A stretch of DNA of 63,460 nt, counting the filler. It is 4 parts of 4 records of this genome, joined end to end, with 100 filler letters (N's around TTAATTAATTAA, not from the genome) between each part and the next. Parts side by side here need not be neighbours in the genome. Positions count along the whole stretch, not along the records: positions 1 to 22,640 come from SRR31156797_23087; 3 more parts are not named here. One strand, 5' to 3'. Shown piece after piece: positions 1 through 63,460 of the stretch. The translations under genes were made by a program, and so were the position numbers. Numbering within the stretch: the stretch's first letter is position 1; every line of letters starts with the position of its first letter. The notes beneath the pieces are model-generated. The model made no database searches. It saw only the letters and a program-made list of their open reading frames with translations, and was not told where the DNA came from.

Positions 1-558
1 GTTTTCCGCCATGGCGATATACATGGCCCAGATAACAGAAGCAGGAGGGTTGATGGTCATGGAAGTGGTGATTTTTTCGATGGGCAACCCCGCAAAAAGA
101 TCTTCCATATCCTTCAGAGTGTCGATGGCCACACCGCACTTGCCACATTCACCCCTGGCTTTGGGAGAGTCGCTGTCGTAGCCCATGAGAGTTGGCATGT
201 CAAAGGCCGTTGAAAGACCGGTCTGCCCTTCCCGGACCAGAAGATGAAACCGTCGGTTCGTATCTTCAGGGGCACCCAGACCTGCAAACATCCGCATGGT
301 CCAGAGACGACCGCGATACATGGAGGGCTGAACTCCCCTTGTGAATGGATAGTCTCCGGGAAAACCGATGTCGGTAGAAAAATCCTGCTCCCTTAGGTCC
401 GCATGCGTATAAATATCTTTAATTTCTTTGTCTGAAATCGTGGAAAACCGCTTCAACCGTTCGGGACTTTTAGAAAAAATCTTGCTGAGTTTTTTCTTCC
501 ATACCGTGTGTTTTTCATTGATGTCCTGGAAAATTTTAGGATTAAAGGTCAAAGCCAT
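1..558 (-). CDS. B12-dependent acyl-CoA mutase large (substrate-binding) subunit, isobutyryl-CoA-mutase-like; 3' end outside window
   Basis: Not in the ORF track. Manual translation from ATG 558 (GGAG RBS) gives MALTFNPK...GFPGDYPFTRGVQPSMYRGRLWTMRMFAG...GQTGLSTAFDMPTLMGYDSD...TSMTIN, which are the hallmark MCM/ICM motifs. The frame is open to position 1. Confidence 0.93.
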   Translation of the reverse strand, partial: MALTFNPKIFQDINEKHTVWKKKLSKIFSKSPERLKRFSTISDKEIKDIYTHADLREQDFSTDIGFPGDYPFTRGVQPSMYRGRLWTMRMFAGLGAPEDTNRRFHLLVREGQTGLSTAFDMPTLMGYDSDSPKARGECGKCGVAIDTLKDMEDLFAGLPIEKITTSMTINPPASVIWAMYIAMAEN

Positions 559-577
559 GTCAATCTCCTTTATACGC

Positions 578-1723
578 TCAACCTTTGATAAGGTTTCTTG
601 CCACCACCAAACGCATGATTTCGTTGGTTCCCTCATAGATCTGGCATATCTTGGCATCGCGCATGTGACGCTCCATGGGATACTCTTTGCTGTACCCGTA
701 ACCTCCCAGAACCTGCACCCCTTCAACAGCCGCCCGCATGGCCACGTCGGATGAGTACATCTTGGCCATGGCAGCCTCTTTTTCATAAGGCTTTTTATAG
801 TCCTCCAACCAAGCTGCTCGAAGGGTCAACAATTCAGCGGCGTCAAGTTCTGTTGCCATATCGGCCAGTTTCCACTGGATGGCTTGAAAGGATGAAATGG
901 GTTTACCGAACTGCTCACGGGTCTTCGCGTAAGCAACAGCGTCTTCCAGAACCGATCGGCCGATCCCGATGGCTTGGGACGCGATCCCGATTCGGCCTCC
1001 GTCCAAGGTGGTCAGCATTTGCTTGAAACCCTCCCCCTCTTTTCCAAGGAGGGCATCCGCCGGCAATCTTGCGTTTTCGAAAACCAGTTCCGCTGTCCCC
1101 GATGCCTGGATGCCCATTTTCTCTTCCACCCGCCCCACTTTGAAACCGGGAGTGTTTTCCAGATCCACTACAAAGGAACTGATGCCCTTGTGCCCTCTCT
1201 CTTTGTCAGTTACGGCAGCAATCACCGCATATCTGGCGACATTGCCGTTTGTGATGAACTTCTTCTCACCGTTGATGATCCATTCATCTCCATCTTTAAC
1301 GACAGTGGTCCGCATGCCCGCCGGATCGGAACCGGCGCTGGCCTCCGTTAATCCGTAACACCCCAGATATTCTCCGGAAGCGCAGGGCTCAAGATATTTC
1401 TTCTTCTGTTCCTCTGTTCCATAGGCATACACCGGAAAACAGTAGAGGGAATTGTTGACGCTCATGATCACTCCGGTGGAGGCGCATCCCCTAGACACCT
1501 CAATGAGGGCTAGCACGTAACTCACATAACCCATACCACCACCGCCATACTCCTCCGGTACGGCAATACCCAGCATCTTGAGTTCCCCCAGTTGATTCAC
1601 TATGTTGGTGGGATGGGCGTGGGTCTGGTCCAGTTCAGCCGCTTTCGGCCGTATCTCCGCTTCCGCAAAGCGGGCCGCCATTTCTCTCACCATCTGCTGT
1701 TCTTCGGTTAACGCAAAATCCAT
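578..1723 (-). CDS. acyl-CoA dehydrogenase (short/branched-chain-like)
   Basis: Motifs LTEASAGSD, GEKKFITNG, REQFGKPI, GGYGYSKEYPMERHMRDAKICQIYEGTNEI. Start moved to ATG 1723 (GGAGG upstream). Confidence 0.95.
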   Translation of the reverse strand: MDFALTEEQQMVREMAARFAEAEIRPKAAELDQTHAHPTNIVNQLGELKMLGIAVPEEYGGGGMGYVSYVLALIEVSRGCASTGVIMSVNNSLYCFPVYAYGTEEQKKKYLEPCASGEYLGCYGLTEASAGSDPAGMRTTVVKDGDEWIINGEKKFITNGNVARYAVIAAVTDKERGHKGISSFVVDLENTPGFKVGRVEEKMGIQASGTAELVFENARLPADALLGKEGEGFKQMLTTLDGGRIGIASQAIGIGRSVLEDAVAYAKTREQFGKPISSFQAIQWKLADMATELDAAELLTLRAAWLEDYKKPYEKEAAMAKMYSSDVAMRAAVEGVQVLGGYGYSKEYPMERHMRDAKICQIYEGTNEIMRLVVARNLIKG

Positions 1724-2023
1724 ATCTATGTGAGACCTCCTCAAAACTCAGGTTCTCGTTTCTCAAGGAACGCCGATATCTCTTTCCGAACCTCAAGGAT
1801 CAACAACCACGGCGTTAAATCATCAGTGCCGTTCATTAATACATCCGGATTCATGGCATTGATCGCCTTCTGCCGTCAGTGAGACAAAAAGATATTTGGA
1901 GGCCTGAAGGCATGGCTTGGAAATCGTTTGGAATGGGAAGAAGCCTGACCAAAAATTACCGGTTTATTCTCAATTCTTAAGCCCGGACCTCATCTTTTGT
2001 CTTCGACTTCTTGGGGCTTTCGC

Positions 2024-2422
2024 TCATTTTCCCGGCAATCCAAGACGTTCTGCAAACTCTCCAAAACCGACTTCAAGGAGCTTTTCAGGGGCCGTCAGAG
2101 AAATGAAAACGATATTCCTGTCCGCCAGCAAATCCTGCACTTTGTTAGCGAAATCTTCAAGATTCTCAGCATTTGCCAAAATCTCGAGAGAATCAGCGAA
2201 AAAAAACAGCCTCATGGGAGGAACCTCATCGGCTTTTCCTTCAGAGATCTCCCATCCGGCATCTGTTTTAACTGTATTTACAGCATAGATGTTTTCATAG
2301 TATTGTTCTAACAAAACACCGGTATGGAGATCCTGAGTGGCCTCCATACCAAGTAGCGTATTCCACACACGATCTATCACTTCCTTTAATTCACTGTTAT
2401 CAGTGACTTCAAAACCATCCAT
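2024..2422 (-). CDS. hypothetical acidic protein (~132 aa)
   Basis: Co-oriented ORF with AAAGGAG RBS before ATG 2422. No recognised family. Confidence 0.7.
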   Translation of the reverse strand: MDGFEVTDNSELKEVIDRVWNTLLGMEATQDLHTGVLLEQYYENIYAVNTVKTDAGWEISEGKADEVPPMRLFFFADSLEILANAENLEDFANKVQDLLADRNIVFISLTAPEKLLEVGFGEFAERLGLPGK

Positions 2423-2499
2423 TTTCAAACTCCTTTCTTTTTGGGTGTTCCATGGATCTTCACGACACCGGATCAGTTGGATTCAAAATCATAAGATCT

Positions 2500-3744
2500 T
2501 TATGATGAAAAATAGGTCCTGATGATGTTGTGAGCCCCGATCAGGCTTAAGACATCACTGGTTCCGTCTTCAATTAAGGACGCCCTTGAATCTCTGTAGA
2601 TTTTTTCTATGGGATACTCTCTACTCAAGCCGTACCCGCCATAAATCTGTAAAGCTTCGTCCGCATTCTTGTACGCCGCCTGGGTACAATAAACCTTCGC
2701 GGATACAGCGTATTCTATAGGCATGGGCATAGCTGTGAAAACATATTCAACGGCCGCTCGTGAGAAAGTTCTGGCAGTCTCCACTCTCACAAACATGTCA
2801 AAAAGTTTCTTTTGAATAAGTTGGTGTTGGCACAGCGGTTTGCCTCCTTGGATTCTTTCCTTTGCATATTCAAGTGCCAATTCAAAAGCCGCTCTGGCCA
2901 CTCCGGTGAACACCGAGGCCATGCCGGAATTGGCCACGCTGAGTACCTGCTGCACCCAGAATTCGTAACGTTCCGGTCCCACGAGCATGTATTCATCAGG
3001 AATTTCAACATCATCAAAGAAAAGCTCCCCCTGGGGCAGATCGATCTGACCTAACTTCTCGAGGATGGGTCCCTTGGACACTCCAGGCAAATCGAGAGGA
3101 ACAACTGCAATACCGCCCCCTTTCATGCCTTTTGATGGGTCAATCCCAAGAAAAAGCAGCGTATGGGTTGCAGTCGGCCCATTGGAAACCCATGCTGATT
3201 TCTGACCGGAGAGTATCCATTTGTTTCCATCTTTGCGCGCCTTAACATTGTGCTTTATTTTCGGATCCCTGAATGAAGGCAATCCGGCCACCAGAGAATC
3301 CGAACCGTGATTCGGGTCCGTCATCCCCCAGCAACCGACTATTTTCCCTTCAATATCTTCAACGTAAGGCTTCACCAGCTCTTCAATCAACCGTTTATTC
3401 TTGGGGGCAATGCGCAAACACCATGCCGCCGGATAGACGTCCACATCTTGAGCGAGAGCCAAACCTGCCGAACCCCACCCCATCTCTTCCCACACAATAT
3501 GGTGCTCTAACGGCCCCATTCCCAAACCGCCGAATTTCTCGGGAATGAAACTGGCGTGAAGGTCTATCTCTCTGAACTGTTTCTTGCACTCCCACCAAAG
3601 AGAATCCTTCTTGACAATGTCATGGGGGTTCATTTTGTCCAGCTTCTCACCTGCTGGCCGAAACACTTCTTTTGCAAATTTGTGAACACTGTTTTTTAAT
3701 GCCTCTTGTCGCTCCGTAAGCCTTAAATTCAGTTCCGTATACAT
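2500..3744 (-). CDS. acyl-CoA dehydrogenase family protein
   Basis: Motifs MTDPNHGSD, GQKSAWVSNG, RIQGGKPL, GGYGLSREYPIEKIYRD...IEDG. Start at ATG 3744 after AGGAGG. Confidence 0.93.
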   Translation of the reverse strand: MYTELNLRLTERQEALKNSVHKFAKEVFRPAGEKLDKMNPHDIVKKDSLWWECKKQFREIDLHASFIPEKFGGLGMGPLEHHIVWEEMGWGSAGLALAQDVDVYPAAWCLRIAPKNKRLIEELVKPYVEDIEGKIVGCWGMTDPNHGSDSLVAGLPSFRDPKIKHNVKARKDGNKWILSGQKSAWVSNGPTATHTLLFLGIDPSKGMKGGGIAVVPLDLPGVSKGPILEKLGQIDLPQGELFFDDVEIPDEYMLVGPERYEFWVQQVLSVANSGMASVFTGVARAAFELALEYAKERIQGGKPLCQHQLIQKKLFDMFVRVETARTFSRAAVEYVFTAMPMPIEYAVSAKVYCTQAAYKNADEALQIYGGYGLSREYPIEKIYRDSRASLIEDGTSDVLSLIGAHNIIRTYFSS

Positions 3745-3815
3745 AAGATCCCTCCTTTTAAACCCGCATAAAATATTGTTCGTGGTCCTTACAGATTGTT
3801 GGGGTGACCATTCAT

Positions 3816-5858
3816 TCAATCCGTGATAGATGCACTGATGATCTGGGCCACATCCAGAACCCTGATTTTGTCTTCCAGGCCTTTCTCCCTGATTTCATCG
3901 TCCAGCATTATCCTGCAATAGGGGCACACCGTCGCCAGCGTTTCAGCAGAGGTTGTCAAGAGTTGATCACAACGGATGGCGCTGATACGTTTGCCCGTTC
4001 TTTCCTCCATCCACATTCGCCCCCCGCCGGCACCACAGCAAAAACTCCTGTTCCTGTTTCTTTCGGCTTCAACGAGCGCAACCCCCCTTACAGACCGTGC
4101 AACCTGCCTCGGCGCATCGTACAGATCATTGTAACGCCCCAGGTAGCAGGAGTCGTGATAAACAACCGGCCCATTTCCATCGAACCCACGGTCAAACTTC
4201 AGGATATTTTCACGGATCGACTGCTCTATAATTTCCGTATGGTGAAACACTTTGTAATGGCCACCAAACTGTGGGTATTCATTCTTGATGGTATTGTAGC
4301 AATGGGGGCAGGCGGTGATGATCTTTTTCACGCCCAACTCATTCCAGTATGCCACATTGGTTTCCATCATCCTCTGGGCCAGGAATTCATTGCCAAGGCG
4401 GCGCGCCGTTTCACCACAGCATTTTTCTTCATTACCAAGACAGACAAATTTTATACCCGCCTTTTTCAACAAACGGACCAGGGCCAGGGACGTTTTTTTG
4501 CTCCTGTCATCGAATGAGCCGGCGCACCCCACATAGAATAGATATTCATAATTGCTTTCCTCATGGGGAATTTTCACGTCCAGCCTGTCGAACCAGTCTG
4601 CACGGCTGTTTGATGCCAAGCTCCAGGGATTGGACAGGTTTTCCATTCCCTTGTAGACCGAAGTCAACTCCTTCGGAAACCGGCTTTCTTCTTGAACCAG
4701 GTACCGGCGCATATCCACCACATGGTCTGCATGCTCAATCAATAAAGGGCAGATCTCCATACAATTGCCGCATGTTGTACAGGACCAGAGGACTTCATCC
4801 TCTATCACTTGGCCTGTCAGCATGGCGCCTTCCCAGAAATCGAGGGTTTCCCGAGCCTTGTCAGGCTTATGCTGAATCCGCTGCAGCCCCGCCCGCCACA
4901 TGAGAGGCGTCTTCGTTTTCAGATGGTCCCTGGAGTCCATGACAAGACGCTTGGGCGAAAGCGGTTTGCTGGAGATATGTGCAGGACAGTTGTCCTGGCA
5001 GCGGCCGCATTCGGTACAATTGTACATGTCGAGTGCACGCTTCCAAGATAACTCTTCAAGTCTGCCGACCCCCAGAATGAGTTTTTCCCTTTCAAAGTCC
5101 TGCTTTGCCAGGACCCCCTTTTTACTGAGTTTCCCTGCGAAAACTCCGGGGAATGAGGTAATTACGTGAAAATGCTTTCCATAGGGCAAATAGTTTAGGA
5201 AGATCAAAATCATTACCACATGCCCCCACAAACTGATCCCCTGTAGGGTAGAAGTGGATTTGGCGTCGATGGTAAATCCAAAACCCGTAAGGATACGCTG
5301 CCCGATGAGCCCCATAAAGCCACCCACTTTTTCAGGGCTTTCAGGATTGAGGATCAACAGAGTGCCGCTGTAAACAATTTCCAGCAACATCATGACAAGG
5401 ATCCACACTAAAATCAGATTCGCCTCCCAGGATAGGGTCATGCGTTCGGGTTTAACAAATACTCTTCGGCCGAGGGCCGTCAAAACACCGACAATAACCG
5501 CGAGAACAAAGAGATCTTTGAGTGGTGTAAAAATCAAACCGAGAAACGGATCATGATGGAACCCGGGCAGAGTCCAACCTTCAACAAAGCCACGACCTAC
5601 AAGCTGGATTGTGTTGATGCTTAAAACGATGAAACCCCAGAAGATCAGAATATGAGCGAGACCATGAGGAAGTTCATATCGTTTGAAAAGCCTTGTTTGG
5701 CCCAACGCGAATTTGAGCATCCGGGCCAAGCGCACACCGGGTTGATCCCATCGAACATCGTGCTGCATGGAAAAAAACGGCAGAACGCGACGAAACATGG
5801 ACAAGGCAAAACAGAACAATGCAACAAAAAGCAAGACACCCATCGCTAGAGGATTCAT
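3816..5858 (-). CDS. membrane FeS/CCG oxidoreductase (FadF/DUF224 type; likely ETF:(methyl)menaquinone oxidoreductase)
   Basis: N-terminal multi-TM domain with His residues, 2x[4Fe-4S] motifs (CTECGRCQDNCP, CTTCGNCMEICP) and two CCG domains. Directly downstream of etfBA. Confidence 0.88.
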   Translation of the reverse strand: MNPLAMGVLLFVALFCFALSMFRRVLPFFSMQHDVRWDQPGVRLARMLKFALGQTRLFKRYELPHGLAHILIFWGFIVLSINTIQLVGRGFVEGWTLPGFHHDPFLGLIFTPLKDLFVLAVIVGVLTALGRRVFVKPERMTLSWEANLILVWILVMMLLEIVYSGTLLILNPESPEKVGGFMGLIGQRILTGFGFTIDAKSTSTLQGISLWGHVVMILIFLNYLPYGKHFHVITSFPGVFAGKLSKKGVLAKQDFEREKLILGVGRLEELSWKRALDMYNCTECGRCQDNCPAHISSKPLSPKRLVMDSRDHLKTKTPLMWRAGLQRIQHKPDKARETLDFWEGAMLTGQVIEDEVLWSCTTCGNCMEICPLLIEHADHVVDMRRYLVQEESRFPKELTSVYKGMENLSNPWSLASNSRADWFDRLDVKIPHEESNYEYLFYVGCAGSFDDRSKKTSLALVRLLKKAGIKFVCLGNEEKCCGETARRLGNEFLAQRMMETNVAYWNELGVKKIITACPHCYNTIKNEYPQFGGHYKVFHHTEIIEQSIRENILKFDRGFDGNGPVVYHDSCYLGRYNDLYDAPRQVARSVRGVALVEAERNRNRSFCCGAGGGRMWMEERTGKRISAIRCDQLLTTSAETLATVCPYCRIMLDDEIREKGLEDKIRVLDVAQIISASITD

Positions 5859-5924
5859 CTTCCATCCCTCTTCCTAAAGATTCCAAAACCCCAAAATATC
5901 TTTTTCTCCTTCAAGCTCTTGAAA

Positions 5925-6884
5925 TCAGGCGAATTCCTTTTTTAATTTCTCGGTCAATTCAGGGACCGCCTTGAACAAATCCTCTACCAGACAAAAGTCT
6001 GCTGTGGTGTGTATGGGCGCTTCTTCATCTTTGTTGATGGCAACGATGATTTTGCTGTTTTTCATACCAGCCATATGTTGTATCGATCCGGACAGACCTA
6101 CGGCAACATAGAGTTCAGGCGCCACTTTCTTGCCTGTTTGCCCTACCTGGAGGTCGTTTGAAACCCACCCGGAATCAACCGCAGCCCGGGTGGCGCCCAC
6201 CGCACCGTCAAACAGATCCGCAAGTTCTTCCAAAATCTTGAAATTTTCCGCGCCTGCCATTCCACGCCCTCCAGAGATAACAACTCGGGCTTCGGTGGGA
6301 TCCGGACGTTCACTCTGGGTCTCCTGCATTTCTACGAACCGCGTCTTGCCATCCCCCAACGAAATGTCCAAGGCCTCTATGGGCGTTTCCCGTCCCACAG
6401 ACTCGGCCGGGGCAAAATGGGTTCCTTGAACAGTCACAACCTTAATTTCCGTTGTTATCTCCACGTTGGCAATTGCGCTTCCGGCCCACATTTCCCGTGT
6501 AAAATCCCGCCCATCAAAGGACAGAACACCCGTGGCCATGCCTGCCTCCAGTTTGGCGGCAACCCGCGGCATGAGGTCTCTTCCTGTGGTACCGGAACTC
6601 ATGCCAACGATCTTGGCATCGCAGAATCTTGCGGCATCAGCCACGGCATGTCCCCATGTTTCCGCGGTGTAATTTTCCAGCTGGGGATCATCGGCAGTAA
6701 ATATCTTGGAAGCACCGTAATCCTTTAGGGTCTCCGCGATGCCATCCACATGGCTTCCCACAACGAGCAGATACAACTCACCGCCCAGTTTCCCGGCAGC
6801 TTCCCTGCCAAAGGTTAGGGCGTTGAGCGTAGCCCGTTTCAACTCTCCCTTCCAATGCTCTGCAACCATTAAAATACCCGGCAT
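5925..6884 (-). CDS. etfA: electron transfer flavoprotein alpha subunit
   Basis: Motifs SGGRG, GATRAAVDSG, QVGQTGKKVAPELYVAVGLSGSIQHMAGM, AINKD. Confidence 0.97.
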   Translation of the reverse strand: MPGILMVAEHWKGELKRATLNALTFGREAAGKLGGELYLLVVGSHVDGIAETLKDYGASKIFTADDPQLENYTAETWGHAVADAARFCDAKIVGMSSGTTGRDLMPRVAAKLEAGMATGVLSFDGRDFTREMWAGSAIANVEITTEIKVVTVQGTHFAPAESVGRETPIEALDISLGDGKTRFVEMQETQSERPDPTEARVVISGGRGMAGAENFKILEELADLFDGAVGATRAAVDSGWVSNDLQVGQTGKKVAPELYVAVGLSGSIQHMAGMKNSKIIVAINKDEEAPIHTTADFCLVEDLFKAVPELTEKLKKEFA

Positions 6885-6950
6885 ATTTGATTCTCCTTAA
6901 GACACGGTCATTTTGCGCATCACTTTTAAAAGCGCGGCGCCGATAATTGT

Positions 6951-7697
6951 CTATAAGATCTTTGCTTCCTCTTTTAATCCTTTGACCAGCCCATCCACAT
7001 CCGGAACCACATGTCCCCCTTGACGCTGCGGGGGTGCAGTAAATCCTTTGATGAGCACTTTGGGCGAAACGTCTACACCCAGTTCGGCCAGTGGCATGAT
7101 TTTGACCTCTTTTCGGTCCGCCTTTAGCACGTCGGATACTTTGGGATAGCGGGGTTCATTCAGGCGAAGATCCGTACTAATAATTCCTGGCAGATCAATC
7201 TCCACCACTTCAATGCCTCCATCCACTTCCCGATGCACTGTTGCAGTGCTGCCATTCAATTCAACTTTTGAAGCAAAACATGCCTGGCCCCAGCCCATAT
7301 GCTCGGCCAGCATTTGAGCCACCTGGTTGTCATCCATGTCAACAGCCTGTTTCCCCAGCAACACCAGATCCGGCTGTTCCTGTTCGATAATTTTGGCAAG
7401 AATCAGAGCAATGGCATTGGAATCAAGTTGATCTTCGGTTTTCACCAGAATGCCCCGATCCGCACCCATGGCAAGCCCCGCTCTGATTTCGGTGATTGAA
7501 GCGTCATTACCTATACTGACAACGAACACTTCTCCTCCTCTGTCTTTTTTGATGCGCAATGCTTCTTCGATCGCGATTTCATCAAAAGGATTGATCTTAA
7601 AGTTCATGCTGGATAGCTCAATGCCCGACCCATCCGGCTTAAGTACAATTTTCATGTCAGGGTCTGTGACGCGTTTGGCCGTTACTAAGATCTTCAC
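6951..7697 (-). CDS. etfB: electron transfer flavoprotein beta subunit
   Basis: Motifs INPFDEIAIEEA, LAMGAD, GKQAVD, REVDGG, DLRLNEPRY. Confidence 0.97.
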   Translation of the reverse strand: MKILVTAKRVTDPDMKIVLKPDGSGIELSSMNFKINPFDEIAIEEALRIKKDRGGEVFVVSIGNDASITEIRAGLAMGADRGILVKTEDQLDSNAIALILAKIIEQEQPDLVLLGKQAVDMDDNQVAQMLAEHMGWGQACFASKVELNGSTATVHREVDGGIEVVEIDLPGIISTDLRLNEPRYPKVSDVLKADRKEVKIMPLAELGVDVSPKVLIKGFTAPPQRQGGHVVPDVDGLVKGLKEEAKIL

Positions 7698-7775
7698 ACA
7701 GCACCTCCCGATATCTCTGAAATGACCATCTTTCTTTACCCATGTCTCGCGGCAGGAACAGCTATTTGCTTTTTT

Positions 7776-9353
7776 CTACCGCACCCGTCTTGCCTCGTTT
7801 TTCCAGTATCGCGCTCTGAGTTCCCGTTTGAGAATTTTTCCATAGGGACTCTTGGGCAACTCATCGACAAAATCGACGGACTTTGGTCGCTTGTACCCAG
7901 CCATTTTACCCCTGCAAAATTCAAGGATCTCTTCTTCACTTGCCTGCTGATCCTTTTTCAGTACAGTGACAGCCTTGCCCGCCTCTCCCCATTTCTGATC
8001 CGGCACCCCTATCACGGAGACCTCGCTGACAAAGGGATGTTCAAGAATTATCTCTTCGATCTCCCTGGGATATACATTTGACCCGCCACTGATATACATA
8101 TCTTTGGTCCGGTCCATGACAAAAAGGTAGCCCTGTTCATCAAGGTAACCCACATCTCCTGTGTGAAGCCAACCACCTTTGAGGGTTTTCGCGGTTTCCT
8201 CAGGCCTCTCCCAATATCCCTGCATCACCGTTTCGCCCCGAATACAGATTTCTCCGGATTGGCCTACAGGGACCCTGTTTTCACTTTCATCCAGAATCGT
8301 TATTTCGATTCCCGTCCTCGGGCACCCTGCCGATCCCAGTCTTTTGATCTCATCATCTGTTCCCGAATAGACATGTTCTTCACGCGGGAGAAAAGTACCC
8401 GTCATGGGAGATTCACCTTGGCCGAAAATCTGAACGAAAATCTGGCCGCATTTCTTGAGTGTAAATTTGAGGTCTTCCACATACATGGCGGACCCGCCAT
8501 AGGCAATGTATTGCAAAGAACTGATATCGTATGCGTCGATATCAGGGGACTCAACGAACATCTTGATCATGGTTGGCACCATGAACATGTTGGTCACCTT
8601 CCACTTTTCGACGGTCTCGGCCACATGCTTTGGATCAAAACTCAAGGAATCGAAGATGACATTGGTGGCTCCTTTTGCAGCGATGGGAAGGGCGTGAAAA
8701 CCGGCGCCATGTGACAAAGCGCCTACATGTAGAGCAACGTCTTTGGCCGTTGTTGGAACCAGGTCCGCCAGATACATCAGGATTACCGCCATAAGATTCC
8801 CATGTGAAAGCATGGCGCCTTTGGGTCTTCCGGTGGTCCCTGAGGTATAGAACAGCCACGCCAGATCGTCTTTTTCCACATCAACGGTCTGGTCGTCGGT
8901 GGTCCGGTACTTCTCAATCAACGCCTCATAATCATGATCGCCTGGAGCCGGGTTTTTGAGGCAAATGAAATGCTTCACACCCGGGACTTGATCACGGATG
9001 GTTTTCACCATGTCTTTCATGTTTTCCGCAAATACAAAAGCAGCACATCGGGGGTCATTCAAGTGATAGACAACCTCTCCGGCAAAAAAACGGAAATTCA
9101 ACGGAACGATGACGGCCCCGATCTTGAAACAGGCGAACATGACCTCAATATACTCCGGGCAATTCCCGGACAGTATTCCGACCCGATCACCCTTTTGGAC
9201 TCCAAGGGCTTTTAAGGCACTGGCGAAGGAATCGGTGCGCACATTCGCTTCATTGTAGTTAACGGTTCTATTACCTTGAACAAGAGCAAGCTGATCCGGG
9301 TAATGCTTTGCCGACTGTCTAAGGAGAGAACCTATATTTATCCTCTTGGGCAT
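7776..9353 (-). CDS. AMP-forming acyl/aryl-CoA ligase
   Basis: Motifs YTSGTTGRPKG, FGQGE, GWLHTGD, DRTKDMYISGG, PKSPYGKILK. Start at ATG 9353 after GGAGG. Confidence 0.93.
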   Translation of the reverse strand: MPKRINIGSLLRQSAKHYPDQLALVQGNRTVNYNEANVRTDSFASALKALGVQKGDRVGILSGNCPEYIEVMFACFKIGAVIVPLNFRFFAGEVVYHLNDPRCAAFVFAENMKDMVKTIRDQVPGVKHFICLKNPAPGDHDYEALIEKYRTTDDQTVDVEKDDLAWLFYTSGTTGRPKGAMLSHGNLMAVILMYLADLVPTTAKDVALHVGALSHGAGFHALPIAAKGATNVIFDSLSFDPKHVAETVEKWKVTNMFMVPTMIKMFVESPDIDAYDISSLQYIAYGGSAMYVEDLKFTLKKCGQIFVQIFGQGESPMTGTFLPREEHVYSGTDDEIKRLGSAGCPRTGIEITILDESENRVPVGQSGEICIRGETVMQGYWERPEETAKTLKGGWLHTGDVGYLDEQGYLFVMDRTKDMYISGGSNVYPREIEEIILEHPFVSEVSVIGVPDQKWGEAGKAVTVLKKDQQASEEEILEFCRGKMAGYKRPKSVDFVDELPKSPYGKILKRELRARYWKNEARRVR

Positions 9354-9578
9354 GCCCAAAACCTCCATGAATATTTCCCAAACGAAAGGGCAAGAATCTC
9401 TCTACTCCAAAGATTTTTCATTCCTTTCAGGTATTCTTAAAATGTGTCACAAAAATCCAAGTGTTCCGTATATCCGGCATCCCAAGCCCAAATGGAGAGA
9501 CAGGCGGCGCTTTGCTCAAAGGAGCTTTCCAAATGCTTCCAACTGACCTGAGATACGATAGTGTCCGGATTTGGAACA

Positions 9579-9612
9579 AAGGCTAAAAGAGATATGGATC
9601 CCTTTTAGCCTT
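9579..9612 (-). terminator. hairpin / probable intrinsic terminator after the 457-aa gene
   Basis: 11-bp inverted repeat AAGGCTAAAAG...CTTTTAGCCTT, 12 nt after the stop codon, with a short T-rich tail on the minus strand. Confidence 0.6.
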
Positions 9613-9624
9613 ACTGATTGAATC

Positions 9625-10998
9625 TTATTCGGAGTGATATTCTTTCAAGTGATTCCGAACCTGAGGTGTTGTGACTCCCGGGACATAGTATTTATCGTAA
9701 AAATCACAATCCACATGATGCGCAATCAATTGCATCTGTCCCCCGATGGGTCCGAAATGAACCGGGGCGCGACCGTAATTGTCATAGTAGTATTTAATCG
9801 TCGCCCCGACGGCTTCGATTACCCAGTCCGGGTATTTGCTGGTTGGATTCTCTTTAAAGATCTCGACTGTATCAGCCTTATACGGACCTTTGTTCTTCAA
9901 AATCCAGTTATTCTTCTCATCGTAGCAACCACCACCAGACCATTTTTCATCGACGATGGCACGGCGGGATGATTCCATTGGATCTTCGATCCAGGGCCTG
10001 AAAAATCCTTCGATGACACCCGGAAATCCCAGAACCCGGGTCGACGCGTGGCCCATATCGTCGCCCTCTATGACATCACACTTGAAGCCAAGGCCTTTCG
10101 CATAGTCCGGAAAAGCGCCCAGGAACAGCGGTTGAGACCAGGCTCCAAACATGGAGTTTCCAAGACCAATGGAGGCGCAGGTACTCCGCATGTTCATACA
10201 TGCCATTCCGGTGCTCACCGGCATCAACTCTTTGATGACTTCCTCGAATTGCCATATGGTAAAGGGAATCTCCAGCATCCCTGGTTTCACCCATTCTTCA
10301 GTGTTGCAGGGTTGCTTGGTCTTATCATCAATGATATACCACCCGGCGTTGAGAAAGGCAGTTGCCATGAAGTTGATGTATTCCCTTGAATTGTCACAGA
10401 AAGGCCAGAATATGACCTGCCCGGGCTGCCCCCAGTTCCATTGCATCCATTGCCCCATCAGTTTTCCGGGAACCCCCCAGTCGATGTCGAGATCCTCACG
10501 GTCCATCAACTTGACTTTTCCATCATTGTACCATTCCCAAATCTTCTTGTAGTCACCATCTCCTTCGATCTCGACGGGTTTCTCTCTGGCCATGGGCTGG
10601 TTCATGTACCAAACGGCGTCATCGTCAATAAAAACCAACTGCATCCACTTCAGGTCATTGCAGGGTCTGGGCGTTGTAAAGCCCTGGTAGTTCAACATCG
10701 TCGGACCACCTTGCGCATTGTCGATGTCGCCCATTGCGTACCCGGTGGGTCCCAAGGCAGCCCAGCAAAGCAGCGCCTTTTCCCAATCGGCAACCGGAAC
10801 TGGATCTTTGGAGCCTTTCCATGGGACGAAACCCTCAGGAGAGCTACGTTTTACTTTTCTGGCAGGAGTCACATCTTCTTGCCCCGAGGTGGTATAATTG
10901 CCCATACCGATTCGATGGGATCTGCCCCTACAGAGGGTGTCAAAATAGGTTCCGCCCGTTTCCCAAGCCTTTTTTATCATTTCGATCTTTTTTGACAT
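9625..10998 (-). CDS. uncharacterised 457-aa protein, probable extended nitroreductase-superfamily (FMN) fold
   Basis: Strong AAGGAGGAG RBS. RGRSHR resembles the RRSxR FMN-binding motif and GMACMNMRSTCASIGLG resembles the G..QN..LxA..LGLG motif of nitroreductases. The C-terminal HHVDCDFYDKYY segment is shared with the 22310-22639 paralog. Confidence 0.65.
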   Translation of the reverse strand: MSKKIEMIKKAWETGGTYFDTLCRGRSHRIGMGNYTTSGQEDVTPARKVKRSSPEGFVPWKGSKDPVPVADWEKALLCWAALGPTGYAMGDIDNAQGGPTMLNYQGFTTPRPCNDLKWMQLVFIDDDAVWYMNQPMAREKPVEIEGDGDYKKIWEWYNDGKVKLMDREDLDIDWGVPGKLMGQWMQWNWGQPGQVIFWPFCDNSREYINFMATAFLNAGWYIIDDKTKQPCNTEEWVKPGMLEIPFTIWQFEEVIKELMPVSTGMACMNMRSTCASIGLGNSMFGAWSQPLFLGAFPDYAKGLGFKCDVIEGDDMGHASTRVLGFPGVIEGFFRPWIEDPMESSRRAIVDEKWSGGGCYDEKNNWILKNKGPYKADTVEIFKENPTSKYPDWVIEAVGATIKYYYDNYGRAPVHFGPIGGQMQLIAHHVDCDFYDKYYVPGVTTPQVRNHLKEYHSE

Positions 10999-11156
10999 GC
11001 TGGCACTCCTCCTTCATTTAGAATAAACTGATGATGTTTTCTTAACCCAAAAACTGTATCAACCGTCGGTTTTTCACTCTCACCTCCCTTCACGCAGCCC
11101 TGTTTAACACCCCCTTCACCCAAAGCGTCTTTCACCCCATGAATGTGTCCTTTCGT

Positions 11157-12650
11157 TTAAGAAGACGCTACTGCCACAAGATCGTCCTCTTCACGAGCAG
11201 CTTGTATGTGGACGAAACAACCGGGATCAGAGCCCAAGTAATTGCCGGTATAGGCGTATGCCCTCGCGCGACATCCACCGCATTGTGATCCATATTGACA
11301 CTCACCGCATGCGCCGTCGTGCTGTCCTCTGTCACGAATCTGCTTAAGAATCGGGCTGTTTTCCCACACATCGGTCATTTTCTTTTCCCTGATGTTGCCC
11401 AAAGGAACGGGTAAAAAAGTACAAGGCTTCATATTCCCTTGAGGGTCCATTCCCAGGTAATAGGAGCCGGCCATGCATCCGCCGGACAGTTTCAACAAGC
11501 TCTGACAACCGTGCCCTATGGTTGGATCATAGTAATGTGTGGGCAAAACTTCCCCGGAGCCTTCAGTTAAGCTTGGGAGCATTGCTGCCTGTGGTGCAAA
11601 TGATGTGAAACCCATATGGCGGGTATGCTTGGATTTTCGAAGAAGCCGGTAGTGCAGCCATTCTTTCTGGCCAGCGTTCAGATCCAAGTTGAAATCTCCC
11701 CTGCCCGTGGGGACAAAGTTATAGACGATCATCCAATCCGCCCCTAAACGGTCTCCCAAGTCCATTATTTTGGGAATTTCCAGATAGGTTTCCTGCGTTG
11801 CAGTGGCTGATATGATAACCTCCAGCCCTTCATCAAGGCTGTTGCGGATTCCCTGAACAGCTTTGTCAAACAGGCCGGGCGAATTACGGAAGGCGTCATG
11901 GACACTGGCATTGGCGGCATCCAAACTGATGTGTAGGAGACAGACACCTGAATCTTTTATCTCCTTCACCTTCTCTTTTGTAAGAAGTGAACCGTTGGTA
12001 GCCAGATAGCATGTAATTCCCCGGCTTCCGGCGTAAGCGGCGATTTCAAGGAAATCCTCCCTGATCAGACTCTCCCCTCCCGTAAACGCAATCGCCGATA
12101 CGCCAGCATTTGCAAACTGATCGATAGCCGCCTTCGCTTCTCCTGTTGTCAGTTCCTGACCGCCGGCCCTCTTGCATTTCAAAGAATCCGTATAGCAGTG
12201 CTTGCAAGATCCCAGATTGCACTCTGAGGTGAATTCCCACACCACCAGGATGGGTGCTCCCAAAATGAACGGTCTTCGAATGCCGAAATTGGACATCCCA
12301 CGCATGGAATTGATCAAAATCCGCTTTTGATATGGATCGGGCTCGCCTCCGAAGCCCTTTTCCATTGATTCGGCAATATTCCCTTTGAGGGTGTTGCACG
12401 CATCACAGGTATCCGTCCGATTCCCCAAATAGGCATTTATGGCAGCGTCGATACGCTTCTCGCCACATTGAATGCAATGTTCTTTGTTGTCCAAACTGAT
12501 CCGAGTAAGGCTTTTCAGACCGGTGAATGACGGAATGGTCCCCAAGGCCCGGTTAACCGGATCAACTTTTCTTCTTTTTTCGACAGCAAGTTTTCCCATA
12601 CATTTACCCCCAAACCTTAACGTCTTTTTACAATGAATTTCAGGCGCCAT
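11157..12650 (-). CDS. radical SAM/SPASM domain protein with N-terminal Cys-pair extension
   Basis: VVWEFTSECNLGSCKHCY (CX4CX2C), FTGGE, ATNG, ISLD, and SPASM CMAG...PC...CGECQYGSQCGGCRARAY...DPGC. Alternative start at ATG 12599. Confidence 0.92.
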   Translation of the reverse strand: MAPEIHCKKTLRFGGKCMGKLAVEKRRKVDPVNRALGTIPSFTGLKSLTRISLDNKEHCIQCGEKRIDAAINAYLGNRTDTCDACNTLKGNIAESMEKGFGGEPDPYQKRILINSMRGMSNFGIRRPFILGAPILVVWEFTSECNLGSCKHCYTDSLKCKRAGGQELTTGEAKAAIDQFANAGVSAIAFTGGESLIREDFLEIAAYAGSRGITCYLATNGSLLTKEKVKEIKDSGVCLLHISLDAANASVHDAFRNSPGLFDKAVQGIRNSLDEGLEVIISATATQETYLEIPKIMDLGDRLGADWMIVYNFVPTGRGDFNLDLNAGQKEWLHYRLLRKSKHTRHMGFTSFAPQAAMLPSLTEGSGEVLPTHYYDPTIGHGCQSLLKLSGGCMAGSYYLGMDPQGNMKPCTFLPVPLGNIREKKMTDVWENSPILKQIRDRGQHDGACGECQYGSQCGGCRARAYAYTGNYLGSDPGCFVHIQAAREEDDLVAVASS

Positions 12651-12694
12651 GCGCCTCGGGTTGATTTAGAAAGATAGAATCGAGCCTATTTTAC

Positions 12695-13036
12695 TTAACT
12701 TAATTCAAACCAGTTTGCTCCCTTGTCCCGCTTCACAAATGATACCTTGTGGCCTATCTCAACCCTTTTTTCTTTTTCATTTGTAAAACGTGCCGGAACC
12801 ACCAAACCCTCATCCAGCATCACCTCGCCAAACGCATAGGGTGCCTGGTCCGCGAATTCTTCAAAGGGCATACGAATCATGGTAAAGGAATAAACCTTCC
12901 CCCCTGTCCACGCGTTCACCTCAGCAAAACCGGTGTTGCCACAGGCAGGGCAAAAATATCTGGGGGGAACATATTGCTTCTCGCAACCCTTGCATTGAAG
13001 CAGGGTCAGTTTTGCATCAGAATCTCTCTGGCTCAT
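12695..13036 (-). CDS. DUF35 Zn-ribbon/OB-fold thiolase partner protein
   Basis: Motifs CKGC...PPRYFCPACG, GKVYSFT, APY. Immediately downstream of the thiolase. Confidence 0.92.
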   Translation of the reverse strand: MSQRDSDAKLTLLQCKGCEKQYVPPRYFCPACGNTGFAEVNAWTGGKVYSFTMIRMPFEEFADQAPYAFGEVMLDEGLVVPARFTNEKEKRVEIGHKVSFVKRDKGANWFELS

Positions 13037-13042
13037 TTTCAA

Positions 13043-14218
13043 TCATCCCCTTTTGAAGATATGAACAGTACAAACCGCACCGGTTCCACCCGCATTGTGC
13101 GTCAGACCGATTTCCGCGTCTTTCACCTGGTTTTCATGTTCGCCTCTCAGTTGCTTCACAATCTCGTAGGCCTGGCCGCAACCGGTTGCGCCCACCGGGT
13201 GTCCTTTTGAAATGAGACCTCCACTGGGATTGATGGGAATCTTGCCGTCCACTTGGGTTAGTCCATCCTCCACGGCGGGCCCACCTTTACCCTTTTCAAA
13301 GAACCCCAGATCCTCACTGTCAATGATCTCGGCGATGGTAAAGCAGTCGTGCAGTTCCACCACATCGATATCACTGGGCTTAAGTCCGGCCATCCCAAAG
13401 GACTCCCTTGCCGCAACAGCGGTTGCAGGCAAACCCGTAATCGTCCCTTTGTCATTGATGGTCTCGTGGGTGGTACGAAAGCCTCTTCCGATACCGGAAC
13501 CGATAATATTGACGGGCTTTTTGGTATACTCCTTTGCGCGATCCGAGCTACAGAGAACCAGAGCGGCCCCACCGTCGGACATGGGACAGCAATCATAAAG
13601 CTTCAAGGGGTCTGATACCAATCTGGATTCCAGCACATCCTCCAGCGTTATTTGGTGCCTGAACCGCGCTCTTGGGTTTAAGACGCTGTTATTGTGGTTC
13701 TTTACGGAAACCATGCCCAATTGCTCAATGGTGGTTCCGTACTCATACATGTGTCGATTGGCTACCAGGGCAAAGAAACCAGGATAGGTATAGCCGGAAT
13801 GGATTTCAGAAACAGGATCCATGGCCGCAGCAAGGGCCCGGGTGGCGATAGGTGTCGATACGGAGGTCATCTTCTCGACACCGCCCACCAGCACCATGTC
13901 ATGTACTCCGGATGCAATGAGCTGATAGCCCAGCCTTAGACCGATGGAAGAAGAACAGCAGGCGCCTTCCACCTTGACGGCACCGATGTTTTCATTGAGC
14001 CCCAGGCTGTAAGCAAGCATGGGTGCCAGGGTCTCCTGTCCAACGAGCATTCCTGCAACGTAGTTCCCAAGAAACAGCGCTTCAATGTCCTTTCTCTCAA
14101 TCCCGGCATCGCGAATAGCCGCATCCAATGCTCGTACGCCTATCTCTTCAATGGTCATCTCCTCCCCTAAAACCCCGAATTTAGTGGAACCGATGCCAAT
14201 GACCGAAACATCTCTCAT
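13043..14218 (-). CDS. thiolase (SCP2/archaeal/BbsB-like type)
   Basis: Motifs EGACCSS, KNH, DCCPMSDG, ELHDCF, NPSGGLISKGHPVGATG, THNAGG. Confidence 0.94.
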   Translation of the reverse strand: MRDVSVIGIGSTKFGVLGEEMTIEEIGVRALDAAIRDAGIERKDIEALFLGNYVAGMLVGQETLAPMLAYSLGLNENIGAVKVEGACCSSSIGLRLGYQLIASGVHDMVLVGGVEKMTSVSTPIATRALAAAMDPVSEIHSGYTYPGFFALVANRHMYEYGTTIEQLGMVSVKNHNNSVLNPRARFRHQITLEDVLESRLVSDPLKLYDCCPMSDGGAALVLCSSDRAKEYTKKPVNIIGSGIGRGFRTTHETINDKGTITGLPATAVAARESFGMAGLKPSDIDVVELHDCFTIAEIIDSEDLGFFEKGKGGPAVEDGLTQVDGKIPINPSGGLISKGHPVGATGCGQAYEIVKQLRGEHENQVKDAEIGLTHNAGGTGAVCTVHIFKRG

Positions 14219-14364
14219 TATTGATACCCTCCAGTTTTGATCCTATCGCACCAGATCTTCTTGTGCCATGTGCCCTCATACAGACAAGGACAACCGCTTC
14301 TACCGTAGAGATAATCCGAAGCGACATTCTCCAATTGCCATTGATATTTTGACCACCTATTCAT
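14218..14364 (-). CDS. unannotated 48-aa Trp/Tyr/Cys-rich ORF
   Basis: Manual translation: MNRWSKYQWQLENVASDYLYGRSGCPCLYEGTWHKKIWCDRIKTGGYQ*. It starts 3 nt after the ferredoxin stop and its TAA overlaps the thiolase ATG (TAATG). Confidence 0.35.
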   Translation of the reverse strand: MNRWSKYQWQLENVASDYLYGRSGCPCLYEGTWHKKIWCDRIKTGGYQ

Positions 14365-14367
14365 TCC

Positions 14368-14550
14368 TCACTCGTCAACGGAAATGGCTTCATTGGGACA
14401 TGCAACTTCACAAAGCTTGCAGCACATACACAAATCAACACCATTTGGCATCGCCTTTTCATCTTCAACCAGCAGAACATCCATTGGACATTCTTCAACA
14501 CAAGTTCCGCATCCTTCACATAGTTCAGTATTAACTTGGATATCAGGCAT
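14368..14550 (-). CDS. 2[4Fe-4S] ferredoxin
   Basis: CEGCGTCVEECP and CMCCKLCEVACP in a 60-aa acidic protein with a GAGG RBS. Confidence 0.95.
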   Translation of the reverse strand: MPDIQVNTELCEGCGTCVEECPMDVLLVEDEKAMPNGVDLCMCCKLCEVACPNEAISVDE

Positions 14551-14617
14551 TCTTAATTCCTCAGTGCAATGTCAGTTTGAATCACCGGATGAAAAACACC
14601 CGGTGACTCTCATTCGT

Positions 14618-16663
14618 CTAGATCTGGCGCGCCGCGTAGTTGGCCGTATGGATGGCCTTTTCTATCTTCTCCGGACCCGCGCAATCCCCGATTTCGTGAA
14701 ACTCAACCCCTTTTCCCACCAACTGCTCATAGAGATCCCTATTTGAAGATCTGCCGGCCGCCACAATCACGGTGTCAACGGATACAGCGTCTTCATTCCC
14801 TTCGCCATCCACATATGTCAGGGTACCATTCGTTATCTCTTTTACTTTGACCTGGGCAAGAACCCTTACTCCCGCCTCTGCCATGAACTCGTTTAAGACA
14901 ATAAAACGGAGGATGTGGGAGTAAGGTGGCCAACCGATTGTCATGGGATCCCCTTCCTCCAGCAAAGTCACTTCCTTTACTTTTTCAGGATCCACAATCT
15001 CAAGTCCGCGTTCCTCCGGAGCCTTGTAATATTTCTTATAGCCCGCCTCCGGCATCTTCTTGCCCAGTCTGGCCAGCGTAACCGCTGCCTCCGCGCCGTA
15101 CGCGCCGCCAAGAACAGCTACCCGTTTCCCAACGGTTTCGTCCCCGGCCAAGAAGGCATCAAGGGAAATAACATTCGAGCCATTGATACCCGGGATGTCC
15201 GGAATGATCTGCTTGGATCCTGTGGCGAGAACAACCGCATCAGGATTCTTTTCCCTGATTAGATCTTCCGTAACGTCAGTGTTGAGTTTGACCTGGATAT
15301 CCATCTCCGCCATTCTCTTGGATAACCACCTGGAGATATTGAGGAGTTCCCGGGTATAGAGTCTGGGATAGTTGGAGGCGAGGTGCAGGTAACCGCCAAG
15401 CTTGTCGGCTTTTTCATATAAGGAAACCTTGTGGCCCCTCAGGGTCGCCACCCTGGCAAATTCCATTCCGGCAGGTCCTCCGCCCACGACCAGAATGTTT
15501 TTTGCCTTTCTTGCGACCGGCATTCTTCCTTCTTCCCACGTATTGTCCCGGTCGTATTCAAAATTAACGGCGCACCGGCTGGGCCTGTTTGCAAAATCGT
15601 CTTCGAGGCAGGTATTACATGCAATGCACTGACGGATGTCGTCGTACCGCCCCTCAAGGGTCTTTTTTGCGAAATCAGCGTCGGCCACAGAGCCGCGGCC
15701 AATGCCCACGATATCGAAGTTGTCTTCTTCAATCATTTTAACGGCCAAGCGGCCGTCGTTGATGCGCCCCAAACCTGCTACCGGAACTTCGACCACATTC
15801 TTTATCGCCTCTGCCATATAGGTCCACACGCCTCTCGGCTCATACATCTCCGGGATAACAGTCGTGAAATGCTCAAAAACCCCGCAGGTTACGTCAAACA
15901 TGTCACATCCCGCATCTTCCATGGCGGGGGCGATGAATTTACAGAAATCGTCAATGTTATAGCCGCCTTCCATGTACTCGTCGCCTGCCACCCGACAACA
16001 TATGGGGAAATCCCCAACCGCTTCCCTCATCTTGATCAACAACTGGCGGATAAACTCCACTCTTCGATCCCAGTCTCCACCCCATTTGTCATCCCGGTGG
16101 TTCGTATAGGGTGACATGAACTGCTGGGGCAGAAAGCCGTGTGAACAGTGGATCAGGACCGCTTCAAACCCTGCATTCTGAGCTCTCACGGCTGCTTTGG
16201 CATAATCATCGATGATGCCCCAGATCTCTTCTTCCGTAAGAGCTCTGGGGGGAATATTGGGAGGAAAGGGCATGGGTGGCGAGGTATCCGAAGGGGCCAG
16301 CGCCTCCTGTTTAACGTGTTTGGGCAATAGCAACGGATTGCACTCCCTGCCGGCGTGATGCAGCTGGATCATGGCTTTGGCACCACCTGCATGGATCGCT
16401 TCAACCAGTTCATAAAGTGCGACGCCCTGGTTATCATCGAATATGCCAACCGTCCGAGGAAAGAGTTTCGTGGTCTCGCTAATGACCGCGGCCTCCACGC
16501 AGTACAAGCCCCATCCCCCTTTGGCCCGTCTGTAAGTGGCATCGATCAAGGGCTTGCCGGGAAGGCAATCTTCTCCAACAATGTTTGCTATCATCGGGGG
16601 AGCATAGAGCCTGTTTTTTACCTCCAAATTCCGGATCTTGATTGGGTCGGATATCTTCGCCAT
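14618..16663 (-). CDS. Old Yellow Enzyme family FMN/[4Fe-4S]/FAD oxidoreductase (FadH/BaiCD/Ncr-like architecture)
   Basis: TIM-barrel motifs QLHHAGR, HCSHGFL and NHRDDKWGG; FeS motif CIACNTC...CAVN; FAD motif VVGGGPAGMEFA; C-terminal IGDC. Confidence 0.93.
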   Translation of the reverse strand: MAKISDPIKIRNLEVKNRLYAPPMIANIVGEDCLPGKPLIDATYRRAKGGWGLYCVEAAVISETTKLFPRTVGIFDDNQGVALYELVEAIHAGGAKAMIQLHHAGRECNPLLLPKHVKQEALAPSDTSPPMPFPPNIPPRALTEEEIWGIIDDYAKAAVRAQNAGFEAVLIHCSHGFLPQQFMSPYTNHRDDKWGGDWDRRVEFIRQLLIKMREAVGDFPICCRVAGDEYMEGGYNIDDFCKFIAPAMEDAGCDMFDVTCGVFEHFTTVIPEMYEPRGVWTYMAEAIKNVVEVPVAGLGRINDGRLAVKMIEEDNFDIVGIGRGSVADADFAKKTLEGRYDDIRQCIACNTCLEDDFANRPSRCAVNFEYDRDNTWEEGRMPVARKAKNILVVGGGPAGMEFARVATLRGHKVSLYEKADKLGGYLHLASNYPRLYTRELLNISRWLSKRMAEMDIQVKLNTDVTEDLIREKNPDAVVLATGSKQIIPDIPGINGSNVISLDAFLAGDETVGKRVAVLGGAYGAEAAVTLARLGKKMPEAGYKKYYKAPEERGLEIVDPEKVKEVTLLEEGDPMTIGWPPYSHILRFIVLNEFMAEAGVRVLAQVKVKEITNGTLTYVDGEGNEDAVSVDTVIVAAGRSSNRDLYEQLVGKGVEFHEIGDCAGPEKIEKAIHTANYAARQI

Positions 16664-16940
16664 AATTATTCTCCTTGAAATGTGAGTGCTATTTCAAAAT
16701 CACTGAGCATCCATATAAAACCCATGCAGTTTTTTCGTTTACACCTCCTTCCTCTGGCATCACCTGACTTGGCTGCATGCGGCGCTTTGGCCATATATGT
16801 TGATGAATATGCATAGAAACACTGGGAAACAGGTTGCAATGTTCTCTCTGTTCTCTGAAAAATCGATGGCTTATGAATCATTAGAACTCAGAAACCCAGA
16901 AACTGAGATTTAACCAAAACGTCCAAACGCGCAGATACAT

Positions 16941-16956
16941 AGCAAAGTGTGTGCCA
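16941..16956 (-). promoter_or_regulatory. sigma-54 (-24/-12) promoter for the catabolic operon
   Basis: Minus strand reads TGGCAC-ACACT-TTGCT, an exact consensus match, ~280 nt upstream of the OYE start. Confidence 0.85.
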
Positions 16957-17755
16957 TGAGATTTTAAGAAGGATTTGAGAGACGCTTTCTGCTCGGCAAA
17001 AGCCCTGTAGCAGAAGGGATAGGAAGAAGTGCGCCTTTTTTCAATCAATCAAGAAAATATAAGAAAGAGGGAATCACCCAAGGGATTCCTTTCATTTCCA
17101 GTTTCTTTGCTTGGAACAGGCTTTTGAAATACCAAAGGAATTCCGGGTCGGAATATCTGCTATGTAATAGATATAACATATAAAAAGCCTTATCAAATTG
17201 ACTCGAACACACTCCTAGGATCTTGAAGATCCGATCGCCGTTGGCAGCCCTATTCTCAAAAAAACGATCATTATTGGTGATGCTCCGTATCTTAATGGAC
17301 GATAGGCGGGCGCCGCCTTTCATGACTCCAAAGTTAGGAAATAATTGACGACATAAACATATAAATGAATTAAAACAACAAGATATGGTAAATCCCGTGA
17401 ATCTTATTGGACGATCTAGACAAAATTCAGACAATGAACCCCGGGCCTGTGGTGAGAGTTGTTCAGCATTGGTTGCATTTTTGCGATAATTTTCGCGAAA
17501 TTGGAACAATGATCTCCTTTTTGCCAAGAGTTTTTGCGCAGTTTTTCTTTTGGTGTGCACCTCCCCAAAAGGGAAATGGCCAGCAGCGGAAAATGTTCGG
17601 ACAAGCAACCGGTGTGGGTGCCATTCTCTTCCCAAAGTAGGATTCTCAAAAGATGTTGGCCGAAAAGGCTGCCAAGCAGGGAAAGCAAGTCTCCACTAAA
17701 GAACGAGAACTTCCCCATATCGACACTCAATGCAATATCTAATATTGGTTGCGCT

Positions 17756-17771
17756 TGGCACATATCTTGAA
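17756..17771 (+). promoter_or_regulatory. probable sigma-54 promoter for the cobA-like/cbbQ/cbbO unit
   Basis: TGGCAC-ATATC-TTGAA, with one mismatch in the -12 element, ~200 nt upstream of the first gene. Confidence 0.6.
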
Positions 17772-17976
17772 TAATTTGTCGCCTGTTAGATTTGTCCTTG
17801 ACGATCTGTCTGCATGCCCTTCAGTTTTCGTAGCCATAATCGTCTGTCGTCATTAAAGCGATGGCATACATCCAGATTTCGTTGTCTGGCCTTTTCAGGA
17901 TCGCTGAAGAGCCGGATTCGGTGCCAACTCCATAGGCAGGCTCTCGTTCGGACCCTCAAAAATCCAGCGTCCAGCC

Positions 17977-18351
17977 ATGAACAACATCATGAAAATAAAC
18001 GAAAACATATCAAACAATCAGGAAACAGGGCTCGTACAGATCTATACAAACCCAATGGGAAGAATAAATTTCGCGCCTTATGGTCTGGCCTTTCGTGCTT
18101 CGGGTTATGGGCTTCGGTCTTTGATTACCCGTTTTGTGCATCACGAATTGAAGGCCGGGGAAACGGTTGCTTTGAAGCTTCTTGCGTCCGAACTCACAAT
18201 TGATGCCTCAGCAATCGATGCAAATTCCTCGAATTGGGTTTTTGCTGAATCCGCAGTTAAAAAGGCGTTTCAGAATGCTGTGCAGACAGCTTCTTCGGGT
18301 GAATACGATTTGGTGATTTTGGATGGTGTTCTTGAATTGGTTTCAAACTGA
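17977..18351 (+). pseudogene. degenerate/truncated cob(I)alamin adenosyltransferase (CobA/BtuR)-like fragment
   Basis: GLVQIYT...GLAFRASGYG and YDLVILD match CobA/BtuR, but the P-loop (GxGKGKTT) is replaced by NPMGRINF and the protein stops shortly after YDLVILD. Confidence 0.6.
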
Positions 18352-18400
18352 CTCATTTATAATGCCCTATCAAAAAATACAAAGGAGGACGTCCATCAAA

Positions 18401-19303
18401 ATGAACCTGCAGAGCCATGAAAACAAAGGTCTGGGTATCGATTACAAGGCCGCGGTAGTTAAAAGGGAACCTTACTACCTGCCGGTTAAAGACGAGATCG
18501 AATTGTTCCAAGCTGCGGCAAACTCAAGAATTCCCGTATTGCTGAAAGGTCCTACAGGATGCGGGAAAACAAGGTTCGTGGAATACATGGCCCATTCCCT
18601 TTTAAGGTCTTCGTCTGAAAAGGAAGACAAAAGGGCCGGTTCTATTGAAAATGGAGACAGCAGTGTAAGACGCCCGCTTATAACCGTTGCCTGCCATGAA
18701 GATATGACGGCTACGGACTTGGTCGGACGCTATCTGTTAAAAGACGAACAAACCGTTTGGATTGATGGGCCCCTGACATTTGCCGTTAAAGCGGGGGGCA
18801 TATGCTATCTTGACGAGATTGTTGAGGCAAGGAAGGATACCACGGTCTTGATTCATCCGCTGACAGACTACAGAAGGATTCTGCCCATTGAAAAAAAAGG
18901 GGAACTCATTGAAGCCCACGATGATTTCCTACTTGTCATTTCCTACAATCCAGGGTACCAGAGTGTCTTAAAAGACTTGAAGCACAGCACCCGCCAGCGA
19001 TTTCTTTCCATCGAATTCAATTATCCAGACCGTGACATCGAGTCAAATATCATTGCCCACGAAAGCGGCGCGGGCGAAGATGTGGCTGACGATCTAGCGA
19101 AAATCGGCCAGAAGGTCAGAAACTTGAAGGAACACGGGATACACGAAGGTGTCAGCACCCGCTTGCTTATTTATGCAGGGCAACTCATTAAAGCCGGTAT
19201 AGAAATGAAAAGGGCCTGTCAGGTAGCGATCACTTCGTCCGTAACAGACGACGAGATATATCATAGGGCCATCGAAGAGGTCATCTCAACGATCATCAAA
19301 TAG
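18401..19303 (+). CDS. CbbQ/NirQ/NorQ-family (MoxR) AAA+ ATPase
   Basis: Motifs [68 protein letters not shown]. Start at ATG 18401 after AGGAGG. Confidence 0.95.
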
Positions 19304-19469
19304 CTTCCTGAACCGGTTGCATGATGAGCAAATCAGGATTCATGGGTCCCATATCTTATATTGAATTATGATTCCCTGGCCAATGGAAATCATAGGATTT
19401 TGGAATCGGGATGGAAAATGGCCTAAACGTCAATACAAGAAAAAACACCATAGTGGAGAAAGAGATTTC

Positions 19470-21770
19470 ATGCACCAAGCCTCAATATTCTTGTCCAAAA
19501 TCCGACACGAATTTCGGTCCAAGGCAGAAGAAATCGGATCAAAGATAGCGGCAGTCTCCAAAGAAGACGCCCTGGACTGCTTGTCAATTCTCCCGGGTTT
19601 AATCGCTCAGATCAGACCGGACCATCAGCAATTGTTTGTTGACGGTGCACTTGATATTGCGAGAGTAAATGGAAATTGCAGCCATGTCTTTATCCGCAAT
19701 TTGCCCGAACTGTTCGAAAGAATGTCTGTTTTCGAACTGGGGAACTGGGTCGAACAAGGCATCAAAATCGCAGAAGAGAACATCGATAAAGGGATCGCTT
19801 TCTTCGGGTTGAAGTCAGCAACGAGTAATCGCATGCTGAACACGCTCTCCCGCGTTGTTCGTTTTGCACAAGTGGCACCGATTCTTAAGGTTTATGCACG
19901 GGCTCTCTCGGGAGAAGAACTCCATCTGACGTCTTTGTCCGAAAAAGATTTTCGCGCCATAAGACCGGGCGTCTTCTCTTATACGGACGGGAAAAATTTA
20001 TTCTTACCGCACCGTATTTTCAGCGTGGATAATTCCCTACACAATTTTAGGAGCTACAGGGCTTATGTGGCACATCTTTGCGGGTATTTCGAATTTGGCA
20101 CCCGGGACTTTTCCGTTCAGAAAATTTTCAAGGAATTGTGTCTTATAGAGGCTCCCAAAGTCACCGAATGTGAATTAAAAGCGAACCAGAGTTGCATTAA
20201 ATTTCAGTTCTGGACAACAAATGTCCTAACCGGAGACAACCCCTGTGACGGATGCGCGGTAACCCAGCAAAAAACGGCAGAAACCCTTGTAAATAGCGGC
20301 TTCTCAGGATTTCGGCTCATTAGGGGGTTTATTGATCTTTTTTCAGACCGGTATCTGTCACGCACGTTGTTCTTTGTTCTCGAAGGCGGAAGAATAGCCA
20401 GGAGATTACGGTCGGAATATAAAGGAATTAGGGCGGATCTTGACCGCTTGATTGACATAAATCTGTCTGAAAGGCCGCAGTTGTCCAATCTGCCCCTGAG
20501 ACAGGCGGCCATTGAAGCCCTGGTTCACCTCTGTTCCCGGGGTTATGTTTTGGAGAATATGACGCGCCATTATTCACAGCTGATTCAGGAAATTCTTCCC
20601 ATTGTCGAGCCGATCCTTGGCCCCAATTCGACGGTCATTGACACGGCAAAAGCCACAATCAAATTCTATAATCTGATCGAGCAAATCCCCAATTTTTTGC
20701 CGCCTGCCGTCGTTCTTGTTCCTCTACCCGAAGATGAGCAGCAGAAGATACAGGACTCGACTTTTTTCAAGGATCGGGAAATTCTAAAACAGCTTCAAGA
20801 GCTCGATCAAGCTGATGAGACAACAGAAGAACAGGATGTCTTCTATTACGATGAATGGGATTACAAGATTCAGGACTATTTGACGAGATGGTGCCGAATA
20901 AAGGAAAAAAAGGTCGAAGGAAAGAGCGTACGATTTGTCCAGGACATCATTAAGAATCATCCTAGGCATCTTTATCTCATCAGGAAGCAATTCGAGCGTA
21001 TCAAGCCAGAATTACTAGAAAAAACAAATGGCCTTGAGGACGGAGAAGAAATCCTGTTGGATCAGGCCATAGAATGGATTCTTGACAGAAGAGCAGGTAG
21101 GTCTCCCAATGAGGGAATCTACATGTCCAAAAATAGTAAGAATCGGGATGTCGCCGCACTGTTTCTCCTGGACATGAGCTTGTCAACAGGAAGGCAGTCT
21201 GACCAGAGCAGGAAAACAATCATCGATATCGAAAAAGAGTCCCTGGTGTTCATGGCAGAAGCACTTGAGAAGCTCAAAGATGCTTATGCAATCTTCGGAT
21301 TTTCTGGCTTTGGGAGGAAAAACGTTGATTTTTTCGTTGTTAAGGAGTTTTTGGAGAAGTACTCCATCGCAGTCAAAAGAAGAATCGGCGCTATCGAACC
21401 CCAGTATAACACTCGGACGGGAGCCGCAATCAGGCATTCGATTGAAAAGCTGAAAAAAGTGGAGGCACAGACCAAAATACTCATTTTGCTTAGCGATGGG
21501 CGGCCCTATGATGTCGATTACAGCTCGGATTGCCTGGAACGTTCTGTCCCCATAAACGTGATCGAACAATCCTACTATGTCAATGATACCATGATGGCTC
21601 TTAAAGAAGCGCGGAATTGGGGTATAAAGTCTCTTTGCATTACCGTTGACCCCTTGGGAGACGAGTATTTCAAGAAGATATGCAACTATTCTAATTATAT
21701 CGTTATTAAGCAAGCCACCTCGCTTCCCACAGAACTACCAAAGATATATCAGAACTTCACGATGGTTTAG
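19470..21770 (+). CDS. CbbO/NorD-family VWA-domain protein
   Basis: Motifs YTDG, EGGR, YYDEWDY, MIDAS DMSLST, TRTGAAIRH, LSDGRP. Follows the CbbQ-like gene. Start uncertain (19368 or 19470). Confidence 0.9.
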   Translation: MHQASIFLSKIRHEFRSKAEEIGSKIAAVSKEDALDCLSILPGLIAQIRPDHQQLFVDGALDIARVNGNCSHVFIRNLPELFERMSVFELGNWVEQGIKIAEENIDKGIAFFGLKSATSNRMLNTLSRVVRFAQVAPILKVYARALSGEELHLTSLSEKDFRAIRPGVFSYTDGKNLFLPHRIFSVDNSLHNFRSYRAYVAHLCGYFEFGTRDFSVQKIFKELCLIEAPKVTECELKANQSCIKFQFWTTNVLTGDNPCDGCAVTQQKTAETLVNSGFSGFRLIRGFIDLFSDRYLSRTLFFVLEGGRIARRLRSEYKGIRADLDRLIDINLSERPQLSNLPLRQAAIEALVHLCSRGYVLENMTRHYSQLIQEILPIVEPILGPNSTVIDTAKATIKFYNLIEQIPNFLPPAVVLVPLPEDEQQKIQDSTFFKDREILKQLQELDQADETTEEQDVFYYDEWDYKIQDYLTRWCRIKEKKVEGKSVRFVQDIIKNHPRHLYLIRKQFERIKPELLEKTNGLEDGEEILLDQAIEWILDRRAGRSPNEGIYMSKNSKNRDVAALFLLDMSLSTGRQSDQSRKTIIDIEKESLVFMAEALEKLKDAYAIFGFSGFGRKNVDFFVVKEFLEKYSIAVKRRIGAIEPQYNTRTGAAIRHSIEKLKKVEAQTKILILLSDGRPYDVDYSSDCLERSVPINVIEQSYYVNDTMMALKEARNWGIKSLCITVDPLGDEYFKKICNYSNYIVIKQATSLPTELPKIYQNFTMV

Positions 21771-21872
21771 CAAATCCCGAGGGCTGAACGGTTGCCCGAT
21801 GTCAGCATATGGATGTTTGCTTTTGGCAAGCACTATCTATTTGAAAGCTGACGCATCCCAGGAATTGAGAGC

Positions 21873-22271
21873 TTAAATCTTTCCAATGACGATATCGGAC
21901 TTTTGAACGAGCTCTAAAATACTCACCATGGGCAGCACCTCAAATTGAAGCGGCACCTTTTCCTCTGCGATCCCAAGCAATTGCAGCCAGAGCTCAGAAA
22001 CGTAAAGGCATACTCCCACATCTTTTGCGCTCTCATACATGGGTTTTGAAGCGCTCGTAATCATCCTGAGTTTCTTTCTGATGATTCCGGCATACTGTTC
22101 CAGCGGAGGTGCCAAGGTTAACTTACCCTCAATAAGAATGGGAATCGCCGCCTCTGTCAAAATGACGGAAGCTTCACACCCCAACTCCCTCGATTTTTTG
22201 GCAACCATTATGCTCGTCAGGATATTATTGATGTTTCCATCGGATACGAAAAAAAGGAGTTTTCGAGCCAT
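21873..22271 (-). CDS. DsrE/DsrF-like protein
   Basis: 132 aa with a DsrE-type pattern (G-x-EASVILT..A, AKDVGV.LY, SDIVIG). The Cys usually found after the LY strand appears as Ser (LYVSELW). Confidence 0.55.
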   Translation of the reverse strand: MARKLLFFVSDGNINNILTSIMVAKKSRELGCEASVILTEAAIPILIEGKLTLAPPLEQYAGIIRKKLRMITSASKPMYESAKDVGVCLYVSELWLQLLGIAEEKVPLQFEVLPMVSILELVQKSDIVIGKI

Positions 22272-22309
22272 AGAGGTTTTTTTCTCCGGCAGGCGATGGC
22301 GGTTGATTC

Positions 22310-22639
22310 TTAGTCTTTTTCACCGTGCCATACATCCATGTGATTTCGATGGTGTGGGGTCACATAACCTTGTTTCAAATAATCTTCATAAAAATCGATG
22401 TCCAAATGGTGCAACTGCGCATGCAGATTTGAATGAAAGGCGGAGTAATAAACGGGGAATCTTCCATATTTATCAAAAAGATAGTGCAATACGGACTTGA
22501 CAGCACTCAAACACCAGTCCGAAGGAGGTTTTTGCAGGAGCTCATTTACCGCTGGCGCAATCTTATCCAAATAAGGCGAATTGACAATTGCCTGTTTTTT
22601 CAATTCCAGAACACGATCAACCAGATCGTCGATCGATTT
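22310..22639 (-). CDS. C-terminal part of a paralog of the 457-aa nitroreductase-like protein (5' end lost at contig edge)
   Basis: Frame is open to the contig end. DWCLSAVKSVLHYLFDKYGRFPVYY...HHLDIDFYEDY...VTPHHRNHMDVWH aligns by eye with DWVIEAVGATIKYYYDNYGRAPVHF...HHVDCDFYDKY...TTPQVRNHLKEYH. Confidence 0.85.
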   Translation of the reverse strand, partial: KSIDDLVDRVLELKKQAIVNSPYLDKIAPAVNELLQKPPSDWCLSAVKSVLHYLFDKYGRFPVYYSAFHSNLHAQLHHLDIDFYEDYLKQGYVTPHHRNHMDVWHGEKD

Positions 22640-22640
22640 A

Positions 22641-22740
22641 NNNNNNNNNNNNNNNNNNNNNNNNNNNNNNNNNNNNNNNNNNNNTTAATTAATTAANNNN
22701 NNNNNNNNNNNNNNNNNNNNNNNNNNNNNNNNNNNNNNNN
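22641..22740. other. artificial contig linker
   Basis: 44 N + TTAATTAATTAA (stops in all six frames) + 44 N. Confidence 0.99.
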
Positions 22741-22791
22741 AGTCTCCACAGGAGACCTGGTGATTTTCTCAAGAGCAGGCCCGAGGGCCTT

Positions 22792-24045
22792 TCAACTGCC
22801 GAATTTCGCGGCTTCATCAAACATGGCCAGTACATTCTCAGGCGGCGCGTCAGGCATGATGTTATGAATATTATTAAAGACATATCCGCCGCCGGATGCA
22901 AACAGCTCCAAACGCCGTCTGACATCTGCCCTCACCTCGGCTTCCGTTCCCCGGGGGAGGATGCTGCGGGGATCCATTCCCCCTCCCCAGAAGACGATGT
23001 CCCGGCCGAACTCAGCCTTCACCTTTTCGGGTTCCATATCCAGACAATTGGTCTGAACGGGATTGATGATATCGATTCCCTCTTCGATCAGACTGGGAAT
23101 ATACTGATAGATTGAGCCGCAGGAGTGGAGAAAGGTCTTCATGGAGCTGTTTTTATGCACGTGATCGCAGAGGGTCTTCCTGTGTTCATGAAAGAGAGTC
23201 CGGTAAACGTCCAGGCCCATAAAAGGTCCCGAATCCATGCCCAGGTCATCTCCGAAGCGCAGGATGTCCACCTGGTCTCCGACGGCTTTGCACGTAGCTT
23301 CCAATCCCTTCATATGGCGCTCCATCAGAAGTTCCATAAGGAGGGCCACATTGTCCTGATCCGTATAGAGATCCATAAGGAAGTTGTCCATGCGGCGGAG
23401 GAAGGTCCCCCACTCAAAGAGATTGCAGCCGTTGACGATCATAAGGGCCTTGTCGCTGTTATCTCTCAGCCGGATCGCGTTCTCCCTCAGCTCTTCATAA
23501 AAACCGGGACGGCCCGCATTGTCCCAGGGGCTGTGCACCAGCTTGGCCCAGAGAACATGATCCATGGCCTCGTCCAGGGCCTCCTCCATGGCGCTCCTGC
23601 TGTCGGGATAACCGTCCTTCCAGGGGAAATAGCTCTGATCGAAAAACGTCGCCCCTTCGGGCATCTCGGCGATAAGCCTTCCGCTCTTGTCATGATAGGC
23701 TTCCCAGCAGCCCCTCCCATTCTGTACGGGTTTGAACCACGCGGGGTAAAAAGCCTTGTCCCCATTGGCCATGATCGTTTCCGCCCAGTCTTCCTCGCGG
23801 ACATTGAAACTGCGCCCCACATCCAGAACGTCGATTCCCAGCAGCTCAATAAGCCTGTCACCGGGCTGGGCCAGCTGCTGGACCACATCGTAGATCTTCG
23901 TGGGCTCCTCCCATCCCAGATGTCTCATCAGACGGCTATGCGCGATCGCCGAGATTCCGGAGCTGGGGGTGGCCCCCAGATCGATGGGAACCCTGTCGGG
24001 CGTTTTATGCTCAAGGGTCGCCAGAACCCGTTCTCTTGAATTCAT
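22792..24045 (-). CDS. UROD/MtaA-CmuA (URO-D-like) family protein 1
   Basis: Motifs MNSRERV...PDRVPIDLG, FGDDLG, FLHSCGS, INPVQ, FWGGG, GGYVFNNIHNI...PPENV. Confidence 0.88.
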   Translation of the reverse strand: MNSRERVLATLEHKTPDRVPIDLGATPSSGISAIAHSRLMRHLGWEEPTKIYDVVQQLAQPGDRLIELLGIDVLDVGRSFNVREEDWAETIMANGDKAFYPAWFKPVQNGRGCWEAYHDKSGRLIAEMPEGATFFDQSYFPWKDGYPDSRSAMEEALDEAMDHVLWAKLVHSPWDNAGRPGFYEELRENAIRLRDNSDKALMIVNGCNLFEWGTFLRRMDNFLMDLYTDQDNVALLMELLMERHMKGLEATCKAVGDQVDILRFGDDLGMDSGPFMGLDVYRTLFHEHRKTLCDHVHKNSSMKTFLHSCGSIYQYIPSLIEEGIDIINPVQTNCLDMEPEKVKAEFGRDIVFWGGGMDPRSILPRGTEAEVRADVRRRLELFASGGGYVFNNIHNIMPDAPPENVLAMFDEAAKFGS

Positions 24046-24049
24046 TCCC

Positions 24050-24373
24050 CTACTCCTGATGAAACACTTCCGTCATTTCGGCCCACCATTCGCCCTCTTT
24101 CCTCTCGGGCAGAGGCTGCTGCATGGGTCCCATGATCGCCCACCATTCCTGAGTCTTCTTATGCTCAGCCATTTTCTCCATATCCGCTTCGAAATCACTG
24201 CCTGTGTATTCAAAGTAAGCGAACAGTCTGTCGCCCATCTGGAAGATTGAATAATTCCGGATATTGCACTTGCTGATCATATCAGCCACTTCCGGCCAGA
24301 TATCGCTGTGATACCGTTTGTACTCCTCCAGCTTTTCCGGCTTGATACCTATTATCTGCCCATGCCTTTTCAC
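24050..24373 (-). CDS. L-rhamnose mutarotase family protein 1
   Basis: Motifs EEYKRYH..IWPEV, IRNYSIF, LFAYFEY, QEWW, EVFH. Confidence 0.92.
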   Translation of the reverse strand: MKRHGQIIGIKPEKLEEYKRYHSDIWPEVADMISKCNIRNYSIFQMGDRLFAYFEYTGSDFEADMEKMAEHKKTQEWWAIMGPMQQPLPERKEGEWWAEMTEVFHQE

Positions 24374-24383
24374 AGCATCCTCC

Positions 24384-24602
24384 GATAAACTTTTACTATT
24401 TGATTTACCTTGATATTATCATCGATTTACCACATGTCAAGAAACAATTGCATTAATTTGCTTTATTTAGCGTTTTATAGCTATTTACTCCGGTCAAATT
24501 ATAAATTTCGCGATAAAACGTGGTAAATTATCAAGGTCTAGTTTACCAAAGTGGTAAAATTTTATCAGATCTTATTGACATTTCATTGAATGAATCTACA
24601 AT
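24384..24602. promoter_or_regulatory. divergent sigma-70 promoters with repeated GGTAAA/TTTACC operator half-sites
   Basis: Plus strand TTGACA(24575)-N16-TACAAT; minus strand TTGACA(24440)-N16-TAATAT. Quasi-palindromes GATAAACTTTTACT (24384) and GGTAAAATTTTATC (24553), plus further TTTACC/GGTAAA copies. Confidence 0.55.
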
Positions 24603-24624
24603 AGAAACAGTAAAAGAGGAGCAT

Positions 24625-25632
24625 ATGGCAAAATTAAGTGATGTAGCAGAAAAGGCCGGTGTATCGATAACGACAGCCTCTATGGCTTTATCGGGAAAGG
24701 GAAGAATCTCTATGGAGGTTCGTTCCAGAGTGAATGAAGCCGCCGAATCGATCGGTTATAAGAAGAAAAGCAAAAGCGAGGGTTCCCTCTGGCTTCTTCT
24801 CATCACCATGCATGAGTATGACTACCTCTCCTATTTCTTCAACTCCATCATCAGAGAACTCCAGTCGGCGGCTCTATCACACGGCTACACCCTGACCATC
24901 CTTCCCGTCTGGGAGAACATTGACGAGGATGAGCTCTTCCAAGAGATAAAGAACACCCGCGCCGGTTCTGTATTCACGATCCACTTCGCCAGCAAGAACC
25001 TGCTGACACGATTGGAAGGCATCGGAATCCCCTGCATCGTCATCAACAATTCCACCTACATGGACAGGTTCTTCACCGTATGCGTCGATGATTTCCATGG
25101 CGCCTATGAAGGCACTCTCCAACTGATCAAGGCCGGTCACAGATCCATTGCCTTTATGGATTACCCCAGAGCGACTCTCCCCGGAATCGCAACGGACCGC
25201 TTTTTCGGTTTTCGCAAGGCCATAGAAGAGAAGGGTCTGAGCTTTCCTGATGACTGGCGAAAAACAATTGACTTCAACGATTACGGTCAGATAGAAAAGG
25301 CCCTGGCAGAACTGCTGGAAGGACCGACTGCGAAACCTACGGCCCTCTTCGTACATGATGATATGCTGGCGGCAAAGGTAGTATACGTTCTCAACACTAT
25401 GCGGATGTCGGTTCCCGAGCAGCTTTCTCTGATCGCGCCGGGAGATACCCTCAACTACAAGATCCCCGAGACGGCACAGATTTCCACCATGCGGATCGAT
25501 ACGGGACTGATGGGTCAGTATGCGGTGAACATGCTCCTTGAACGGCTTCAGAAGGGCGAACAGGCGGCTCATGTCCTTAAGATCAAGCAGAGCTATCAGG
25601 ACCGGGGGACCATAATGCGAGGAGAGTCATAG
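24625..25632 (+). CDS. LacI-family transcriptional regulator
   Basis: N-terminal HTH (LSDVAEKAGVSITTASMALS) plus sugar-binding domain. ATG 24625 after GAGGAG. Confidence 0.95.
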   Translation: MAKLSDVAEKAGVSITTASMALSGKGRISMEVRSRVNEAAESIGYKKKSKSEGSLWLLLITMHEYDYLSYFFNSIIRELQSAALSHGYTLTILPVWENIDEDELFQEIKNTRAGSVFTIHFASKNLLTRLEGIGIPCIVINNSTYMDRFFTVCVDDFHGAYEGTLQLIKAGHRSIAFMDYPRATLPGIATDRFFGFRKAIEEKGLSFPDDWRKTIDFNDYGQIEKALAELLEGPTAKPTALFVHDDMLAAKVVYVLNTMRMSVPEQLSLIAPGDTLNYKIPETAQISTMRIDTGLMGQYAVNMLLERLQKGEQAAHVLKIKQSYQDRGTIMRGES

Positions 25633-25684
25633 CCGCATCATCCTGTTAAAATGAATAGGAAGCGATTATGATTAAAACGACATC

Positions 25685-27424
25685 ATGACGGACAAACAGA
25701 AAAATCCCCGTATACAGTCGGTCAGCCTGAAGCGAAGCAGCACAGGGCGCTATCTCGTCCTCTGGGGAGCCACCGCCAAAGAGATTCCCTTTCCCCCCGA
25801 TCCGAATCTAAGTTTGACAGAGGATGACATAGCTTACTGGTACGACCGGGAGTATTCCGGCTGGAATGTGGAAAAGGTCAATATCCCTAAATCCCCCCGA
25901 ACCGGAGCCTCCGGTAAGAGTGTGATCTATCTTCAGCCCGGCGCGGATCATCCCTATATGGAAAGCTATACTCAGACTGTTAAGGACAAATGCGCTCAGG
26001 CAAGTATTGATCTGACCGTCCTCAATGCACAGTGGTGTGATAAATGTTTCGAAGAGAATGTGAACCAGGCCATAGGCCTGCAGCCTGATCTGATCCTTCT
26101 CAATCCTGAAGACCAGGAGAGGAGTGATCACTGGTACCGCCGGATTAACGAAGCCGGAATTCCCGTTGTCGGTGGCAATTTTCTAGCTGACAATGAGGGA
26201 CACCGTTATCTTCTGGCCTGGACGGGCCCCGACGACTGGGGGCAGAGCCGCATGCTGGCCCGCCGACTCGCCGACTGTCTCGGGCATAAGGGAGGCTATG
26301 CGATACTCCAGCACAAGAAGGGCAATTCCAGCTATTACGCCCGAACCTGGGGAGTCATCAGTGAACTGAAAGAATACGCTCCCGGAATGCATCATCTCGC
26401 GTCGGCTCCGGGAATGAACCCAGATGACGCGGTAAAGTCGGTAGAGGAATGGCTGACACGCTTTGGGGATAGACTCAGAGGGATTTTCTGTGCCGATGAC
26501 GGCGAAGTGATGAAAGCCGTAAGCGCCTTTCTGAGTCACAGAAGCCGGGAGGATATCAAATGCGTTGCCGCCGGAAGCAGCCGAACGGGGCTGGAACTGA
26601 TCCTGGCAGGAAAGCTGGAGGCCACCTCCTATCAGTCCCCCGTCATTGACGCGGAGACGGCGGTGCAGAGCATCGTCGACTGGTTCGACGGTCTCCCGGT
26701 AGAACCTATTCGCTATCTCCCCAAACATATCGTCACCAGGAAAGACGCCGCCGATTTTCTCGATGACCGGATTCAGATAAGCAGCCTGAATCTGGACCGT
26801 CTCTACACCCACATCAGGGAGTATAACTGGAAAGGAAGCTATAATTTCTTCGGAGACCTTTACGACAGATTTCTGACAGCTCATGTGATCCCCTCGGAGA
26901 TGTTCCAGGGGATTTGCCTGGAAATACTGACGGGCATCATCATTATCCTGTCTGAAGACGGACTGTCCGTGGAAGATACGATCGGAAGCTACGACAGTCT
27001 GGCGAAGCATATATTCAATACGGGAGACATCCCCTCGGTTCTGGAATGGATGAATGATATGTGCCAGAGGGCCATAGCGGCAAAGGCGGCCAAACTGAAC
27101 CGGAAGACAGCCGTGCAAGAGATCATCGAGTTCATCGAATCCCATTATAGAGAGCCCCTTTCCCTGAAGTCCCTCGCCCATCAATTCTCCATATCCCAGG
27201 CCTATCTGGGACAGATGTTCAGGAAGGAGAAGGGAGAGAAATTCAACGATTACCTCAACAGGAAAAGGATAGAGAATGCGAAGATCATGCTGCTGGGAGA
27301 GAACGTGACCATTAACAGGATAGCCAGGGAACTGGGCTACTCGGATCCTGCCTACTTCTACAAGGTATTCAAAAAAATCGCCGGCCTTTCGGCCAGCGAT
27401 TATATCAAGCAGAATTCTCTGTAA
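25685..27424 (+). CDS. hybrid regulator: sugar-binding-protein-like sensor fused to C-terminal AraC HTH (1)
   Basis: RbsB-like domain (WTGPDDWG, ATSYQS) and AraC tail (LSLKSLA...YLGQMFRKE...GYSDPAYFYKVFKK). No signal peptide or TM segment. Confidence 0.88.
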   Translation: MTDKQKNPRIQSVSLKRSSTGRYLVLWGATAKEIPFPPDPNLSLTEDDIAYWYDREYSGWNVEKVNIPKSPRTGASGKSVIYLQPGADHPYMESYTQTVKDKCAQASIDLTVLNAQWCDKCFEENVNQAIGLQPDLILLNPEDQERSDHWYRRINEAGIPVVGGNFLADNEGHRYLLAWTGPDDWGQSRMLARRLADCLGHKGGYAILQHKKGNSSYYARTWGVISELKEYAPGMHHLASAPGMNPDDAVKSVEEWLTRFGDRLRGIFCADDGEVMKAVSAFLSHRSREDIKCVAAGSSRTGLELILAGKLEATSYQSPVIDAETAVQSIVDWFDGLPVEPIRYLPKHIVTRKDAADFLDDRIQISSLNLDRLYTHIREYNWKGSYNFFGDLYDRFLTAHVIPSEMFQGICLEILTGIIIILSEDGLSVEDTIGSYDSLAKHIFNTGDIPSVLEWMNDMCQRAIAAKAAKLNRKTAVQEIIEFIESHYREPLSLKSLAHQFSISQAYLGQMFRKEKGEKFNDYLNRKRIENAKIMLLGENVTINRIARELGYSDPAYFYKVFKKIAGLSASDYIKQNSL

Positions 27425-27456
27425 CGGACTGAAGAGAAACAATGCCTGCGAGCGGC

Positions 27457-28665
27457 CTATCCTTTCCTCGAAACAGGGGCTCTGTCTAATTCGGGGATAT
27501 CCCATCTTCCCAGATCAAGAGGATAAACGCCGTTCTTCTTCACCAGATTGTAGACGAACTCGTAACGCTCCGCACTGACATTGCTTGGAACCGAATGATC
27601 CGACTGAACGATGAATCCCCCCCCCTTGGCGGCGTTCAGCTTTCTCATAACCTCGTCTTCCAGCTCCTCCGTAGACGCATCGGCCCATTTCATCACATTG
27701 ATATTTCCGCAGAAGGCCATATCGTGACCGAAGGTTTGGCGTTTTTCCACCACATCCATACCCGATTTAGCTTCCAGGGGGTTGTAGCAGTCAAGTCCGA
27801 TTTCGATCAGATCGGGCCAGATATCCGTAGAGTTACCGCATCCGTGGTAGATAACCGGCAATCCTTTGGAATGGCTGAAATCGATCATGGCTTTCAGCCC
27901 CGGCTTGAAGAAGCGTCTCCATGTGTCGGGAGAGAAGAGCATGCCGTTCACATAGGCCACATCCCCCCAAATCACAAATCCATCCAACATACCGCCGGCG
28001 TTCTCATACTGTGCCTTCATCACTTCAAGATTAAAGTTTGCCACCCTGTCCAGAAAGATCTGAAGCTCATCAGGGTAGAGGGCGGACCAGAGAAGAACGT
28101 TCTCACTGCCGATAATACGCCAGCCCTGCTCCATGCCTTCGCAGACCGATCCGTACACCGGAAAGTCTGCGTACAGGGATTTTATACGGTCGATCCAGGG
28201 AGGAGTATTCCGTACGATCACCTCGGAAACACCGTTGAGCTGATCATCTCCTTCCTTGAAGAAACGCCGGTCGTCCCAGGGATCGTCAAACTCGAAAGCC
28301 AGCATTTTCTCTACCGTATCGGTTTCAAACTTCTCAAAATAGGGCATCTGGGCACCCTTCTTATGGCGGACCACCGCTTCGAAGCCGGTCCGGACGATAT
28401 CCTCGTCCTCAGAGGATTTGATTATGTCAAAGGCTTTGATATGAGGGTCTAGATTGGGTGTCGCGCAGATCCAGTCAAGATCGTAGTATCTGTAAGGATC
28501 CGCGTCTTTCGCCAGTCCCAGTTCCTCTCTCCAGCGGTCGATAAAGGTGAGCCAGAAAAAGTCGCTGATCGGTACCCTATCCGCCTCTTCATGACGAAGA
28601 GTTTTATTCATTCTATCAAGCTTTCTCAAGCAATTTTCCGTTCTTTCCACAGCATCTCCTTTCAC
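27457..28665 (-). CDS. UROD/MtaA-CmuA family protein 2
   Basis: Motifs EADRVPI, IWGDVAY, IYHGCGN, NPLEAK, FCGNI, GGFIVQSDHSVP. Confidence 0.88.
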   Translation of the reverse strand: MKGDAVERTENCLRKLDRMNKTLRHEEADRVPISDFFWLTFIDRWREELGLAKDADPYRYYDLDWICATPNLDPHIKAFDIIKSSEDEDIVRTGFEAVVRHKKGAQMPYFEKFETDTVEKMLAFEFDDPWDDRRFFKEGDDQLNGVSEVIVRNTPPWIDRIKSLYADFPVYGSVCEGMEQGWRIIGSENVLLWSALYPDELQIFLDRVANFNLEVMKAQYENAGGMLDGFVIWGDVAYVNGMLFSPDTWRRFFKPGLKAMIDFSHSKGLPVIYHGCGNSTDIWPDLIEIGLDCYNPLEAKSGMDVVEKRQTFGHDMAFCGNINVMKWADASTEELEDEVMRKLNAAKGGGFIVQSDHSVPSNVSAERYEFVYNLVKKNGVYPLDLGRWDIPELDRAPVSRKG

Positions 28666-28823
28666 ATTATATCCTTACACATAAATCATTTACATAAAAA
28701 AAGAGTAACCCAATAGCAGGAGATCGACAACAGGAAAAAAAAGCGATTTGCATGTAAAAAATCAGACTGATTCGGAACGCTCTCTTTTAAAGAAAAACGT
28801 CCCGAAACCTGTACAGAGGAGCC

Positions 28824-30131
28824 CTATCTGGAGGGACTTTTTTCCACTTCTTCCATAGCGATTTTCTCCCACTCCCACAAGCGCTGGGGCTTGTAGTTGA
28901 CGGTAGAGATATCCTTCATGATCAACTCGATATGGCAGCTCCCATTGGCCTCGTCCAGAAACTCCCTGATCTGGCGCCGAGCCTCGTCGGGATCCCAGAC
29001 AGTAGTGGCGAAAACGGCAGGATTCGGTTTCCGGCTGATCACGTACTCATCCCTTATCTCAGCGATGGCTTTTTGCGTATCGTTCCAGGGACTGCAGGAG
29101 ATCTTTCGCAGATTGGGAATACGTCGCAGCTGCTCCATCTTGCCGGCCAAAGGCTCGCAGCAGCCGTAGTAGGTCAGCCCCCAGCGGGAGAGCCACTTCA
29201 TATCATGTTCAATGGCAAAATCCCAGTGCATTTCCGGAGACACATCGCTGAATATCTGAGCGTTTGAGCACCCCCACATATTGTGAGGCCTTATATGATC
29301 GGGATCCAGATCTATACCGGGCAGCGCACTGCAGTAGCCGTATCCGCCCGAGCCGATTCTCGTATTGTTACAGTCCAACTCCAGAAGGTTCATCTCATCA
29401 AACTGATCCAGCTCGGTCATCCAGGCCTGAACCATCCGCTCCACCGCATCGTGAACCATTTCCGGCCGCAGAACCAGATCCATCATGGCTTCTGAAACAC
29501 CCCACCAACGGATCAGATAGTCCCATGGGGTAAACCAGATATGGCTCTGTCCCACAAGGCGCACGGGAAGTATATCGCCCAAAAGCCCCTGCATGGTTTC
29601 ATAGCTGATCCGGGTGGCTTCCTCATTATGACTGATCACAGGCATCCTGATCTTTTGAATATCTTCGGGTTCGGCGATCTGGATCTTGAAATGACGGGAA
29701 ACGATGTCGTTATCCTCATCGGTTTTGGCTATATCCGTATCTTCCAGGATGCCGAAATCGGTGCTGTGAATCACTTTCTCACATTCGAACCAGGGATTGA
29801 CGATCATATCGCCGGGCAGATGCCGCCACTGGTAGATGATCTTACGCAGCTTATCTTCCAGAGCCCTGGCCCACTTCCCCTGACAACCCAGAGTCAGCTC
29901 TTCATCCACATTCATCTCATGCCAGGGAATCTCGTTGATCCATACCATGGGACGCTGGGACTTCAGATCGTTGAGATCGGTCCACAGGGCCGCCTTTTTC
30001 GTGTGAATCGGCTCCATGGCAATGGCGGCGTACTCCTCTCCAAGCGCTCTTAAAATATCTCTTTCATCAGGACGCAACTCTATCGCTTCAGCGACGGGAA
30101 CCGCTGATACATGACTGGGATCGTGTAACAT
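28824..30131 (-). CDS. divergent UROD-like TIM-barrel protein 3
   Basis: Motifs VSPEMHWDF, YYGCCEP, IPNLRKISCSPW, KPNP, IMKDIST. UROD-like pattern without the HxC motif. Confidence 0.65.
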   Translation of the reverse strand: MLHDPSHVSAVPVAEAIELRPDERDILRALGEEYAAIAMEPIHTKKAALWTDLNDLKSQRPMVWINEIPWHEMNVDEELTLGCQGKWARALEDKLRKIIYQWRHLPGDMIVNPWFECEKVIHSTDFGILEDTDIAKTDEDNDIVSRHFKIQIAEPEDIQKIRMPVISHNEEATRISYETMQGLLGDILPVRLVGQSHIWFTPWDYLIRWWGVSEAMMDLVLRPEMVHDAVERMVQAWMTELDQFDEMNLLELDCNNTRIGSGGYGYCSALPGIDLDPDHIRPHNMWGCSNAQIFSDVSPEMHWDFAIEHDMKWLSRWGLTYYGCCEPLAGKMEQLRRIPNLRKISCSPWNDTQKAIAEIRDEYVISRKPNPAVFATTVWDPDEARRQIREFLDEANGSCHIELIMKDISTVNYKPQRLWEWEKIAMEEVEKSPSR

Positions 30132-30178
30132 TATTCTTCTCCGTTTGCTCAACCGGCTGGCGCCGGTCTCAGATAATT

Positions 30179-30502
30179 TCAGTCGAGATGGTAAACCTCA
30201 TCCATATCGGCCCACCATTCGCCTTCGGCTCGGGTTTCAAGGGGCTGCTGCATGGGCTTCATCAAAGCCCACCACTCCTGTGTCATTGGATCGGCTGCCA
30301 TCTTGGCCATATCAGCTTCAAAGTCATTGCCCGAATACTCCATATAGGCGAAGAGAAAGCCGTCTTTATGATAGATGCTGTAGTTGGAGATATTGCACTC
30401 CCTGATCATCGCGTTTATCTCGGGCCAGGGATTGGCATGATGATACTTATACTTCTCCAGCTCTTCTTCTTTAACTCTGATAACCTGTCCGAACCGTTTC
30501 AT
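30179..30502 (-). CDS. L-rhamnose mutarotase family protein 2
   Basis: Motifs EKYKYHH..PWPEI, ISNYSIY, LFAYMEY, QEWW, EVYH. Clear paralog of 24050-24373. ATG 30502 after AAGGAGG. Confidence 0.92.
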   Translation of the reverse strand: MKRFGQVIRVKEEELEKYKYHHANPWPEINAMIRECNISNYSIYHKDGFLFAYMEYSGNDFEADMAKMAADPMTQEWWALMKPMQQPLETRAEGEWWADMDEVYHLD

Positions 30503-31613
30503 GGCCGCCCTCCTTATCATGTTTATGCTTCATTCTCAATTCGTCCGCCTCAGCCAGAAGGGCAGGACGCTCTCCTTTGCGCAGGCTCTGTCTGTACAGA
30601 ACATAAGCCTCGTAAAGGACCACGGCTCCCAGAAGAACTCCGGCCGCCAGAACCTGGGCGTCAAACCCCATTCCCATACCGATGAGTCCGTTGAAAATGG
30701 CCTGAATGGTGATGACGGCGAAGGCGGTTTTTACGACAGAGCCGCTTCCTCCTGTCATAACCGTCCCGCCGATAATAGTGGAAGCCAGAACCATCATCAG
30801 TGGACTGATGCCCCGCTCTCCGTAATTGGGTACGGCCGCATTCATGGAGCTGGCGAATAGGATCCCTCCCAGAGCGGCTGTGAATCCGGAGATTACGAAG
30901 GTCCAGATCAGTTTCCGCTCCATATCGATACCCGCCTGCCAGGCCGCCTCCCTGTTGCTTCCCACCATAAAGAGTCCCCGTCCCCAGGAAGTCTTGACAA
31001 GAAGCAGCTCAAAAAAGACCAGTACCAGAATGGTAATAACAGATCGGAAAGTAAAAAACTCCAGATATGGGAGCTTCAGAAATGGTTTCTCGATGACGTC
31101 CACCAGAAGATAACTGTTAGCGGAAATAGTATTGCCCTTGCAGTAGGTGTATACGAAACCACCCAGAGTGGTGAGCATGCCGATGGTTACGATAAAGGAG
31201 TGTACCTTCGCCTTGGCAACCAGGAGGCCGTTGATCAGTCCGAACAGGGAACCCGCCGCCAGTGCTATGGCAAAGGCTGCGATCCAGGCCCCGACGACGG
31301 CAGCCGTTCCTGCAGGCTCGCCGCCAAACAGGGCGTAAAAGCGGTTGAACTCCCCCATCACAACGACGGCACCCACATTGATAATGGCTCCGACAGACAG
31401 ATCGAAATTTCCACCGATCATGACATAGGTGAATCCAATGCCTACCATCATAAACAGCAGAGCCGTTTTCAATAAAGGAGTCACATTGGAAGAGCGGAGG
31501 AATCCCGGCGCTCCGATGGACATGATAATGACCACGATAAACAGGAATACGTATATTCTGTTATGATTCAAAGCCGCCAATAGCGAATGATTGTCTTTCT
31601 TCAGTTTAAACAT
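30471..31613 (-). CDS. sugar ABC transporter permease (RbsC type)
   Basis: Multi-TM protein with GNFDLSVG, SFIVTIG, GSNREAAWQAGI, IIGGT..GGSG. Confidence 0.93.
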   Translation of the reverse strand: MFKLKKDNHSLLAALNHNRIYVFLFIVVIIMSIGAPGFLRSSNVTPLLKTALLFMMVGIGFTYVMIGGNFDLSVGAIINVGAVVVMGEFNRFYALFGGEPAGTAAVVGAWIAAFAIALAAGSLFGLINGLLVAKAKVHSFIVTIGMLTTLGGFVYTYCKGNTISANSYLLVDVIEKPFLKLPYLEFFTFRSVITILVLVFFELLLVKTSWGRGLFMVGSNREAAWQAGIDMERKLIWTFVISGFTAALGGILFASSMNAAVPNYGERGISPLMMVLASTIIGGTVMTGGSGSVVKTAFAVITIQAIFNGLIGMGMGFDAQVLAAGVLLGAVVLYEAYVLYRQSLRKGERPALLAEADELRMKHKHDKEGGHETVRTGYQS

Positions 31614-32679
31614 AGTCCCGTCCCAGTTTCTTCAGTGATCTCGCATTGACTGCCACCACGGTAATGAAGATGGCGCCTGTAATCATTTTCTGCGTAAAGG
31701 TTCCGACTCCCATAAGGGTCAGGATATTGCTGATCAGTCCCAGAGTGAATACTCCGCCAAAGACGCCGATCATGCTTCCCCGTCCTCCGGCCAGGCTCAT
31801 TCCGCCCAGAATAATGGCCGTTACCGCCTGGAAGTCATAACCCTGTCCGATGTAAAAGGCGCCGACCTGGTTCAGGGAGGTCATAAAGATTCCTGCGATG
31901 GATGCGAAGACGGACGACATCATGAAAGCGAACATGGCGGTTCTTGTCGCGTTGATTCCCGACATCTTTCCAACCTCGAAACTGGAACCCACTACCTTGA
32001 GCTGGTTACCGAAAGTCGTCTTGCTCATAATGATGTAACCGATGATCATAACGGCAAACATTACGTAAAGGACCAGGGGAATCCCCAGAGGATATGTCGT
32101 GGCCAGTGCGTTAAAAACCTGAGCCCGGCTCACCAGATCGATATCCATGATGTGGGGATCCAGCTTGTACATCAGAGGCAGGAAGAATCCTGTGGCATAG
32201 GTCTTTTCAGTAGCCATGTCCGGATAGATCTGGGTCCCCTTATAGGACCACCTGACCAGCCCCTCCAGGATGAAGTTCATGGCCAGGGTCCAGATAATGG
32301 CGTTCACCCGCAGCTTTCCGATTACGAATCCGTTCATAAGGCCGATGATCATACCGGTGATCACCGCCGCAATGATTCCGTACCAGAGTCCGTAGCGCAT
32401 AAACTCGACGCAGATGACACCGGTGGTCGCCATGGCCATGGGGGCGGACAGGTCTCCGAACTGACCGCAGTAGATGACAAACGAGATACCTGCCGCTACG
32501 ATACCCAGATAGGAAACGGCGTTGAGTATGTTCAGTATGTTTGTGGGGCTGAGGAAGTGGGGAGATACGATCATCCCTATCAACGCCAGCACCAGAATCA
32601 TGAAAAACACTCCGAAGCGGTTTGCAATCAGAGAGAGCTGATCGTGCCCTCTTTTACTGATATTCTTAATATTCGACAC
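31606..32679 (-). CDS. sugar ABC transporter permease (RbsC type)
   Basis: Multi-TM protein with DLSA, AVTAIILGGMSLAGGRG. Probable GTG start at 32679. Confidence 0.93.
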   Translation of the reverse strand: MSNIKNISKRGHDQLSLIANRFGVFFMILVLALIGMIVSPHFLSPTNILNILNAVSYLGIVAAGISFVIYCGQFGDLSAPMAMATTGVICVEFMRYGLWYGIIAAVITGMIIGLMNGFVIGKLRVNAIIWTLAMNFILEGLVRWSYKGTQIYPDMATEKTYATGFFLPLMYKLDPHIMDIDLVSRAQVFNALATTYPLGIPLVLYVMFAVMIIGYIIMSKTTFGNQLKVVGSSFEVGKMSGINATRTAMFAFMMSSVFASIAGIFMTSLNQVGAFYIGQGYDFQAVTAIILGGMSLAGGRGSMIGVFGGVFTLGLISNILTLMGVGTFTQKMITGAIFITVVAVNARSLKKLGRDYV

Positions 32680-34192
32680 TGAAGACTCCTCTCTCTCCGT
32701 TTGCAGCCAAAAGGACTTTATTCTCATCGAAGCCGTCTTCCTTCCTCAGTTCCCCGATCAGATGTCCCTGACGCATAACAGCGACTCTGTCGGACAGGGC
32801 TACCAGTTCGGGCAGATCGGAAGACAGTACGATCACCGACATTCCCTCTGCCGCCAGTTTTACGATGGTTTCATGGATCAGCTTCTTGGCGCCCACATCC
32901 ACCCCCCGAGTGGGTTCATCAAGAATAAGCACCTTGGGCTTGGTACTCAGCCACTTGGCCAGCAGAACCTTCTGTTGGTTTCCTCCCGAAAGATTGGAAG
33001 TATTGATGGCGGGATCAACGGGGACGATGGTCAGTTTTTCATAGAGATCCTCAAGAACGGGATCACCCTTCTTGGGCTGGAAGAAGAATAATTTCGAAAG
33101 CCTGGGAATGATGGAGGACAAAATATTGTCTCTGTTGGTAAGTCTGAGGGCGAGGCCTTCCGTTTTTCTGTTTTCAGACAGATAGGCAATTCCCTTATTC
33201 AGCATCTGGGCCATGTCTTTTACAACGACCTCTTCTCCATCCAGAATGAGTTTGCCGTGGTCCACCTTGTCAGCTCCGCAGAGACAGCGGCCCAGTTCGG
33301 TGCGGCCGGATCCAGCCAGACCGACGACTCCCAGAATCTCCCCCTGGTAGAGCTCGAAGTTAATGTCATGTACGAAACCGTAGTGGGTTAAATCTTCAGT
33401 TTTAAGTACGACATCGTTACAGTCGCTCCCGAGGCAGTCCCGGGCAAAGTCATCGATCTTCTCGCCGATCATCATCTCGACCAGAGATTCCTTGTTTACA
33501 TCTTGAATATCACAGGTATCGATCTTTTTACCGTCCCGCATGACCGTAACCCGGTCGGCCACTTCGAAAATTTCGGGAAGATGGTGTGAGATATAAACAA
33601 TGGCCACGCCCTCTTTCTTGATCTCCCTGATAATATGAAAAAGCATATCGACTTCTTTGCTGGAGAGGGCGGAGCTAGGCTCATCCATGACCAGAATCCT
33701 GGGATTGCTATTCAGAACCTTGGCCATCTCTATCAGCTGAGACTCATGCTGCGAAATCTCTCTCATCATCATTCCGGGATCAATGACCTTATCCAGTTTT
33801 ACCTTTGCCAGAGATTCGACAGTCTGCTTCCTGAGGGCTTCCTGATCGACAAACAGGCCCTTCACGGGAATGTTGCCGGCAAACATATTCTCTTCCACAC
33901 TTCGGTTATAGGCGATACTCAGCTCCTGATACACCATTCCCACACCCTCTTCCTTCGCCTGGAGAGGGGAACTGAGATGAACCTTCTTACCGCCGATCTG
34001 GATTTCTCCCGTATAGTCGGGATAGGAGCCGGCCAGAATCTTCATCAACGTCGATTTCCCCGCACCGTTCTCACCCATCAGAGCATGAACCTCTCCTTCC
34101 CGGACTTCAAGGCTGACCTTGTCTACAGCCAGGGTACCGGGGAATCTCTTACTGACCTGGCTCATCCGTAATGCTATGGCCGCTTCACCCAC
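32666..34192 (-). CDS. sugar ABC transporter ATP-binding protein (RbsA type, two NBDs)
   Basis: Motifs GENGAGKST, VMDEP, LSGGNQQK, LILDEPTRGVDVGAK. Probable GTG start at 34192. Confidence 0.96.
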   Translation of the reverse strand: MGEAAIALRMSQVSKRFPGTLAVDKVSLEVREGEVHALMGENGAGKSTLMKILAGSYPDYTGEIQIGGKKVHLSSPLQAKEEGVGMVYQELSIAYNRSVEENMFAGNIPVKGLFVDQEALRKQTVESLAKVKLDKVIDPGMMMREISQHESQLIEMAKVLNSNPRILVMDEPSSALSSKEVDMLFHIIREIKKEGVAIVYISHHLPEIFEVADRVTVMRDGKKIDTCDIQDVNKESLVEMMIGEKIDDFARDCLGSDCNDVVLKTEDLTHYGFVHDINFELYQGEILGVVGLAGSGRTELGRCLCGADKVDHGKLILDGEEVVVKDMAQMLNKGIAYLSENRKTEGLALRLTNRDNILSSIIPRLSKLFFFQPKKGDPVLEDLYEKLTIVPVDPAINTSNLSGGNQQKVLLAKWLSTKPKVLILDEPTRGVDVGAKKLIHETIVKLAAEGMSVIVLSSDLPELVALSDRVAVMRQGHLIGELRKEDGFDENKVLLAANGERGVFSVEY

Positions 34193-34291
34193 TGTATTTC
34201 TCCTGTTTTCAAAACCTCCCCGAGGGGAGGCATATTTCATGCTTTCTTACATAGGAGGCGCTCATTCAGAAAGGAGCGCTCCCAAAGGCTT

Positions 34292-35470
34292 TTACCACTG
34301 GGCGGGCATAAAATCGTCTACATTGCCGGGAGTGATAACGGCCTGGGGCAGGTAGTAAGCCGCATTGGGTCCCAGGTCAACACCGTTGAAGTAGTCGGCG
34401 GCGACCTTTACGGGAACGGCTCCGTCAGCCTCAGCGGACTGGAAAGTTATCGCATCGATCTTACCGGCCTTGACCAGGTCCATTCCGACCTTGGAGTTTC
34501 CGGCTGCGATAACGTAAACATCATCTCTTCCGGCTTCTTCGAGAGCCTGGGTGACACCGAGCCCCTGTGCGGAGTCATCCGATACAACGATACAGGTCAG
34601 ATCATCACCGAACCGGGTCAGCCAATCGGCTACGACCTGCTTGGTCTTGGGAGCGTCAAACCCGGGAGACTGGATGTCCAGGGTCTTCATATCGGGATAG
34701 TGCTCTTCATAGTATTTCACAACGTTGGTGGTTCTGGCGAAGTAGGGCGAGCCTCCGGGGATATGAGTGATATATCCGACGCCGGCTTTACCGCCCACAT
34801 CCTGAGCCATATGCTCGGCAAGCATCTTGAACTGACCGAAGTCGTCGGGTGCGGTGATGGCCAGAACATATCTCATGGCGTCATCGTTAGGGATCATATT
34901 GTAAGCGATGGCGGGGATTCCGGCATCATAGAGCTTCTTGAACTGCTGAACTCCGGCCTTGGCATCCAGGGTTGCCAAAAGTACCATATCGGCCTTTTCG
35001 GCAATGGCTCTGTCTACATACTGGTTCTGCTGGTTTAGGTCTCCATTGGGATTCCACATCTCGAATTCGGCCTGATAGGCTTCACAGGCTATCCGGGAGC
35101 CGTTGGCAACGGCTGTCCAGTAAGGATGCTCGGACTGCATGATCATGATGATTTTCTTACCGATAACACCATCTCCGGGCGAGGGGATCATATCGACCTT
35201 CCTGGTCTGACGTCCGGCATATTCAAGCTTCCACATATCCAGTTCCTCGGCATCCGCAGGCTTGGCGGGAACGGGTCTGGTTTCACCGTAGATAAGAAGC
35301 AACTGACCGTCGCTTCCTCGAACATTGGAGATATCGATAGCCCTGGAGGCCTGCAGATTCGCCTTGGAGGCAGCGGCATCTTCGGGAGATGCGGTTTCCT
35401 GTTGTCCGGCAGCGAATGCCGTTCCCAGTACCAGAACGGACATCAGTAAGATGGTGGCTAATTTCTTCAT
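34292..35470 (-). CDS. sugar ABC transporter substrate-binding protein
   Basis: Signal peptide ending in the spirochaete-style ...AFAAGQQE, followed by an RbsB-like domain. Confidence 0.93.
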   Translation of the reverse strand: MKKLATILLMSVLVLGTAFAAGQQETASPEDAAASKANLQASRAIDISNVRGSDGQLLLIYGETRPVPAKPADAEELDMWKLEYAGRQTRKVDMIPSPGDGVIGKKIIMIMQSEHPYWTAVANGSRIACEAYQAEFEMWNPNGDLNQQNQYVDRAIAEKADMVLLATLDAKAGVQQFKKLYDAGIPAIAYNMIPNDDAMRYVLAITAPDDFGQFKMLAEHMAQDVGGKAGVGYITHIPGGSPYFARTTNVVKYYEEHYPDMKTLDIQSPGFDAPKTKQVVADWLTRFGDDLTCIVVSDDSAQGLGVTQALEEAGRDDVYVIAAGNSKVGMDLVKAGKIDAITFQSAEADGAVPVKVAADYFNGVDLGPNAAYYLPQAVITPGNVDDFMPAQW

Positions 35471-35636
35471 AGTTCAGACTCCTTTTTGTATCCTTTCAAG
35501 GCCTTACGCCTCGAATTGAAATTGTAAAAAAGAACGAAAAATTGTTATTTTCCGCCCCTCGACGTAATCAGATTAAATCTGTATTAGAACACCTGCAACA
35601 GGACAAATTACGCATAGAACTGGAATAATTTCGAAA

Positions 35637-36698
35637 TTATTTGATCCGTTCATAATCTCCCCACTCATCCACAGCGGCAAACATGGCCAGTACATTCTCC
35701 ACGGGGGTCTCCTCCAAAATGGTATCATGACTGGCTCCGGCAATATAGGATCCTCCCTGAGCCATGATATTCAGAAGCCCCGAAGTACGGGCTTTCACCT
35801 CTTTTGGTGTGGTTCCGCGGATTAATATATGGTGGGAATCTATGGCTCCGTTCAGCACGATATAATCACCGAAATCACGGGCAATGGAGGCCGGTTCCAT
35901 ACCATGACAGTCCGGTTGTAAGGCATGCAGACCGTCCAGCCCTATCTCAATCAGAACGGGAATCAATGGTCTATAGCCACCGCAGCAGTGAAGCATGACC
36001 TTGAGACCGTAACGCTGTCCCAGGTCCGTCAGACGCCTGAAAGAGGGAAGAAGAAACTCCCGGAACTGCTCCACTCCCAGAAGAGGACCGGACTGGCTCC
36101 CCAGATCGTTCCCGATAAAGAAGATATCCATAAGGTCCCCTGCCTCTTCAAAAGCTCTTCTGCTGGCCTCAATATAGAAATCAGTAATCCTTTCAAACAG
36201 TGCGGAAGCCACATCGGGAAAATCATACATCAGATAATAAAGCTCCTCGTGTCCGATAAGATCGATCGCATCGTGCCAGAAGGGAGACCATTCACCTCCC
36301 ATAATGGCAAACTCTCCTCCGTAGACAGAAATACGACGGCGCAGATCAGAAATATCTGCGTATTCCGGATCCGGCCAGGGGTAGGCATCAAGTTCATCCA
36401 GCGAACTGATTCCCTGAAGGGGGTGCTGCAGAGGCATCCCAAATCCTATGCCCGAACGCTCCACACCGAAAGGACTACGCCAGCTTACCCCTTTGCCCAA
36501 AGGCTTCTCCATGTTCTTGTATGTAGCGCGAACCACCCTGAAATCATCTTTTACATAACGCCTGACCCCTTCCTCATCCAGACCGAGATAGCTCTGCATC
36601 TTAGCACTGAAGCCATCAGACATCCCCAGCCATCGGGGCATTCTGTCAGGTTTCATCTGTTTATCGAAAACGGCTGCTACACGCTCTTTTGAAGTCAT
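35637..36698 (-). CDS. UROD/MtaA-CmuA family protein 4
   Basis: Motifs MTSKERV...PDRMP, YPWPDP, IGNDLGSQ, MLHCCGG, NGAID, GASHD...TPVENV. ATG 36698 after AGGAGG. Confidence 0.88.
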   Translation of the reverse strand: MTSKERVAAVFDKQMKPDRMPRWLGMSDGFSAKMQSYLGLDEEGVRRYVKDDFRVVRATYKNMEKPLGKGVSWRSPFGVERSGIGFGMPLQHPLQGISSLDELDAYPWPDPEYADISDLRRRISVYGGEFAIMGGEWSPFWHDAIDLIGHEELYYLMYDFPDVASALFERITDFYIEASRRAFEEAGDLMDIFFIGNDLGSQSGPLLGVEQFREFLLPSFRRLTDLGQRYGLKVMLHCCGGYRPLIPVLIEIGLDGLHALQPDCHGMEPASIARDFGDYIVLNGAIDSHHILIRGTTPKEVKARTSGLLNIMAQGGSYIAGASHDTILEETPVENVLAMFAAVDEWGDYERIK

Positions 36699-36927
36699 AT
36701 TCGGCCTCCTGTCTGTTAGAGAACTGCTCACTCATGGACAGGATAGCACTGCTTCAGAAGGATATAAATTGTAAGAATTATTGATTTATGTGAAATAAAT
36801 ATGGAAAAACAGAATCATTCGCCAGAGTGTCCTCCGGCTCTGAGCTGCTGAAAGACACAGTCCGAGGCTGATCGCAACCTCCACTCAGCTGCGCAGACGG
36901 ACAGTCACGGCCCTCATTAATCATGAG

Positions 36928-38820
36928 TCAAACGCCGCAACCTGGACAGTATCCATTTCTGTAATCAGAAGGATTCATACCAGTCTGCCGTTTGAATATT
37001 CTGAAAAAATAACTGGAATCCGAATACCCCACCTCACGGGCGATCTCATACTCCTTCAGATTGGGATCCGCCAGAAGAACCTTGGCCTTCTCCACCCTGA
37101 TCTCATTGAGATGGCTGGAAAAGTTGCTGCCCGTCTCCTTCTTGTAGAGCTGCCCCAAGTAAGCGGCAGTCAGGTTAAACTGATAGGATAGGGTCTTAAG
37201 AGAGAGTGGCTTCTCAGAGTTCATTCTGACATAGTCGACTATTCTATCGATGGGCACCTTGGCCGACTGCGCGTTCTTGACCACGGCACAGTATTTTATA
37301 GAGATCTCTTCCAGCCACTGAATGGTCCGGTCGAAACTCTTCTGATGAAGGATGCGCTTTGCAAGCATGGCAGGATTATGACAGCCGGTCAGTGAACGGT
37401 TGTTGAAACCCGTTTCCGCGGTAATATGGATAAAATGGGAAAGAATCTCTATGGCTACACCGCTGCAGAACTCGGCTGACACAAGACTGCATGCCCCCAT
37501 CCTTGCAGTCAGGTCTTCAAAATAACAGCTAACGCCCGCAGCATCACCCAGCTTAAGGGCCTCGGTGTAGGGCATATAGTCGATGACAGGCAGTTCATTT
37601 TTCTTAATAAGAAAGATATCCACATCTTCGGCAGTGATGACATGGACAGGCATGAAAGAGACGGGGGGAATTTCAAATCCATTAAACCAGTCTATGGCGG
37701 TCTGCATGGCGAGGGCTCCGTCGATGATGCCAGACTGGTAGGTAGTCGCTTTGAGTTTTCCCTGTTTGATATCCCGAAGAGCGTCCTCCGGACTCCAGTG
37801 GGCCACGCAGATAACATCATTCCTCTTCGCCCGGTCCAGGGCCCTGAAGATTCCCTTCTGAACGATGAGGCTATCCGCCGAAACGATTCCCTTCAGCCTG
37901 TTTCCGTACTGGCTGACCCATTTATCTACGGCCCTCTCGGAGAGGGTGAGATTCATCTCGGTGGAACAGAAATCAAGACACTCCATAGTAGGAGCGATTT
38001 CGTTGAGTTCAGAAATGACCCCCCAGGTCCTGGCCAGATTACAGGAAGTCCCTTCCAGATGTTGAATCAGGGTATAGCCCCCCTTATAGTCCATATATTC
38101 GGCAAAGCGTCTTGCCAGCTCTCTGGACATCTCCCAGTCGTTGGGGCCTGTCCAGGAAAGAAGATAAGGCAGGTCCTCCTGCGCCGGCATCAGATTGCAT
38201 CCGATGATAGGAATCCCCGCTTCGTAGATCTTCTTGTATAAGCCCTTTATATGAGCGAACTCCGGCATCACATGGATCACAAGATCCGGTTTTTTTTTGA
38301 TTACCTGTTCAGCAAAATCATACTGAGCCTGATAACTCATATCCGTATCGATCAGTTCCAGCTCGACCTGATGGATATCCGCCAGCTGCCGCATTCCACT
38401 GCCGAGATTATCCATATAGGGATGATTCATGGGATTATTGTACACCACATGCTTCCCTTCCGGACCATCCATACTGCTTTCGGGCATAGGCTTCTTCTCA
38501 ACCTGCCAGTGCATATGCTCCAGGTCATACCAATGCCTGGCATCATCCATCGGATAGGAGGACTGCTTTTCAGGTCTGAGAGATCTTGTTGATTCCCTGT
38601 TTTCTCCGATTAGAATTAACGGACTTTTGTGTTTCAGACGGCTGTGCTCCTTTGACTCCCAGTATACCACAGACCTCCTCTGTTTCACATAAAGTCCCGG
38701 ATGACATCTGATACGGCCAGTTGATTCACGGGAAGAATACCATGCGAAGTATTGTGTATCTTTTAAGGCGTATCCCCCGCCGGGAATCAGTATCTCCCGC
38801 CTCCCGAAAACCTCAGCCAT
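36928..38820 (-). CDS. hybrid regulator: sugar-binding-protein-like sensor fused to AraC HTH (2)
   Basis: Paralog of 25685-27424 (WTGPNDW, ATTYQS, LSLKTLS...GYSDSSYFFRIFKR). The true start is probably downstream of 38820. Confidence 0.88.
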   Translation of the reverse strand: MAEVFGRREILIPGGGYALKDTQYFAWYSSRESTGRIRCHPGLYVKQRRSVVYWESKEHSRLKHKSPLILIGENRESTRSLRPEKQSSYPMDDARHWYDLEHMHWQVEKKPMPESSMDGPEGKHVVYNNPMNHPYMDNLGSGMRQLADIHQVELELIDTDMSYQAQYDFAEQVIKKKPDLVIHVMPEFAHIKGLYKKIYEAGIPIIGCNLMPAQEDLPYLLSWTGPNDWEMSRELARRFAEYMDYKGGYTLIQHLEGTSCNLARTWGVISELNEIAPTMECLDFCSTEMNLTLSERAVDKWVSQYGNRLKGIVSADSLIVQKGIFRALDRAKRNDVICVAHWSPEDALRDIKQGKLKATTYQSGIIDGALAMQTAIDWFNGFEIPPVSFMPVHVITAEDVDIFLIKKNELPVIDYMPYTEALKLGDAAGVSCYFEDLTARMGACSLVSAEFCSGVAIEILSHFIHITAETGFNNRSLTGCHNPAMLAKRILHQKSFDRTIQWLEEISIKYCAVVKNAQSAKVPIDRIVDYVRMNSEKPLSLKTLSYQFNLTAAYLGQLYKKETGSNFSSHLNEIRVEKAKVLLADPNLKEYEIAREVGYSDSSYFFRIFKRQTGMNPSDYRNGYCPGCGV

Positions 38821-39039
38821 GGCCTTTCGGAACGAGGTGTCTTTCCAAGGTCAATGGAGACGCAGTCCGGCTCTCTATGATTCTTTACTGCCAGAGCTCT
38901 TTCTCTGGAAGTCATTGTTGAATGCTCTAGACATAAATACGGATCACACCCGCCGAAGAGGGGCAGCCATTATAAATAGCAAGGATTCAAAGGGATTGAT
39001 TCCCAGCGCAGGGAGGTTTACCCGCCCGCTCTGTACGAA

Positions 39040-39792
39040 TCAGGGAGATTCAGTCTTCTGTGGATAATCATCAGAAATCTTCCTGGCCTTCTGCTGCATG
39101 GTCAGCTCCTGAATGACCTCCTCCATAAAGATAAAGAAGATGGTCCTGGATTTCTCGTAAGGCAGCAGATCGCCGGACTGAGGTTCCTTCGCAAGCATAA
39201 AGATCTTGTCGCACTGACTGAAAAGAGCCGAATTATACTCCTCCACAATGATAGCGACTTCGCACCCTTTCTCCTTCGTGTCGCGATATATCCCTTCGAA
39301 GGACTGAAATGAGCCGGTTACCGTAAAGATCAGCAGCAGAGAGTTTTCATCCGTCATGGAAGCGACGGACAAACCGTCGGGTACGGCCAGGATGACCTTG
39401 TTCGTACAGGTTCTGAGACGATACTCGAAGTACTGGGCGCACAGGAGAGACGGACCGTATCCGAACAGAACGATCTTGTCATGACCGGAAATCAGATCGA
39501 TCATTTCATCAACCTTCTGTCTGTCAAAATCATCTACGAAATTTCTGATCCGGACGAGTTCGGAAGAACGGCCATTCCCTTTTAATTCCTTACCATACAG
39601 GAAATCAATATACTGTTTATAGTTACTGAAACCGAGTTTCTTTGAAAACTTTGATATCTTGGAAACAGAACAGCCGCAGAGTTCGGCGGCCCTGGTAATC
39701 CGAATGGTTTCGACGGTTTTGCTATGGGCGCTGAGAATTTTATGTATCTCCAGTTCCAGAGGATTCAGAGCGTTGAAGTTGATGTTGATCAT
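39040..39792 (-). CDS. RpiR/MurR-family regulator (HTH + SIS)
   Basis: AELCGCSVSKISKFSKKLGFSNY HTH; SIS domain with LFGYGPS. Confidence 0.88.
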   Translation of the reverse strand: MININFNALNPLELEIHKILSAHSKTVETIRITRAAELCGCSVSKISKFSKKLGFSNYKQYIDFLYGKELKGNGRSSELVRIRNFVDDFDRQKVDEMIDLISGHDKIVLFGYGPSLLCAQYFEYRLRTCTNKVILAVPDGLSVASMTDENSLLLIFTVTGSFQSFEGIYRDTKEKGCEVAIIVEEYNSALFSQCDKIFMLAKEPQSGDLLPYEKSRTIFFIFMEEVIQELTMQQKARKISDDYPQKTESP

Positions 39793-39857
39793 AGTGCTAC
39801 GGTCCTGCTTTTGTTCCTTGGTAAAAGTCTAGCACGGTTCATACGCACTGTATAGGC

Positions 39858-39879
39858 TCAATGGAAAATTTTCCATTGA
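39858..39879. promoter_or_regulatory. perfect 22-bp palindrome, probable RpiR operator
   Basis: TCAATGGAAAATTTTCCATTGA. A second GAAAATTTTC core lies at 39904-39913, next to TTGACG-N18-TACAAT (39925-39954). Confidence 0.7.
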
Positions 39880-40014
39880 AAACATTCTAAATACATCTTT
39901 ATAGAAAATTTTCCTCTTTTTTCCTTGACGATTCTTAAAAACTGCCTTTACAATTCCAACATCAAAGATGAGAAATACCCAAAACCGGATTTTTTACATA
40001 ATCAGGAGGACAAG

Positions 40015-41493
40015 TTGTTGGATTCAAAAACAATACTGAATCAGCTGGAAAAAATCGTGGCATCCGATCAGATCAATACGGACAAAGATGATCTGTACGA
40101 TGCCGCCGCAGACAGGTATAAAAAATACGCCAAAGCGAGAAAGGTACTGGACGCCCCCCCTCCCATCGCCATCGTATACCCGAAAGACAAGGATGAGGTA
40201 AGCTCGCTCCTAAAGTACTGCAGCGGGAACGGGATCAACGTCATCCCCAGGGGAGGAAAAACGGCTACCGAGGGCGGACTCGAAAACTGGAAGGAGGCCA
40301 CCATCGTCATCGATGCCCTCCATTTGGACAAGATCATCAAGATCGATACCTACAACTCCCAGGCCACGGTTCAGGCCGGCGTCGCCCTGCAGGACCTGGA
40401 AGACGAGTTGAGAAAGGTCGGGTTTACGGCAGGCCACTCTCCCCAGTCCAAGCCCGTGGCCAAGTACGGCGGCCTCGTCGCCACGAGAAGCATCGGACAG
40501 TTTTCCACTCTCTACGGCGGAATCGAGGATATGGTAGTTGGCCTGGAATGCGTATTCCCCGACGGCCATATCGCCAGAATCAAGAACGTGTCAAGGCGCT
40601 CCGGTGGTCCCGATATACGTCACATCGCCATCGGCAACGAGGGGACCCTCTGCTATATCACTGAAGTCACCATAAAAATCTTCAGACACTATCCCGAAAA
40701 CAATAAATTCTACGGCTACCTGGTCAAGGATGTGGAAACCGGAATCAGCGTGCTTCGGGAGGTGATGGTCAACGGATTCAGACCCTCCGTCGCAAGGACC
40801 TATTCCGAAGAAGATGCGGCTCAGCACTTCTATCACTTCTATGAGAACAAATGCGTCCTGCTCTTTATGGCGGAAGGCCCCAGAGGGATCGTCGAAGCCA
40901 CCGGTCAGGCCATTGAGGCGGCCGTTGAAAAACACAGGGACGGTCTTGTGAAACAGGTGGACAGCCAGCTGATCGAGGATTGGTTCAATCACCTGAACTG
41001 GTCCCAGAAGGACATTGACGACGAGTTTGAGGGGATGGTGGAAAGCGACGCCCATGCAGGGTTCACCACAGAGATCTCCGCCGACTGGGAGACCATACCC
41101 AGGATCTACAACAGCGTTATCGAAAGGGTAAGAAGCGAATTCGAACGCTCCGAAGACCTGACCATGCTGGGCGGCCACTCATCACACAGCTATATCAACG
41201 GCACCAACATGTATTTCGTCTACAACTACAAGATCCACTGCGAACCGGAAGATGAAATGCTTATCTACCATCATCCCATCCAGAAGATCATCGTCGAGGA
41301 GACCCTGAAGCAGGGCGGCTCCATGTGCCACCATCACGGCATTGGCAAATACAGAAGCGAATGGTCTCAGGACGAGCACGGAACGGCATTCTACATGCTT
41401 GAGAAGCTAAAAAAGGCCTTCGATCCCAAGGGCGTAATGAACTACGGAACGATCTTCCCCGAGTACGAGGCCATCAAAAAATACATCTGGTAA
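40015..41493 (+). CDS. FAD-binding oxidoreductase, YgcU/alkyl-DHAP-synthase-like (VAO/PCMH family)
   Basis: Motifs GHSPQS, GGLVATRSIGQFSTLYGGIED, GNEGTL, GHSSHSY, SMCHHHGIGK, DPKGVMN. TTG start after AGGAGG. Confidence 0.88.
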   Translation: MLDSKTILNQLEKIVASDQINTDKDDLYDAAADRYKKYAKARKVLDAPPPIAIVYPKDKDEVSSLLKYCSGNGINVIPRGGKTATEGGLENWKEATIVIDALHLDKIIKIDTYNSQATVQAGVALQDLEDELRKVGFTAGHSPQSKPVAKYGGLVATRSIGQFSTLYGGIEDMVVGLECVFPDGHIARIKNVSRRSGGPDIRHIAIGNEGTLCYITEVTIKIFRHYPENNKFYGYLVKDVETGISVLREVMVNGFRPSVARTYSEEDAAQHFYHFYENKCVLLFMAEGPRGIVEATGQAIEAAVEKHRDGLVKQVDSQLIEDWFNHLNWSQKDIDDEFEGMVESDAHAGFTTEISADWETIPRIYNSVIERVRSEFERSEDLTMLGGHSSHSYINGTNMYFVYNYKIHCEPEDEMLIYHHPIQKIIVEETLKQGGSMCHHHGIGKYRSEWSQDEHGTAFYMLEKLKKAFDPKGVMNYGTIFPEYEAIKKYIW

Positions 41494-41611
41494 TCATTGG
41501 AGCGTTTTTAAAAGGAGAACGATTCAATCAAGGATTTTATCAGCGGAAGCGGCCACCAGTCTCTCCGCTTCCTGCTGATGAATATAAGAAATCAATTTTA
41601 TGGGAGTCATT

Positions 41612-42913
41612 ATGAAAAAGGAGAATCTAAGACGTTATTTCCAGTTTTTTCTGATCGTGTTGGCGGCAGGAGCCATCTACCCCGTCATCTATCTGAAAAC
41701 CAACTATCAGGAAACGATCCTCGAGGTATTCAATATCACCCTGCCTCAGCTGAACAACTTCTACTCGGTTCTGGGAATGGCCTATATCATCGGCTACATC
41801 CCCAGCGGTCTGCTCAGCGATAGATTTTCAGCGAAGTGGCTGATCGCCATATCTCTGATAGGGACAGGCCTCAGCGGCCTCTGGTTCGCTCAGGTTCCTT
41901 CTGAAGGCTCGGTCAGCGCCATCTTCTTCCTCTGGGGCTTCTTCTCGGTTTTTACATTCTGGAGCTCCCATATGAAGATTGTAAAAATGCTTGCCCAATC
42001 TCATGAGGAAGGCCGGTTCTTCGGAATCCTGGACGGCGGACGCGGTGTCGTGGAAGCCCTTATGGGCACCGTAGGACTGGCGGTATTCGCCGCCATCCTC
42101 GGAAGCAGCACGGCCATAGGCGATAAAACATCAGCCCTGACGACGGTGATCTACCTCTACTCCGTCATCGTACTGGCAGCCGCCGTTCTTATCATGATCT
42201 TCGTAGAAAGAGATGAGAAGCTGAAATCCTATACCGCGAGGAGCGGCGAGCGTTCTGAGTCGGAAAAATTCCACCTCAAGGACGTGGGCAAGCTTCTGAA
42301 GAACAAATACGTCTACCTTATGGCCGGAGTCATCTTCATGGGATACGCCGTATTCTGGACGGTCTATTATCTGGGCGGATTCCTGCAGAGCAATGTCGGC
42401 ATCGATGCCGTGACGGTCGGAACCATCATGGTCGTCGTCCTCTGGATGCGCCCCGTGGGCGGCTTCATCGGCGGCTTTATGGCAGACCGTTTCGGCAGAG
42501 CCCGGACCATCAGCGGAGCCCTGATCGGCGCCGCCGTCCTCCTGGCCCTCGTATCTGTCATTCCCGCGACCTCGTCTCCGGCGATGTTTACCGTACTGAT
42601 CGTCGTGCTGGGAGCCTTCCTTTACGCCATACGCGGTACCTACTGGTCTCTCCTGGGGCAGTCCAGGATAGAGGCGGCCATGATGGGAACGGCCATCGGT
42701 GTGATCTCCTTCATAGGATACCTGCCTGACATCATCCTGCCCCAGATGAACTCATTCCTGTGGAACACATTCGGTCCCAACGGCGGCTACAATGCCTACT
42801 TCATCGTCAGCGGCATCCTCGGCCTGATCGGCGTCGCCATCGCATTTGTATACAACAGACTGAATAAACCCGCCCAGGCCGGGATTATAATGGAAGCCCC
42901 TCAGGAAGCCTGA
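41612..42913 (+). CDS. MFS transporter (YqcE/YihN-like)
   Basis: 12-TM profile with GLLSDRFS, GRFFGILDGGRG, GFMADRFG, IGYLPD. Confidence 0.9.
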   Translation: MKKENLRRYFQFFLIVLAAGAIYPVIYLKTNYQETILEVFNITLPQLNNFYSVLGMAYIIGYIPSGLLSDRFSAKWLIAISLIGTGLSGLWFAQVPSEGSVSAIFFLWGFFSVFTFWSSHMKIVKMLAQSHEEGRFFGILDGGRGVVEALMGTVGLAVFAAILGSSTAIGDKTSALTTVIYLYSVIVLAAAVLIMIFVERDEKLKSYTARSGERSESEKFHLKDVGKLLKNKYVYLMAGVIFMGYAVFWTVYYLGGFLQSNVGIDAVTVGTIMVVVLWMRPVGGFIGGFMADRFGRARTISGALIGAAVLLALVSVIPATSSPAMFTVLIVVLGAFLYAIRGTYWSLLGQSRIEAAMMGTAIGVISFIGYLPDIILPQMNSFLWNTFGPNGGYNAYFIVSGILGLIGVAIAFVYNRLNKPAQAGIIMEAPQEA

Positions 42914-43704
42914 TGAAGATTATCTGTGTTGTGAAGTTCGTGCCCGATGTGGACAACTTCAGTTACGACCATGAAAACCATGTGCTGATTCGGGAGAACA
43001 GCAGGATGCTGATCAATCCCGACGATGCCTGCGCCATAGGGTTCGCACTGAAAATGAAGAAGCAGAATCCTGATGTTCTCATCGAGGTGCTGACCATGGG
43101 GCCGAAATCGGTCGTAGCTCTGGTGGAGGACATTCTGAGAGTCGGCGCGGACCTGGGAACGGTGATCTCCGACAGGCTCTACGCCGGCAGCGACAGCTAT
43201 GTAACCAGCAGGATTCTGGGAAGATACCTTTCATCGGCGGAGTATGATTTCATTCTGACCGGAAGCCATGCCGTCGACGGCGATACATCCCATGTGCCGT
43301 CCCAGATAGCGGAGCTTCTGGATCTGAACCACCTGTCCGGGATTTCCAGGATAGACGCAAGCCTTGACGGCTCCATGGCCGTCGTCGATGTGGAGGATGA
43401 GAGATCCTTATGTACCTACGAGATGGATCTTCCCGCCGTATTGAGCCTCAGCAGAGAGAGCGCCTACAGGCTTCCCTATGTGAGGTATAAGAACCTGAAC
43501 AGGGACGTCACACACAGATTGAACAAACTGAGCAACAGGGATCTGGGATTCAGAGAGGATGAGGTCGGCCTCAAAGGCTCCCTCACAAGCGTGGCCCGGA
43601 CTTATACGAAACAGTACGAAGTAAGGAAAAGGCTGGTCGTCGGTACGGATGATAACGGGATCGACGCGGTCTTTGATTTCCTGAAAGAGAAAAGATTCAT
43701 CTGA
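42913..43704 (+). CDS. ETF beta/FixA-like subunit (YgcR-like)
   Basis: Motifs KFVPD, INPDD, TMGP, AGSDSYVT, DGDTSHVP. Confidence 0.9.
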   Translation: MKIICVVKFVPDVDNFSYDHENHVLIRENSRMLINPDDACAIGFALKMKKQNPDVLIEVLTMGPKSVVALVEDILRVGADLGTVISDRLYAGSDSYVTSRILGRYLSSAEYDFILTGSHAVDGDTSHVPSQIAELLDLNHLSGISRIDASLDGSMAVVDVEDERSLCTYEMDLPAVLSLSRESAYRLPYVRYKNLNRDVTHRLNKLSNRDLGFREDEVGLKGSLTSVARTYTKQYEVRKRLVVGTDDNGIDAVFDFLKEKRFI

Positions 43705-43705
43705 T

Positions 43706-44662
43706 ATGAAACGAATATTGATCTACGCGGAACATGATTATCAGAGCGACGCCGTCGACCTGCTGGAGACAGCCGGCCGGATCTACGGAGAGGAATCATT
43801 TGAAAGCTGCGCCCTCATTGTCAATGCAGAGGGAAGCGGTCTGTCGGGACACTTTGATGTCCTGTACAGAGTCAGCGATGATAGAATCAGACTATACGAC
43901 CAGAAAAGCATGGCCGATCTTGTGGCCGGACTGCACAGGGAATACGGTTTCGACAGCATCCTGATACCGGCCACTCCGCAGGGAAGGATGCTGGCCCCCC
44001 GTATAGCCATGAAGCTGAAGACAGGACTGGTTGCAGATATAACGGAGATAGGGGGCTCAAAGGAAGCGCTGGAGCTTGTCAGGCCCGCCTACAGCGGCAG
44101 GATAATGGCAGGGATCCATATCAAGGGAGAAGGACCGGCAATGATGACCGTACGTCCCGGCATATTCTCATATCCCCGAAACCGGTCTGTAAATACCCGG
44201 GTAATCGAGCCGGAAGGGCTCCCGGCCCCATCAAGGGGGATCAGGCGTATTCAGAGAAAGGAAAAGCCCCTTGAGTACGATATCAGGGAAAGCGATGTCC
44301 TCATATCAGGAGGCGGTGGCGTCTCAAAGGATTTTGCCACCCTCAAACCCCTTGCCGAAGCCCTGAAGGGACAGATCTCGGCAAGCAGGGCTGTTGTGGA
44401 CAAGGGGATTGTCGCCCGAACCGTTCAGGTGGGGCAGTCGGGCAAAACCGTCAGCCCCTCCCTGTACATCGCCCTGGGCATCAACGGGGCCATACAGCAT
44501 GTGGAAGGACTGAAAAATGTGGACAACATCATCTCAGTCAATATCAACAGGAATGCACCCATCTGCAGCCTGTCGGATATCGTTGTGGAGGGAGATGCCG
44601 TCACATTTATAAATAATTTATTAGAGAGAATCAACAAGGAGAAAAAGGATGGAACTGACTGA
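43706..44662 (+). CDS. ETF alpha/FixB-like subunit (YgcQ-like)
   Basis: Motifs GLVAD, RPAYSG, ASRAVVD, QVGQSGKTVSP, GINGAIQH. Confidence 0.92.
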   Translation: MKRILIYAEHDYQSDAVDLLETAGRIYGEESFESCALIVNAEGSGLSGHFDVLYRVSDDRIRLYDQKSMADLVAGLHREYGFDSILIPATPQGRMLAPRIAMKLKTGLVADITEIGGSKEALELVRPAYSGRIMAGIHIKGEGPAMMTVRPGIFSYPRNRSVNTRVIEPEGLPAPSRGIRRIQRKEKPLEYDIRESDVLISGGGGVSKDFATLKPLAEALKGQISASRAVVDKGIVARTVQVGQSGKTVSPSLYIALGINGAIQHVEGLKNVDNIISVNINRNAPICSLSDIVVEGDAVTFINNLLERINKEKKDGTD

Positions 44663-45428
44663 TTTCAACATGGATTTCTTTTCACTAAAAGGGAAAAACG
44701 CCATTGTCACGGGAGGAAACGGCGGACTGGGACAGGCCTTCAGCACCGCTCTGGCAAAGGCCGGAGCCAACGTGCTGGTTCCCAGCCTGGCGGATGACGA
44801 CGGGAGCACCAGGACTCTGGTGGAAGGCTGCGGAGTCGAGTACAAGTTTCTGGAAGCCGACATCACCAAAGACGGGGAGTGCAAGAGAATCGTCGATGAG
44901 TGTGTGAGCACATGGGGGAGCATCGATATCCTCGTCAACTGCGCCGGCATCAGCATCAATGTCAGAGATGTGACCCAGTACACACGGAAAGAGTGGGACA
45001 AGATGGTATCCATCAACCTGACGGCTGCCTTTGAGATGATTCATGAATCCTGCAAATACATGATCAAACAGGAAAGCGGCAAGATCATAAATATAGGCTC
45101 CCTTTTCTCCTTCCTGGGAGGTCAGTGGTCTCCCGCCTACGCATCAACCAAACACGGTATCGTCGGACTGACCAAGGCCATGTGCGACGAGCTGGGACAG
45201 TGGAATATCCAGGTCAACGCCATCGCTCCCGGTTACTACGCCACCCCTCTGACCGAGATGACGCGAAAGGATGAGAAGCGCAATGCCGAGATCCTCGCCC
45301 ACATCCCCGCCAACAGATGGGGATATACGGCGGATCTGATGGGAGCGACCATCTTTCTCTCCAGTGCGGCATCCGATTATGTGAATGGCACGGTGCTCAC
45401 CGTAGACGGCGGATACATGATGCGTTGA
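44649..45428 (+). CDS. SDR oxidoreductase (YgcW/KduD-like)
   Basis: Motifs TGGNGGLG, VNCAG, YASTK, NAIAPGY, VDGG. Confidence 0.93.
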   Translation: MELTDFNMDFFSLKGKNAIVTGGNGGLGQAFSTALAKAGANVLVPSLADDDGSTRTLVEGCGVEYKFLEADITKDGECKRIVDECVSTWGSIDILVNCAGISINVRDVTQYTRKEWDKMVSINLTAAFEMIHESCKYMIKQESGKIINIGSLFSFLGGQWSPAYASTKHGIVGLTKAMCDELGQWNIQVNAIAPGYYATPLTEMTRKDEKRNAEILAHIPANRWGYTADLMGATIFLSSAASDYVNGTVLTVDGGYMMR

Positions 45429-45457
45429 TTTAAATTTCAGATGAAGAGAAGTATGCT

Positions 45458-46894
45458 ATGGAAAAGAAATACATTATCGCTATCGACGGTGGTACGCAGA
45501 GCACCAAGGTAGCTGTTTTTGACACCGAAGGGACCGAGATCTGCACCCATACGGTTAAACTGCGCCCCATGGACCTGTACGGAGACAGCAGGGCGGAGCA
45601 CCCTGATGACGACCTGTGGGAAAGCCTGAAAGAGGCCTGCAGGGGAGTATTCGAAAAGTTCATCGGAGACAGGAAGGATATCATCGGCGTAGGCCTCGGT
45701 TCCATTCGATGCTGCCGGGCCCTGATCAGAGAGGACGGAGACCTTGCCTCCCCCATTCAAAGCTGGATGGACCTGAGGCTTTCAAGACCCTATGAGCATG
45801 AGGACGACAGCGTCCGATACGTCACGACCACAACAGGTTACCTGACCCACAGGATGACCGGGGAGACGAAGGATACGAGATCGAACTACGTCGGCCCCTG
45901 GCCCATCGACTCGGACACCCTGGACTGGCATGAAGATAAGGAGCTCTTCGACACCTTCACTACCCCCAGAGAGATGCTTTTCGATCTGGTGGATCCCTCA
46001 ACGGTACTGGGAAGGGTCAACGGATTCGCCGCCGGAGCGACGGGGATCCCCGAAGGAACCCCTGTGGTTTCCACATCCAACGACAAGGCGGTCGAGGGAC
46101 TGGGAGCCGGAATCGTCAACGACGGAACCGTACTGGTATCCCTGGGAACGTACATCACATCCATGATGGTGGGAGATGAAAAGCGAAGCGATACCGTAAA
46201 CTACTGGAGCAATCCGGGAGCGACCCCCGGAGAGTACCTCTACGAGAGCAGCGGAATCCGCAGGGGCATGTCCACGGTTACCTGGATCAAGGATCTGCTG
46301 GGCAGCGATATCGTACGGGAAGCCGAGAAAAAAGGCCTCAGCCCCGAGGGATATCTCAACGAGCTGGGACAGGAGGTCCCCGTTGGATGCGACGGACTCT
46401 ATACGATCCTTCACTGGCTAGCCCGTCCCGACCAGCTCCATGAACGGGGAATGATGATCGGGTTTAACGGCAACCACAAAGGCCCCCATATGTACCGGTC
46501 GGTCCTTGAGGGAATAGCTCTGACCATGAAAAACCATGCCCAGGCCATGTGCGAAGAACGGGGTATCGAGCTGTCTAATATAGTGGTCAGCGGCGGAGGT
46601 TCAAACAGCGATCTTTTTATGCAGATCTTTGCCGACGTGTTCGGCGTTCCAGCTCACAGGAATGTGGTCAACGGCTCTGCCAGCATGGGGGCGGCCATCT
46701 GTACGGCCCTGGCTCTGGGAATCTACAAAGACAGGCAGGATGCCATCGACCATATGGTTAAGAGAAGAGACTCCTTCCATCCCGTTGTTGAGAACGTAAC
46801 GCTCTACAATGAGATGAATGAGAAGGTCTACAAGCATCTGCCGACGCATACGGATGAGCTTTTGAGAAGATCTCACAGCATCTTCAACAAATAA
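45458..46894 (+). CDS. FGGY-family carbohydrate kinase (YgcE-like)
   Basis: Motifs AIDGGTQSTK, SLGTY, YRSVLEGIA, SGGGSNS..MQIFADV. Confidence 0.92.
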   Translation: MEKKYIIAIDGGTQSTKVAVFDTEGTEICTHTVKLRPMDLYGDSRAEHPDDDLWESLKEACRGVFEKFIGDRKDIIGVGLGSIRCCRALIREDGDLASPIQSWMDLRLSRPYEHEDDSVRYVTTTTGYLTHRMTGETKDTRSNYVGPWPIDSDTLDWHEDKELFDTFTTPREMLFDLVDPSTVLGRVNGFAAGATGIPEGTPVVSTSNDKAVEGLGAGIVNDGTVLVSLGTYITSMMVGDEKRSDTVNYWSNPGATPGEYLYESSGIRRGMSTVTWIKDLLGSDIVREAEKKGLSPEGYLNELGQEVPVGCDGLYTILHWLARPDQLHERGMMIGFNGNHKGPHMYRSVLEGIALTMKNHAQAMCEERGIELSNIVVSGGGSNSDLFMQIFADVFGVPAHRNVVNGSASMGAAICTALALGIYKDRQDAIDHMVKRRDSFHPVVENVTLYNEMNEKVYKHLPTHTDELLRRSHSIFNK

Positions 46895-46914
46895 CGGAAC
46901 AGAACCTGCAGATT

Positions 46915-46962
46915 ACGGCAGAAGGAGAGGATGCCCCGGCATCGTTCCTTCCTGCCGTTTTT
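46915..46962 (+). terminator. intrinsic terminator of the ygc-like operon
   Basis: ACGGCAGAAGGA..GATGCC-CC-GGCATC..TCCTTCCTGCCGT followed by TTTT. Confidence 0.75.
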
Positions 46963-47000
46963 CGCGTATGAGAGATGATATTAATAAAGAGGGGGAAGAC

Positions 47001-48621
47001 GTGAAGATACAGAATAAAAGCAATTCGACGAAATTAAGGCCTTGGGTATTCTACCCCTCGTTTATTCTGCTTGTACTGACGGTGGTTCTCAACTTCAGCA
47101 GCTATAACAGCTTTATCCGTATCACTACGGCAGCCAAAGACTTTATGGTGGGTGACGCGGGCTGGCTTTTCAGCATTGCCGGTGTCCTATGCGTTATAAC
47201 GATTATCTTTGCGTATTTCTCTCCCCTGGGGGCAGTTAAACTGGGAGGTCCGGACGCCGTGCCCCTTCTCAGAAAACCGACCTGGTTCGCCGTAACCCTC
47301 TGCACCACTATCGCGGCGGGGATCCTCTTCTGGGGTACGGCCGAACCCATGTGGCACCTCGCGTATCCCCCTGAATCACTGGGGATTGAGCCACTGTCTG
47401 CTGATGCGGCCAAGTTTGCCATGGAGACGATGTACCTTCACTGGACCTTCATCCCCTATGCCATCTATGCCGTTCCCGTTATCGTATTCGCCTTCGCCTA
47501 TTATAATATGCGGCGCAGCTTCAGCGTCGGCTCGCAGATTTCCCCCCCTCATTAGCGAAGGGCGGCAGAAAAGAATTGACGGCATCATCGACGCCATCGT
47601 TCTTTTTACCGTCGCCGCGGGGATCTCCTCTTCCTTCGGTACGGCCGTAATGAATATGGGTGGAGGCCTGAACGCTCTGTTCGGCCTTGATAACAGCAAG
47701 GGCTTATGGATTGTCATCACATTGATCGGGACGGCGGCCTTTATCATCTCTTCAGGCACGGGCTTGATGAAGGGCATCCGTATCCTTTCTGATATCAATG
47801 TCTACCTCTACTACATCATAATCGCAATGCTTCTCATACTGGGACCTGCAGCCTATTTTTTCAGCTTTGGAACCGAAGCGTTCGGCGGCTTCATAGACAA
47901 CTTCTTCAGCAAGGCCCTGTTCACGGGAGCCGCATCCGGTGACGGCTGGGCGTCCGGATGGACCATGTTCTACTGGTCCAACTGGATGGCCTGGGCACCT
48001 GTTTCAGCAGTATTCCTGGCAAGGATTGCCTACGGATATACCGTCAGAGAGGTGGTGACCATGAATTTCATCGTACCCAGCCTCTTCAGCACTGTCTGGA
48101 TGACCATACTCTCTGGCACCACACTGAATTTTCAGATGACCGGCAGGGTGGATATACTCTCCATTATGAACGAACAGGGTTCGGGAGCAGCCGCGTATGC
48201 CGTTCTGGGAGAGTTTCCTCTTGCCGGCTTGCTCATAGCCATCTACCTGATCGCCGTCATGATCTCATTCATCACGGCAACAGACTCAACCACCAATGCC
48301 ATGGCCAGCATCTGCACCTCCGGAATAAAAGAGGGAGGTCAGGAAGCGCCGCTCATGATCAAGATCATATGGGGCATCATCATCGGTTCGGTATCCCTGG
48401 TATTTATAACGACACTCGGCCTTGACGGCATAAAAATGATGTCCTATCTGGGTGGTTTCCCCGCTCTCTTTTTGGGCCTGCTCAGCATTGTCTCTCTTAT
48501 GGTGATCATGAGAAAGCCATGGAAGTATGACAGATACATGCAGAACAAAGAGGACAGGGCTGACAGTAAAAGCACGGAAAAGGCGAAACCGGAGACCTAT
48601 TCCATTCAAACCGAGAATTCC
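47001..48621 (+). pseudogene. BCCT-family (betaine/carnitine/choline) transporter, frameshifted at a C7 run; 3' end runs into contig edge
   Basis: First frame has ILFWGTAEP and HWTF. Second frame has WTMFYWSNWMAWAP..FLARIAYG and FITATDS. Deleting one C at 47542-47548 joins the frames (SQISPLISEG). Confidence 0.85.
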
Positions 48622-48721
48622 NNNNNNNNNNNNNNNNNNNNNNNNNNNNNNNNNNNNNNNNNNNNTTAATTAATTAANNNNNNNNNNNNNNNNNNNNNNN
48701 NNNNNNNNNNNNNNNNNNNNN
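48622..48721. other. artificial contig linker
   Basis: 44 N + TTAATTAATTAA + 44 N. Confidence 0.99.
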
Positions 48722-49099
48722 TGCATAACGAACCATTCGTTATCAGAGGCTGTGTGAGTGTGTATCTCTTCATGAGACATGTAAGTTTGATACATCAGAT
48801 ATCTCTTTTCTGTCAAGAAAAATCGACACTCTAAACGGCACATTTTTGACAACCAATTATCATTTAACTTCAAAAGGTTATATTTGTAAGTCAAAATCAG
48901 CTTTTTACGGCGCCTGCGTGAAGACAGGATGATAAATAATTAATATTTAACTCTTGAATAGTAAAATCTCTAAAATACAAAAGCAGAAACCATTTTCTGA
49001 AATATCAACTATTCAATTACGCATAAAACAAACACCTATTCTTATGCGTTGTTTTTCCAATACCAACATCAAAGATCCGAACCATCATCCCGCTCTATT

Positions 49100-49148
49100 A
49101 ACCGCGGCCCGTCCGGTTGTGTTTCAGTAAAAACCCGGGGCCGCGGTT
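49100..49148 (-). terminator. GC-rich hairpin downstream of the USP gene
   Basis: AACCGCGGCCC...GGGCCGCGGTT inverted repeat, 6 nt past the stop codon. No strong U-tract. Confidence 0.5.
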
Positions 49149-49154
49149 TAGCGG

Positions 49155-49625
49155 CTAATATACAAAAAAGACCGAGCACTCGGCTTCGTGCAACACATGA
49201 TTGCTTACGCTGCCGACCAGAATGTCCCTCAAGGCGCTGCGCCTTGTTCTCCCGACAACGATCAGGTCCGCGCCCCAGGCATTGGCGTGTTCCACCATCT
49301 GCCGGCCGGCATTTCCGACTTCAACCACGGATTTGAAAGAAACGCCCCGTTCCTCAGCGGTTTTTCCAAGACCGTCCAGCCAGGCCCGGACATGCTCAAG
49401 ATCTTGTTTTCTCAGTGAATCCCTTTTCTCGAAACCAATGGATTGATTGAGTTCCGTCGCCGCTCCGACACGATCCTCCAGTTCAGCCACGGTGTCCTGA
49501 GGAAGGCAGTGAAAAAGCCTTATCCGGGCCCCCTCCTTTTCAGCCAACCTGATCGCCCTCTCAAATACGGGGGAATCGCTCTTTGTATCCCTGTCTATTC
49601 CCACCAGGATTTTCTTTATTTCCAT
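49155..49625 (-). CDS. universal stress protein
   Basis: Motifs KKILVGID, ADLIVVG, LVGSVSNHVLHEAECSV. Confidence 0.93.
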   Translation of the reverse strand: MEIKKILVGIDRDTKSDSPVFERAIRLAEKEGARIRLFHCLPQDTVAELEDRVGAATELNQSIGFEKRDSLRKQDLEHVRAWLDGLGKTAEERGVSFKSVVEVGNAGRQMVEHANAWGADLIVVGRTRRSALRDILVGSVSNHVLHEAECSVFFVY

Positions 49626-49676
49626 AAGTTTAACCTCTTTTAAACCAAGTCGCCGCTCTTAAAATAATACGGGCTT

Positions 49677-50711
49677 TTATTCCTCTATGGCCCTGATCAA
49701 AAAAGTAGCATTAACTGCTTTCATGAACGCCTCTCTGGGAGGCAGGTCCTTGACCACGCCCTGGTCGGCCAGAAAATCCGCGGTCTCTTTCAAGACAGTG
49801 TACAACCCGAAATTCCAATGTGCTCCGCCGAAATACTTGCCCTCATTCTGTTCCATGGCCGTAAGAGGAATAAGACCCTTCATCTGATTTTCCGCATCTT
49901 CCAGGGGCATGCCCAATTCCTGGGCTATGGCCTTGGCTGCTGCGTCCGGCTTGGCCTTAATATATTTAACGGCGCGATCCAGCATTTTCAAATACAGCAC
50001 CACTGCCCGGGGATATTTTTCCCCGAATTCCGTCCTGACCACGCCGAGGTCTCCGGTAGGGAAACCCTTTTCAGCCAGGCTTCTGCTGGTCAGAATAACC
50101 TTACCCCCGTCTTCAATCATGCTCGCCAAAGTCGGCATCCAAATGAAGCCGGCGTCTATCTCGCCTTTCTTCCAGGCGGCCAGCATATCCCTGGGTTCCA
50201 AGTGAATCATAGTCACTTTTCTGCTGTCGACCCTATTTAGCATGAGCGCGACCATAAGATGATAATCGGTCGTTGATCCAAAAGGAGCGGCCACGGTCTT
50301 GCCGACCAAATCCTTGACAATGTTTATCCCGCTGTCCTTTTTCACCACAAGGGCTTCATTGTCTCCGATAATGTCGTGAATCCAAATGACTTGCAGAGGT
50401 ATTCCATTGGCAATGCCCGCAGCGGTCGGGCTCGTGCCCAACAGAGCCATGTCCAAGGCGCCGGCGGTAAGGGCCTGGTGAGCCTGCATGCCCGATGAAA
50501 CCGGAACCCACTTGACCGGGCGGCCCAGGGCCTGTTCATACCAGCCAAGGTTTTTCATGACTATTTCCGCGGTTGGAAACGCCTGGTACCCGATAACAAC
50601 CTGATCAGGCAGATCATCTTCCCCGGCAACCGCAGGTGTTGAAAACCCGCAGAGGAATAAAGCCGTCGACGCCAGGAAAACCAACACAAGACGTGATACA
50701 AAGGAGCCCAT
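49677..50711 (-). CDS. tauA: taurine ABC transporter substrate-binding protein
   Basis: Signal peptide, IGYQ, IGDNEALVV, APFGSTTDYH, AAWKKGEIDAGFIW. Taurine gene context. ATG 50711 after GGAGG. Confidence 0.8.
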   Translation of the reverse strand: MGSFVSRLVLVFLASTALFLCGFSTPAVAGEDDLPDQVVIGYQAFPTAEIVMKNLGWYEQALGRPVKWVPVSSGMQAHQALTAGALDMALLGTSPTAAGIANGIPLQVIWIHDIIGDNEALVVKKDSGINIVKDLVGKTVAAPFGSTTDYHLMVALMLNRVDSRKVTMIHLEPRDMLAAWKKGEIDAGFIWMPTLASMIEDGGKVILTSRSLAEKGFPTGDLGVVRTEFGEKYPRAVVLYLKMLDRAVKYIKAKPDAAAKAIAQELGMPLEDAENQMKGLIPLTAMEQNEGKYFGGAHWNFGLYTVLKETADFLADQGVVKDLPPREAFMKAVNATFLIRAIEE

Positions 50712-50868
50712 GGAATCCTCCTTTCCCAATTCCCATTTCCCGCTTTTACCAAGCGGGCGGTTAGGGCCGCGGGCCTTTTGCCGATTCAATAGTGAACCCA
50801 TGGCCCGCCGCCTTTTATTCAGGCGGGTTTGAGCATTCGAAACTCAATGCCCTCCTTTGCTACGGCTG

Positions 50869-52416
50869 TTAACCGGCCACGCAACTCCTGACGGACTGCG
50901 CCTCGGGTTTTTTAACTTCCGCGCCTTCACCATCCTGATAAATTCCCGTGGGCGGTGCGGTGCGTATGGTAGCTATCTTGTTTTGAGTGAAAAAGTCTAT
51001 TCCATCCTTGCCCTGCACTTTGTCCGTGCCCAAATGCGAGTCTTTTATGCCTCCAAAGGGAAGGTACGGATGCGGAGCGCAAATGCCGACATTTACCCCG
51101 ACCATGCCAACGTTGGCTTCCGCGATGAACTTTTCGGTGTAGTGGAGGTTCTGTGTGAATATGCAGGCGCCATTTCCGAATTCCTGCTGCCGTATGAGTT
51201 GCAGGGCGTCGTCAATGTCTGCGATCTTTACAACCGAGACAACCGGTCCAAAGATCTCTTCCTGGTAGATTGTCCTGCAGGGTGTTACGTCCGTAAAAAT
51301 GGTCGGACCGACGTAATAGCCGTCCTTGTCCTTTACGTCCGGGTTCCTTCCGTCCAGAACCAGGTTGGAACCGCCTTCGATCCCTATTTCAATATATCTC
51401 TCAATTTTGCTTTTTGCATCCGCCGAAATGACCGGTCCCATATAAACATCCGGATCCATTGCGTTTCCGACTTTAACTTCTTTTGAAGCTTCGACCATTT
51501 TTTCGATTACTTCGTCATATACTTCCGGGACAACCGCCACAATCGATCCGGCGAGACACCTTTGTCCGGCGGAACCGTAACAGGAATTAAGGAAGTTTTC
51601 GATAAAGACGTCCATCTGAAGATCTTCCATGGCGACCAGTAAATTCTTGGCCCCGCCCAACAGCATGGTTCTCTTGCCGCCTCTGCCGCAGCCTTCGGCT
51701 ATCTTTTTAGCGGTAGGAGTCGATCCGACCAGGCAGACGCCGGTCATTTTAGGATGTTCGTACCAGCTCTCCGGGACCTTACGATTGCCGTGGATGATAT
51801 TGACCACGCCTTTTGGCAGCCCGATATCGGTGAAGATTTCGCCCATTTTCTGCATGAACAAAGGCGACTGGGTGGAGGGCTTGAAAATGAAGGTGTTGCC
51901 CGTTCCAATGGCATAAGGCACAAACCAGCCGTATACAAGAGCAGGGAAGTTAAACGGGGCAACCCCGCCGAAAACGCCCAGGGGCTGCTTGATTACTCTG
52001 CCGGATATGTTTGATGCAATACCTTCCAGGGTTTCTCCCTGAATAAGAGTCGGAATGCTGCAGGCGGCCTCAAGAATCTGAACGACCCTCATGACCTCGC
52101 CCCTGGCCTCGCTTATATGCTTGGCCTGATCCACGGCAATTGAAAAAGCCAGTTCTTCCATATTTTCAAGCATTGCCTGGCGCATATCGAATATATAGCC
52201 TATCCTTTTGCCGATAGGCAGCTTCCTCCAGGCGTCATATGCCGCGTATGAAGATTCCACAGCCGCCATCGATGTATCATTTGATGACAGCGGAACCTCG
52301 CCGATCTGCTCGCCTGTTGAAGGATTATATAGAGGAACGTAGTCTACTCCGGTCTCCTCGACCCACTCTCCGTCTATATAGTTTTTAATCCTTGTAAACT
52401 CGATAGAATTGCTCAT
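50869..52416 (-). CDS. CoA-acylating (methyl)malonate-semialdehyde dehydrogenase family protein
   Basis: Motifs APFNFP, FKPS, VGSTP, GGAKN, GSAGQRCLA, EEIFGPV, GMVGVNV, FGGIKDS. Confidence 0.88.
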   Translation of the reverse strand: MSNSIEFTRIKNYIDGEWVEETGVDYVPLYNPSTGEQIGEVPLSSNDTSMAAVESSYAAYDAWRKLPIGKRIGYIFDMRQAMLENMEELAFSIAVDQAKHISEARGEVMRVVQILEAACSIPTLIQGETLEGIASNISGRVIKQPLGVFGGVAPFNFPALVYGWFVPYAIGTGNTFIFKPSTQSPLFMQKMGEIFTDIGLPKGVVNIIHGNRKVPESWYEHPKMTGVCLVGSTPTAKKIAEGCGRGGKRTMLLGGAKNLLVAMEDLQMDVFIENFLNSCYGSAGQRCLAGSIVAVVPEVYDEVIEKMVEASKEVKVGNAMDPDVYMGPVISADAKSKIERYIEIGIEGGSNLVLDGRNPDVKDKDGYYVGPTIFTDVTPCRTIYQEEIFGPVVSVVKIADIDDALQLIRQQEFGNGACIFTQNLHYTEKFIAEANVGMVGVNVGICAPHPYLPFGGIKDSHLGTDKVQGKDGIDFFTQNKIATIRTAPPTGIYQDGEGAEVKKPEAQSVRSCVAG

Positions 52417-52584
52417 TTAACCTCTCCCCGCCGGTTATTTTTCGCTTTGGGCCTTTTAAGGCCTTTTTTTAATTCTTTTTTTGGATATCGGTTCTCGGGC
52501 CCGGGCAATCGGCCGCCCGGGTCCGTTTTTCATCGCCAATGCCGGAAATCATCCTGGTTCCGGGCAAAGACGAGTTGTTGACTA

Positions 52585-53955
52585 TTATGCTTCGACGAAC
52601 TTGTCGCCTTCTTCAAGGGCCTTGTCCATAATGGCAATGCCTTCGTCAATTTCATCCTTGGTGATGATCAACGCAGGCGCCATGGCGATTACGTTGCCCG
52701 GGTTGGCGGCCATGGCCATCATCCCCAGTTCGCCCAGTTTCTTCGCCACTTCGAGCTTGGGATTCATGCCCGGCTGAACCTTGGCGGCCAGGGGCATAAT
52801 CGGCTCCCTGGTCTTCTTGTTTTTGACCAGCTCAAGACCGACAAACAGGCCGAGCCCGCGCACGTCGCCGACGCAGGGGTGTTTATCCTTGAGTTCCATG
52901 GCTTTTTCCAGCAGGTACTGCCCCATCTTCTCGGAGTTTTCGATAAGATTGTCTTCCTGGTAAATCTGGATAACCCTGATAGCCGCGGCGCAGCAAAGCG
53001 CGTGTCCGGCGTAGGTGGCGCCATGGCTGAAAAACTGATCCTTGAACTTGTCGCCGATTTCCTTCTTGGTGACGGCCGCGCCCAATGGAAGGTATCCGGC
53101 CGTGGATCCCTTGGCCAAGGTCATGATATCCGGGACGACATTCCAGTGATCCATGGCGAACCACTTGCCGGTGCGGCCGAAACCTGTCATGACTTCATCT
53201 GCGATCATCAGGATGCCGTGCTTGTCGCAGACTTCCCTCAAACGCGGGAAGTATTCGGGCGGCGGCACGATAATGCCGTTGGCGCCGGTTACTGGTTCGG
53301 CGATTATCGCGGCGACCAGGTCTCCGCTGCCTTCCATTTCCACGACTTCATCAATGTACTTGACGCACTGAAGGTCGCAATCGGGGTATTTCTGCCCAAA
53401 CATGCAGCGGTAACAATAAGGCTGCGGAACGCGGATCATTTCCGTTCCGCCGAGAACCTGGGCCCAGTTGCGGGCGTCGCCGATGGACAGGCTCATGGAA
53501 GTCGCGGTGGCTCCGTGATAAGTCCTGAACCTGGTCACGATCTTGCGGCGGCCGGTGTACTGATGGGCCATTTTGATCGCGGCTTCATTGGCTTCGGTTC
53601 CGCCCAGGTGGATGAACGATCTGGACAGGTCGCCGGGAGTCACTTCGGCCAGCATTTTACCCAAAAGGGCGCGCGGCTTGGTCGAATTGCTGGGGGCGAA
53701 GGAACACAGTTCCTGGGCCTGTGCGCAGATTGCGTCTACTACGCGCTGGTCCTGATGGCCTATATTATGGCTGACGAAACATGAGCTGAAATCGAGGCGC
53801 TCTCTTCCGTCTTCAGTTTTGAACCTGGTTCCCTTGGCCCAGGTCACCCGAGGAGGCGACACCTTGGGCAGGTATGTCCACGATTGAAATATATTTTCGG
53901 TTTCATAGCGGTCGAGATCTTCTTTTTCCGCCGGAATGTTTTTTAGGTCTATCAT
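52585..53955 (-). CDS. class III PLP aminotransferase, probable taurine (or beta-alanine):pyruvate aminotransferase
   Basis: Motifs GTEANE, YHG, AEPVTG, ADEVMTGFGRTG, PDIMTLAKG, HGATYAGH. Downstream of xsc. Confidence 0.85.
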   Translation of the reverse strand: MIDLKNIPAEKEDLDRYETENIFQSWTYLPKVSPPRVTWAKGTRFKTEDGRERLDFSSCFVSHNIGHQDQRVVDAICAQAQELCSFAPSNSTKPRALLGKMLAEVTPGDLSRSFIHLGGTEANEAAIKMAHQYTGRRKIVTRFRTYHGATATSMSLSIGDARNWAQVLGGTEMIRVPQPYCYRCMFGQKYPDCDLQCVKYIDEVVEMEGSGDLVAAIIAEPVTGANGIIVPPPEYFPRLREVCDKHGILMIADEVMTGFGRTGKWFAMDHWNVVPDIMTLAKGSTAGYLPLGAAVTKKEIGDKFKDQFFSHGATYAGHALCCAAAIRVIQIYQEDNLIENSEKMGQYLLEKAMELKDKHPCVGDVRGLGLFVGLELVKNKKTREPIMPLAAKVQPGMNPKLEVAKKLGELGMMAMAANPGNVIAMAPALIITKDEIDEGIAIMDKALEEGDKFVEA

Positions 53956-54063
53956 CTTAAAATACTCCTGGTTTTGGAGAACAACACCCTGTCTTTTCAG
54001 GGCCTGTGTTCGCTAACGGAGCGAAAGGCCATTCGGCCTCCGCCCCGCATTGTTAACCTGGTA

Positions 54064-54894
54064 TTAGAGGTTAAGGTGTTTGTATTTGGGCAGCAAGTTG
54101 AAAGCAGGATTAAGAGCATCCCTGCGGAAAGGCTCTGCCAAAACGTTTTCGCCGCCTTCGATCATGGCATTGATGACGCAGGGTTTGCCGGAGGCAATAG
54201 CGTCTTTTACCACGTCCTGAACGTCGTTGTAATCGTCGACCAGGTAGCCCTTGGCGCCCATGACTTCGGCCAGTTTGGCGTAGTCCGGGTTTTCCCTCAG
54301 GTTGCTGCCCACGAAGCGGTTGTTGTAGTAGTCGATCTGGTTCTTTTTCTCAGCGCCCCATTCCAGGTTGTTGGCCACAACGGCTATAACCGGAATGTTT
54401 TCGCGGACCGCGGTCATTACTTCGGCAATGCCGCTGATGCCGTAAGCGCCGTCGCCCTGGAAGGCGAAGACCGGAGCTTCGGGTTTGACCAGCTTGGCTC
54501 CCAGGGCCGCGCCGTATGCGAAGCCGCAGTTGCCCCAGCTCAGAGCGGAGATATGCTGGCGCACGCCGCCGAACTTGAAGTAGGAGTTGCACATGGAAGA
54601 GTTGTTGCCGATGTCGGTGGCCACAATGCTGTTATCGGGCATGGCCAGGGACAGTTCGCGCAGGAAGCGGCGGGGATGCATCAGCTTGTTGGTTGATGTT
54701 GACCATTCTTCCAGCTCGTCGCCCCAGATTTTCTTTTCCTTTTCAATGTCTTCCAAGCGGGCGGAGTCGGGGGTCAGGCCGGGTTTCATTTCCTTAATGG
54801 TTTTGAACAGTTCGGCGCTGTATTCCTTGACGTCGGCGCAGGAAGCAACGTCCACCTTCATGCTGAGTCCCAGCACGCTGGTGTCCACGTCGAC
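54064..54894 (-). CDS. xsc: sulfoacetaldehyde acetyltransferase, C-terminal part (5' end lost at contig edge)
   Basis: Motifs TDIGN, GNCGFAY, the ThDP motif GDGAYG...NN, and the Xsc-typical WGAEKKNQIDYYNNRFVG and EPFRRDAL. Confidence 0.9.
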   Translation of the reverse strand, partial: VDVDTSVLGLSMKVDVASCADVKEYSAELFKTIKEMKPGLTPDSARLEDIEKEKKIWGDELEEWSTSTNKLMHPRRFLRELSLAMPDNSIVATDIGNNSSMCNSYFKFGGVRQHISALSWGNCGFAYGAALGAKLVKPEAPVFAFQGDGAYGISGIAEVMTAVRENIPVIAVVANNLEWGAEKKNQIDYYNNRFVGSNLRENPDYAKLAEVMGAKGYLVDDYNDVQDVVKDAIASGKPCVINAMIEGGENVLAEPFRRDALNPAFNLLPKYKHLNL

Positions 54895-54994
54895 NNNNNN
54901 NNNNNNNNNNNNNNNNNNNNNNNNNNNNNNNNNNNNNNTTAATTAATTAANNNNNNNNNNNNNNNNNNNNNNNNNNNNNNNNNNNNNNNNNNNN
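54895..54994. other. artificial contig linker
   Basis: 44 N + TTAATTAATTAA + 44 N. Confidence 0.99.
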
Positions 54995-54996
54995 CA

Positions 54997-56778
54997 GGCG
55001 CCGTCATGGGGGCTAAAAATCTGAAAGCCGTCGTCGCCCGGGGAAAGTCGGTCAGGTATGAACCTGTAGATCCTGATTTTTTTGCCCGGACAAACCGGAA
55101 AGCAAAGAAATACATCCTGCGCAATGGTATGACGAAATCCTACCGGGCCTATGGAACGAACTCCAGCGTCCGCTTCGGAATAAAGAGCGGTTTTTCCCCG
55201 GTCCGAAACTTCCGGGACCGTTACAGTACTGAAACAGAAAAGACCTCCGGCGAGACTATGGAGGTGAGGTATCAAACAAGGCACTCAGCCTGCCGCCACT
55301 GTTCGGTCCTCTGCGGTCACAAGGGCCGCTACCCCGACGGGAAGATCCGGCAGATTCCGGAATACGAAACCATAGGGATGTTCGGATCCAATATTGAAAA
55401 CTACGATCCTGATATCATCGGCCAATGGAATGAGCTGATGAACGATCTGGGACTGGATACCATCTCCACCGGCGGCACCATCGCCTGGGCCATGGAGGCT
55501 GCGGAGAAAGGACTGCGCCCCTCGGAACTGACCTTCGGCCGAACCGACAATATTGCCGGTATCCTGGAAGACATTGCCATGCGCCGGGGAGAGGGGGATG
55601 AGCTGGCCGAAGGGAGCCGGGATTTAAGCCGGAAGTACGGGGGAGAGGAGTTCGCCATCCAAGTGAAGGGCCTTGAGTGCGCCGCCTACGATCCCCGGGC
55701 GAGCTGGGGCCACGGCCTGGGCTACGCGGTCTACAACAAGGGGGGCTGTCATCTGGGCTCCTACCTGGTCTCCCTGGAGGTCCTTAAAGGGTATATGCCC
55801 GCCCTCACCACCCTCGGGAAGGCCGACTGGGTTATCTTTATGGAGGATCTCTTCACAGGGGTCAACTCCCTGCAGGTCTGCCTTTTTTCGGTCTTCGGCA
55901 TCCTCACCGAACCGCCCATCCCGAAATACCTGCCGACCTTTGTTTTGAAGGCGGCCACAATCACCCTGCCGAAGGTCGCCCAGGCCCTGATGGACTGGTC
56001 CATCCTGAGCGGGTACTTCTGGTCGGTTACGGGGATCAGAATGAACAAGTGGGATTTCCTGAAAGCCGGCCGGCGGATCAATAAACTGGAGAGGTGGATG
56101 AACGTCCAGATGGGACTGACTCCGGATACCGACACCCTGCCGGCCCGTTTTACAGAAGAGAAGGAGACCAAATACCCGGGTAAGAATACGGTTGTCCCCC
56201 TGGAGAAGATGGTCCGGCAGTACTACCGGAAAAGGGGCTACGGCGCCAACGGAGGCCCCCCCGCGGCCGCAGCGGGAGTTCTGTTCGGAGGCCGGGAAGA
56301 AAAATCAAGCCAAGCCGAGATCATTATCCCCTACCGCCGCACCGGAAAACCGGTGAAGCAACTCTACTGTTCGGTGATCATGGCCGTCCTGGGCTGGTTT
56401 ATCCCGGTTATCGCCTGCCGGAAGGAGGGAGTCAGGGAGGAGATCCGGGCCTTTCCCGAAGAGTTCACTCTGCGGCTGGGCGTCCGACCCGCCGGTCCGT
56501 CTGTCGCCTTCCGGAGGGTCGGCGACAGGTTTGTTCGGTTAAGAAGCCGCACAGCTCCGGTCGATCTGGAAGTGGCCCTGAAGAGCATCGACGCCGCCTG
56601 GCTGATGTTCACATTTCAGGAGTCCACCTGTTCGGCCGAAGCCAATGACAGGCTTATAGCCCTCGGCGAACTGCCACACACCTGCACCTTTATCAGGCTT
56701 ATGGATAAGGTCGAAACTCTGCTGCTGCCGAAATTCATCGCGAAGCGGGCGGTTAAAAAATGGGAGAAGGTCAAATGA
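54997..56778 (+). CDS. tungsten aldehyde:ferredoxin oxidoreductase family protein (5' truncated) with extra C-terminal domain
   Basis: Motifs GAVMGAKNLKA, CRHCSVLC, PEYET, GLDTISTG, VKGLE.AAYDPR, GGCH, DTLPARF, YYRKRG, followed by ~170 further residues. Confidence 0.9.
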   Translation, partial: GAVMGAKNLKAVVARGKSVRYEPVDPDFFARTNRKAKKYILRNGMTKSYRAYGTNSSVRFGIKSGFSPVRNFRDRYSTETEKTSGETMEVRYQTRHSACRHCSVLCGHKGRYPDGKIRQIPEYETIGMFGSNIENYDPDIIGQWNELMNDLGLDTISTGGTIAWAMEAAEKGLRPSELTFGRTDNIAGILEDIAMRRGEGDELAEGSRDLSRKYGGEEFAIQVKGLECAAYDPRASWGHGLGYAVYNKGGCHLGSYLVSLEVLKGYMPALTTLGKADWVIFMEDLFTGVNSLQVCLFSVFGILTEPPIPKYLPTFVLKAATITLPKVAQALMDWSILSGYFWSVTGIRMNKWDFLKAGRRINKLERWMNVQMGLTPDTDTLPARFTEEKETKYPGKNTVVPLEKMVRQYYRKRGYGANGGPPAAAAGVLFGGREEKSSQAEIIIPYRRTGKPVKQLYCSVIMAVLGWFIPVIACRKEGVREEIRAFPEEFTLRLGVRPAGPSVAFRRVGDRFVRLRSRTAPVDLEVALKSIDAAWLMFTFQESTCSAEANDRLIALGELPHTCTFIRLMDKVETLLLPKFIAKRAVKKWEKVK

Positions 56779-58520
56779 TAACGAAAACAATACCCGCCGG
56801 AACCCTTCTGTACGGCCGGGCCATGCTCAATCAGCTGCCTCGTGAGATTGAACTTATGAATGCCAAAAATCCCGTCCTGATAACAACAGGAGAACATCTG
56901 AAGAAAGCCAGACGGGCGGCGAAAGAAATTGCTTCCGGAATCACCTGCGGGGCCGACCCCCACGGAGCCCCGGCCCTCCCCCTCCTGCAGGAAGAGGCAC
57001 CACCGCCCCCCTGCGACTTTCTGGTACTCGCCGGCGGGCGGGAACTGGTGGAGGGGTTTCTCGATGATCCCCGGCCGAAGGCCTGGGTCCTGCTTTCTGA
57101 AAAGGACCTGGATGATTTTACGGCACCTCAAACCGCCATAACCGTGGTTGACAGCCGGTTCATCCGGTCCGAGGAGGCTGTGAAATCTTTCATGCGCAAG
57201 TTTGCCGCCTCCACCACTGCCGGTGCGGCCTTCCACCCCGGGGAACTTTCTCTGCCGAAGGCCTTTACCTACTCCTGCCGGACCTCTGTCCACTCAGGGG
57301 CAGGGGCGCTGGAGGAACTCCCCGGACTCCTTGATTCACTGAAGACTTTCCACCCCCTCATACTCACGGACTCAGGAATTCGGGCCGTTGGACTGTACGA
57401 TAGGCTCACCGCCGTTCTGGGAGATTATGGGTTTAAAACTTTTGATGAGATTCCACCCGACTCCTCCAGCCGGGTGGTCAATGAGATCAGCGCCTTCTAC
57501 AGGGAAGAAGGGTGTGACGGCCTGATCGCCCTGGGAGGCGGTTCAGTCCTGGACACGGGAAAAGGAGTCTATTTAAACGTCTCCCTGGGAGTAGAGGATC
57601 TCACAAGCCTGGCCGGTTCCAACCGCATCCCGAAGCTGACGGTCCCCTTTATCGCCGTTCCCACCACCTCGGGAACCGGTTCGGAGGTCACCAAGGTGGC
57701 CGTCATCAGCGATGCGGAACGGGAACGCAAGCTCCTCTATGTTTCCACAAATCTGATGCCCGACGACGGTATCCTCGATCCGCAGATGACAGCCTCTCTC
57801 CCCCCGGGACTGACTTCGATTACCGGGATGGACGCTCTCTCCCATGCCGTCGAAGCCTACACCTGCCTGGGAAAAAACCCGATCAGCGACGCCATGGCCT
57901 GGAAGGCAATAGAACTGATACGGGACAGCCTCATCCCCCTGATGACCGATCCGCAGAACCCGGAGCTCCGGGGAAATCTGGCCCTGGCCTCCAATCTGGC
58001 GGGTCAGGCCTTCTCCAACTCCATGGTCGGCATGGTCCACACTATAGGACATTCGGTAGGTGCCGTCTGTCACGCGCCCCACGGCGGCTGCATGGCGGTC
58101 CTCCTCCCGGCCTCCCTTGAGTCCAACCTGCCGGAAATCGAAGAAAATCTCGCCCGCCTGCTCGATGCCCTGGTTCCTGCGGAGGAGAGGGTGAAGGCCG
58201 AGGGGTTTTCACAACAGAAGCGAGCCCTGCGTTTTATAGAGATCATAAAAGAGATGAACAGGAATCTGAGAGAACTCACCGGCGGACGACACCCTGAGGG
58301 CTTATGCCAGATCATGGACAGGGAGGGAAGCCCCCTGATCAGCCGGGAAGATTTCCGGAAAATAGCTGAGACATCCCTGGGGGATGCCTCGATCGTCTAC
58401 AATCCTGTGGAGCTGAGAATAGATGATATCCTCAAGGTACTGGAAACAGCTTACCCGGCCTATGCCTCAACGGCGGCGGCTCCGGAACTCCTCCTGGGTG
58501 CGATGGAAACAAATCGGTAA
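56775..58520 (+). CDS. iron-containing alcohol dehydrogenase with N-terminal extension
   Basis: Motifs GGGSVLDTGK, PTTSGTGSE, GMDALSHAVE, VHTIGH...HAPHG. ATGA overlap with the AOR gene. Confidence 0.92.
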   Translation: MITKTIPAGTLLYGRAMLNQLPREIELMNAKNPVLITTGEHLKKARRAAKEIASGITCGADPHGAPALPLLQEEAPPPPCDFLVLAGGRELVEGFLDDPRPKAWVLLSEKDLDDFTAPQTAITVVDSRFIRSEEAVKSFMRKFAASTTAGAAFHPGELSLPKAFTYSCRTSVHSGAGALEELPGLLDSLKTFHPLILTDSGIRAVGLYDRLTAVLGDYGFKTFDEIPPDSSSRVVNEISAFYREEGCDGLIALGGGSVLDTGKGVYLNVSLGVEDLTSLAGSNRIPKLTVPFIAVPTTSGTGSEVTKVAVISDAERERKLLYVSTNLMPDDGILDPQMTASLPPGLTSITGMDALSHAVEAYTCLGKNPISDAMAWKAIELIRDSLIPLMTDPQNPELRGNLALASNLAGQAFSNSMVGMVHTIGHSVGAVCHAPHGGCMAVLLPASLESNLPEIEENLARLLDALVPAEERVKAEGFSQQKRALRFIEIIKEMNRNLRELTGGRHPEGLCQIMDREGSPLISREDFRKIAETSLGDASIVYNPVELRIDDILKVLETAYPAYASTAAAPELLLGAMETNR

Positions 58521-58552
58521 ACCGCCTGGGCGGCCATGATAAAGCCGCGGGA

Positions 58553-59206
58553 TTAGAGAAGTCCCCGGATCATCTCCAGGTCCTCTTTCATCCCCTGGGC
58601 CCGGTCCCTGTCCAGCACCCCGGGCTGGGTGAGAACAATATACTTTCCCGCCAGAAAGAGGGCGCCTCCGGGAACCATCCTTCTTTCAAGAACCGAAGGA
58701 ACCGGATCCGCCCAGCCTGCCGCCTCAAAGGCCTCGGGAGAGGAGGTCAGCATCCAGGACCACTGTGAACCGGCAACCGGATGGAGCTGGACAGAGACCA
58801 GGGCTTCCGCAAGCTTGCCCAGCGGCCCCTCCTGCCGACGGATGATCCAGAAATCTGGTCCGGAGTCCTGCCGTTCCCCCACGGCCAGGACAGAGTAGGA
58901 GGAACGCCGTTTGCCCGTTGTTCCGGGGCTTATATGCTGATTGTCGCAAATCCAGAATCCCGGCCCGGCCTCAATGATATTGGAAAGGGTATCTTTCCCC
59001 GTGCGGTAGGAAAAAACTCCGGAAGCCAGAATCCCGTAAAGCGGATGTGCCGGATCCGATTTGATCAGTCGCCACCCCCGGGATTGAGAAAGCTCCTCCA
59101 ATCCGCCTGCCGCCGCCCGGCGCCGCTTGATCATTACGATGATTAAAACCACCATGGCGATCGGCACCCCCAGGAAAAAGATAAAAAACAGTATTGAAAA
59201 AACCAT
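58553..59206 (-). CDS. hypothetical membrane-anchored protein
   Basis: AGGAGG RBS and a single N-terminal TM helix followed by KRRR. Confidence 0.7.
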   Translation of the reverse strand: MVFSILFFIFFLGVPIAMVVLIIVMIKRRRAAAGGLEELSQSRGWRLIKSDPAHPLYGILASGVFSYRTGKDTLSNIIEAGPGFWICDNQHISPGTTGKRRSSYSVLAVGERQDSGPDFWIIRRQEGPLGKLAEALVSVQLHPVAGSQWSWMLTSSPEAFEAAGWADPVPSVLERRMVPGGALFLAGKYIVLTQPGVLDRDRAQGMKEDLEMIRGLL

Positions 59207-59423
59207 TGACTCCTCCTTTTGCGGTTAAGTAGAGTTGACCATAGTAGAATTATAACAGATTAGAACAGTTACAGGCTGGAAAAAACCGGCCCAGCGCGGT
59301 TCACACTTTATTCATACTTTTTCTATACCCCATTTACATCAAACTTCTCCGGCCGGGCTATATTTGTGTGTAAAATCTTTACCCCGGATTTGGATCCATT
59401 CAAAACAAAGTCAGGAGTTATTT

Positions 59424-60827
59424 ATGAAAAAAAGCCGGTTCCCCTTATTTCTTCTTGCCCTTTCAGCCGCGGCCCTCTCCGCTCTCGCTTCCTGCGATAC
59501 ATCAACAGGCTTGTATTCCTCGGCCTCGGAGGATGATATTTCCTTCAGTGCGTTGACTGACACCTCCGACTGGTCCGAAGCGACCCATGAAAAACTGGAT
59601 ACCGAAGATATCGTGACAAATCTCGACAAGATATTCGATACCTCCAGCGTACAGGAAATCCGGATCGTCATTGAACCGGACAACTGGGAGTTGATGAATG
59701 CCAATCTGGAGGATTTATCCGATGAACTGGGCAATTCCACAGATTTCAATACGGTAGACAATCCCTTCTTTGTCCCCTGTGAGTTTTTTTACGAGGACAC
59801 GGAGTGGTATAAGGTTGGAATCCGGTTCAAAGGAAACTCAAGCCTCTACAACGCCAACTGCAGCAAGCTTCCCTTCAAACTGGATTTCGATGAATTCGAA
59901 GATGAATACCCCGAAATAGACAATCAGCGCTTCTACGGCTTCAAACAGTTGAATCTGAAAAGCAACTATCTGGACGAATCGGAAATGCATGAAGTCGTGG
60001 CAGGGGATCTCTTCCTCGATTTCGGCCTTGTCGGAGCCCACTCCTCCTTCTACGCCCTCTACCTCAATGTGGACGGAAGCGATGATGGTGATATCTACTA
60101 TGGCCTCTACACTCTTGTAGAAGAAGTTGACGATACGGTGATAAAAACCCAGTACGATGATGACAGCGGAAACCTCTACAAACCGGAGGATGACGCGGCG
60201 ACCTTCGCGGCGGGGACCTACAATGAAGATGAATACGATTTGAAAACAGATGATGATGACTCTTACAATGATATTGAAAACTTCTATATCATTCTCAACG
60301 ATTCGACCCGCACCTCCGATCCCGATAGCTGGCAGGCCAATCTTGAGTCGGTATTTGATGTGGATATCTTTCTCAAATGGCTGGCGGCCAACTCGGTTAT
60401 GCAGAATTGGGATACCTATGGTGTGATGGATCACAATTTCTTTCTCTACAATAATCCGGCGACCGATAAATTCGAATGGATCCCCTGGGATAACAACGAA
60501 GCCCTGGAGGATAACAACAGGTGTTTGTCCCTGACCATGTCCTCGGTAGACGATGACTGGCCGTTGATCTCCTACATCCTCGATGTGGATTCCTATAAAT
60601 CCATCTACAAGACCTATGTCGATGATTTTGCCGACGAGCTTTTCAATGAGACCTATATGGATCCCATTTATACCGGTTACGAAGTTCTGATCGAAACCTA
60701 CGTTGAAGATGAGGGAAACGACTATACCTTCACCTCATCCTGGGAATTTTCAAATGCCGTCGATGATCTGATGGATCATACGGAAGATCGGAACAGCGCG
60801 GCCAACACCTATGCGGGTATAGACTGA
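59424..60827 (+). CDS. CotH kinase family lipoprotein
   Basis: Lipobox LSALASC. Motifs VGIRFKGNSS, PFKLDF, YGLYTLVE, GNLYK, NWDTY...HNFFLY, WIPWD.N. Very acidic. Confidence 0.88.
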   Translation: MKKSRFPLFLLALSAAALSALASCDTSTGLYSSASEDDISFSALTDTSDWSEATHEKLDTEDIVTNLDKIFDTSSVQEIRIVIEPDNWELMNANLEDLSDELGNSTDFNTVDNPFFVPCEFFYEDTEWYKVGIRFKGNSSLYNANCSKLPFKLDFDEFEDEYPEIDNQRFYGFKQLNLKSNYLDESEMHEVVAGDLFLDFGLVGAHSSFYALYLNVDGSDDGDIYYGLYTLVEEVDDTVIKTQYDDDSGNLYKPEDDAATFAAGTYNEDEYDLKTDDDDSYNDIENFYIILNDSTRTSDPDSWQANLESVFDVDIFLKWLAANSVMQNWDTYGVMDHNFFLYNNPATDKFEWIPWDNNEALEDNNRCLSLTMSSVDDDWPLISYILDVDSYKSIYKTYVDDFADELFNETYMDPIYTGYEVLIETYVEDEGNDYTFTSSWEFSNAVDDLMDHTEDRNSAANTYAGID

Positions 60828-60926
60828 TTCCTGCATTCCGGCTCCCATCGGAATCGACTCAATAGCGATGCCGACGGAGATAAAAAACTTGATACTCCAG
60901 GCCGTTCGTCCTATTATTATAGAGGA

Positions 60927-62030
60927 ATGAACAGCGAACTGGATAATTTCTTATACTACCTGGCTTTCTCGACCTTCGTCATGTTCTTCTTTTTCGGTTT
61001 TCTACAGCTTAACCACCGGCGTAAACACAAGGTCAACTTCTATCTTTCCGGCCTCTTCTTTTCCGGCGGATACCAGTTCTTCTATTATTGGGCCTATGGT
61101 ACAGGGCTTTTAGGTCATCTCCCCTTTCTCTTGAACACCGAAATCGCTGTCTGTTTTCTGATCGGTCCCTTTCTCTACTCCTACTTTCGGATCATAACGG
61201 GATCCAGGGATAAAAAGATCAGCCTGACGGCCATACATTTCCTCCCCTTCGGTCTCTCTCTTCTCCTTATAACGGGATTGACGCTCTTTCAACCGATCCT
61301 TATTAAGCAGTATGTGGCAGAGGGAGCCCTGTTCCCCGACTACGCGGACAATCCCTGGATCAGAGGCATCAATATCTGTTGTGATCTCTCCATGGCCGCC
61401 TACTTCATCCTGGCCCTGATCAAATCCCGGATCTTCCTGAAGGCAGGAAAACTGACGACAGAGATGCGTATCGTCCTGATATTCCTAATGCTCATCACAA
61501 TCAATGTCCTCCTCCTGGTTTTTGCCAACCTGATCGCCCATCAGAGCCTGATGATTTCGGCCACCCTGGGCTACGCCCTCCTGCCCATGTATTACGTCTT
61601 CTTCTCCTACCGCCACCCGGAGTTCTGCCTGAAGGTGATCAAGGAGACGAAAACCATCCGTTATGAACAGGCAATCATTAAAAAACTGGATTTGGCGGAG
61701 GTGGAGGCCAGACTGAAGGAAATTATGGAAGAAGATAAATTCTTTGTGAACAGTGATCTGAGTCTGAACTCTTTAAGCGAGAACTTGAAAATCAAGCCCT
61801 ATCAGCTCTCCCGGATTCTCAACGACAGGATGGGTGTTAATTTCAACACCTACGTCAACGCCTTTCGGATCGAAGAGGCCAAACGTCTGCTGATCGAATG
61901 GCCGGAGAAATCGGTCCTGGAGATAGCCTTCTCCGTCGGATTCAATTCCAAATCCTCATTCAACACCTTCTTCCAGAAGGAGGCCGGGGTATCGCCCACG
62001 GCCTTTCGAAAGACCTCCCCGGCCGTCTAA
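60927..62030 (+). CDS. membrane-bound AraC-family regulator
   Basis: About 7 N-terminal TM helices plus C-terminal LSLNSLS...FNTYVNAFRIEEAK...GFNSKSSFNTFF. Promoter-like TTGATA-N17-TATTAT at 60889-60917. Confidence 0.9.
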   Translation: MNSELDNFLYYLAFSTFVMFFFFGFLQLNHRRKHKVNFYLSGLFFSGGYQFFYYWAYGTGLLGHLPFLLNTEIAVCFLIGPFLYSYFRIITGSRDKKISLTAIHFLPFGLSLLLITGLTLFQPILIKQYVAEGALFPDYADNPWIRGINICCDLSMAAYFILALIKSRIFLKAGKLTTEMRIVLIFLMLITINVLLLVFANLIAHQSLMISATLGYALLPMYYVFFSYRHPEFCLKVIKETKTIRYEQAIIKKLDLAEVEARLKEIMEEDKFFVNSDLSLNSLSENLKIKPYQLSRILNDRMGVNFNTYVNAFRIEEAKRLLIEWPEKSVLEIAFSVGFNSKSSFNTFFQKEAGVSPTAFRKTSPAV

Positions 62031-62037
62031 ACTCAGG

Positions 62038-63459
62038 TCAATCCAGCTCCTCCCACCAGAAGGACATTTTCAGCTTGCATTCGGCATCGTTACTCTCATT
62101 GAAGGTAAAAGTATGATATCTGATATCATTTTCCCCCGGAGCAATACTTTCAAAGCCGGGAATACCCTCGGCGCTCCACTGGTTACTATCAAAATCATAG
62201 ACAAAATCGTAGGTGCTCAGTGTTAAAGGTTCATCATCCCCGGTTCCCCAGTCCCAATTATAATCTTTATAGTCGATGATACTGACATCCAGAGTAACCC
62301 GGCTCCCATAGGACCTGTAGACAAACAAATCAGTCTCCTTGTATTCACTCTCATAGGGAGCTCCGGCATCTGTTGTACCGTCGTGAAAATGGTAATATTC
62401 CAGGTAGGGGATGTTTTTGTAGGTATACTCCCAATTATCGTAAACCACAATTTGATAATACTCATCCAGAATGATTTGATAGTCCCGTATAAATATTTTC
62501 CAGTAAAGATCCGGCGTTGGTCTTAGTCCACTCTCTTTTTTGGTTACCTGGAGCCAGTGGAGCCGGAAATAGAACCTGGCGTTAGTTCTGCTGACGGTGC
62601 GGGAATCCGCCGCCGCAGGAGGACTCCAGGTGTAGGAAGAACCATCCTGATGATAGGTATATATCTCATAGTAATAGTGGGTGTAGTTCAGGCAATCATC
62701 ATCTCTTTCTTCAAAATCATCCGCCGGCAGCATAAATATAACATCTCCGTTGCCCAGAGGATCTGTTACTGAATAGCCGGCACTTGCCGGGATGACCTCA
62801 TCCAGAGGGGTTTCTCCTTCACGCTTTCTGACGAGAATCCCATCAACCCTGGAATCATCTGGTAGATCCCAGCCCAGATTCATAGAGGTCTCGCTTAAGG
62901 GAGTCAACTGAAAATCAGTTACCGGTGACAGGTCAGACCAGACATTGAGGGTATAAACCTCCTCGGTCACATCATCCAGGGCGGTGACTGTTATTTCAAG
63001 GGTATTGTCCCCGACCAGGAGTAGAAACTCATCGGAGATCACATCGGAATCGATCAGAACAGGGTCGGCACCATTCAGGCTGACCTCTATAGGGCAGGCG
63101 TTCTTTTCAGCAAAGGGTGTCAACCGTATAGCATCGGCAACGACTCCGGTCACCGTATACTCCCGAACCGCGTTCTCATCGGTGTCTTTCACAAAATCAA
63201 GATCCCCGACCGAGACCTCGAGGTCGATCAGTCTTGCATCGGTACTGATTATAGGGCTCAAAGGGTCATCGTCTTCATCATCATCCAGTCCGTCGCCGTC
63301 GGTGTCCCGGTTGGCCGGATTGGTCTTGGGATTCGTACCCGGGTCCGGATGGAGTTCCTCCCAGTCGGAGAGGCTGTCGCCGTCCGAATAGGCCGTTTCA
63401 TCTGAGGTTCCCAGCATGGTCTCGACCCGCAGGGGAATCCCGTCATTATCGCTGTCCAC
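62038..63459 (-). CDS. large surface/secreted protein, C-terminal part (Asp-rich Ca-binding repeats, cadherin-like and Fn3-like beta-sandwiches)
   Basis: DxDxDG repeats (DSDNDG, DGDSLSDWEE, DTDGDGLDD), a cadherin-like segment (GDNTLEITVTALD...YTLNV) and an Fn3-like segment (LGWDLP...YYYEIY). 5' end outside window. Confidence 0.65.
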   Translation of the reverse strand: MDSDNDGIPLRVETMLGTSDETAYSDGDSLSDWEELHPDPGTNPKTNPANRDTDGDGLDDDEDDDPLSPIISTDARLIDLEVSVGDLDFVKDTDENAVREYTVTGVVADAIRLTPFAEKNACPIEVSLNGADPVLIDSDVISDEFLLLVGDNTLEITVTALDDVTEEVYTLNVWSDLSPVTDFQLTPLSETSMNLGWDLPDDSRVDGILVRKREGETPLDEVIPASAGYSVTDPLGNGDVIFMLPADDFEERDDDCLNYTHYYYEIYTYHQDGSSYTWSPPAAADSRTVSRTNARFYFRLHWLQVTKKESGLRPTPDLYWKIFIRDYQIILDEYYQIVVYDNWEYTYKNIPYLEYYHFHDGTTDAGAPYESEYKETDLFVYRSYGSRVTLDVSIIDYKDYNWDWGTGDDEPLTLSTYDFVYDFDSNQWSAEGIPGFESIAPGENDIRYHTFTFNESNDAECKLKMSFWWEELD

Positions 63460-63460
63460 A

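Follow-up and report, generated by a model that had tools for sequence, protein, structure and literature searches.

Does the gene cluster at the start of this sequence encode an undescribed catabolic system, and what part does its 457-aa protein (UNK1) play in it? The window, by which we mean the whole 63,460-nucleotide stretch that was analysed, joins several contigs through artificial linkers (N44-TTAATTAATTAA-N44 at 22641-22740, 48622-48721 and 54895-54994). The right border of the cluster is therefore a contig end, at 22640, and genes beyond it are unproven as cluster neighbours; on the left, the contig runs on past position 1, where the mutase gene is cut. The host is an uncultured anaerobe, probably of the class Desulfobacteria. 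We tentatively favour, with slightly less than even confidence, a sigma-54-type catabolic operon for a hydrophobic, branched or alicyclic acid, in which UNK1 would be of desaturase type or an electron relay and the radical SAM enzyme (rSAM) would act on the substrate.

Profile searches with Pfam and NCBIfam found every gene class that a first-pass annotation had named for the minus strand, each where it had been placed (Table 1). The gene inventory is thus real, but a second copy of UNK1 and a DsrE protein did not stand as described. The second copy is a paralogue (UNK2) of which only the C-terminal 105 codons precede the contig end; this fragment is 64.8% identical to residues 333-437 of UNK2 at a related locus, G130 (E 4e-41), and 35% identical to UNK1, and it retains 11 of 11 conserved positions within its coverage. 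Neither Pfam nor NCBIfam backs the ORF called DsrE (u132), even at E<=1, and no homologue of it turned up in 160 bait loci, those with a relative of UNK1.

Table 1. Features of the cluster and the basis of each assignment.
Feature	Position	Strand	Basis
B12-dependent acyl-CoA mutase, N-terminal part (methylmalonyl-CoA mutase family)	1..786	-	PF01642 6.5e-52, TIGR00641 9.3e-55
ACAD1, butyryl-CoA-dehydrogenase-like acyl-CoA dehydrogenase	578..1744	-	three ACAD Pfam domains
u134, small acidic protein after ACAD2	2024..2428	-	no Pfam match; same position in G130
ACAD2, atypical acyl-CoA dehydrogenase	2500..3819	-	Pfam; G130 homologue
Membrane FeS oxidoreductase, HdrD/DsrK-like, two CCG domains + Fer4	3816..5858	-	PF02754 1.9e-37
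EtfA	5925..6884	-	PF01012, PF00766; G130 homologue
EtfB	6951..7697	-	PF01012 1.5e-38; G130 homologue
Acyl-CoA ligase (AMP-binding)	7776..9368	-	PF00501 1.9e-87
UNK1, divergent nitroreductase-superfamily protein, 457 aa	9625..10998	-	predicted fold; no Pfam/NCBIfam match
rSAM/SPASM enzyme, AhbD/NirJ-like	11157..12650	-	PF04055, PF13186
DUF35 (ChsH2-type OB fold + zinc ribbon), thiolase partner	12695..13042	-	PF01796 1.1e-14, PF12172 3.1e-08
SCPx/archaeal-type thiolase-like protein	13043..14218	-	PF22691 3.7e-44
2x[4Fe-4S] ferredoxin, 60 aa	14368..14550	-	sequence; PF00037 2.5e-11
OYE + FAD/NAD(P) (Pyr_redox) enzyme, FadH / 2-naphthoyl-CoA reductase type	14618..16663	-	PF00724 3.6e-60, PF07992 1.4e-27
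Sigma-54 -24/-12 promoter-like element TGGCACACACTTTGCT, perfect match	16941..16956	-	motif scan; 278 nt upstream of OYE start
Sigma-54-like element TGGCACATATCTTGAA, one mismatch	17756..17771	+	motif scan; upstream of plus-strand unit
CobA/CobO/BtuR-like ORF, truncated	17977..18351	+	PF02572 1.2e-10, profile positions 2-109 of 172
CbbQ/NorQ-type MoxR AAA+ ATPase	18323..19303	+	AAA_5 2.8e-28, CbbQ_C 3.8e-28
CbbO-like VWA protein, 800 aa	19368..21770	+	PF13519 22.4 bits, below cut-off 27
u132, 132-aa protein of unknown family, downstream of UNK2 fragment	21873..22271	-	no profile match
UNK2, last 105 codons of second family member, cut by contig end	22325..22639	-	homology to G130 UNK2, UNK1
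Artificial contig-joining linker; marks end of cluster's contig	22641..22740	.	

The genes from OYE to mutase had been described as one sigma-54-led run. A single operon is plausible: the 14 genes lie on one strand with intergenic gaps of 0-279 nt and no enrichment of terminator-like sites (19 counted, 21.5 expected). The two sigma-54 matches in the window, however, are within chance (1.8 expected; 58 of 100 shuffles gave at least two). Their weight lies not in their count but in their position and in the sigma-54 activator genes of L091 and G130, two loci that share the core of the cluster. Comparable elements also precede the related units there, with the activator gene between the two units; no such gene was found in the window. 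The divergent plus-strand unit with CbbQ/CbbO-like proteins is present as reported, behind its imperfect element. This unit opens with the CobA/CobO-like ORF, which had not been listed before and probably lies outside the catabolic system.

UNK1 matched nothing in Pfam or NCBIfam (even at E<=1) or among PDB sequences. It has large insertions and, towards the C terminus, a His-rich motif. All top-50 solved-structure matches of its predicted model (pLDDT 77.9) are chains of the nitroreductase superfamily, the best being 8cqs_A and 3hj9_B (Z 12.8; 183 residues aligned, rmsd 3.0-3.4). These matches bear out the view of UNK1 as a nitroreductase-like protein. At the sequence level, the family profile weakly matches the nitroreductase 'QN..LAAE..GLG' helix (E 0.007), and the L091 paralogues of UNK1 fall just short of the PF00881 cut-off (23.2 versus 23.5 bits). 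We presume an FMN-dependent oxidoreductase, the flavin being predicted. Invariant in the family are R26 and R29 of an N-terminal Arg motif and the polar residues E73, D91, D126, D224, N269, Y403, H427, H428, Y434, H450 and H455, whose four histidines form a candidate metal site. The family comprises about 1,700 representative clusters from many phyla and has no Pfam or NCBIfam model. Aerobes are included, and relatives in Ruegeria, Shimia and Prauserella do not support anaerobic life as a family property. UNK1 itself has a very long branch in the tree (1.2), shares 36-38% identity with its closest relatives that have gene context, and departs from the family at 9 of the 46 positions that are highly conserved; its role may therefore differ from theirs.

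What, then, does the family keep company with? UNK1 belongs to a long-form clade of 46 entries (support 99). Among the 41 from outside Desulfobacteria, 23 have a CoA ligase and/or an SCPx-type thiolase within 6 kb, 16 of them both, in an order that varies between phyla; in the other 18 both are absent nearby, including five with 10-kb flanks. At four loci, relatives of UNK1 adjoin ligases that closely match the one in the window (E 1e-106 to 1e-163). The association with rSAM, OYE and ACAD2 is based on three loci, the window, L091 and G130; only one of the first 160 bait loci has rSAM, OYE, ACAD2 or u134. L091 and G130 are the only two other loci with an AhbD-like rSAM, ACAD2, its small partner and sigma-54 control. 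Both pair a UNK1-type gene with an rSAM bearing the same N-terminal extension, followed by ACAD2-u134-UNK2, and in G130, as in the window, EtfBA-FeS immediately precedes ACAD2. Among 209 genomes of the class, G130 alone has the long-form protein, and it alone has a full-length rSAM homologue. In the neighbourhood search that had been proposed with UNK1 as bait, the rSAM core recurs but CbbQ/CbbO does not (0 of 160).

These neighbourhoods bear on an alternative that we consider rather unlikely, namely that UNK1 and UNK2 do not convert substrates but are flavin redox modules for ACAD2 and/or rSAM; towards the latter they could reduce its cluster, or take up the electron that an oxidative AhbD-type reaction releases. 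Of 15 contexts of ACAD2 homologues, 3 have ACAD2 fused to Fer4 and nitroreductase domains, 2 more have separate Fdx/nitroreductase genes beside ACAD2, thiolase and CoA ligase, and at three loci DUF2148 'ferredoxin-domain' proteins take that same place. The fused domains are ordinary PF00881, outside the UNK1 family, and so the fusion argument is valid at the superfamily level only. UNK2 immediately follows ACAD2-u134 in L091 and G130, and UNK1 adjoins rSAM in all three loci, which also points to a relay. However, the cysteines of UNK1 are not conserved across the family and form no FeS-type motif, and the many invariant polar residues suggest a site for a substrate or a metal more than a simple relay. 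ACAD2 and rSAM are, moreover, missing beside most family members, and the window already holds EtfAB and the membrane FeS protein (about 5 N-terminal TM helices predicted from hydropathy) for ACAD electrons.

The adjacency of rSAM and UNK1, retained despite a flipped order, could also mean that UNK1 needs maturation, as the first-pass annotation had it: the rSAM/SPASM enzyme would modify UNK1 (compare anSME and QhpD), and CbbQ/CbbO would remodel or activate it. Judging by family names, proteins or peptides are frequent targets of SPASM enzymes, and this rSAM has, besides its C-x4-C-x2-C cluster motif, a 130-aa N-terminal 4-Cys extension that the alignment shows to be kept in three orthologues. 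Yet hundreds of genomes have the UNK1 family without this rSAM, and with more than 150 family loci lacking it, this enzyme is not a general requirement of the family. The positions specific to the five rSAM-linked proteins (D115, P239, T247, E253, F296, P326 and W336) include none of the Cys/Ser/Tyr type. In sequence the rSAM is closer to enzymes that act on small molecules (AhbD/NirJ, BlsE) than to protein maturases: its scores against AhbD (251.8 bits, under the cut-off of 500), NirJ2 (238) and TIGR04053 (231) are roughly twice those against MftC (135) and PqqE (110), and its closest solved structure is the decarboxylase BlsE. As for the supposed chaperone, 3 of the 24 CbbO contexts examined elsewhere have a nitroreductase-like gene adjoining CbbO, but the UNK1 family profile matches none of the 24 and, as noted, no bait locus has the pair. 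CbbO-like homologues occur in 40 of the 209 class genomes in varied contexts, and in G130 CbbQ/CbbO lies on a separate contig from the core, beside ilv genes. CbbQ/CbbO are neighbours only, with no conserved link to the cluster, and we regard maturation by either route as improbable.

Could the cluster instead be a mosaic of unrelated blocks (ETF/ACAD beta-oxidation, OYE/thiolase, rSAM/UNK1) with no common substrate? Identity to G130 is uneven, at 60-85% for the first block (ACAD2 85%, EtfB 76%, EtfA 75%, FeS protein 60%) versus 28-42% for ligase, unknown and rSAM (rSAM 42%, UNK1 36%), with u134 at 53%. The three loci differ in gene order, and the G130 locus lacks OYE, thiolase/DUF35, ACAD1 and mutase. 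We nevertheless find a mosaic very improbable: the strand, spacing and terminator data given above speak for one unit, and the same families come together in varied arrangements across phyla, the usual mark of functional coupling.

Scarcely credible is a tetrapyrrole or bilin substrate for rSAM, OYE, AAA+/VWA pair and CobA-like ORF, with propionate side chains CoA-activated and shortened: the rSAM's top models (AhbD, NirJ, AhbC) all act on tetrapyrrole side chains, the BilR/BaiCD-related OYE reaches 349 bits with the long bilirubin reductase model, the CobA-like ORF precedes CbbQ in a chelatase-like AAA+/VWA setting, and at four loci URO-D-like genes immediately precede CbbQ/CbbO or the genes before them, but these scores are all far under family cut-offs, the CobA-like ORF is truncated with a P-loop stretch (TNPMGRINFAPYG) that we take to be degenerate against the presumed usual motif, L091 and G130 have neither CbbQ/CbbO nor URO-D beside the core, the window's URO-D-like genes are on a different contig, and 36 other class genomes hold AhbD-size homologues that are probably true heme enzymes.

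We return to the catabolic operon. Its substrate is most likely a carboxylic acid beyond ordinary beta-oxidation, hydrophobic and branched or alicyclic. The (hetero)aromatic or branched acid guessed at in the first-pass annotation is a candidate too. Several features hint at a hydrophobic, branched or alicyclic one. The ligase passes the NF004837 'long-chain-fatty-acid--CoA ligase' subfamily cut-off (515.8 versus 476 bits), one relative of UNK1 carries a fused MpaB/Lcp oxygenase domain, and a mutase and a short-chain ACAD stand at the operon end. A further hint comes from u134, which is always placed after ACAD2 and of which only 5 relatives were found: its low-confidence model (pLDDT 60.6) has SCP2 as top folds (Z 7.4-6.3), so that it is possibly SCP2-like, and at two loci a Pfam SCP2 gene takes its place after ACAD2 homologues. 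No enoyl-CoA hydratase or 3-hydroxyacyl-CoA dehydrogenase was found by Pfam in the 22.6 kb seen, so that this stretch does not encode a beta-oxidation-like cycle in full.

The analysis establishes gene content, fold class, conserved neighbourhoods and fusions, from which the reactions, the flavin, the substrate class and the operon structure are inferred. We propose that the acid would be activated by the CoA ligase and its CoA esters dehydrogenated by ACAD2, possibly with u134, and by ACAD1. ACAD2 has the motif IEDGT, with Asp where the catalytic Glu is usual, and likely starts at 3744; ACAD1 has the usual IYEGT, and its top NCBIfam model, AcrC, stays below cut-off (465 versus 640 bits). The quinone pool could receive the electrons of both through EtfAB and the membrane FeS oxidoreductase. 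The OYE enzyme with the ferredoxin would reduce a conjugated dienoyl or ring CoA ester, and the thiolase/DUF35 pair would cleave a bulky 3-oxoacyl-CoA; the thiolase clears the NF004720 subfamily cut-off (465.7 versus 420 bits). A short branched acyl-CoA may finally be straightened by the B12 mutase; given the 208-nt overlap of its ORF with ACAD1, the mutase gene probably starts downstream of 786. UNK1 may be a desaturase-type or electron-relay partner within the CoA ligase/thiolase/ACAD2 module, a reading that the ACAD2 fusions also favour at superfamily level, and is presumably neither a client of CbbQ/CbbO nor matured by rSAM. It is tempting to speculate that the AhbD-derived rSAM acts with it on a small-molecule substrate, in a decarboxylation or C-H activation type step.

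Of the first-pass interpretation, the nitroreductase-like protein, the recurring core and the absence of a described pathway remain, but CbbQ/CbbO membership, maturation and an anaerobic family are not supported. In the literature searched, we found no characterised pathway with this gene combination. For UNK1, the next fold matches after 8cqs_A and 3hj9_B are desaturase-type members of the nitroreductase superfamily, namely ThcOx (Z 11.8), BmdC (11.3) and McbC (9.6). The OYE enzyme carries the Cys motif CIACNTC...C, and its closest solved structures are NCR (6qkg, 1.4e-73) and FadH (1ps9, 1.3e-65).

The ORF listing and family scans bear out the gene inventory of the first-pass annotation: a minus-strand run with intergenic gaps of 0–279 nt from the OYE gene (a FadH/2-naphthoyl-CoA-reductase-type enzyme) to the acyl-CoA mutase, and a divergent plus-strand unit. 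Three further ORFs of 196, 115 and 129 aa within 17045-18203 were taken as non-coding (no family matches, odd composition).

Features of the cluster's contig and of the linkers that follow it (rSAM: radical SAM/SPASM enzyme; ACAD: acyl-CoA dehydrogenase; u134, u132: small proteins without a family)
Feature	Position	Strand	Remarks
B12 acyl-CoA mutase, start portion	1-786	-	gene continues past the window edge
ACAD1, butyryl-CoA-dehydrogenase-like	578-1744	-	
u134	2024-2428	-	132-134 aa
ACAD2, atypical ACAD	2500-3819	-	
FeS/CCG protein	3816-5858	-	680 aa, ~5 N-terminal transmembrane helices
EtfA	5925-6884	-	
EtfB	6951-7697	-	
CoA ligase	7776-9368	-	
457-aa protein	9625-10998	-	
rSAM	11157-12650	-	
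DUF35	12695-13042	-	
Thiolase, SCPx/archaeal type	13043-14218	-	
Ferredoxin, 2x[4Fe-4S]	14368-14550	-	60 aa
OYE + FAD/NAD(P) enzyme	14618-16663	-	first gene in transcription order
Perfect sigma-54 -24/-12 match	16941-16956	-	278 nt upstream of the OYE gene
CobA/CobO/BtuR-like ORF, truncated	17977-18351	+	PF02572 1.2e-10, first 109 of 172 profile positions
CbbQ-type AAA+ ATPase		+	follows the CobA/CobO-like ORF
VWA protein, CbbO-like		+	800 aa, follows CbbQ
u132	21873-22271		
Second paralogue of the 457-aa protein, fragment	22325-22639	-	last 105 codons
Linkers	22641-22740, 48622-48721, 54895-54994		44 N, TTAATTAATTAA, 44 N; artificial, six-frame-stop

Given the three artificial linkers, the window consists of at least four contigs placed end to end, and adjacency across them is meaningless. 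Because the cluster's contig ends at 22640, which coincides with the right border drawn in the first-pass annotation, the URO-D-like, sugar-transporter and other genes to the right cannot be treated as neighbors; a URO-D-like gene at 22792-24045, considered as a neighbor of the second paralogue, was dropped since a linker lies between them. The "second copy" of the 457-aa family reported at the far end is indeed a family member, but one cut by the contig end. Its identity to the 457-aa protein is 35%; to the second paralogue of G130, a genome described below, it is 64.8% (E 4e-41). The fragment keeps all 11 of the family-conserved positions that it covers, on which grounds the real genome most likely carries the gene intact, as a second family member. 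The small protein beside it, u132, had been labeled DsrE and gave no match in Pfam and NCBIfam scans (E<=1 and 1e-3, respectively). Apart from the assembly artefact at the right end, the earlier observation is largely right.

Besides the perfect sigma-54 match ahead of the OYE gene, a one-mismatch match in the opposite orientation lies ahead of the plus-strand unit. Two matches in 63 kb are at chance level (58 of 100 shuffles gave two or more), so the promoter call rests on position and on related loci: the metagenome contig L091 has a perfect sigma-54-like element upstream of the unit containing its counterpart of the 457-aa protein, and G130 has a one-mismatch element upstream of its Etf unit. 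No sigma-54 activator gene was found within the window; in both L091 and G130 one of 927–934 aa lies between two divergent units. The 1.3-kb divergent intergenic region yielded no riboswitch (no Rfam match in 1-22640 at E<=0.1), and a repeat search there found nothing convincing beyond the inverted pair formed by the two promoter-like elements. Terminator-like sites were not enriched (19 found, 21.5 expected), and the sigma-70 promoter and terminator scans were at or below shuffle expectation.

The 457-aa protein had no match in Pfam, NCBIfam or PDB sequence searches, and none to the nitroreductase (NTR) family PF00881 even at E<=1. Its two L091 counterparts come close to the PF00881 cut-off of 23.5 bits, scoring 23.2 and 17.3, and the profile of the 457-aa family matches NfrA-type chains weakly (E 0.007–0.03), the best match (E 0.007) falling on a 'QN..LAAE..GLG' helix. 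An AlphaFold model built from a 25-sequence alignment (pLDDT 77.9, pTM 0.82) was compared with 48,161 solved representatives using VIA-align, and NTR-superfamily chains fill all 50 best matches. The leading ones, 8cqs_A and 3hj9_B, reach Z 12.8 over 183 aligned residues with an rmsd of 3.0–3.4, and ThcOx (Z 11.8), BmdC (11.3), Ava_2154 (11.2), McbC (9.6), FbiB-C (9.5) and BluB (8.0) follow; Foldseek alone gave a marginal result, with 3hj9 best at E 7.7e-3. Given this fold, the weak profile match and the near-miss paralogues, the "nitroreductase-like" label is correct at superfamily level.

Two arginines, R26 and R29, are present without exception in 25 family sequences (consensus RRRSRRFGLG) and in 73 and 74, respectively, of 75 sampled ones; we take this N-terminal Arg-rich stretch to be the FMN-phosphate motif of the NTR superfamily. 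The protein carries about 250 residues more than characterized NTR members, as insertions. The invariant polar residues of the family are E73, D91, D126, D224, N269, Y403, H427, H428, Y434, H450 and H455, the last six of which belong to a C-terminal motif, 'YGR.P...HH.D.DFY...H...WH', that to our knowledge no characterized NTR member possesses. The 457-aa protein itself matches 37 of the 46 positions conserved in at least 90% of sequences and sits on a very long tree branch; its closer relatives (90% and 72% identity) are found on 2-kb contigs only.

The family is large. A word-indexed search returned 25 relatives of the 457-aa protein, and a HMMER pass over 1.84 billion representatives returned 1,699 family clusters (E<=1e-3), of which 828 remain at 1e-10 and 176 at 1e-30. 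Among the matches listed, species-representative genomes contribute, at the least, more than 550 family coding stretches, and metagenomes just as many. One homologue, P0012, falls in clusters named 'hypothetical protein' only, one of which has PF00881 on 16% of its members. Hosts include Dadabacteria, Thermodesulfobacteriota, Chloroflexota, Acidimicrobiia, Spirochaetia and one Nitrososphaeria archaeon, and the family is not an anaerobe specialty, since the aerobes Ruegeria, Shimia and Prauserella carry members. The representative search turned up one member of 863 aa (P0091) fused to an MpaB/Lcp (rubber-oxygenase-type) catalytic domain; no fused form longer than 875 aa was found. An MpaB/Lcp-family gene also lies near the family in one locus, two genes downstream of a member (L099:12775-13776). 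This link hints at isoprenoid-cleavage products in aerobes, with P0091 and L099 as its two cases.

To survey gene neighborhoods, 160 loci were fetched with the 457-aa family as bait, with flanks of up to 10 kb per side, and all window proteins were used as phmmer queries against them (E<=1e-5, best query per ORF). A CoA ligase was near family members in 43 of the 160 loci, a thiolase in 26 and a DUF35 gene in four. The first-pass annotation had proposed scoring the co-occurrence of the 457-aa protein with the rSAM, OYE, CbbQ/CbbO and DsrE (here u132) genes. Such co-occurrence was seen for rSAM and OYE in a single locus, L091, which is also the one locus with ACAD2 and u134, while CbbQ, CbbO and u132 were near family members in 0 of 160. 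In a FastTree phylogeny of 157 full-length members, the window protein falls in a 46-row clade (support 99), which we call the long form, together with the paralogue pairs of L091 and G130 and 41 further rows from Actinomycetota, Chloroflexota and similar sources. In 23 of these 41, a CoA ligase, a thiolase or both lie within 6 kb (both in 16), in varying gene orders; 18 have neither, some of them even with 10-kb flanks. A Chloroflexota-type order runs CofD-like gene, CoA ligase, thiolase, 270-aa ordinary NTR, 121-aa protein without assignment, family member, solute-binding protein and a second CoA ligase, the last being closely related to the ligase of the window (E 1e-159 to 1e-163). Other clades occur in unrelated contexts, such as TRAP transporter, SnoaL and aldehyde dehydrogenase genes in Ruegeria, or racemase and M24 peptidase genes in a Desulfobacteraceae MAG.

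The conserved core of the cluster emerges from comparison with L091 and with contig C109 of G130, which came out of a search through 209 genomes belonging to the same class as a Desulfobacteraceae MAG. In both, a gene of the 457-aa type directly adjoins an rSAM with the same 130-aa N-terminal extension, and a run of ACAD2, u134 and the second paralogue is present. The ACAD2 unit of L091 is headed by an OYE enzyme; in G130, EtfB, EtfA and the FeS protein stand directly ahead of ACAD2, as in the window, and the rSAM is followed by DUF362, two DUF2148 genes and a CoA ligase. Identities between window and G130 are 85% for ACAD2, 76% for EtfB, 75% for EtfA, 60% for the FeS protein, 53% for u134, 42% for rSAM, 36% for the 457-aa protein and 28% for the CoA ligase. 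The Etf/ACAD2 block is therefore orthologous, and the block of rSAM, 457-aa protein and ligase is much more diverged; substrate-specific parts usually diverge more. The extended rSAM and the long form co-occur in three of three loci (window, L091 and G130; n is small). Among the 209 genomes both are limited to G130: the 457-aa family occurs in six of these, with the long form in G130 only, and rSAM matches occur in 37, with the N-terminal extension covered in G130 only.

The rSAM belongs to the radical SAM/SPASM superfamily (PF04055 82.6 bits, cut-off 29.5; PF13186 36.1, cut-off 21.5). Its cluster motif, C144-x4-C149-x2-C152, is one residue longer than the canonical CX3CX2C and is invariant in the three orthologues, as are seven C-terminal cysteines (3/3) and a CxxC...CxxC pattern in the 130-aa N-terminal extension. 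It scores below the NCBIfam equivalog cut-offs of TIGR04545 (251.8 vs 500), TIGR04055 (237.6 vs 500) and TIGR04051 (178.3 vs 515). The matches in the 36 other class genomes begin at residue ~109–136 with 35–40% identity, in ORFs of mostly ~355–390 aa, several being longer or broken by stops; by sequence, these homologues are probably true AhbD. What the window enzyme acts on bears on the earlier suggestion that the 457-aa protein needs maturation. Modification of this protein by the rSAM is wrong or at least unsupported, as the family at large occurs without this enzyme and no modifiable residue sets the rSAM-linked proteins apart. For these two reasons, and because the enzyme is AhbD/NirJ/BlsE-like rather than maturase-like, we take its likely substrate to be a small molecule.

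ACAD2 provides an unexpected link to NTR-fold proteins. Its homologues occur in 13 further class genomes (43–53% identity), and of 15 contexts examined, three have ACAD2 fused to 2x[4Fe-4S] and a PF00881 NTR domain (L177:6296-8608, by Pfam; the 765-aa ORF of L200 and the 771-aa ORF of L201, by similarity), two have separate ferredoxin and NTR genes beside it along with thiolase and CoA ligase (L202, L209), three have adjoining DUF2148 'ferredoxin-domain' genes (L175, L176, L207), two have an SCP2 gene in the position of u134 (L179, by Pfam; L206, by similarity), and five have none of these features. A CoA ligase of the G130 type is present in six of the 15 and a thiolase in six. We know of no characterized enzyme with the architecture of the fusion. 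These contexts thus show the same four-part theme in Desulfobacteria as around the long form in other phyla, namely CoA ligase, SCPx-type thiolase, ACAD2, and an NTR-fold or ferredoxin partner. DUF2148 is equated with the ferredoxin-NTR pair by position alone: it has no BLASTP similarity to the NTR domain of the fused ACAD2, no solved relative was found, and our literature search found no paper naming 'DUF2148'. ACAD2 is atypical in its active site as well, with Asp (IEDGT, IADGT, ICDGS) where ACAD1 has the catalytic Glu of IYEGT, a replacement seen in seven of seven pattern-matched ACAD2-family sequences (window, L177, L179, L200, L206, L209 and G130). Its small neighbor u134 has no Pfam match at E<=1 and five relatives in 5.8 billion proteins, with an invariant C-terminal tail; in a low-confidence model (pLDDT 60.6), SCP2 or SCP2-like domains make up 10 of the 13 best rows (Z 7.4–5.0), the top SCP2 domains at 7.4–6.3.

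The first-pass annotation had also made CbbQ and CbbO part of the system. The CbbQ-like ATPase is well defined (AAA_5 99.1 bits, cut-off 22; CbbQ_C 98, cut-off 20.6), and the VWA_2 match of its CbbO-like partner is below threshold (22.4 bits, cut-off 27). As in CbbQ/CbbO, NorQ/NorD and MoxR-AAA+/VWA pairs, an ATPase with AAA_5 and CbbQ_C precedes a large VWA protein; the ORFs of 1-22640 include neither RuBisCO nor NOR nor any other known client. CbbO homologues occur in 40 of the 209 class genomes in varied contexts, and the family profile of the 457-aa protein has no match in 24 of these contexts, some of them short. With zero of 160 bait loci, zero of 24 CbbO contexts and a G130 pair that lies on a separate contig beside ilv genes, membership of CbbQ/CbbO in the system is wrong or at least unsupported. 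From these gene contexts we conclude that they are neighbors of the cluster rather than members, and they may have a local role.

Several observations on these contexts are recorded in their own right. Recurrent CbbO neighbors are a URO-D-like gene (4/24) and unrelated NTR-domain genes (3/24). Two of the four URO-D contexts share a conserved six-gene set, separate from our cluster (L174:3226-11876 in genome G138; L173 in G142): a URO-D-like gene, a 588–593-aa radical SAM protein, a PqqD-like protein, a Cpn60/TCP-1-like chaperonin, CbbQ (without a call in L173) and CbbO. In L181 and L183 the URO-D-like gene is directly upstream of CbbQ. A 507-aa protein with two PF00881 stretches (tandem NTR-like) lies two genes after CbbQ/CbbO at L172:13285-14805 (G144), and shorter relatives of it adjoin CbbO in L186 and L190. 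The CobA/CobO-like ORF just upstream of CbbQ in the window has a degenerate P-loop stretch, is not beside CbbQ in the 24 other contexts and may be a gene remnant. On the second contig, three URO-D/MtaA-like genes (22792-24045, 27457-28665, 35637-36731) are interspersed with a sugar-type ABC transporter, a rhamnose mutarotase-like gene and regulators of the LacI and AraC types that carry periplasmic-binding-protein domains, an unusual pairing. Just before its end, a BCCT transporter is divided between two overlapping plus-strand ORFs (46968-47555 and 47386-48669; profile positions 1–165 and 163–484), possibly through a frameshift or sequencing error.

For the cluster itself we propose a sigma-54-controlled pathway in which an acid would first be activated to its CoA ester. 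ACAD2 and ACAD1 would dehydrogenate the ester and pass the electrons out via EtfAB and the membrane FeS protein; the FadH/NCR-type OYE enzyme would reduce a conjugated system; thiolase/DUF35 would carry out cleavage; and the end product would be a short branched acyl-CoA, straightened by the mutase. No enoyl hydratase or hydroxyacyl-CoA dehydrogenase gene was found in the visible 22.6 kb; these genes may lie beyond the left edge. The possibly SCP2-like partner u134, SCPx-type thiolase, long-chain-type ligase, mutase and the one MpaB/Lcp fusion hint at a hydrophobic, branched or alicyclic substrate. We take the 457-aa protein to be a candidate FMN-type desaturase or redox partner in the CoA ligase/thiolase/ACAD2 module, because its nearest folds include desaturating NTR members. 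According to PMC10404671, a large NTR subgroup of flavin-dependent oxidases is thought to desaturate lipid species.

It is tempting to speculate that the NTR-fold protein and the AhbD-derived rSAM form an O2-independent radical decarboxylation/desaturation pair acting on a hydrophobic, branched or alicyclic acyl-CoA or acid, and that ligase, SCPx thiolase and NTR-fold protein (with or without ACAD2) make up a widespread undescribed variant of beta-oxidation; we consider this unlikely. Were it true, the pair would open a carbon skeleton that blocks beta-oxidation, a new anaerobic strategy apart from fumarate addition, carboxylation and ATP-dependent ring reduction, and an NTR-type flavoenzyme would stand in for the hydratase and dehydrogenase steps in a module found in Desulfobacteria, Chloroflexota and Actinomycetota. 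Little is understood of how acids that resist beta-oxidation, branched and alicyclic ones among them (isoprenoid remains, naphthenic acids, steroid fragments), are degraded anaerobically, and the known solutions were mostly discovered enzyme by enzyme. The core described here is conserved and testable: a putative flavoenzyme family of ~1,700 clusters that lacks a Pfam or NCBIfam model and for which no characterized member was found, an AhbD-like rSAM that has been taken into a CoA-ester operon, and an atypical ACAD known elsewhere from fusions with ferredoxin and NTR domains, with the CoA ligase as an easy biochemical handle on the substrate. More widely, the combination of ligase, thiolase and NTR-fold protein may be a general theme yet to be studied. 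Neither the CbbQ/CbbO link nor the far-end "second copy", which reflect local adjacency and assembly, should enter later annotation.

How far the cluster departs from known systems differs between its parts. The first-pass annotation recognized no described pathway with this gene combination, and our literature search likewise found none, which is weak evidence given that most subscription journals lie outside its coverage; in NCBIfam, no cluster protein reaches the equivalog cut-off of any characterized pathway enzyme. The OYE enzyme (PF00724 204.5 bits, PF07992 97.3 bits, Cys motif CIACNTC...C) has NCR (1.4e-73) and FadH (1.3e-65) as its best solved relatives and shares with them a three-part architecture of OYE TIM barrel, [4Fe-4S] Cys motif and FAD/NAD(P) domain, as well as a CoA-ester context; it differs in being followed by a dedicated 60-aa ferredoxin gene, and it scores below the equivalog cut-offs of the BaiCD, mycofactocin-OYE and BilR models. 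The SCPx/archaeal-type thiolase followed directly by DUF35, which combines an OB fold and a zinc ribbon, resembles the benzoylsuccinyl-CoA thiolase BbsAB, the steroid Ltp2/ChsH2 aldolase and the archaeal thiolase/HMG-CoA synthase/DUF35 arrangement. The window pair misses both Bbs cut-offs (BbsA 30 bits vs 250; BbsB 224.8 vs 750), and the thiolase passes the generic subfamily NF004720 (465.7, cut-off 420); unlike the known systems, the contig has no HMG-CoA synthase or MaoC hydratase partner. The CoA ligase is above the cut-off of NF004837, that is, of long-chain type. Couples of EtfAB with a membrane FeS protein (HdrD/DsrK-like) are known from syntrophic and sulfate-reducing fatty-acid oxidizers, and the window arrangement is like them: EtfB-EtfA, then a 680-aa protein that has Fer4 and two CCG domains, beside the ACADs. 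It is an ordinary electron outlet with nothing unusual.

The 457-aa protein shares the alpha+beta fold of the NTR superfamily (ThcOx, BmdC, McbC/SagB-type azoline dehydrogenases; Z 12.8–9.6 over 170–206 residues), and the N-terminal Arg motif and 'N..L....GLG' helix are present in its family too. Like the TyzC-type oxidases described in PMC10404671, it is tied to lipid-like acyl substrates, in its case by gene context. It differs in being surrounded by CoA ligase, thiolase and ACAD genes, whereas known NTR desaturase/oxidase members stand among ThiF/YcaO-type cyclases, and in occurring in strict-anaerobe-type clusters in which, in contrast to the known oxidases, O2 is ruled out as acceptor. 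The window rSAM has the radical SAM core and seven-Cys SPASM domain of AhbD, NirJ and AhbC, with AhbD as its best NCBIfam model; it departs from them in its score of half the cut-off, its additional 130-aa N-terminal domain and its C-x4-C-x2-C motif. Those enzymes serve alternative heme and heme d1 biosynthesis, whereas the window enzyme lies in a CoA-ester catabolic operon beside the 457-aa putative flavoprotein. Known counterparts therefore exist for the ordinary parts (FadH/NCR, SCPx- or Bbs-type thiolase/DUF35, Etf/FeS outlet), and the cluster is an acyl-CoA catabolic operon to which two unusual, conserved parts have been added, rather than something categorically new.

Follow-up and report, generated by a model that had tools for sequence, protein, structure and literature searches.

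A putative bacterial relative of archaeal radical SAM enzymes that cross-link lipids: CX4CX2C motif and catabolic gene neighbourhood

GMGT synthase and the window protein

GMGT synthase (Gms) is a radical SAM (rSAM) enzyme that joins the two chains of a tetraether lipid by a C–C bridge. Its discovery dates from 2024, and its bacterial homologues have been taken as markers of brGMGTs, bridged membrane lipids that serve as environmental proxies. Gms genes occur together with tes or mss, the genes for membrane-spanning lipid substrates, and are often clustered with them or with gmm. Known Gms enzymes are those of Thermococcus guaymasensis (WP_062369926.1), P. furiosus (PF0647) and Methanothermococcus okinawensis (METOK_RS04425). 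As outlined by Garcia et al., the Gms clade comprises AhbD-like proteins of at least 400 aa that stand apart from the AhbD outgroups and match Tg-Gms by BLASTP at ≤1e-80 (PMC11214058). In the two original accounts, Gms is given an N-terminal domain of its own, about 100 aa long (COG4001) and with six helices according to Li et al. 2024 (PMC11186832), and this domain is said to form a hydrophobic pocket for lipid (PMC11214058, PMC11186832). The cluster motif is stated there as the canonical CX3CX2C (PMC11186832).

The window analysed here is the whole stretch of 63,460 nt, made of four joined parts, of which positions 1–22,640 are SRR31156797_23087. An rSAM/SPASM gene occupies 11157..12650 on its minus strand as a 497-aa ORF. 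The nearest homologue (P0001) begins in the alignment at the residue equivalent to M18, and GGGGGT is found 5′ of the M18 ATG; thus, the true start is probably at 12599, which would give 480 aa. The earlier note's assignment to rSAM/SPASM holds, since both Pfam domains score over their cutoffs: Radical_SAM (PF04055) with 82.6 bits against 29.5 over residues 139–297, and SPASM (PF13186) with 36.1 bits against 21.5 over residues 392–452. The protein is laid out as a six-helix N-terminal domain with a CxxC...CxxC arrangement (about residues 19–122), an rSAM core (139–297) and a SPASM region (392–478). The six N-terminal helices are predicted with pLDDT mostly 85–98, and this segment aligns with the N-terminal domain of archaeal homologues. 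All the N-terminal elements that the note had described are located in the translated ORF, again on the minus strand: the CIQC pair (C59/C62, 12476–12465), the CDAC pair (C82/C85, 12407–12396) and the segment FGIRRPFILGAPILVVW (residues 122–138, 12287–12237). A Foldseek search with the predicted structure returned PqqE, SkfB, SuiB, CteB and anSME (E 4.8e-15 to 1.1e-9).

The unusual cluster motif, which the note had placed at about 12197–12223, lies within 2 nt of there, at 12195..12221 on the minus strand. Its codons are TGC at 12221–12219 (C144), AAT CTG GGA TCT, TGC at 12206–12204 (C149), AAG CAC and TGC at 12197–12195 (C152). They translate to CNLGSCKHC, a CX4CX2C motif at the site where canonically CX3CX2C binds the SAM-cleaving [4Fe-4S] cluster, and alignment A1 shows the residue inserted relative to CNLxCxHC. 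The three cluster cysteines and the four N-terminal cysteines are invariant across homologues (alignments A1 and A2), as are the SPASM cysteines C392, C410, C448, C451, C457, C460 and C478 (A1 and A2) and, within the SAM-binding GGE motif (FTGGES, residues 189–194), G191, G192 and E193 (A1, A2 and A4). SPASM domains typically have seven or eight cysteines C-terminal to the barrel, which serve two auxiliary [4Fe-4S] clusters.

A CX4CX2C subclade among canonical relatives

All eight of the closest homologues of the window protein among the 120 listed (41–83% identity) carry CX4CX2C, and the remaining 112 carry the canonical CNLxCxHC. The motif is no assembly artefact and goes beyond chance, the insertion being common to these eight. 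The earlier note had considered that the extra residue might be private to this assembly; instead, it is conserved across a clade. In the tree, the nine CX4 rows form a single clade (SH-aLRT 100) that requires one state change. When 1.84 billion representatives were searched with a profile, the best three matches, each a 50%-identity representative, scored 752, 713 and 588 bits and were all CX4 proteins, followed by canonical proteins starting at 435 bits. The motif is also found in the rSAM copy of locus L002, in P0146 and in P0170, and the variant is retained in at least 12 sequences. A metagenome scan with rSAM alignment A2 yielded canonical or more distant relatives only, and zero new CX4 loci. 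In the RadicalSAM.org description, CX4CX2C is listed for Megacluster-4-11 only, and SPASM enzymes belong to Megacluster-1-1 (PMC9477430).

Besides the insertion, about 12 positions are fixed specifically in the CX4 clade. Among them are DPxN at 30–33, T190 on the GGE strand, H240, and M393 next to the first SPASM cysteine; these residues adjoin functional or active-site elements. Canonical homologues with source names, few of the 112, are largely archaeal (Thermoplasmatales, Bathyarchaeia, Methanomethylicia, Heimdallarchaeota and Archaeoglobales), about 470 aa long and equipped with the N-terminal domain. Genome G003 holds both a canonical copy (CNLRCQHC) and a CX4 copy; thus, the two forms are paralogues, likely with separate roles. 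In Desulfotruncus arcticus, the sole protein that fits the family profile from the N-terminal domain onward is the CX4 one.

Two of these relatives connect the subclade to Gms. In Dataset S4 of Garcia et al. 2024, the bacterial Gms homologs include Desulfotruncus arcticus and MCL6478211.1 (PMC11214058). The latter is our P0146, whose motif reads CNLGTCPHC and which shares a 90% cluster with P0003, a protein 48% identical to the window protein. By way of these Dataset S4 relatives and the N-terminal domain, the window protein appears to belong to a small bacterial subclade of the Gms family. The named homologues, Dataset S4 and the six-helix domain thereby lend support to the earlier note, which had pointed to a mostly archaeal rSAM/SPASM group, possibly the one with lipid cross-linking enzymes. 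Clustering with AhbD, which it had also contemplated, was not seen: among NCBIfam models, haem b synthase AhbD (TIGR04545) scored best, at 251.8 bits where 500 are required, followed by NirJ2 (237.6) and NirJ1 (196), all over residues 135–479. PqqE (109.6 bits against a cut-off of 381) and MftC (134.7 against 265) scored lower still. A relationship to Tes was rejected, as GDGT-MAS (7TOL) was only a weak match in a PDB sequence search (E 6.4e-4).

A conserved catabolic neighbourhood

The operon around the rSAM gene lies on the minus strand and is rich in acyl-CoA functions. Its first gene encodes an Fe-S flavoenzyme of the FadH/NCR class with OYE and pyridine-nucleotide-disulphide domains (14618..16663), and is followed by genes for an SCP-x-type thiolase (13043–14218) and a DUF35/ChsH2-type OB-fold protein (12695–13042). 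Beyond the rSAM gene come a rare nitroreductase-fold (NTR-like) protein of 457 aa without a Pfam or NCBIfam family (9625..10998), an AMP-forming acyl-CoA ligase (7776..9368), ETF beta (6951–7697), ETF alpha (5925–6884), an Fe-S/CCG-domain oxidoreductase that is the likely acceptor for ETF electrons (3816..5858), and an acyl-CoA dehydrogenase, ACAD1 (2500..3819). The series ends with a conserved small protein of 134 aa with no assigned family (2024..2428), a second acyl-CoA dehydrogenase of the butyryl/acryloyl-CoA type (578..1744), and the beginning of a gene of the methylmalonyl-CoA-mutase family (B12 acyl-CoA mutase), which is cut by the edge of the window (1..786). ACAD1 matches generic short/medium-chain ACADs only, and the OYE-type reductase matches NCR/FadH only. 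Upstream of the FadH/NCR-class gene by about 280 bp, on the same strand, an exact match to the sigma-54 −24/−12 consensus (TGGCAC-N5-TTGCT) lies at 16941..16956, the sole zero-mismatch match in the window. Rfam gave zero matches over the whole window, so no riboswitch is found ahead of the operon. URO-D-family genes lie 10–24 kb away, with sugar-binding/AraC regulators as neighbours, and show no conservation in loci L001–L003.

The same setting recurs around the relatives. Loci related to the window carry ACAD1 (70–85% identity), ETF/FeS genes, CoA ligases, thiolase/DUF35, an OYE/FadH-like reductase, the small protein of about 130 aa and sigma-54 activators; the catabolic neighbourhood of the CX4 clade is distinct and conserved in 4/4 loci. 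The odd position inside an acyl-CoA operon, which the earlier note had left unexplained, is itself conserved, and it points to a role distinct from the cross-linking of membrane lipids. No PqqD/RRE gene occurs among the 19+29 window ORFs scanned, in line with the note, nor did the protein itself match such a domain, and tes and mss are absent from the 63-kb window and from L001–L003. The small-protein family co-occurs with ACAD1 and NTR-like genes in L001, L003 and L137, and the 134-aa protein had no Pfam match even at E up to 5. For this protein there is a weak SCP2 lead in the ESM Atlas (0.85; 27% of members), and a 142-aa ORF of L002 has an SCP2 match below threshold (E 0.0069), likewise a lead only.

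Canonical loci look different. The NTR-like ORF was found in 0/80 metagenome loci, which all belong to relatives that are canonical or more distant. Of the 80, 53 hold a complete canonical family member; 29 of these 53 extend for at least 1.5 kb to each side of it, and 13 for at least 4 kb. Among 12 canonical loci examined, none has ACAD or ETF genes, and seven have a second rSAM gene nearby, which is a Tes homologue in one (E 2.6e-150 to 7TOL) and a B12-rSAM in two. Tes-family relatives do occur elsewhere in genomes G001 and G002 (38–39% identity to a real Tes homologue; 209 and 196 bits), beside methyltransferases and far from the CX4 locus, so membrane-spanning lipid substrate may be supplied in these two genomes. 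G003 has nothing Tes-like above 44 bits. Literature searches found no paper on a radical SAM, nitroreductase and acyl-CoA dehydrogenase cluster in anaerobic degradation, on SPASM, nitroreductase and acyl-CoA genes in sulfate reducers, or on radical SAM in Desulfotomaculum arcticum.

The most constant neighbour is the NTR-like gene, which directly adjoins the rSAM gene in 4/4 loci (the window and 3/3 related genomes); in L001, the stop codon of one gene overlaps the start codon of the other. Pfam PF00881 gave no match to the protein. By structure comparison of the model, it has the nitroreductase superfamily fold: the match to 8cqs_A reached Z 14.2 (VIA-align; rmsd 2.7 over 178 residues), all 50 of the 50 listed matches are nitroreductase-family structures, and the best Foldseek matches, although weak (E 1.7e-3), belong to the same family. 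Members of this superfamily also have an FMN-binding arginine motif; here, R26 and R29 are invariant in the alignment and a QN..LA.EA.GLG-like stretch is present, and the protein presumably binds a flavin (FMN). In the ESM Atlas, only hypothetical clusters were matched, one of them with PF00881 in 16% of its members. The rSAM-associated subgroup has insertions and fixed residues that are missing from a subgroup of about 420 aa, including G39 (in a hairpin of about 18 aa), D173-W174, Y150, W156 and W392. L001, L003 and G002 have two NTR paralogues, and in the window one of the two is a remnant only. In 13 other genomes of G002's phylum, the NTR-like gene occurs without a Gms-like rSAM gene within about 9 kb; thus, the flavoprotein family as a whole is independent of the rSAM enzyme. 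A complex prediction for the pair, run without alignments, gave ipSAE values of 0.02 and 0.00, which are evidence neither way.

Possible function and comparison with known systems

Taken together, these features suggest that the window gene encodes a member of a rare bacterial branch of the archaeal rSAM enzymes that cross-link lipids, one that has acquired a new job. Our preferred reading, held with moderate confidence, is that it encodes a Gms-type enzyme with a new function, namely O2-independent C–H activation on a hydrophobic acyl substrate, together with the flavoprotein. Its family would be that of AhbD-like enzymes with an extra N-terminal helical domain of the lipid-binding type. One residue would have been inserted between the first two cluster cysteines, about 12 positions near the active site would have become fixed, and the subclade would have left the membrane-lipid context of Gms to join a sigma-54-type catabolic cluster. 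The operon substrate would be a carboxylic acid activated to its CoA ester. As in the rest of the family, reductive cleavage of SAM by a competent enzyme would generate the 5′-deoxyadenosyl radical. The N-terminal domain would hold a hydrophobic chain, and the radical would abstract hydrogen at one of its unactivated sp3 carbons. The outcome would be an O2-independent activation or functionalisation, such as desaturation, rearrangement or C–C chemistry. Two auxiliary clusters would couple the rSAM enzyme to the adjacent, presumably FMN-containing nitroreductase-fold protein, and the product could pass to the ACAD/ETF/thiolase steps of beta-oxidation type encoded alongside. A precedent for a divergent lipid rSAM homologue that gained new chemistry at an inert carbon is outlined in a preprint that derives the desaturase Ted from Gmm (bioRxiv 10.1101/2025.10.20.683597).

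A narrower version of this reading is speculative, and we judge it unlikely. Here, the CX4 enzyme and its NTR-like partner would make up a hitherto unknown O2-independent system that acts on alkyl chains which are inert, branched or of isoprenoid type, and with which anaerobes deliver them to beta-oxidation, so that a biosynthetic lipid C–H-activating rSAM enzyme would have been recruited for catabolism. Substrates might be, for example, acids from archaeal or bacterial membrane-spanning lipids, and the B12 acyl-CoA mutase and FadH-like reductase would process branched or unsaturated products.

Any catabolic role faces the objection that stoichiometric use of SAM is costly for an anaerobe's catabolism, unless SAM is used catalytically, for which SPASM enzymes are not known. 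A one-off maturation would spare this cost per turnover: the rSAM/SPASM enzyme would install a modification or cofactor on the NTR-like protein, which would then be the real catabolic enzyme. Sulfatase maturation by the SPASM enzyme anSME is a model for such a role. Many SPASM enzymes act on peptides or proteins, and the structural matches are PqqE, SkfB, SuiB, CteB and anSME; the strict adjacency of the two genes, their overlapping codons in L001 and the distinctive insertions and fixed residues of the rSAM-associated NTR subgroup also point this way. Yet the window enzyme keeps a Gms-type N-terminal helical domain, the lipid pocket of the Gms descriptions, rather than an RRE. Moreover, the subgroup-specific NTR residues show no conspicuous conserved Cys, Ser or Gly of the modification-target type, and the NTR genes occur as two paralogues, with one reduced to a remnant in the window. 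We regard maturation as rather improbable. Still less probable, in our estimate, is a true Gms orthologue that cross-links a bacterial membrane-spanning lipid of brGMGT type at two of its alkyl chains, with the operon serving lipid remodelling or being incidental. It would account for the placement of D. arcticus and P0146 within the Gms clade by Garcia et al. (PMC11214058), the conserved N-terminal domain and cluster ligands, and the Tes-family relatives in G001 and G002. However, both CX4 relatives are entered in Dataset S4 as 'Mss no, Tes no' (PMC11214058), and the Tes relatives are just 38–39% identical and distant from the locus, with none above 44 bits in G003. G003 also has a separate canonical Gms-like paralogue, the CX4-fixed substitutions fall at active-site elements, and the neighbourhood is catabolic in 4/4 loci and never contains tes, mss or B12-rSAM genes, unlike canonical loci.

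Two further explanations fare worse. The best NCBIfam scores go to AhbD, NirJ2 and NirJ1, and URO-D-family genes exist elsewhere in the window, as might be expected of a tetrapyrrole-modifying enzyme of the AhbC/AhbD/NirJ type that performs an oxidative decarboxylation or side-chain removal. All these scores are, however, at most about half of the curated cut-offs (500–650 bits), the operon has no other haem or d1 genes, and the URO-D-like genes are 10–24 kb off, differently accompanied and not conserved in L001–L003. The N-terminal domain of about 100 aa is also missing in AhbD (PMC11214058), and we consider this explanation highly improbable. That the longer motif marks a degenerate or pseudo-radical-SAM protein without SAM cleavage is hardly credible. 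The motif does deviate from CX3CX2C and an NCBIfam 'pseudo-SAM/SPASM' model exists (TIGR04347, with a cut-off of 525 bits; the window protein scores 189.9), but the three cysteines, GGE and the auxiliary-cluster cysteines are invariant across sequences only 40–48% identical, and at least 12 sequences keep the variant. In addition, OxsB is described as an active, structure-solved rSAM enzyme that uses a functional CX4CX2C (PMC9204698).

These results matter for how Gms homologues are read. Some members of the "Gms homolog" set carry an altered cluster motif, are paralogous to canonical copies and lie among catabolic genes; the CX4 clade should be left out when GMGT producers are inferred from genes. 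If a C–H-activating rSAM enzyme does work with a flavoprotein in catabolism, it would represent a new strategy for the anaerobic breakdown of unreactive alkyl chains and would provide a first function for a nitroreductase-fold family that lacks a Pfam model. With the CX4 clade, a SPASM-class example also joins the few rSAM enzymes whose cysteine spacing is non-canonical.

It is useful to set the window protein against the systems it most resembles. With anSME, PqqE, SkfB, SuiB and CteB it shares the SPASM fold, but its locus has no RRE/PqqD, precursor peptide gene or sulfatase, and its scores lie far under the cut-offs of these maturases. AhbD and NirJ are the best-scoring curated families for its rSAM/SPASM core, although at about half of the cut-off or less; the window locus lacks their tetrapyrrole context, and AhbD lacks the N-terminal domain, which takes up about 120 aa in the window protein. 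OxsB, an enzyme of oxetanocin biosynthesis, shares CX4CX2C for the SAM-cleaving cluster (PMC9204698), but it belongs to an unrelated, B12-dependent rSAM class without SPASM, and the equal motif length is convergent. With Gms it shares an AhbD-like rSAM core, a SPASM region that bears two auxiliary-cluster motifs, an extra helical domain of about 100 aa at the N-terminus and an overall length of about 470–480 aa. Gms differs in its stated CX3CX2C motif, where the window protein has CX4CX2C. The CX4 clade has about 12 fixed residues of its own and lacks a short stretch of the N-terminal domain. Finally, CX4 genes are never beside tes, mss or gmm, but always sit beside nitroreductase-fold and acyl-CoA catabolic genes.

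A conserved variant of the radical SAM motif

The open reading frame at 11157–12650 on the minus strand encodes 497 amino acids, and its motif region reads ...EFTSE-C-NLGS-C-KH-C-YTD, that is, CX4CX2C (hereafter CX4). The earlier note had described this spacing as the canonical radical SAM motif plus one residue, and it is read directly from the cluster cysteine codons at 12221–12219, 12206–12204, and 12197–12195 (minus strand). The other features named there are likewise present: the N-terminal cysteine pairs CIQC (C59/C62) and CDAC (C82/C85), and the segment FGIRRPFILGAPILVVW at residues 122–138. Pfam places a Radical_SAM domain at residues 139–297 (82.6 bits) and a SPASM domain at residues 392–452 (36.1 bits), both over cut-off. 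Because the closest homologue starts at the residue aligned to M18 and a purine-rich stretch lies upstream of the M18 ATG, the true start is probably at 12599.

From 5.8 billion clustered proteins, a search listed 120 homologues. Among these, the eight closest (P0001–P0008, 41–83% identity) all carry CX4CX2C at the aligned site, and the remaining 112 (36–45% identity) carry CNLxCxHC; extra CX4 matches in P0031 and P0034 fall in the N-terminal region and are not the radical SAM motif. The alignment shows a clean insertion of one residue between the first and second cysteines. A maximum-likelihood tree built from 127 rows groups all nine CX4 rows into a single clade (SH-aLRT 100) for which one state change is enough; this tree, a quick search with long-branch warnings, does not settle the clade's place relative to the outgroup. 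When a profile of the clade was searched against 1.84 billion 50%-identity representatives, the top three matches (752, 713, and 588 bits) were all CX4, followed by canonical proteins at 435 bits. Within the clade, no substitution occurs at the three cysteines of the cluster, at GGE, at seven cysteines of the SPASM domain, or at the four N-terminal ones. Judged from these sequences, the CX4 variant is rare and conserved and no assembly error. Indeed, its presence in all eight closest homologues and the top three profile matches rules out an extra residue private to this assembly. In OxsB, the SAM-cleaving cluster is held by a CX4CX2C motif (PMC9204698).

CX4 spacing occurs in 5 of the 150 representatives listed in the profile search, including two distant proteins, P0205 (CNIKTCKQC) and P0228 (CNIGTCEYC), each 32% identical to the window protein. 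Because these two also have it, the spacing may have multiple origins, or it may be characteristic of a deeper lineage.

Family placement and paralogy

No curated NCBIfam model passes its cut-off for this protein, the top ones being AhbD (251.8 bits, cut-off 500), NirJ2, and TIGR04053, and the tetraether synthase structure 7TOL is a weak sequence match (E 6.4e-4). Gms, the archaeal lipid cross-linking GMGT synthase, is described in two 2024 papers as a SPASM enzyme resembling AhbD, to which an N-terminal domain of ∼100 amino acids is added (COG4001, six helices), shaping a hydrophobic pocket for lipids (PMC11186832, PMC11214058). The AlphaFold model of our protein (pLDDT 85) has six helices in residues 19–122, before the barrel, and its fold matches SPASM enzymes in structure comparison. 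The bacterial Gms homologs in Dataset S4 of Garcia et al. (PMC11214058) include “Desulfotruncus arcticus DSM 17038” and “Peptococcaceae bacterium HOT.MB2.86, MCL6478211.1,” with both rows marked no for Mss and no for Tes. MCL6478211.1 is our homologue P0146 (motif CNLGTCPHC), which shares a 90% cluster with the D. arcticus protein P0003; the CX4 protein is the only one in D. arcticus that the family profile matches starting at the N-terminal domain. On the basis of these rows, the CX4 clade falls within the literature's “Gms homologs.” The listing and the six-helix model support the earlier note's tentative placement in a mostly archaeal group that may contain lipid cross-linking enzymes.

In the Ammonifex MAG, a CX4 gene coexists with a distinct canonical copy (motif CNLRCQHC), so the CX4 gene and the canonical Gms-like gene are paralogues. 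Fixed differences beside functional elements set 12 CX4 sequences apart from 105 canonical ones: T190 on the GGE strand, H240, Y373, M393 adjoining the first cysteine of the SPASM domain, and an extra DPxN (residues 30–33). The Ammonifex canonical paralogue (locus L138, 3934–5421) adjoins an ADP-forming acyl-CoA synthetase gene, and in locus L042 a synthetase gene of the same type follows the canonical copy after ∼1.5 kb.

Gene neighborhood and the proposed nitroreductase-fold partner

The radical SAM gene lies within a ∼17-kb run of minus-strand genes. In operon order, these encode a FadH/NCR-class Fe-S flavoenzyme (14618–16663), an SCP-x-type thiolase with its DUF35 partner, the radical SAM protein, a 457-aa protein that no Pfam or NCBIfam family covers (9625–10998), an acyl-CoA ligase, ETF beta and then ETF alpha, an Fe-S/CCG oxidoreductase, the acyl-CoA dehydrogenase ACAD1, a 134-aa protein without known family (2024–2428), a second acyl-CoA dehydrogenase, and a B12 acyl-CoA mutase of the methylmalonyl-CoA-mutase family, of which only the start (1–786) lies inside the window. 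The operon appears to run on into this mutase gene, which hints at branched-chain carbon-skeleton rearrangement. The window contains a single exact match to the sigma-54 −24/−12 consensus, at 16941–16956 (minus strand), ∼280 bp ahead of the operon's first gene; its 63 kb showed no gene for a sigma-54 activator. Divergent from the operon, at 18323–21770 (plus strand), are a CbbQ/NorQ-type AAA+ ATPase and then an 800-aa VWA-domain protein, a MoxR-type chaperone pair, possibly serving a metalloenzyme. Elsewhere in the window, three URO-D-family genes (22792–24045, 27457–28665, and 35637–36731, all minus strand) lie among genes for hybrid periplasmic-binding/AraC regulators, for a LacI regulator, and for a sugar-type ABC transporter; the URO-D family takes in MtaA/methyltransferase-like proteins.

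Among species-representative genomes, a scan picked out three with a CX4 orthologue (loci L001–L003): D. arcticus, a Thermodesulfobacteriota MAG, and the Ammonifex MAG. A 457-aa homologue directly adjoins the radical SAM gene in all three, and a second paralogue of that family lies on its opposite side in two and ∼10 kb off in the third. The related loci also hold ACAD1 (70–85% identity), the small protein (48–56%), ETF/FeS genes, CoA ligases, thiolase/DUF35, and OYE-type reductases, with one or two sigma-54 activators beside each cluster. DUF362 and DUF2148 (ferredoxin-domain) Fe-S genes, absent from the window, directly adjoin the CX4 gene in two of the three (L002 11645–14588; L003 11432–12679 and 16265–17035), and their products could supply it with electrons. 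The small protein, a conserved ∼130-aa product with no Pfam family, for which the ESM Atlas gives only a weak hint of SCP2 (a lipid carrier), recurs near an ACAD1 or 457-aa-family gene at every copy (window 2024–2428, minus strand; L001 12861–13250; L003 14153–14551; L137 8439–8945).

Canonical loci served as controls. A metagenome scan gave 80 loci, 53 with a full-length canonical family member; both flanks reached at least 1.5 kb in 29 of these 53 and at least 4 kb in 13. No ORF matching the 457-aa family profile occurred in any of the 80, and no ACAD or ETF genes in the 12 longer canonical loci scanned for neighbors. Seven of these 12 had another radical SAM gene nearby, two of the seven being B12-binding, of the Gmm type; at L025, a Tes homologue lies directly upstream of the canonical gene (E 2.6e-150 to 7TOL). 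These neighbors agree with the clustering with lipid-biosynthesis genes that Garcia et al. (PMC11214058) report. The neighborhood of the CX4 clade is distinct, conserved, and of catabolic type.

The 457-aa protein model (pLDDT 81) aligns to nitroreductase-superfamily structures (best Z 14.2), which make up all 50 structure matches listed, the azoline oxidases ThcOx, BmdC, and McbC among them. The family alignment has an N-terminal arginine motif and a GLG-containing helix, both typical of this fold, and an invariant HH...H...H set close to the C-terminus. The family is rare (25 clusters in a word-based search) and wider than its radical SAM association: it occurs in 15 of 401 genomes of one phylum, and no Gms-like gene lies within ∼9 kb at the 13 loci retrieved from other genomes. 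The radical SAM-associated subgroup has its own insertions and fixed aromatic residues. At 22325–22639 (minus strand), the window also holds the C-terminal remnant of a second nitroreductase-fold gene (∼105–118 aa, matching residues ∼338–455), most similar to the D. arcticus “B” paralogue (48.6% identity), with the N-terminal two thirds missing.

A possible new role and its rivals

From family placement, motif conservation, neighborhood, paralogy, and the neighbor's fold, we infer that the window protein is a working radical SAM enzyme in a new role. Since the N-terminal lipid-type domain is retained, the substrate would be a hydrophobic small molecule, and the operon context suggests an acyl-CoA or its free acid. 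Given the family's chemistry, the reaction would be hydrogen abstraction at an unactivated carbon, with electrons perhaps passing via the auxiliary clusters and the adjacent presumed flavoprotein.

Several points weigh against this new role: a SAM-consuming step is costly in catabolism, the partner family does not always depend on the radical SAM enzyme, and two of the three genomes have distant Tes-family relatives. These relatives (L139 5972–8649 in genome G001; L140 6575–8565 in G002; Zn_ribbon_HMPTM plus radical SAM) are 38–39% identical to a true Tes homologue, and each is paired with a SAM methyltransferase gene, a conserved pair in two bacteria; in D. arcticus, a C_GCAxxG_C_C protein gene sits between the two. 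One main rival holds that the enzyme is a maturase of the nitroreductase-fold protein, its constant neighbor in the CX4 loci. The other is a genuine lipid cross-linker, to which the Gms listing and six-helix region point but the catabolic-type neighborhood does not. There is a real chance that the CX4 clade has a new function.

In the literature searched, we found no published account of the clade, its motif, or its gene partnership; its sole trace is the two Dataset S4 rows counting it as a Gms homolog (PMC11214058). Divergent lipid-radical SAM homologues are described as able to change reaction type, as from methylase to the desaturase Ted (bioRxiv 10.1101/2025.10.20.683597). The window protein resembles Gms, as known from its published description, in its predicted six-helix N-terminal region, but whereas the motif reported for Gms is the canonical CX3CX2C (PMC11186832, PMC11214058), that of the window protein is CX4CX2C.

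What the first reader, a model, noticed from the sequence alone, without database searches (positions are those of the whole stretch)
18401..21770. Orphan CbbQ/NorQ + CbbO/NorD pair without RubisCO, NO reductase or glycyl-radical client
Known: such AAA+/VWA pairs activate RubisCO (CbbQO), insert iron into cNOR (NorQD) or accompany fumarate-adding enzymes (BssEF). Seen: none of these clients is on the contig. The VWA protein has a Cys-rich insert (ELC...EC...SC...PCDGC) and a long helical N-terminal region. Inference: a new client enzyme, with the two flanking nitroreductase-like paralogs or the OYE as candidates.
Basis: partly seen in the sequence, partly recalled or inferred. Interest (0 to 1): 0.7.

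Follow-up and report, generated by a model that had tools for sequence, protein, structure and literature searches.

The report
Orphan NorQD-like remodeller, CoA-transferase candidate
Two intact genes encode a predicted ATP-driven protein-remodelling pair from a widespread branch separate from the RubisCO and nitric-oxide-reductase helpers; it likely acts on an enzyme encoded elsewhere, possibly a CoA-transferase, rather than on the neighbouring flavoproteins.

Summary
The pair is real: a 300-aa CbbQ/NorQ-type ATPase and a ~770-aa adaptor with an intact MIDAS. Both genes fall in a well-supported clade (Dehalococcoidia/SAR202, Tectomicrobia, Desulfobacterota) outside CbbQO and NorQD. Known clients are rare in 46 clade-bearing genomes: 1 true cbbL, 0 cNOR-like norB, 6 glycyl-radical hits. 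The proposed local clients are not supported: nitroreductase-like genes and the pair never share a locus (0/80, 0/80, 0/40), and the OYE is absent from 34/46 genomes. The helical N-terminus is ordinary (homologous to CbbO). The four-cysteine insert is real but occurs in only 2 of 199 parsed relatives. New lead: family III CoA-transferases are expanded in 22/22 clade-bearing Desulfobacterota genomes versus 57/279 others, and in 2-Mb SAR202 chromosomes with few other acyl-CoA enzymes. This is a correlation only: there is no gene linkage, and rich genomes without the pair exist. The scan met this clade before in Dehalococcoidia (seven notes, coaE-linked operon). The window's genome is not held, so its own clients could not be checked.

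The parts
18401..19303 (+). CbbQ/NorQ-type MoxR AAA+ ATPase, 300 aa. Walker A GPTGCGKT (50), helix-2 insert [10 protein letters not shown] (109), Walker B CYLDE (135), STRQRF (196), STRLL (252)
   Evidence: H2i motif as defined in PMC13036017; other motif names from established AAA+ knowledge
19470..21770 (+). CbbO/NorD-type VWA adaptor, 766 aa (start may lie up to 19368): helical repeats, core N-domain, short linker, VWA domain with MIDAS D568-S570-S572, T648, D676
20169..20255 (+). Four-cysteine insert C234-x7-C242-x16-C259-x2-C262 in a variable loop of the N-domain; shared only with P0001; C224 not conserved
   Evidence: pLDDT below 50 over residues 230-262
17977..18351 (+). Truncated CobA/CobO adenosyltransferase-like ORF (124 aa, P-loop degenerate, last third missing), 49 bp upstream of the ATPase on the same strand; likely a remnant
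9625..10998 (-).
   Evidence: no Pfam or NCBIfam hit; fold Z 12.8, rmsd 3.4, 183 aligned to 8cqs
22310..22640 (-). C-terminal 109 aa of a second nitroreductase-fold paralog, cut by the contig end
   Evidence: 35% identity over 79 aa to the 457-aa protein, E 1e-18; 60% to a paralog in L091
14618..16663 (-).
21873..22271 (-). DsrE-like protein of 132 aa, convergent with the VWA gene
   Evidence: Atlas score 0.90 to a cluster with DsrE in 27% of members; no Pfam hit

Best explanation
The two genes encode a predicted NorQD/CbbQO-type machine of a separate clade that likely remodels a CoA-handling enzyme encoded elsewhere in the genome, the best candidate being family III (CaiB/BaiF/Frc) CoA-transferases. 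Shown here: intact motor and MIDAS motifs, clade membership, lack of linkage to known or neighbouring clients, and the co-occurrence with CoA-transferase expansions. Inferred from NorQD and CbbQO: an ATPase hexamer holds one adaptor by its finger and C-terminus, the MIDAS grips an acidic surface residue of the client, and ATP hydrolysis twists the linker to open the client. Speculative: the job would be to free trapped CoA or acyl species from the buried active site of the interlocked transferase dimer, or to help thread that dimer. Odds: machine of a distinct clade acting in trans 0.8; CoA-linked client 0.5; family III CoA-transferase specifically 0.25.
For: Clade: 41 of 77 ATPases group at 100/99; 35 of 52 VWA domains at 98/96; AU tests reject joining CbbQ+amidase or NorQ groups (ATPase p 0.046 and 0.016; VWA p 0.0004, 0.002 and 2.5e-8). 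Stand-alone module: neighbours vary across 40 Desulfobacterota loci; in 12 of 80 VWA loci no ATPase was found (several are short contigs), and in G010 and G012 it lies on another contig. CoA link: a coaE-like gene occurs in 62 of 80 loci. In the 301-genome sample, 22 of 22 clade genomes have 8 or more first-look candidates versus 57 of 279 others. A second lineage of orphan ATPases (7 genomes; 5 of them tested, 87-95% identical to the G322 protein) has 14-39 candidates. Four 2.0-2.6 Mb SAR202 genomes hold 19-31 transferase matches but 1-2 acyl-CoA dehydrogenases, 2-4 CoA ligases, 3-9 hydratases, no mutase and no OYE match. SDRs do not discriminate (9-18 in 5 with, 9-22 in 5 without). Family III enzymes are interlocked dimers with covalent aspartyl intermediates and tightly held CoA (PMC9813914, passages).
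Against: Correlation only, from about 6-7 independent lineages that share a CoA-rich lifestyle; within Desulfobacterota alone the dehydrogenase control also separates well (AUC 0.86 versus 0.95). No gene linkage: transferase genes lie in 0 of 80 and 1 of 40 pair loci and none in the window. Not sufficient: 10 of 32 genomes with 15 or more candidates had no ATPase hit; one (G002) has the VWA gene, and five tested had no VWA hit (no positive control in that call, incomplete MAGs). G012, one of the ATPase's nearest relatives, has only 5 transferases but 25 hydratases and 26 ligases. The degenerate-subunit subfamily occurs in only 13 of 22 clade genomes and in 34 others. Candidate counts are a proxy, and 76 unlisted no-match genomes were counted as low. 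The family was chosen by me as a guess; no unbiased profile over all families was run. Family III enzymes work in E. coli without such a pair (recalled). The window's genome could not be searched.
Confidence: 0.4

Rival explanations
1. Same machine, but the client is another enzyme encoded elsewhere and not yet guessed, for example a corrinoid or metal enzyme that needs a cofactor inserted or released.
For: Every statement on clade and motifs holds equally. A RACo-like (reductive activator of corrinoid) gene and a Lin0512 gene lie upstream of the ATPase in one deltaproteobacterial lineage (L003, L228, L230-L233; RACo confirmed by Pfam for L003 only), and the window has a cobO remnant upstream. 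The Cys4 insert could hold a metal.
Against: RACo/Lin0512 linkage is confined to one lineage. The B12 mutase and the CCG Fe-S protein of the window were each found in only 1 of 5 small clade genomes.
Confidence: 0.3
2. One reading: this short, Cys-bearing sub-branch has been retargeted to a neighbour, a nitroreductase-fold protein or the OYE.
For: The sub-branch is divergent (VWA stem 0.75 changes per column), its linker region is 160 aa versus at least 260 in 108 relatives, and the N-domain is proposed to set specificity (PMC9976466, passages). 3 of 7 Desulfobacterota genomes with the nitroreductase-like family carry a clade ATPase (Fisher p 0.01, not corrected for kinship). A sister pair on a Miltoncostaea plasmid also lies divergent from a CoA ligase-DUF35-thiolase set.
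Against: 0 of 80 VWA loci and 0 of 40 ATPase loci hold the nitroreductase-like gene or the OYE; 0 of 80 nitroreductase-like loci hold either gene of the pair (many of these loci are under 10 kb). 43 of 46 and 19 of 22 clade genomes have no match. The OYE is missing from 34 of 46. L091 has a related cluster (two paralogs, radical SAM, OYE, dehydrogenase) with no pair in 13.5 kb. The pair faces away from the cluster across a 1.3-kb gap and a gene remnant.
Confidence: 0.12
3. BssEF-like helper of a glycyl-radical enzyme encoded elsewhere.
For: Glycyl-radical hits occur in 6 of 46 clade genomes, all deltaproteobacterial, including G012.
Against: None in the other 40, including all Dehalococcoidia searched. 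bssEF normally sit in the bss cluster (PMC7285207, passages). No BssE reference was in my trees, so this was not tested by phylogeny.
Confidence: 0.05
4. Bona fide CbbQO or NorQD whose client lies elsewhere in the genome.
For: 55% identity to CbbQ and about 50% to NorQ; the genome could not be checked.
Against: 60-71% identity to the orphan clade, 85% to its closest member; AU rejection for both genes; 1 of 46 clade genomes has a cbbL-cbbS operon and none a cNOR-like norB (best 22-33% identity, versus 56% for a true norB beside norQ in L264). Only two CbbQ references, neither form II.
Confidence: 0.04
5. A displaced, decaying passenger with no present job.
For: Follows a truncated cobO; long branch; lost repeats and linker; GC 45-48% against 48-54% for most cluster genes.
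Against: All motor and MIDAS residues are intact; an orthologous pair at 85% and 79% identity has full-length frames with the same insert.
Confidence: 0.07

Closest known systems
NorQ-NorD (FeB insertion into cNOR; PDB 9qh4-9qhg; PMC13036017, PMC9976466)
   Same: ATPase motifs including the GRXLL/IXXXXT helix-2 insert and cysteines in the P-loop and ACHED motifs; VWA domain with MIDAS (TM 0.81 to 9qh6_G, E 2e-16); similar helical C-terminus.
   Different: Separate clade; no norCB nearby; adaptor longer, with CbbO-like helical repeats and a Cys4 insert.
CbbQ-CbbO RubisCO activase (PDB 5c3c, 6l1q; PMC4660213)
   Same: Highest-scoring solved relative (348 bits); adaptor of about 770 aa; N-terminal helical region homologous (E 2e-8 to Nitrobacter CbbO in an 8-sequence test).
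   Different: Separate clade; cbbL operon in 1 of 46 clade genomes.
Dehalococcoidia coaE-AAA-hydrolase-long VWA operon
   Same: Same clade for both genes.
   Different: The window has no coaE or hydrolase gene; its adaptor is about 300 aa shorter and carries the Cys4 insert.
BssE-BssF (benzylsuccinate synthase cluster)
   Same: AAA+ and VWA superfamily pair in anaerobic degraders (PMC7285207, passages).
   Different: No glycyl-radical gene nearby; relationship not tested by tree.

Membership tests
CGN-type MoxR AAA+/VWA remodeller (works like CbbQO/NorQD) | AAA_5 + CbbQ_C domains with Walker A/B, H2i motif, sensor and arginine-finger motifs | tested here: met
CGN-type MoxR AAA+/VWA remodeller (works like CbbQO/NorQD) | Adjacent VWA adaptor with complete MIDAS (DxSxS-T-D) and NorD-like fold | tested here: met
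   D568, S570, S572, T648, D676; fold hit 9qh6_G
CGN-type MoxR AAA+/VWA remodeller (works like CbbQO/NorQD) | 6:1 complex with client-stimulated ATPase activity | not testable with these tools
   needs biochemistry
CbbQ/CbbO RubisCO activase | Groups with cbbL-linked CbbQ and CbbO | tested here: not met
   AU p 0.046 (ATPase, CbbQ+amidase group) and 2.5e-8 (VWA, CbbO); two references only
CbbQ/CbbO RubisCO activase | Form I/II RubisCO in the same genome | tested here: inconclusive
   own genome not held; 1 of 46 clade genomes has a cbbL-cbbS operon, 4 more have weaker RubisCO-like hits
NorQ/NorD | Groups with norB-linked NorQ and NorD | tested here: not met
   AU p 0.016 (ATPase) and 0.002 (VWA)
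NorQ/NorD | cNOR norCB in the locus or genome | tested here: inconclusive
   absent from the visible contig; 0 of 46 clade genomes above 33% identity to NorB; own genome not held
BssE/BssF | Located in a fumarate-adding enzyme cluster | tested here: not met
   no glycyl-radical gene in 1-22640; about 17.9 kb of further contig unseen
BssE/BssF | Phylogenetic grouping with BssE | not tested
   no BssE sequence was fetched
Nitroreductase superfamily (the 457-aa neighbour) | Nitroreductase fold | tested here: met
   VIA Z 12.8, rmsd 3.0-3.4, 183 aligned; all 50 listed rows are nitroreductase-fold or related entries by title; Foldseek best E 8e-3

The most novel reading that the evidence does not exclude
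A third major client class for CbbQO/NorQD-type machines: an activase or assembly factor for family III CoA-transferases, the most expanded enzyme family of SAR202 and of CoA-rich Desulfobacterota, with coaE and a Nudix hydrolase completing a CoA damage-control operon in Dehalococcoidia. In this window's sub-branch a Cys4 metal or redox site would regulate the adaptor.
Probability: 0.2. Interest if true: 0.8.

Novelty: new variant of a known kind. Interest (0 to 1): 0.5.

Why it matters
Only two clients of this ATPase subfamily are biochemically established (RubisCO, cNOR). Yet 63 of 301 sampled Desulfobacterota genomes and many Dehalococcoidia carry such ATPases, mostly labelled 'NorQ' or 'CbbQ', and only 1 of 40 loci read had a known client beside it. 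Such labels can wrongly suggest denitrification or carbon fixation. If the client is the family III CoA-transferase, an abundant deep-ocean lineage would depend on an unrecognised enzyme-repair system, and the claim can be tested with three purified proteins.

Tried and rejected
Benzene-activation 'Magic' cluster or BzS1 flavoprotein context: no MoxR, VWA or nitroreductase terms in PMC13101534 or PMC13416013. Greedy ORF filtering lost real genes in GC-rich loci, so the counts were redone by tblastn. AlphaFold2 of the adaptor gave pLDDT below 50 across the insert, so no metal-site geometry. Promoter and terminator scans were at chance level (9 versus 9.4, 8 versus 6.7); no sigma-54 motif matched my pattern. 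No RNA holder listed. The window's genome is not held, and the record behind L091 could not be searched. Rejected as clade-wide clients because missing from small clade genomes: acyl-CoA mutase (1 of 5), CCG Fe-S protein (1 of 5), SCP-x-type thiolase (3 of 5, weak), OYE (12 of 46). The degenerate-subunit CoA-transferase subfamily did not track the clade closely. Paper searches listed no paper on this clade or on an AAA+/VWA helper of CoA-transferases; I saw listings only for most, and subscription journals are not covered.
Full report
Observation. The window is four pieces joined by N-linkers; the finding lies on the first, 1-22640. No genome is held. By eye the other pieces look like other organisms (spirochaete-like genes in two, inference), so they say nothing on clients. 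A public 40,589-bp contig holds 9000-22640 in one piece with no differences and runs about 17.9 kb further; it may be the source, so it is not independent. The ATPase (18401-19303) carries AAA_5 and CbbQ_C domains and all motor motifs. The adaptor (to 21770) has a complete MIDAS and a NorD-like VWA domain. The pair is preceded by a truncated cobO-like ORF with a degenerate P-loop, whose relatives are about 175-180 aa from their first Met. It faces away from a CoA-dependent catabolic cluster: OYE, thiolase, DUF35, radical SAM, nitroreductase-fold protein, CoA ligase, ETF, Fe-S protein, acyl-CoA dehydrogenases.

Adaptor anatomy. The helical N-terminus is homologous to that of CbbO (E 2e-8 and 4e-5 for two CbbO in an 8-sequence test) and is a repeat that longer relatives carry in more copies. 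The window's version is short: 171 residues before the core versus a median of 387, and 160 versus at least 260 residues across the linker region, among 110 parsed sequences. The Cys insert sits in a variable loop. Of 356 family sequences, 199 could be parsed; only the window and P0001 (79% identical) have a CxxC there, with four cysteines in the same spacing, and 171 have no cysteine. A scan of 1.84 billion representatives with residues 161-347 gave 161 hits, of which 150 were listed; only P0001 scored below 1e-30. The model is unresolved over 230-262. A metal site is plausible but rests on two sequences.

Phylogeny. References came from plasmid loci with annotated neighbours: 2 CbbQO, 7 NorQD, 7 amidase- or urease-linked pairs and 1 Miltoncostaea pair. 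The ATPase falls in an orphan clade (99/97 among 57 rows; 100/99 for 41 of 77 rows), nearest to P0146, P0147, two Tectomicrobia proteins and G012. The VWA domain gives the same picture. AU tests reject joining CbbQ+amidase or NorQ groups; the ATPase-CbbQ test is marginal (p 0.046). The trees used LG+G4 without a mixture model and subsets of the loci (for example 23 of the 80 genome loci), and lack form II CbbQ and BssE.

Known clients. In 46 of the 80 genomes behind the VWA loci: RubisCO family 5, of which one (G011) lies in a cbbL-cbbS-prk operon and the others look like RubisCO-like proteins (small-subunit and kinase labels recalled); NorB matches 11, all 22-33% identical; glycyl-radical domain 6, all deltaproteobacterial. 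Completeness figures were not given; several are single-chromosome assemblies by their record titles.

Proposed local clients. 0 of 80 VWA loci hold the nitroreductase-like gene or OYE, and 0 of 80 nitroreductase-like loci hold the pair. That family travels with CoA ligases (22 of 80) and thiolases (19 of 80). 0 of 40 Desulfobacterota ATPase loci hold either. The OYE matches 12 of 46 genomes, often in many copies. L091 has a related cluster without the pair in 13.5 kb.

Search for the client. In Dehalococcoidia the pair follows coaE (62 of 80 loci), as earlier notes of this scan reported. That led me to test CoA enzymes. Mutase, CCG Fe-S protein and thiolase failed in small clade genomes. Family III CoA-transferases stood out: median 18.5 versus 2 matches in 30 clade and 20 hand-picked non-clade genomes, and 22 of 22 versus 57 of 279 at 8 or more first-look candidates in the 301-genome sample (76 unlisted no-match genomes counted as low). 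A second orphan lineage of 7 genomes is also rich. Controls: acyl-CoA dehydrogenase AUC 0.69 overall but 0.86 within Desulfobacterota; hydratases and ligases scarce in four small SAR202 genomes but abundant in G012; SDRs uninformative. Against: no gene linkage, five rich genomes without a VWA hit, a subfamily test that was only partly consistent, few independent lineages, and a family picked by hypothesis rather than by an unbiased scan.

Mechanism. By homology, the adaptor's finger and C-terminus would dock in the ATPase hexamer, its MIDAS would bind an acidic residue on the client, and ATP hydrolysis would twist the linker (PMC13036017: outline, Results parts 1-2 of 3, Discussion; PMC9976466 and PMC4660213: passages). 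Family III transferases are interlocked dimers with covalent aspartyl intermediates and tightly bound CoA (PMC9813914, passages), and are described as the most prominent paralog family after the monooxygenases in SAR202 (PMC5395668, passages). Release of trapped CoA species, or help with threading, is my inference; nothing here shows binding.

Novelty. This is a new variant of a known machine: an undescribed clade with an unknown client. Searches of the held library listed no paper on it; I read no supplements, and supplementary alignments of the NorQD papers could include clade members. PMC7285207 was seen as passages; PMC13101534 as a listing and an empty term search; PMC13416013 as abstract and an empty term search. 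The scan noted the clade seven times in Dehalococcoidia; this window adds a short, Cys-bearing branch from what is likely an anaerobic deltaproteobacterium, the rejection of the neighbouring clients, and a testable candidate. Interest 0.5.

Noticed in passing
L168, L171, L174, L175, L177, L178 (plasmids of alpha- and betaproteobacteria): CbbQ/VWA pairs lie one or a few genes downstream of aliphatic amidase amiE and group with CbbQO in both trees: a likely further client class; my one paper search listed no description.
   Followed up: partly
   Followed up: partly
L227-L266 (Desulfobacterota genomes): 63 of 301 genomes carry a CbbQ/NorQ-type ATPase, in several clades; of 40 loci read only L264 has norB and none has cbbL. 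One lineage has adaptors of about 1470 aa (L262, L265).
   Followed up: partly
L167 (Miltoncostaea plasmid) 5965-9675: Sister pair with the adaptor split into two genes (362 and 548 aa), divergent from a CoA ligase-DUF35-thiolase set.
   Followed up: partly
L003, L228, L230-L233: RACo-like (ASKHA, Fe-S) and Lin0512-family genes directly upstream of the ATPase in one deltaproteobacterial lineage.
   Followed up: no
window 2024-2428: 134-aa protein without a Pfam hit, 58% identical to a gene in the same position (after an acyl-CoA dehydrogenase, before a nitroreductase-fold gene) in L091; looks like a sterol-carrier-type domain by eye (recalled, untested).
   Followed up: no
G018 (L275-L304): A 2.0-Mb SAR202 chromosome holds at least 31 family III CoA-transferase domains, mostly as tandem double-domain proteins of 810-950 aa.
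   Followed up: no
L006: Record titled Klebsiella pneumoniae, but its VWA protein is nearly identical to those of uncultured deltaproteobacteria: likely a mislabelled MAG.
   Followed up: no
window 48722-54894: Piece 3 holds an ABC substrate-binding protein, aminotransferase, aldehyde dehydrogenase and a ThDP enzyme fragment that look like a taurine-degradation set (read by eye).
   Followed up: no
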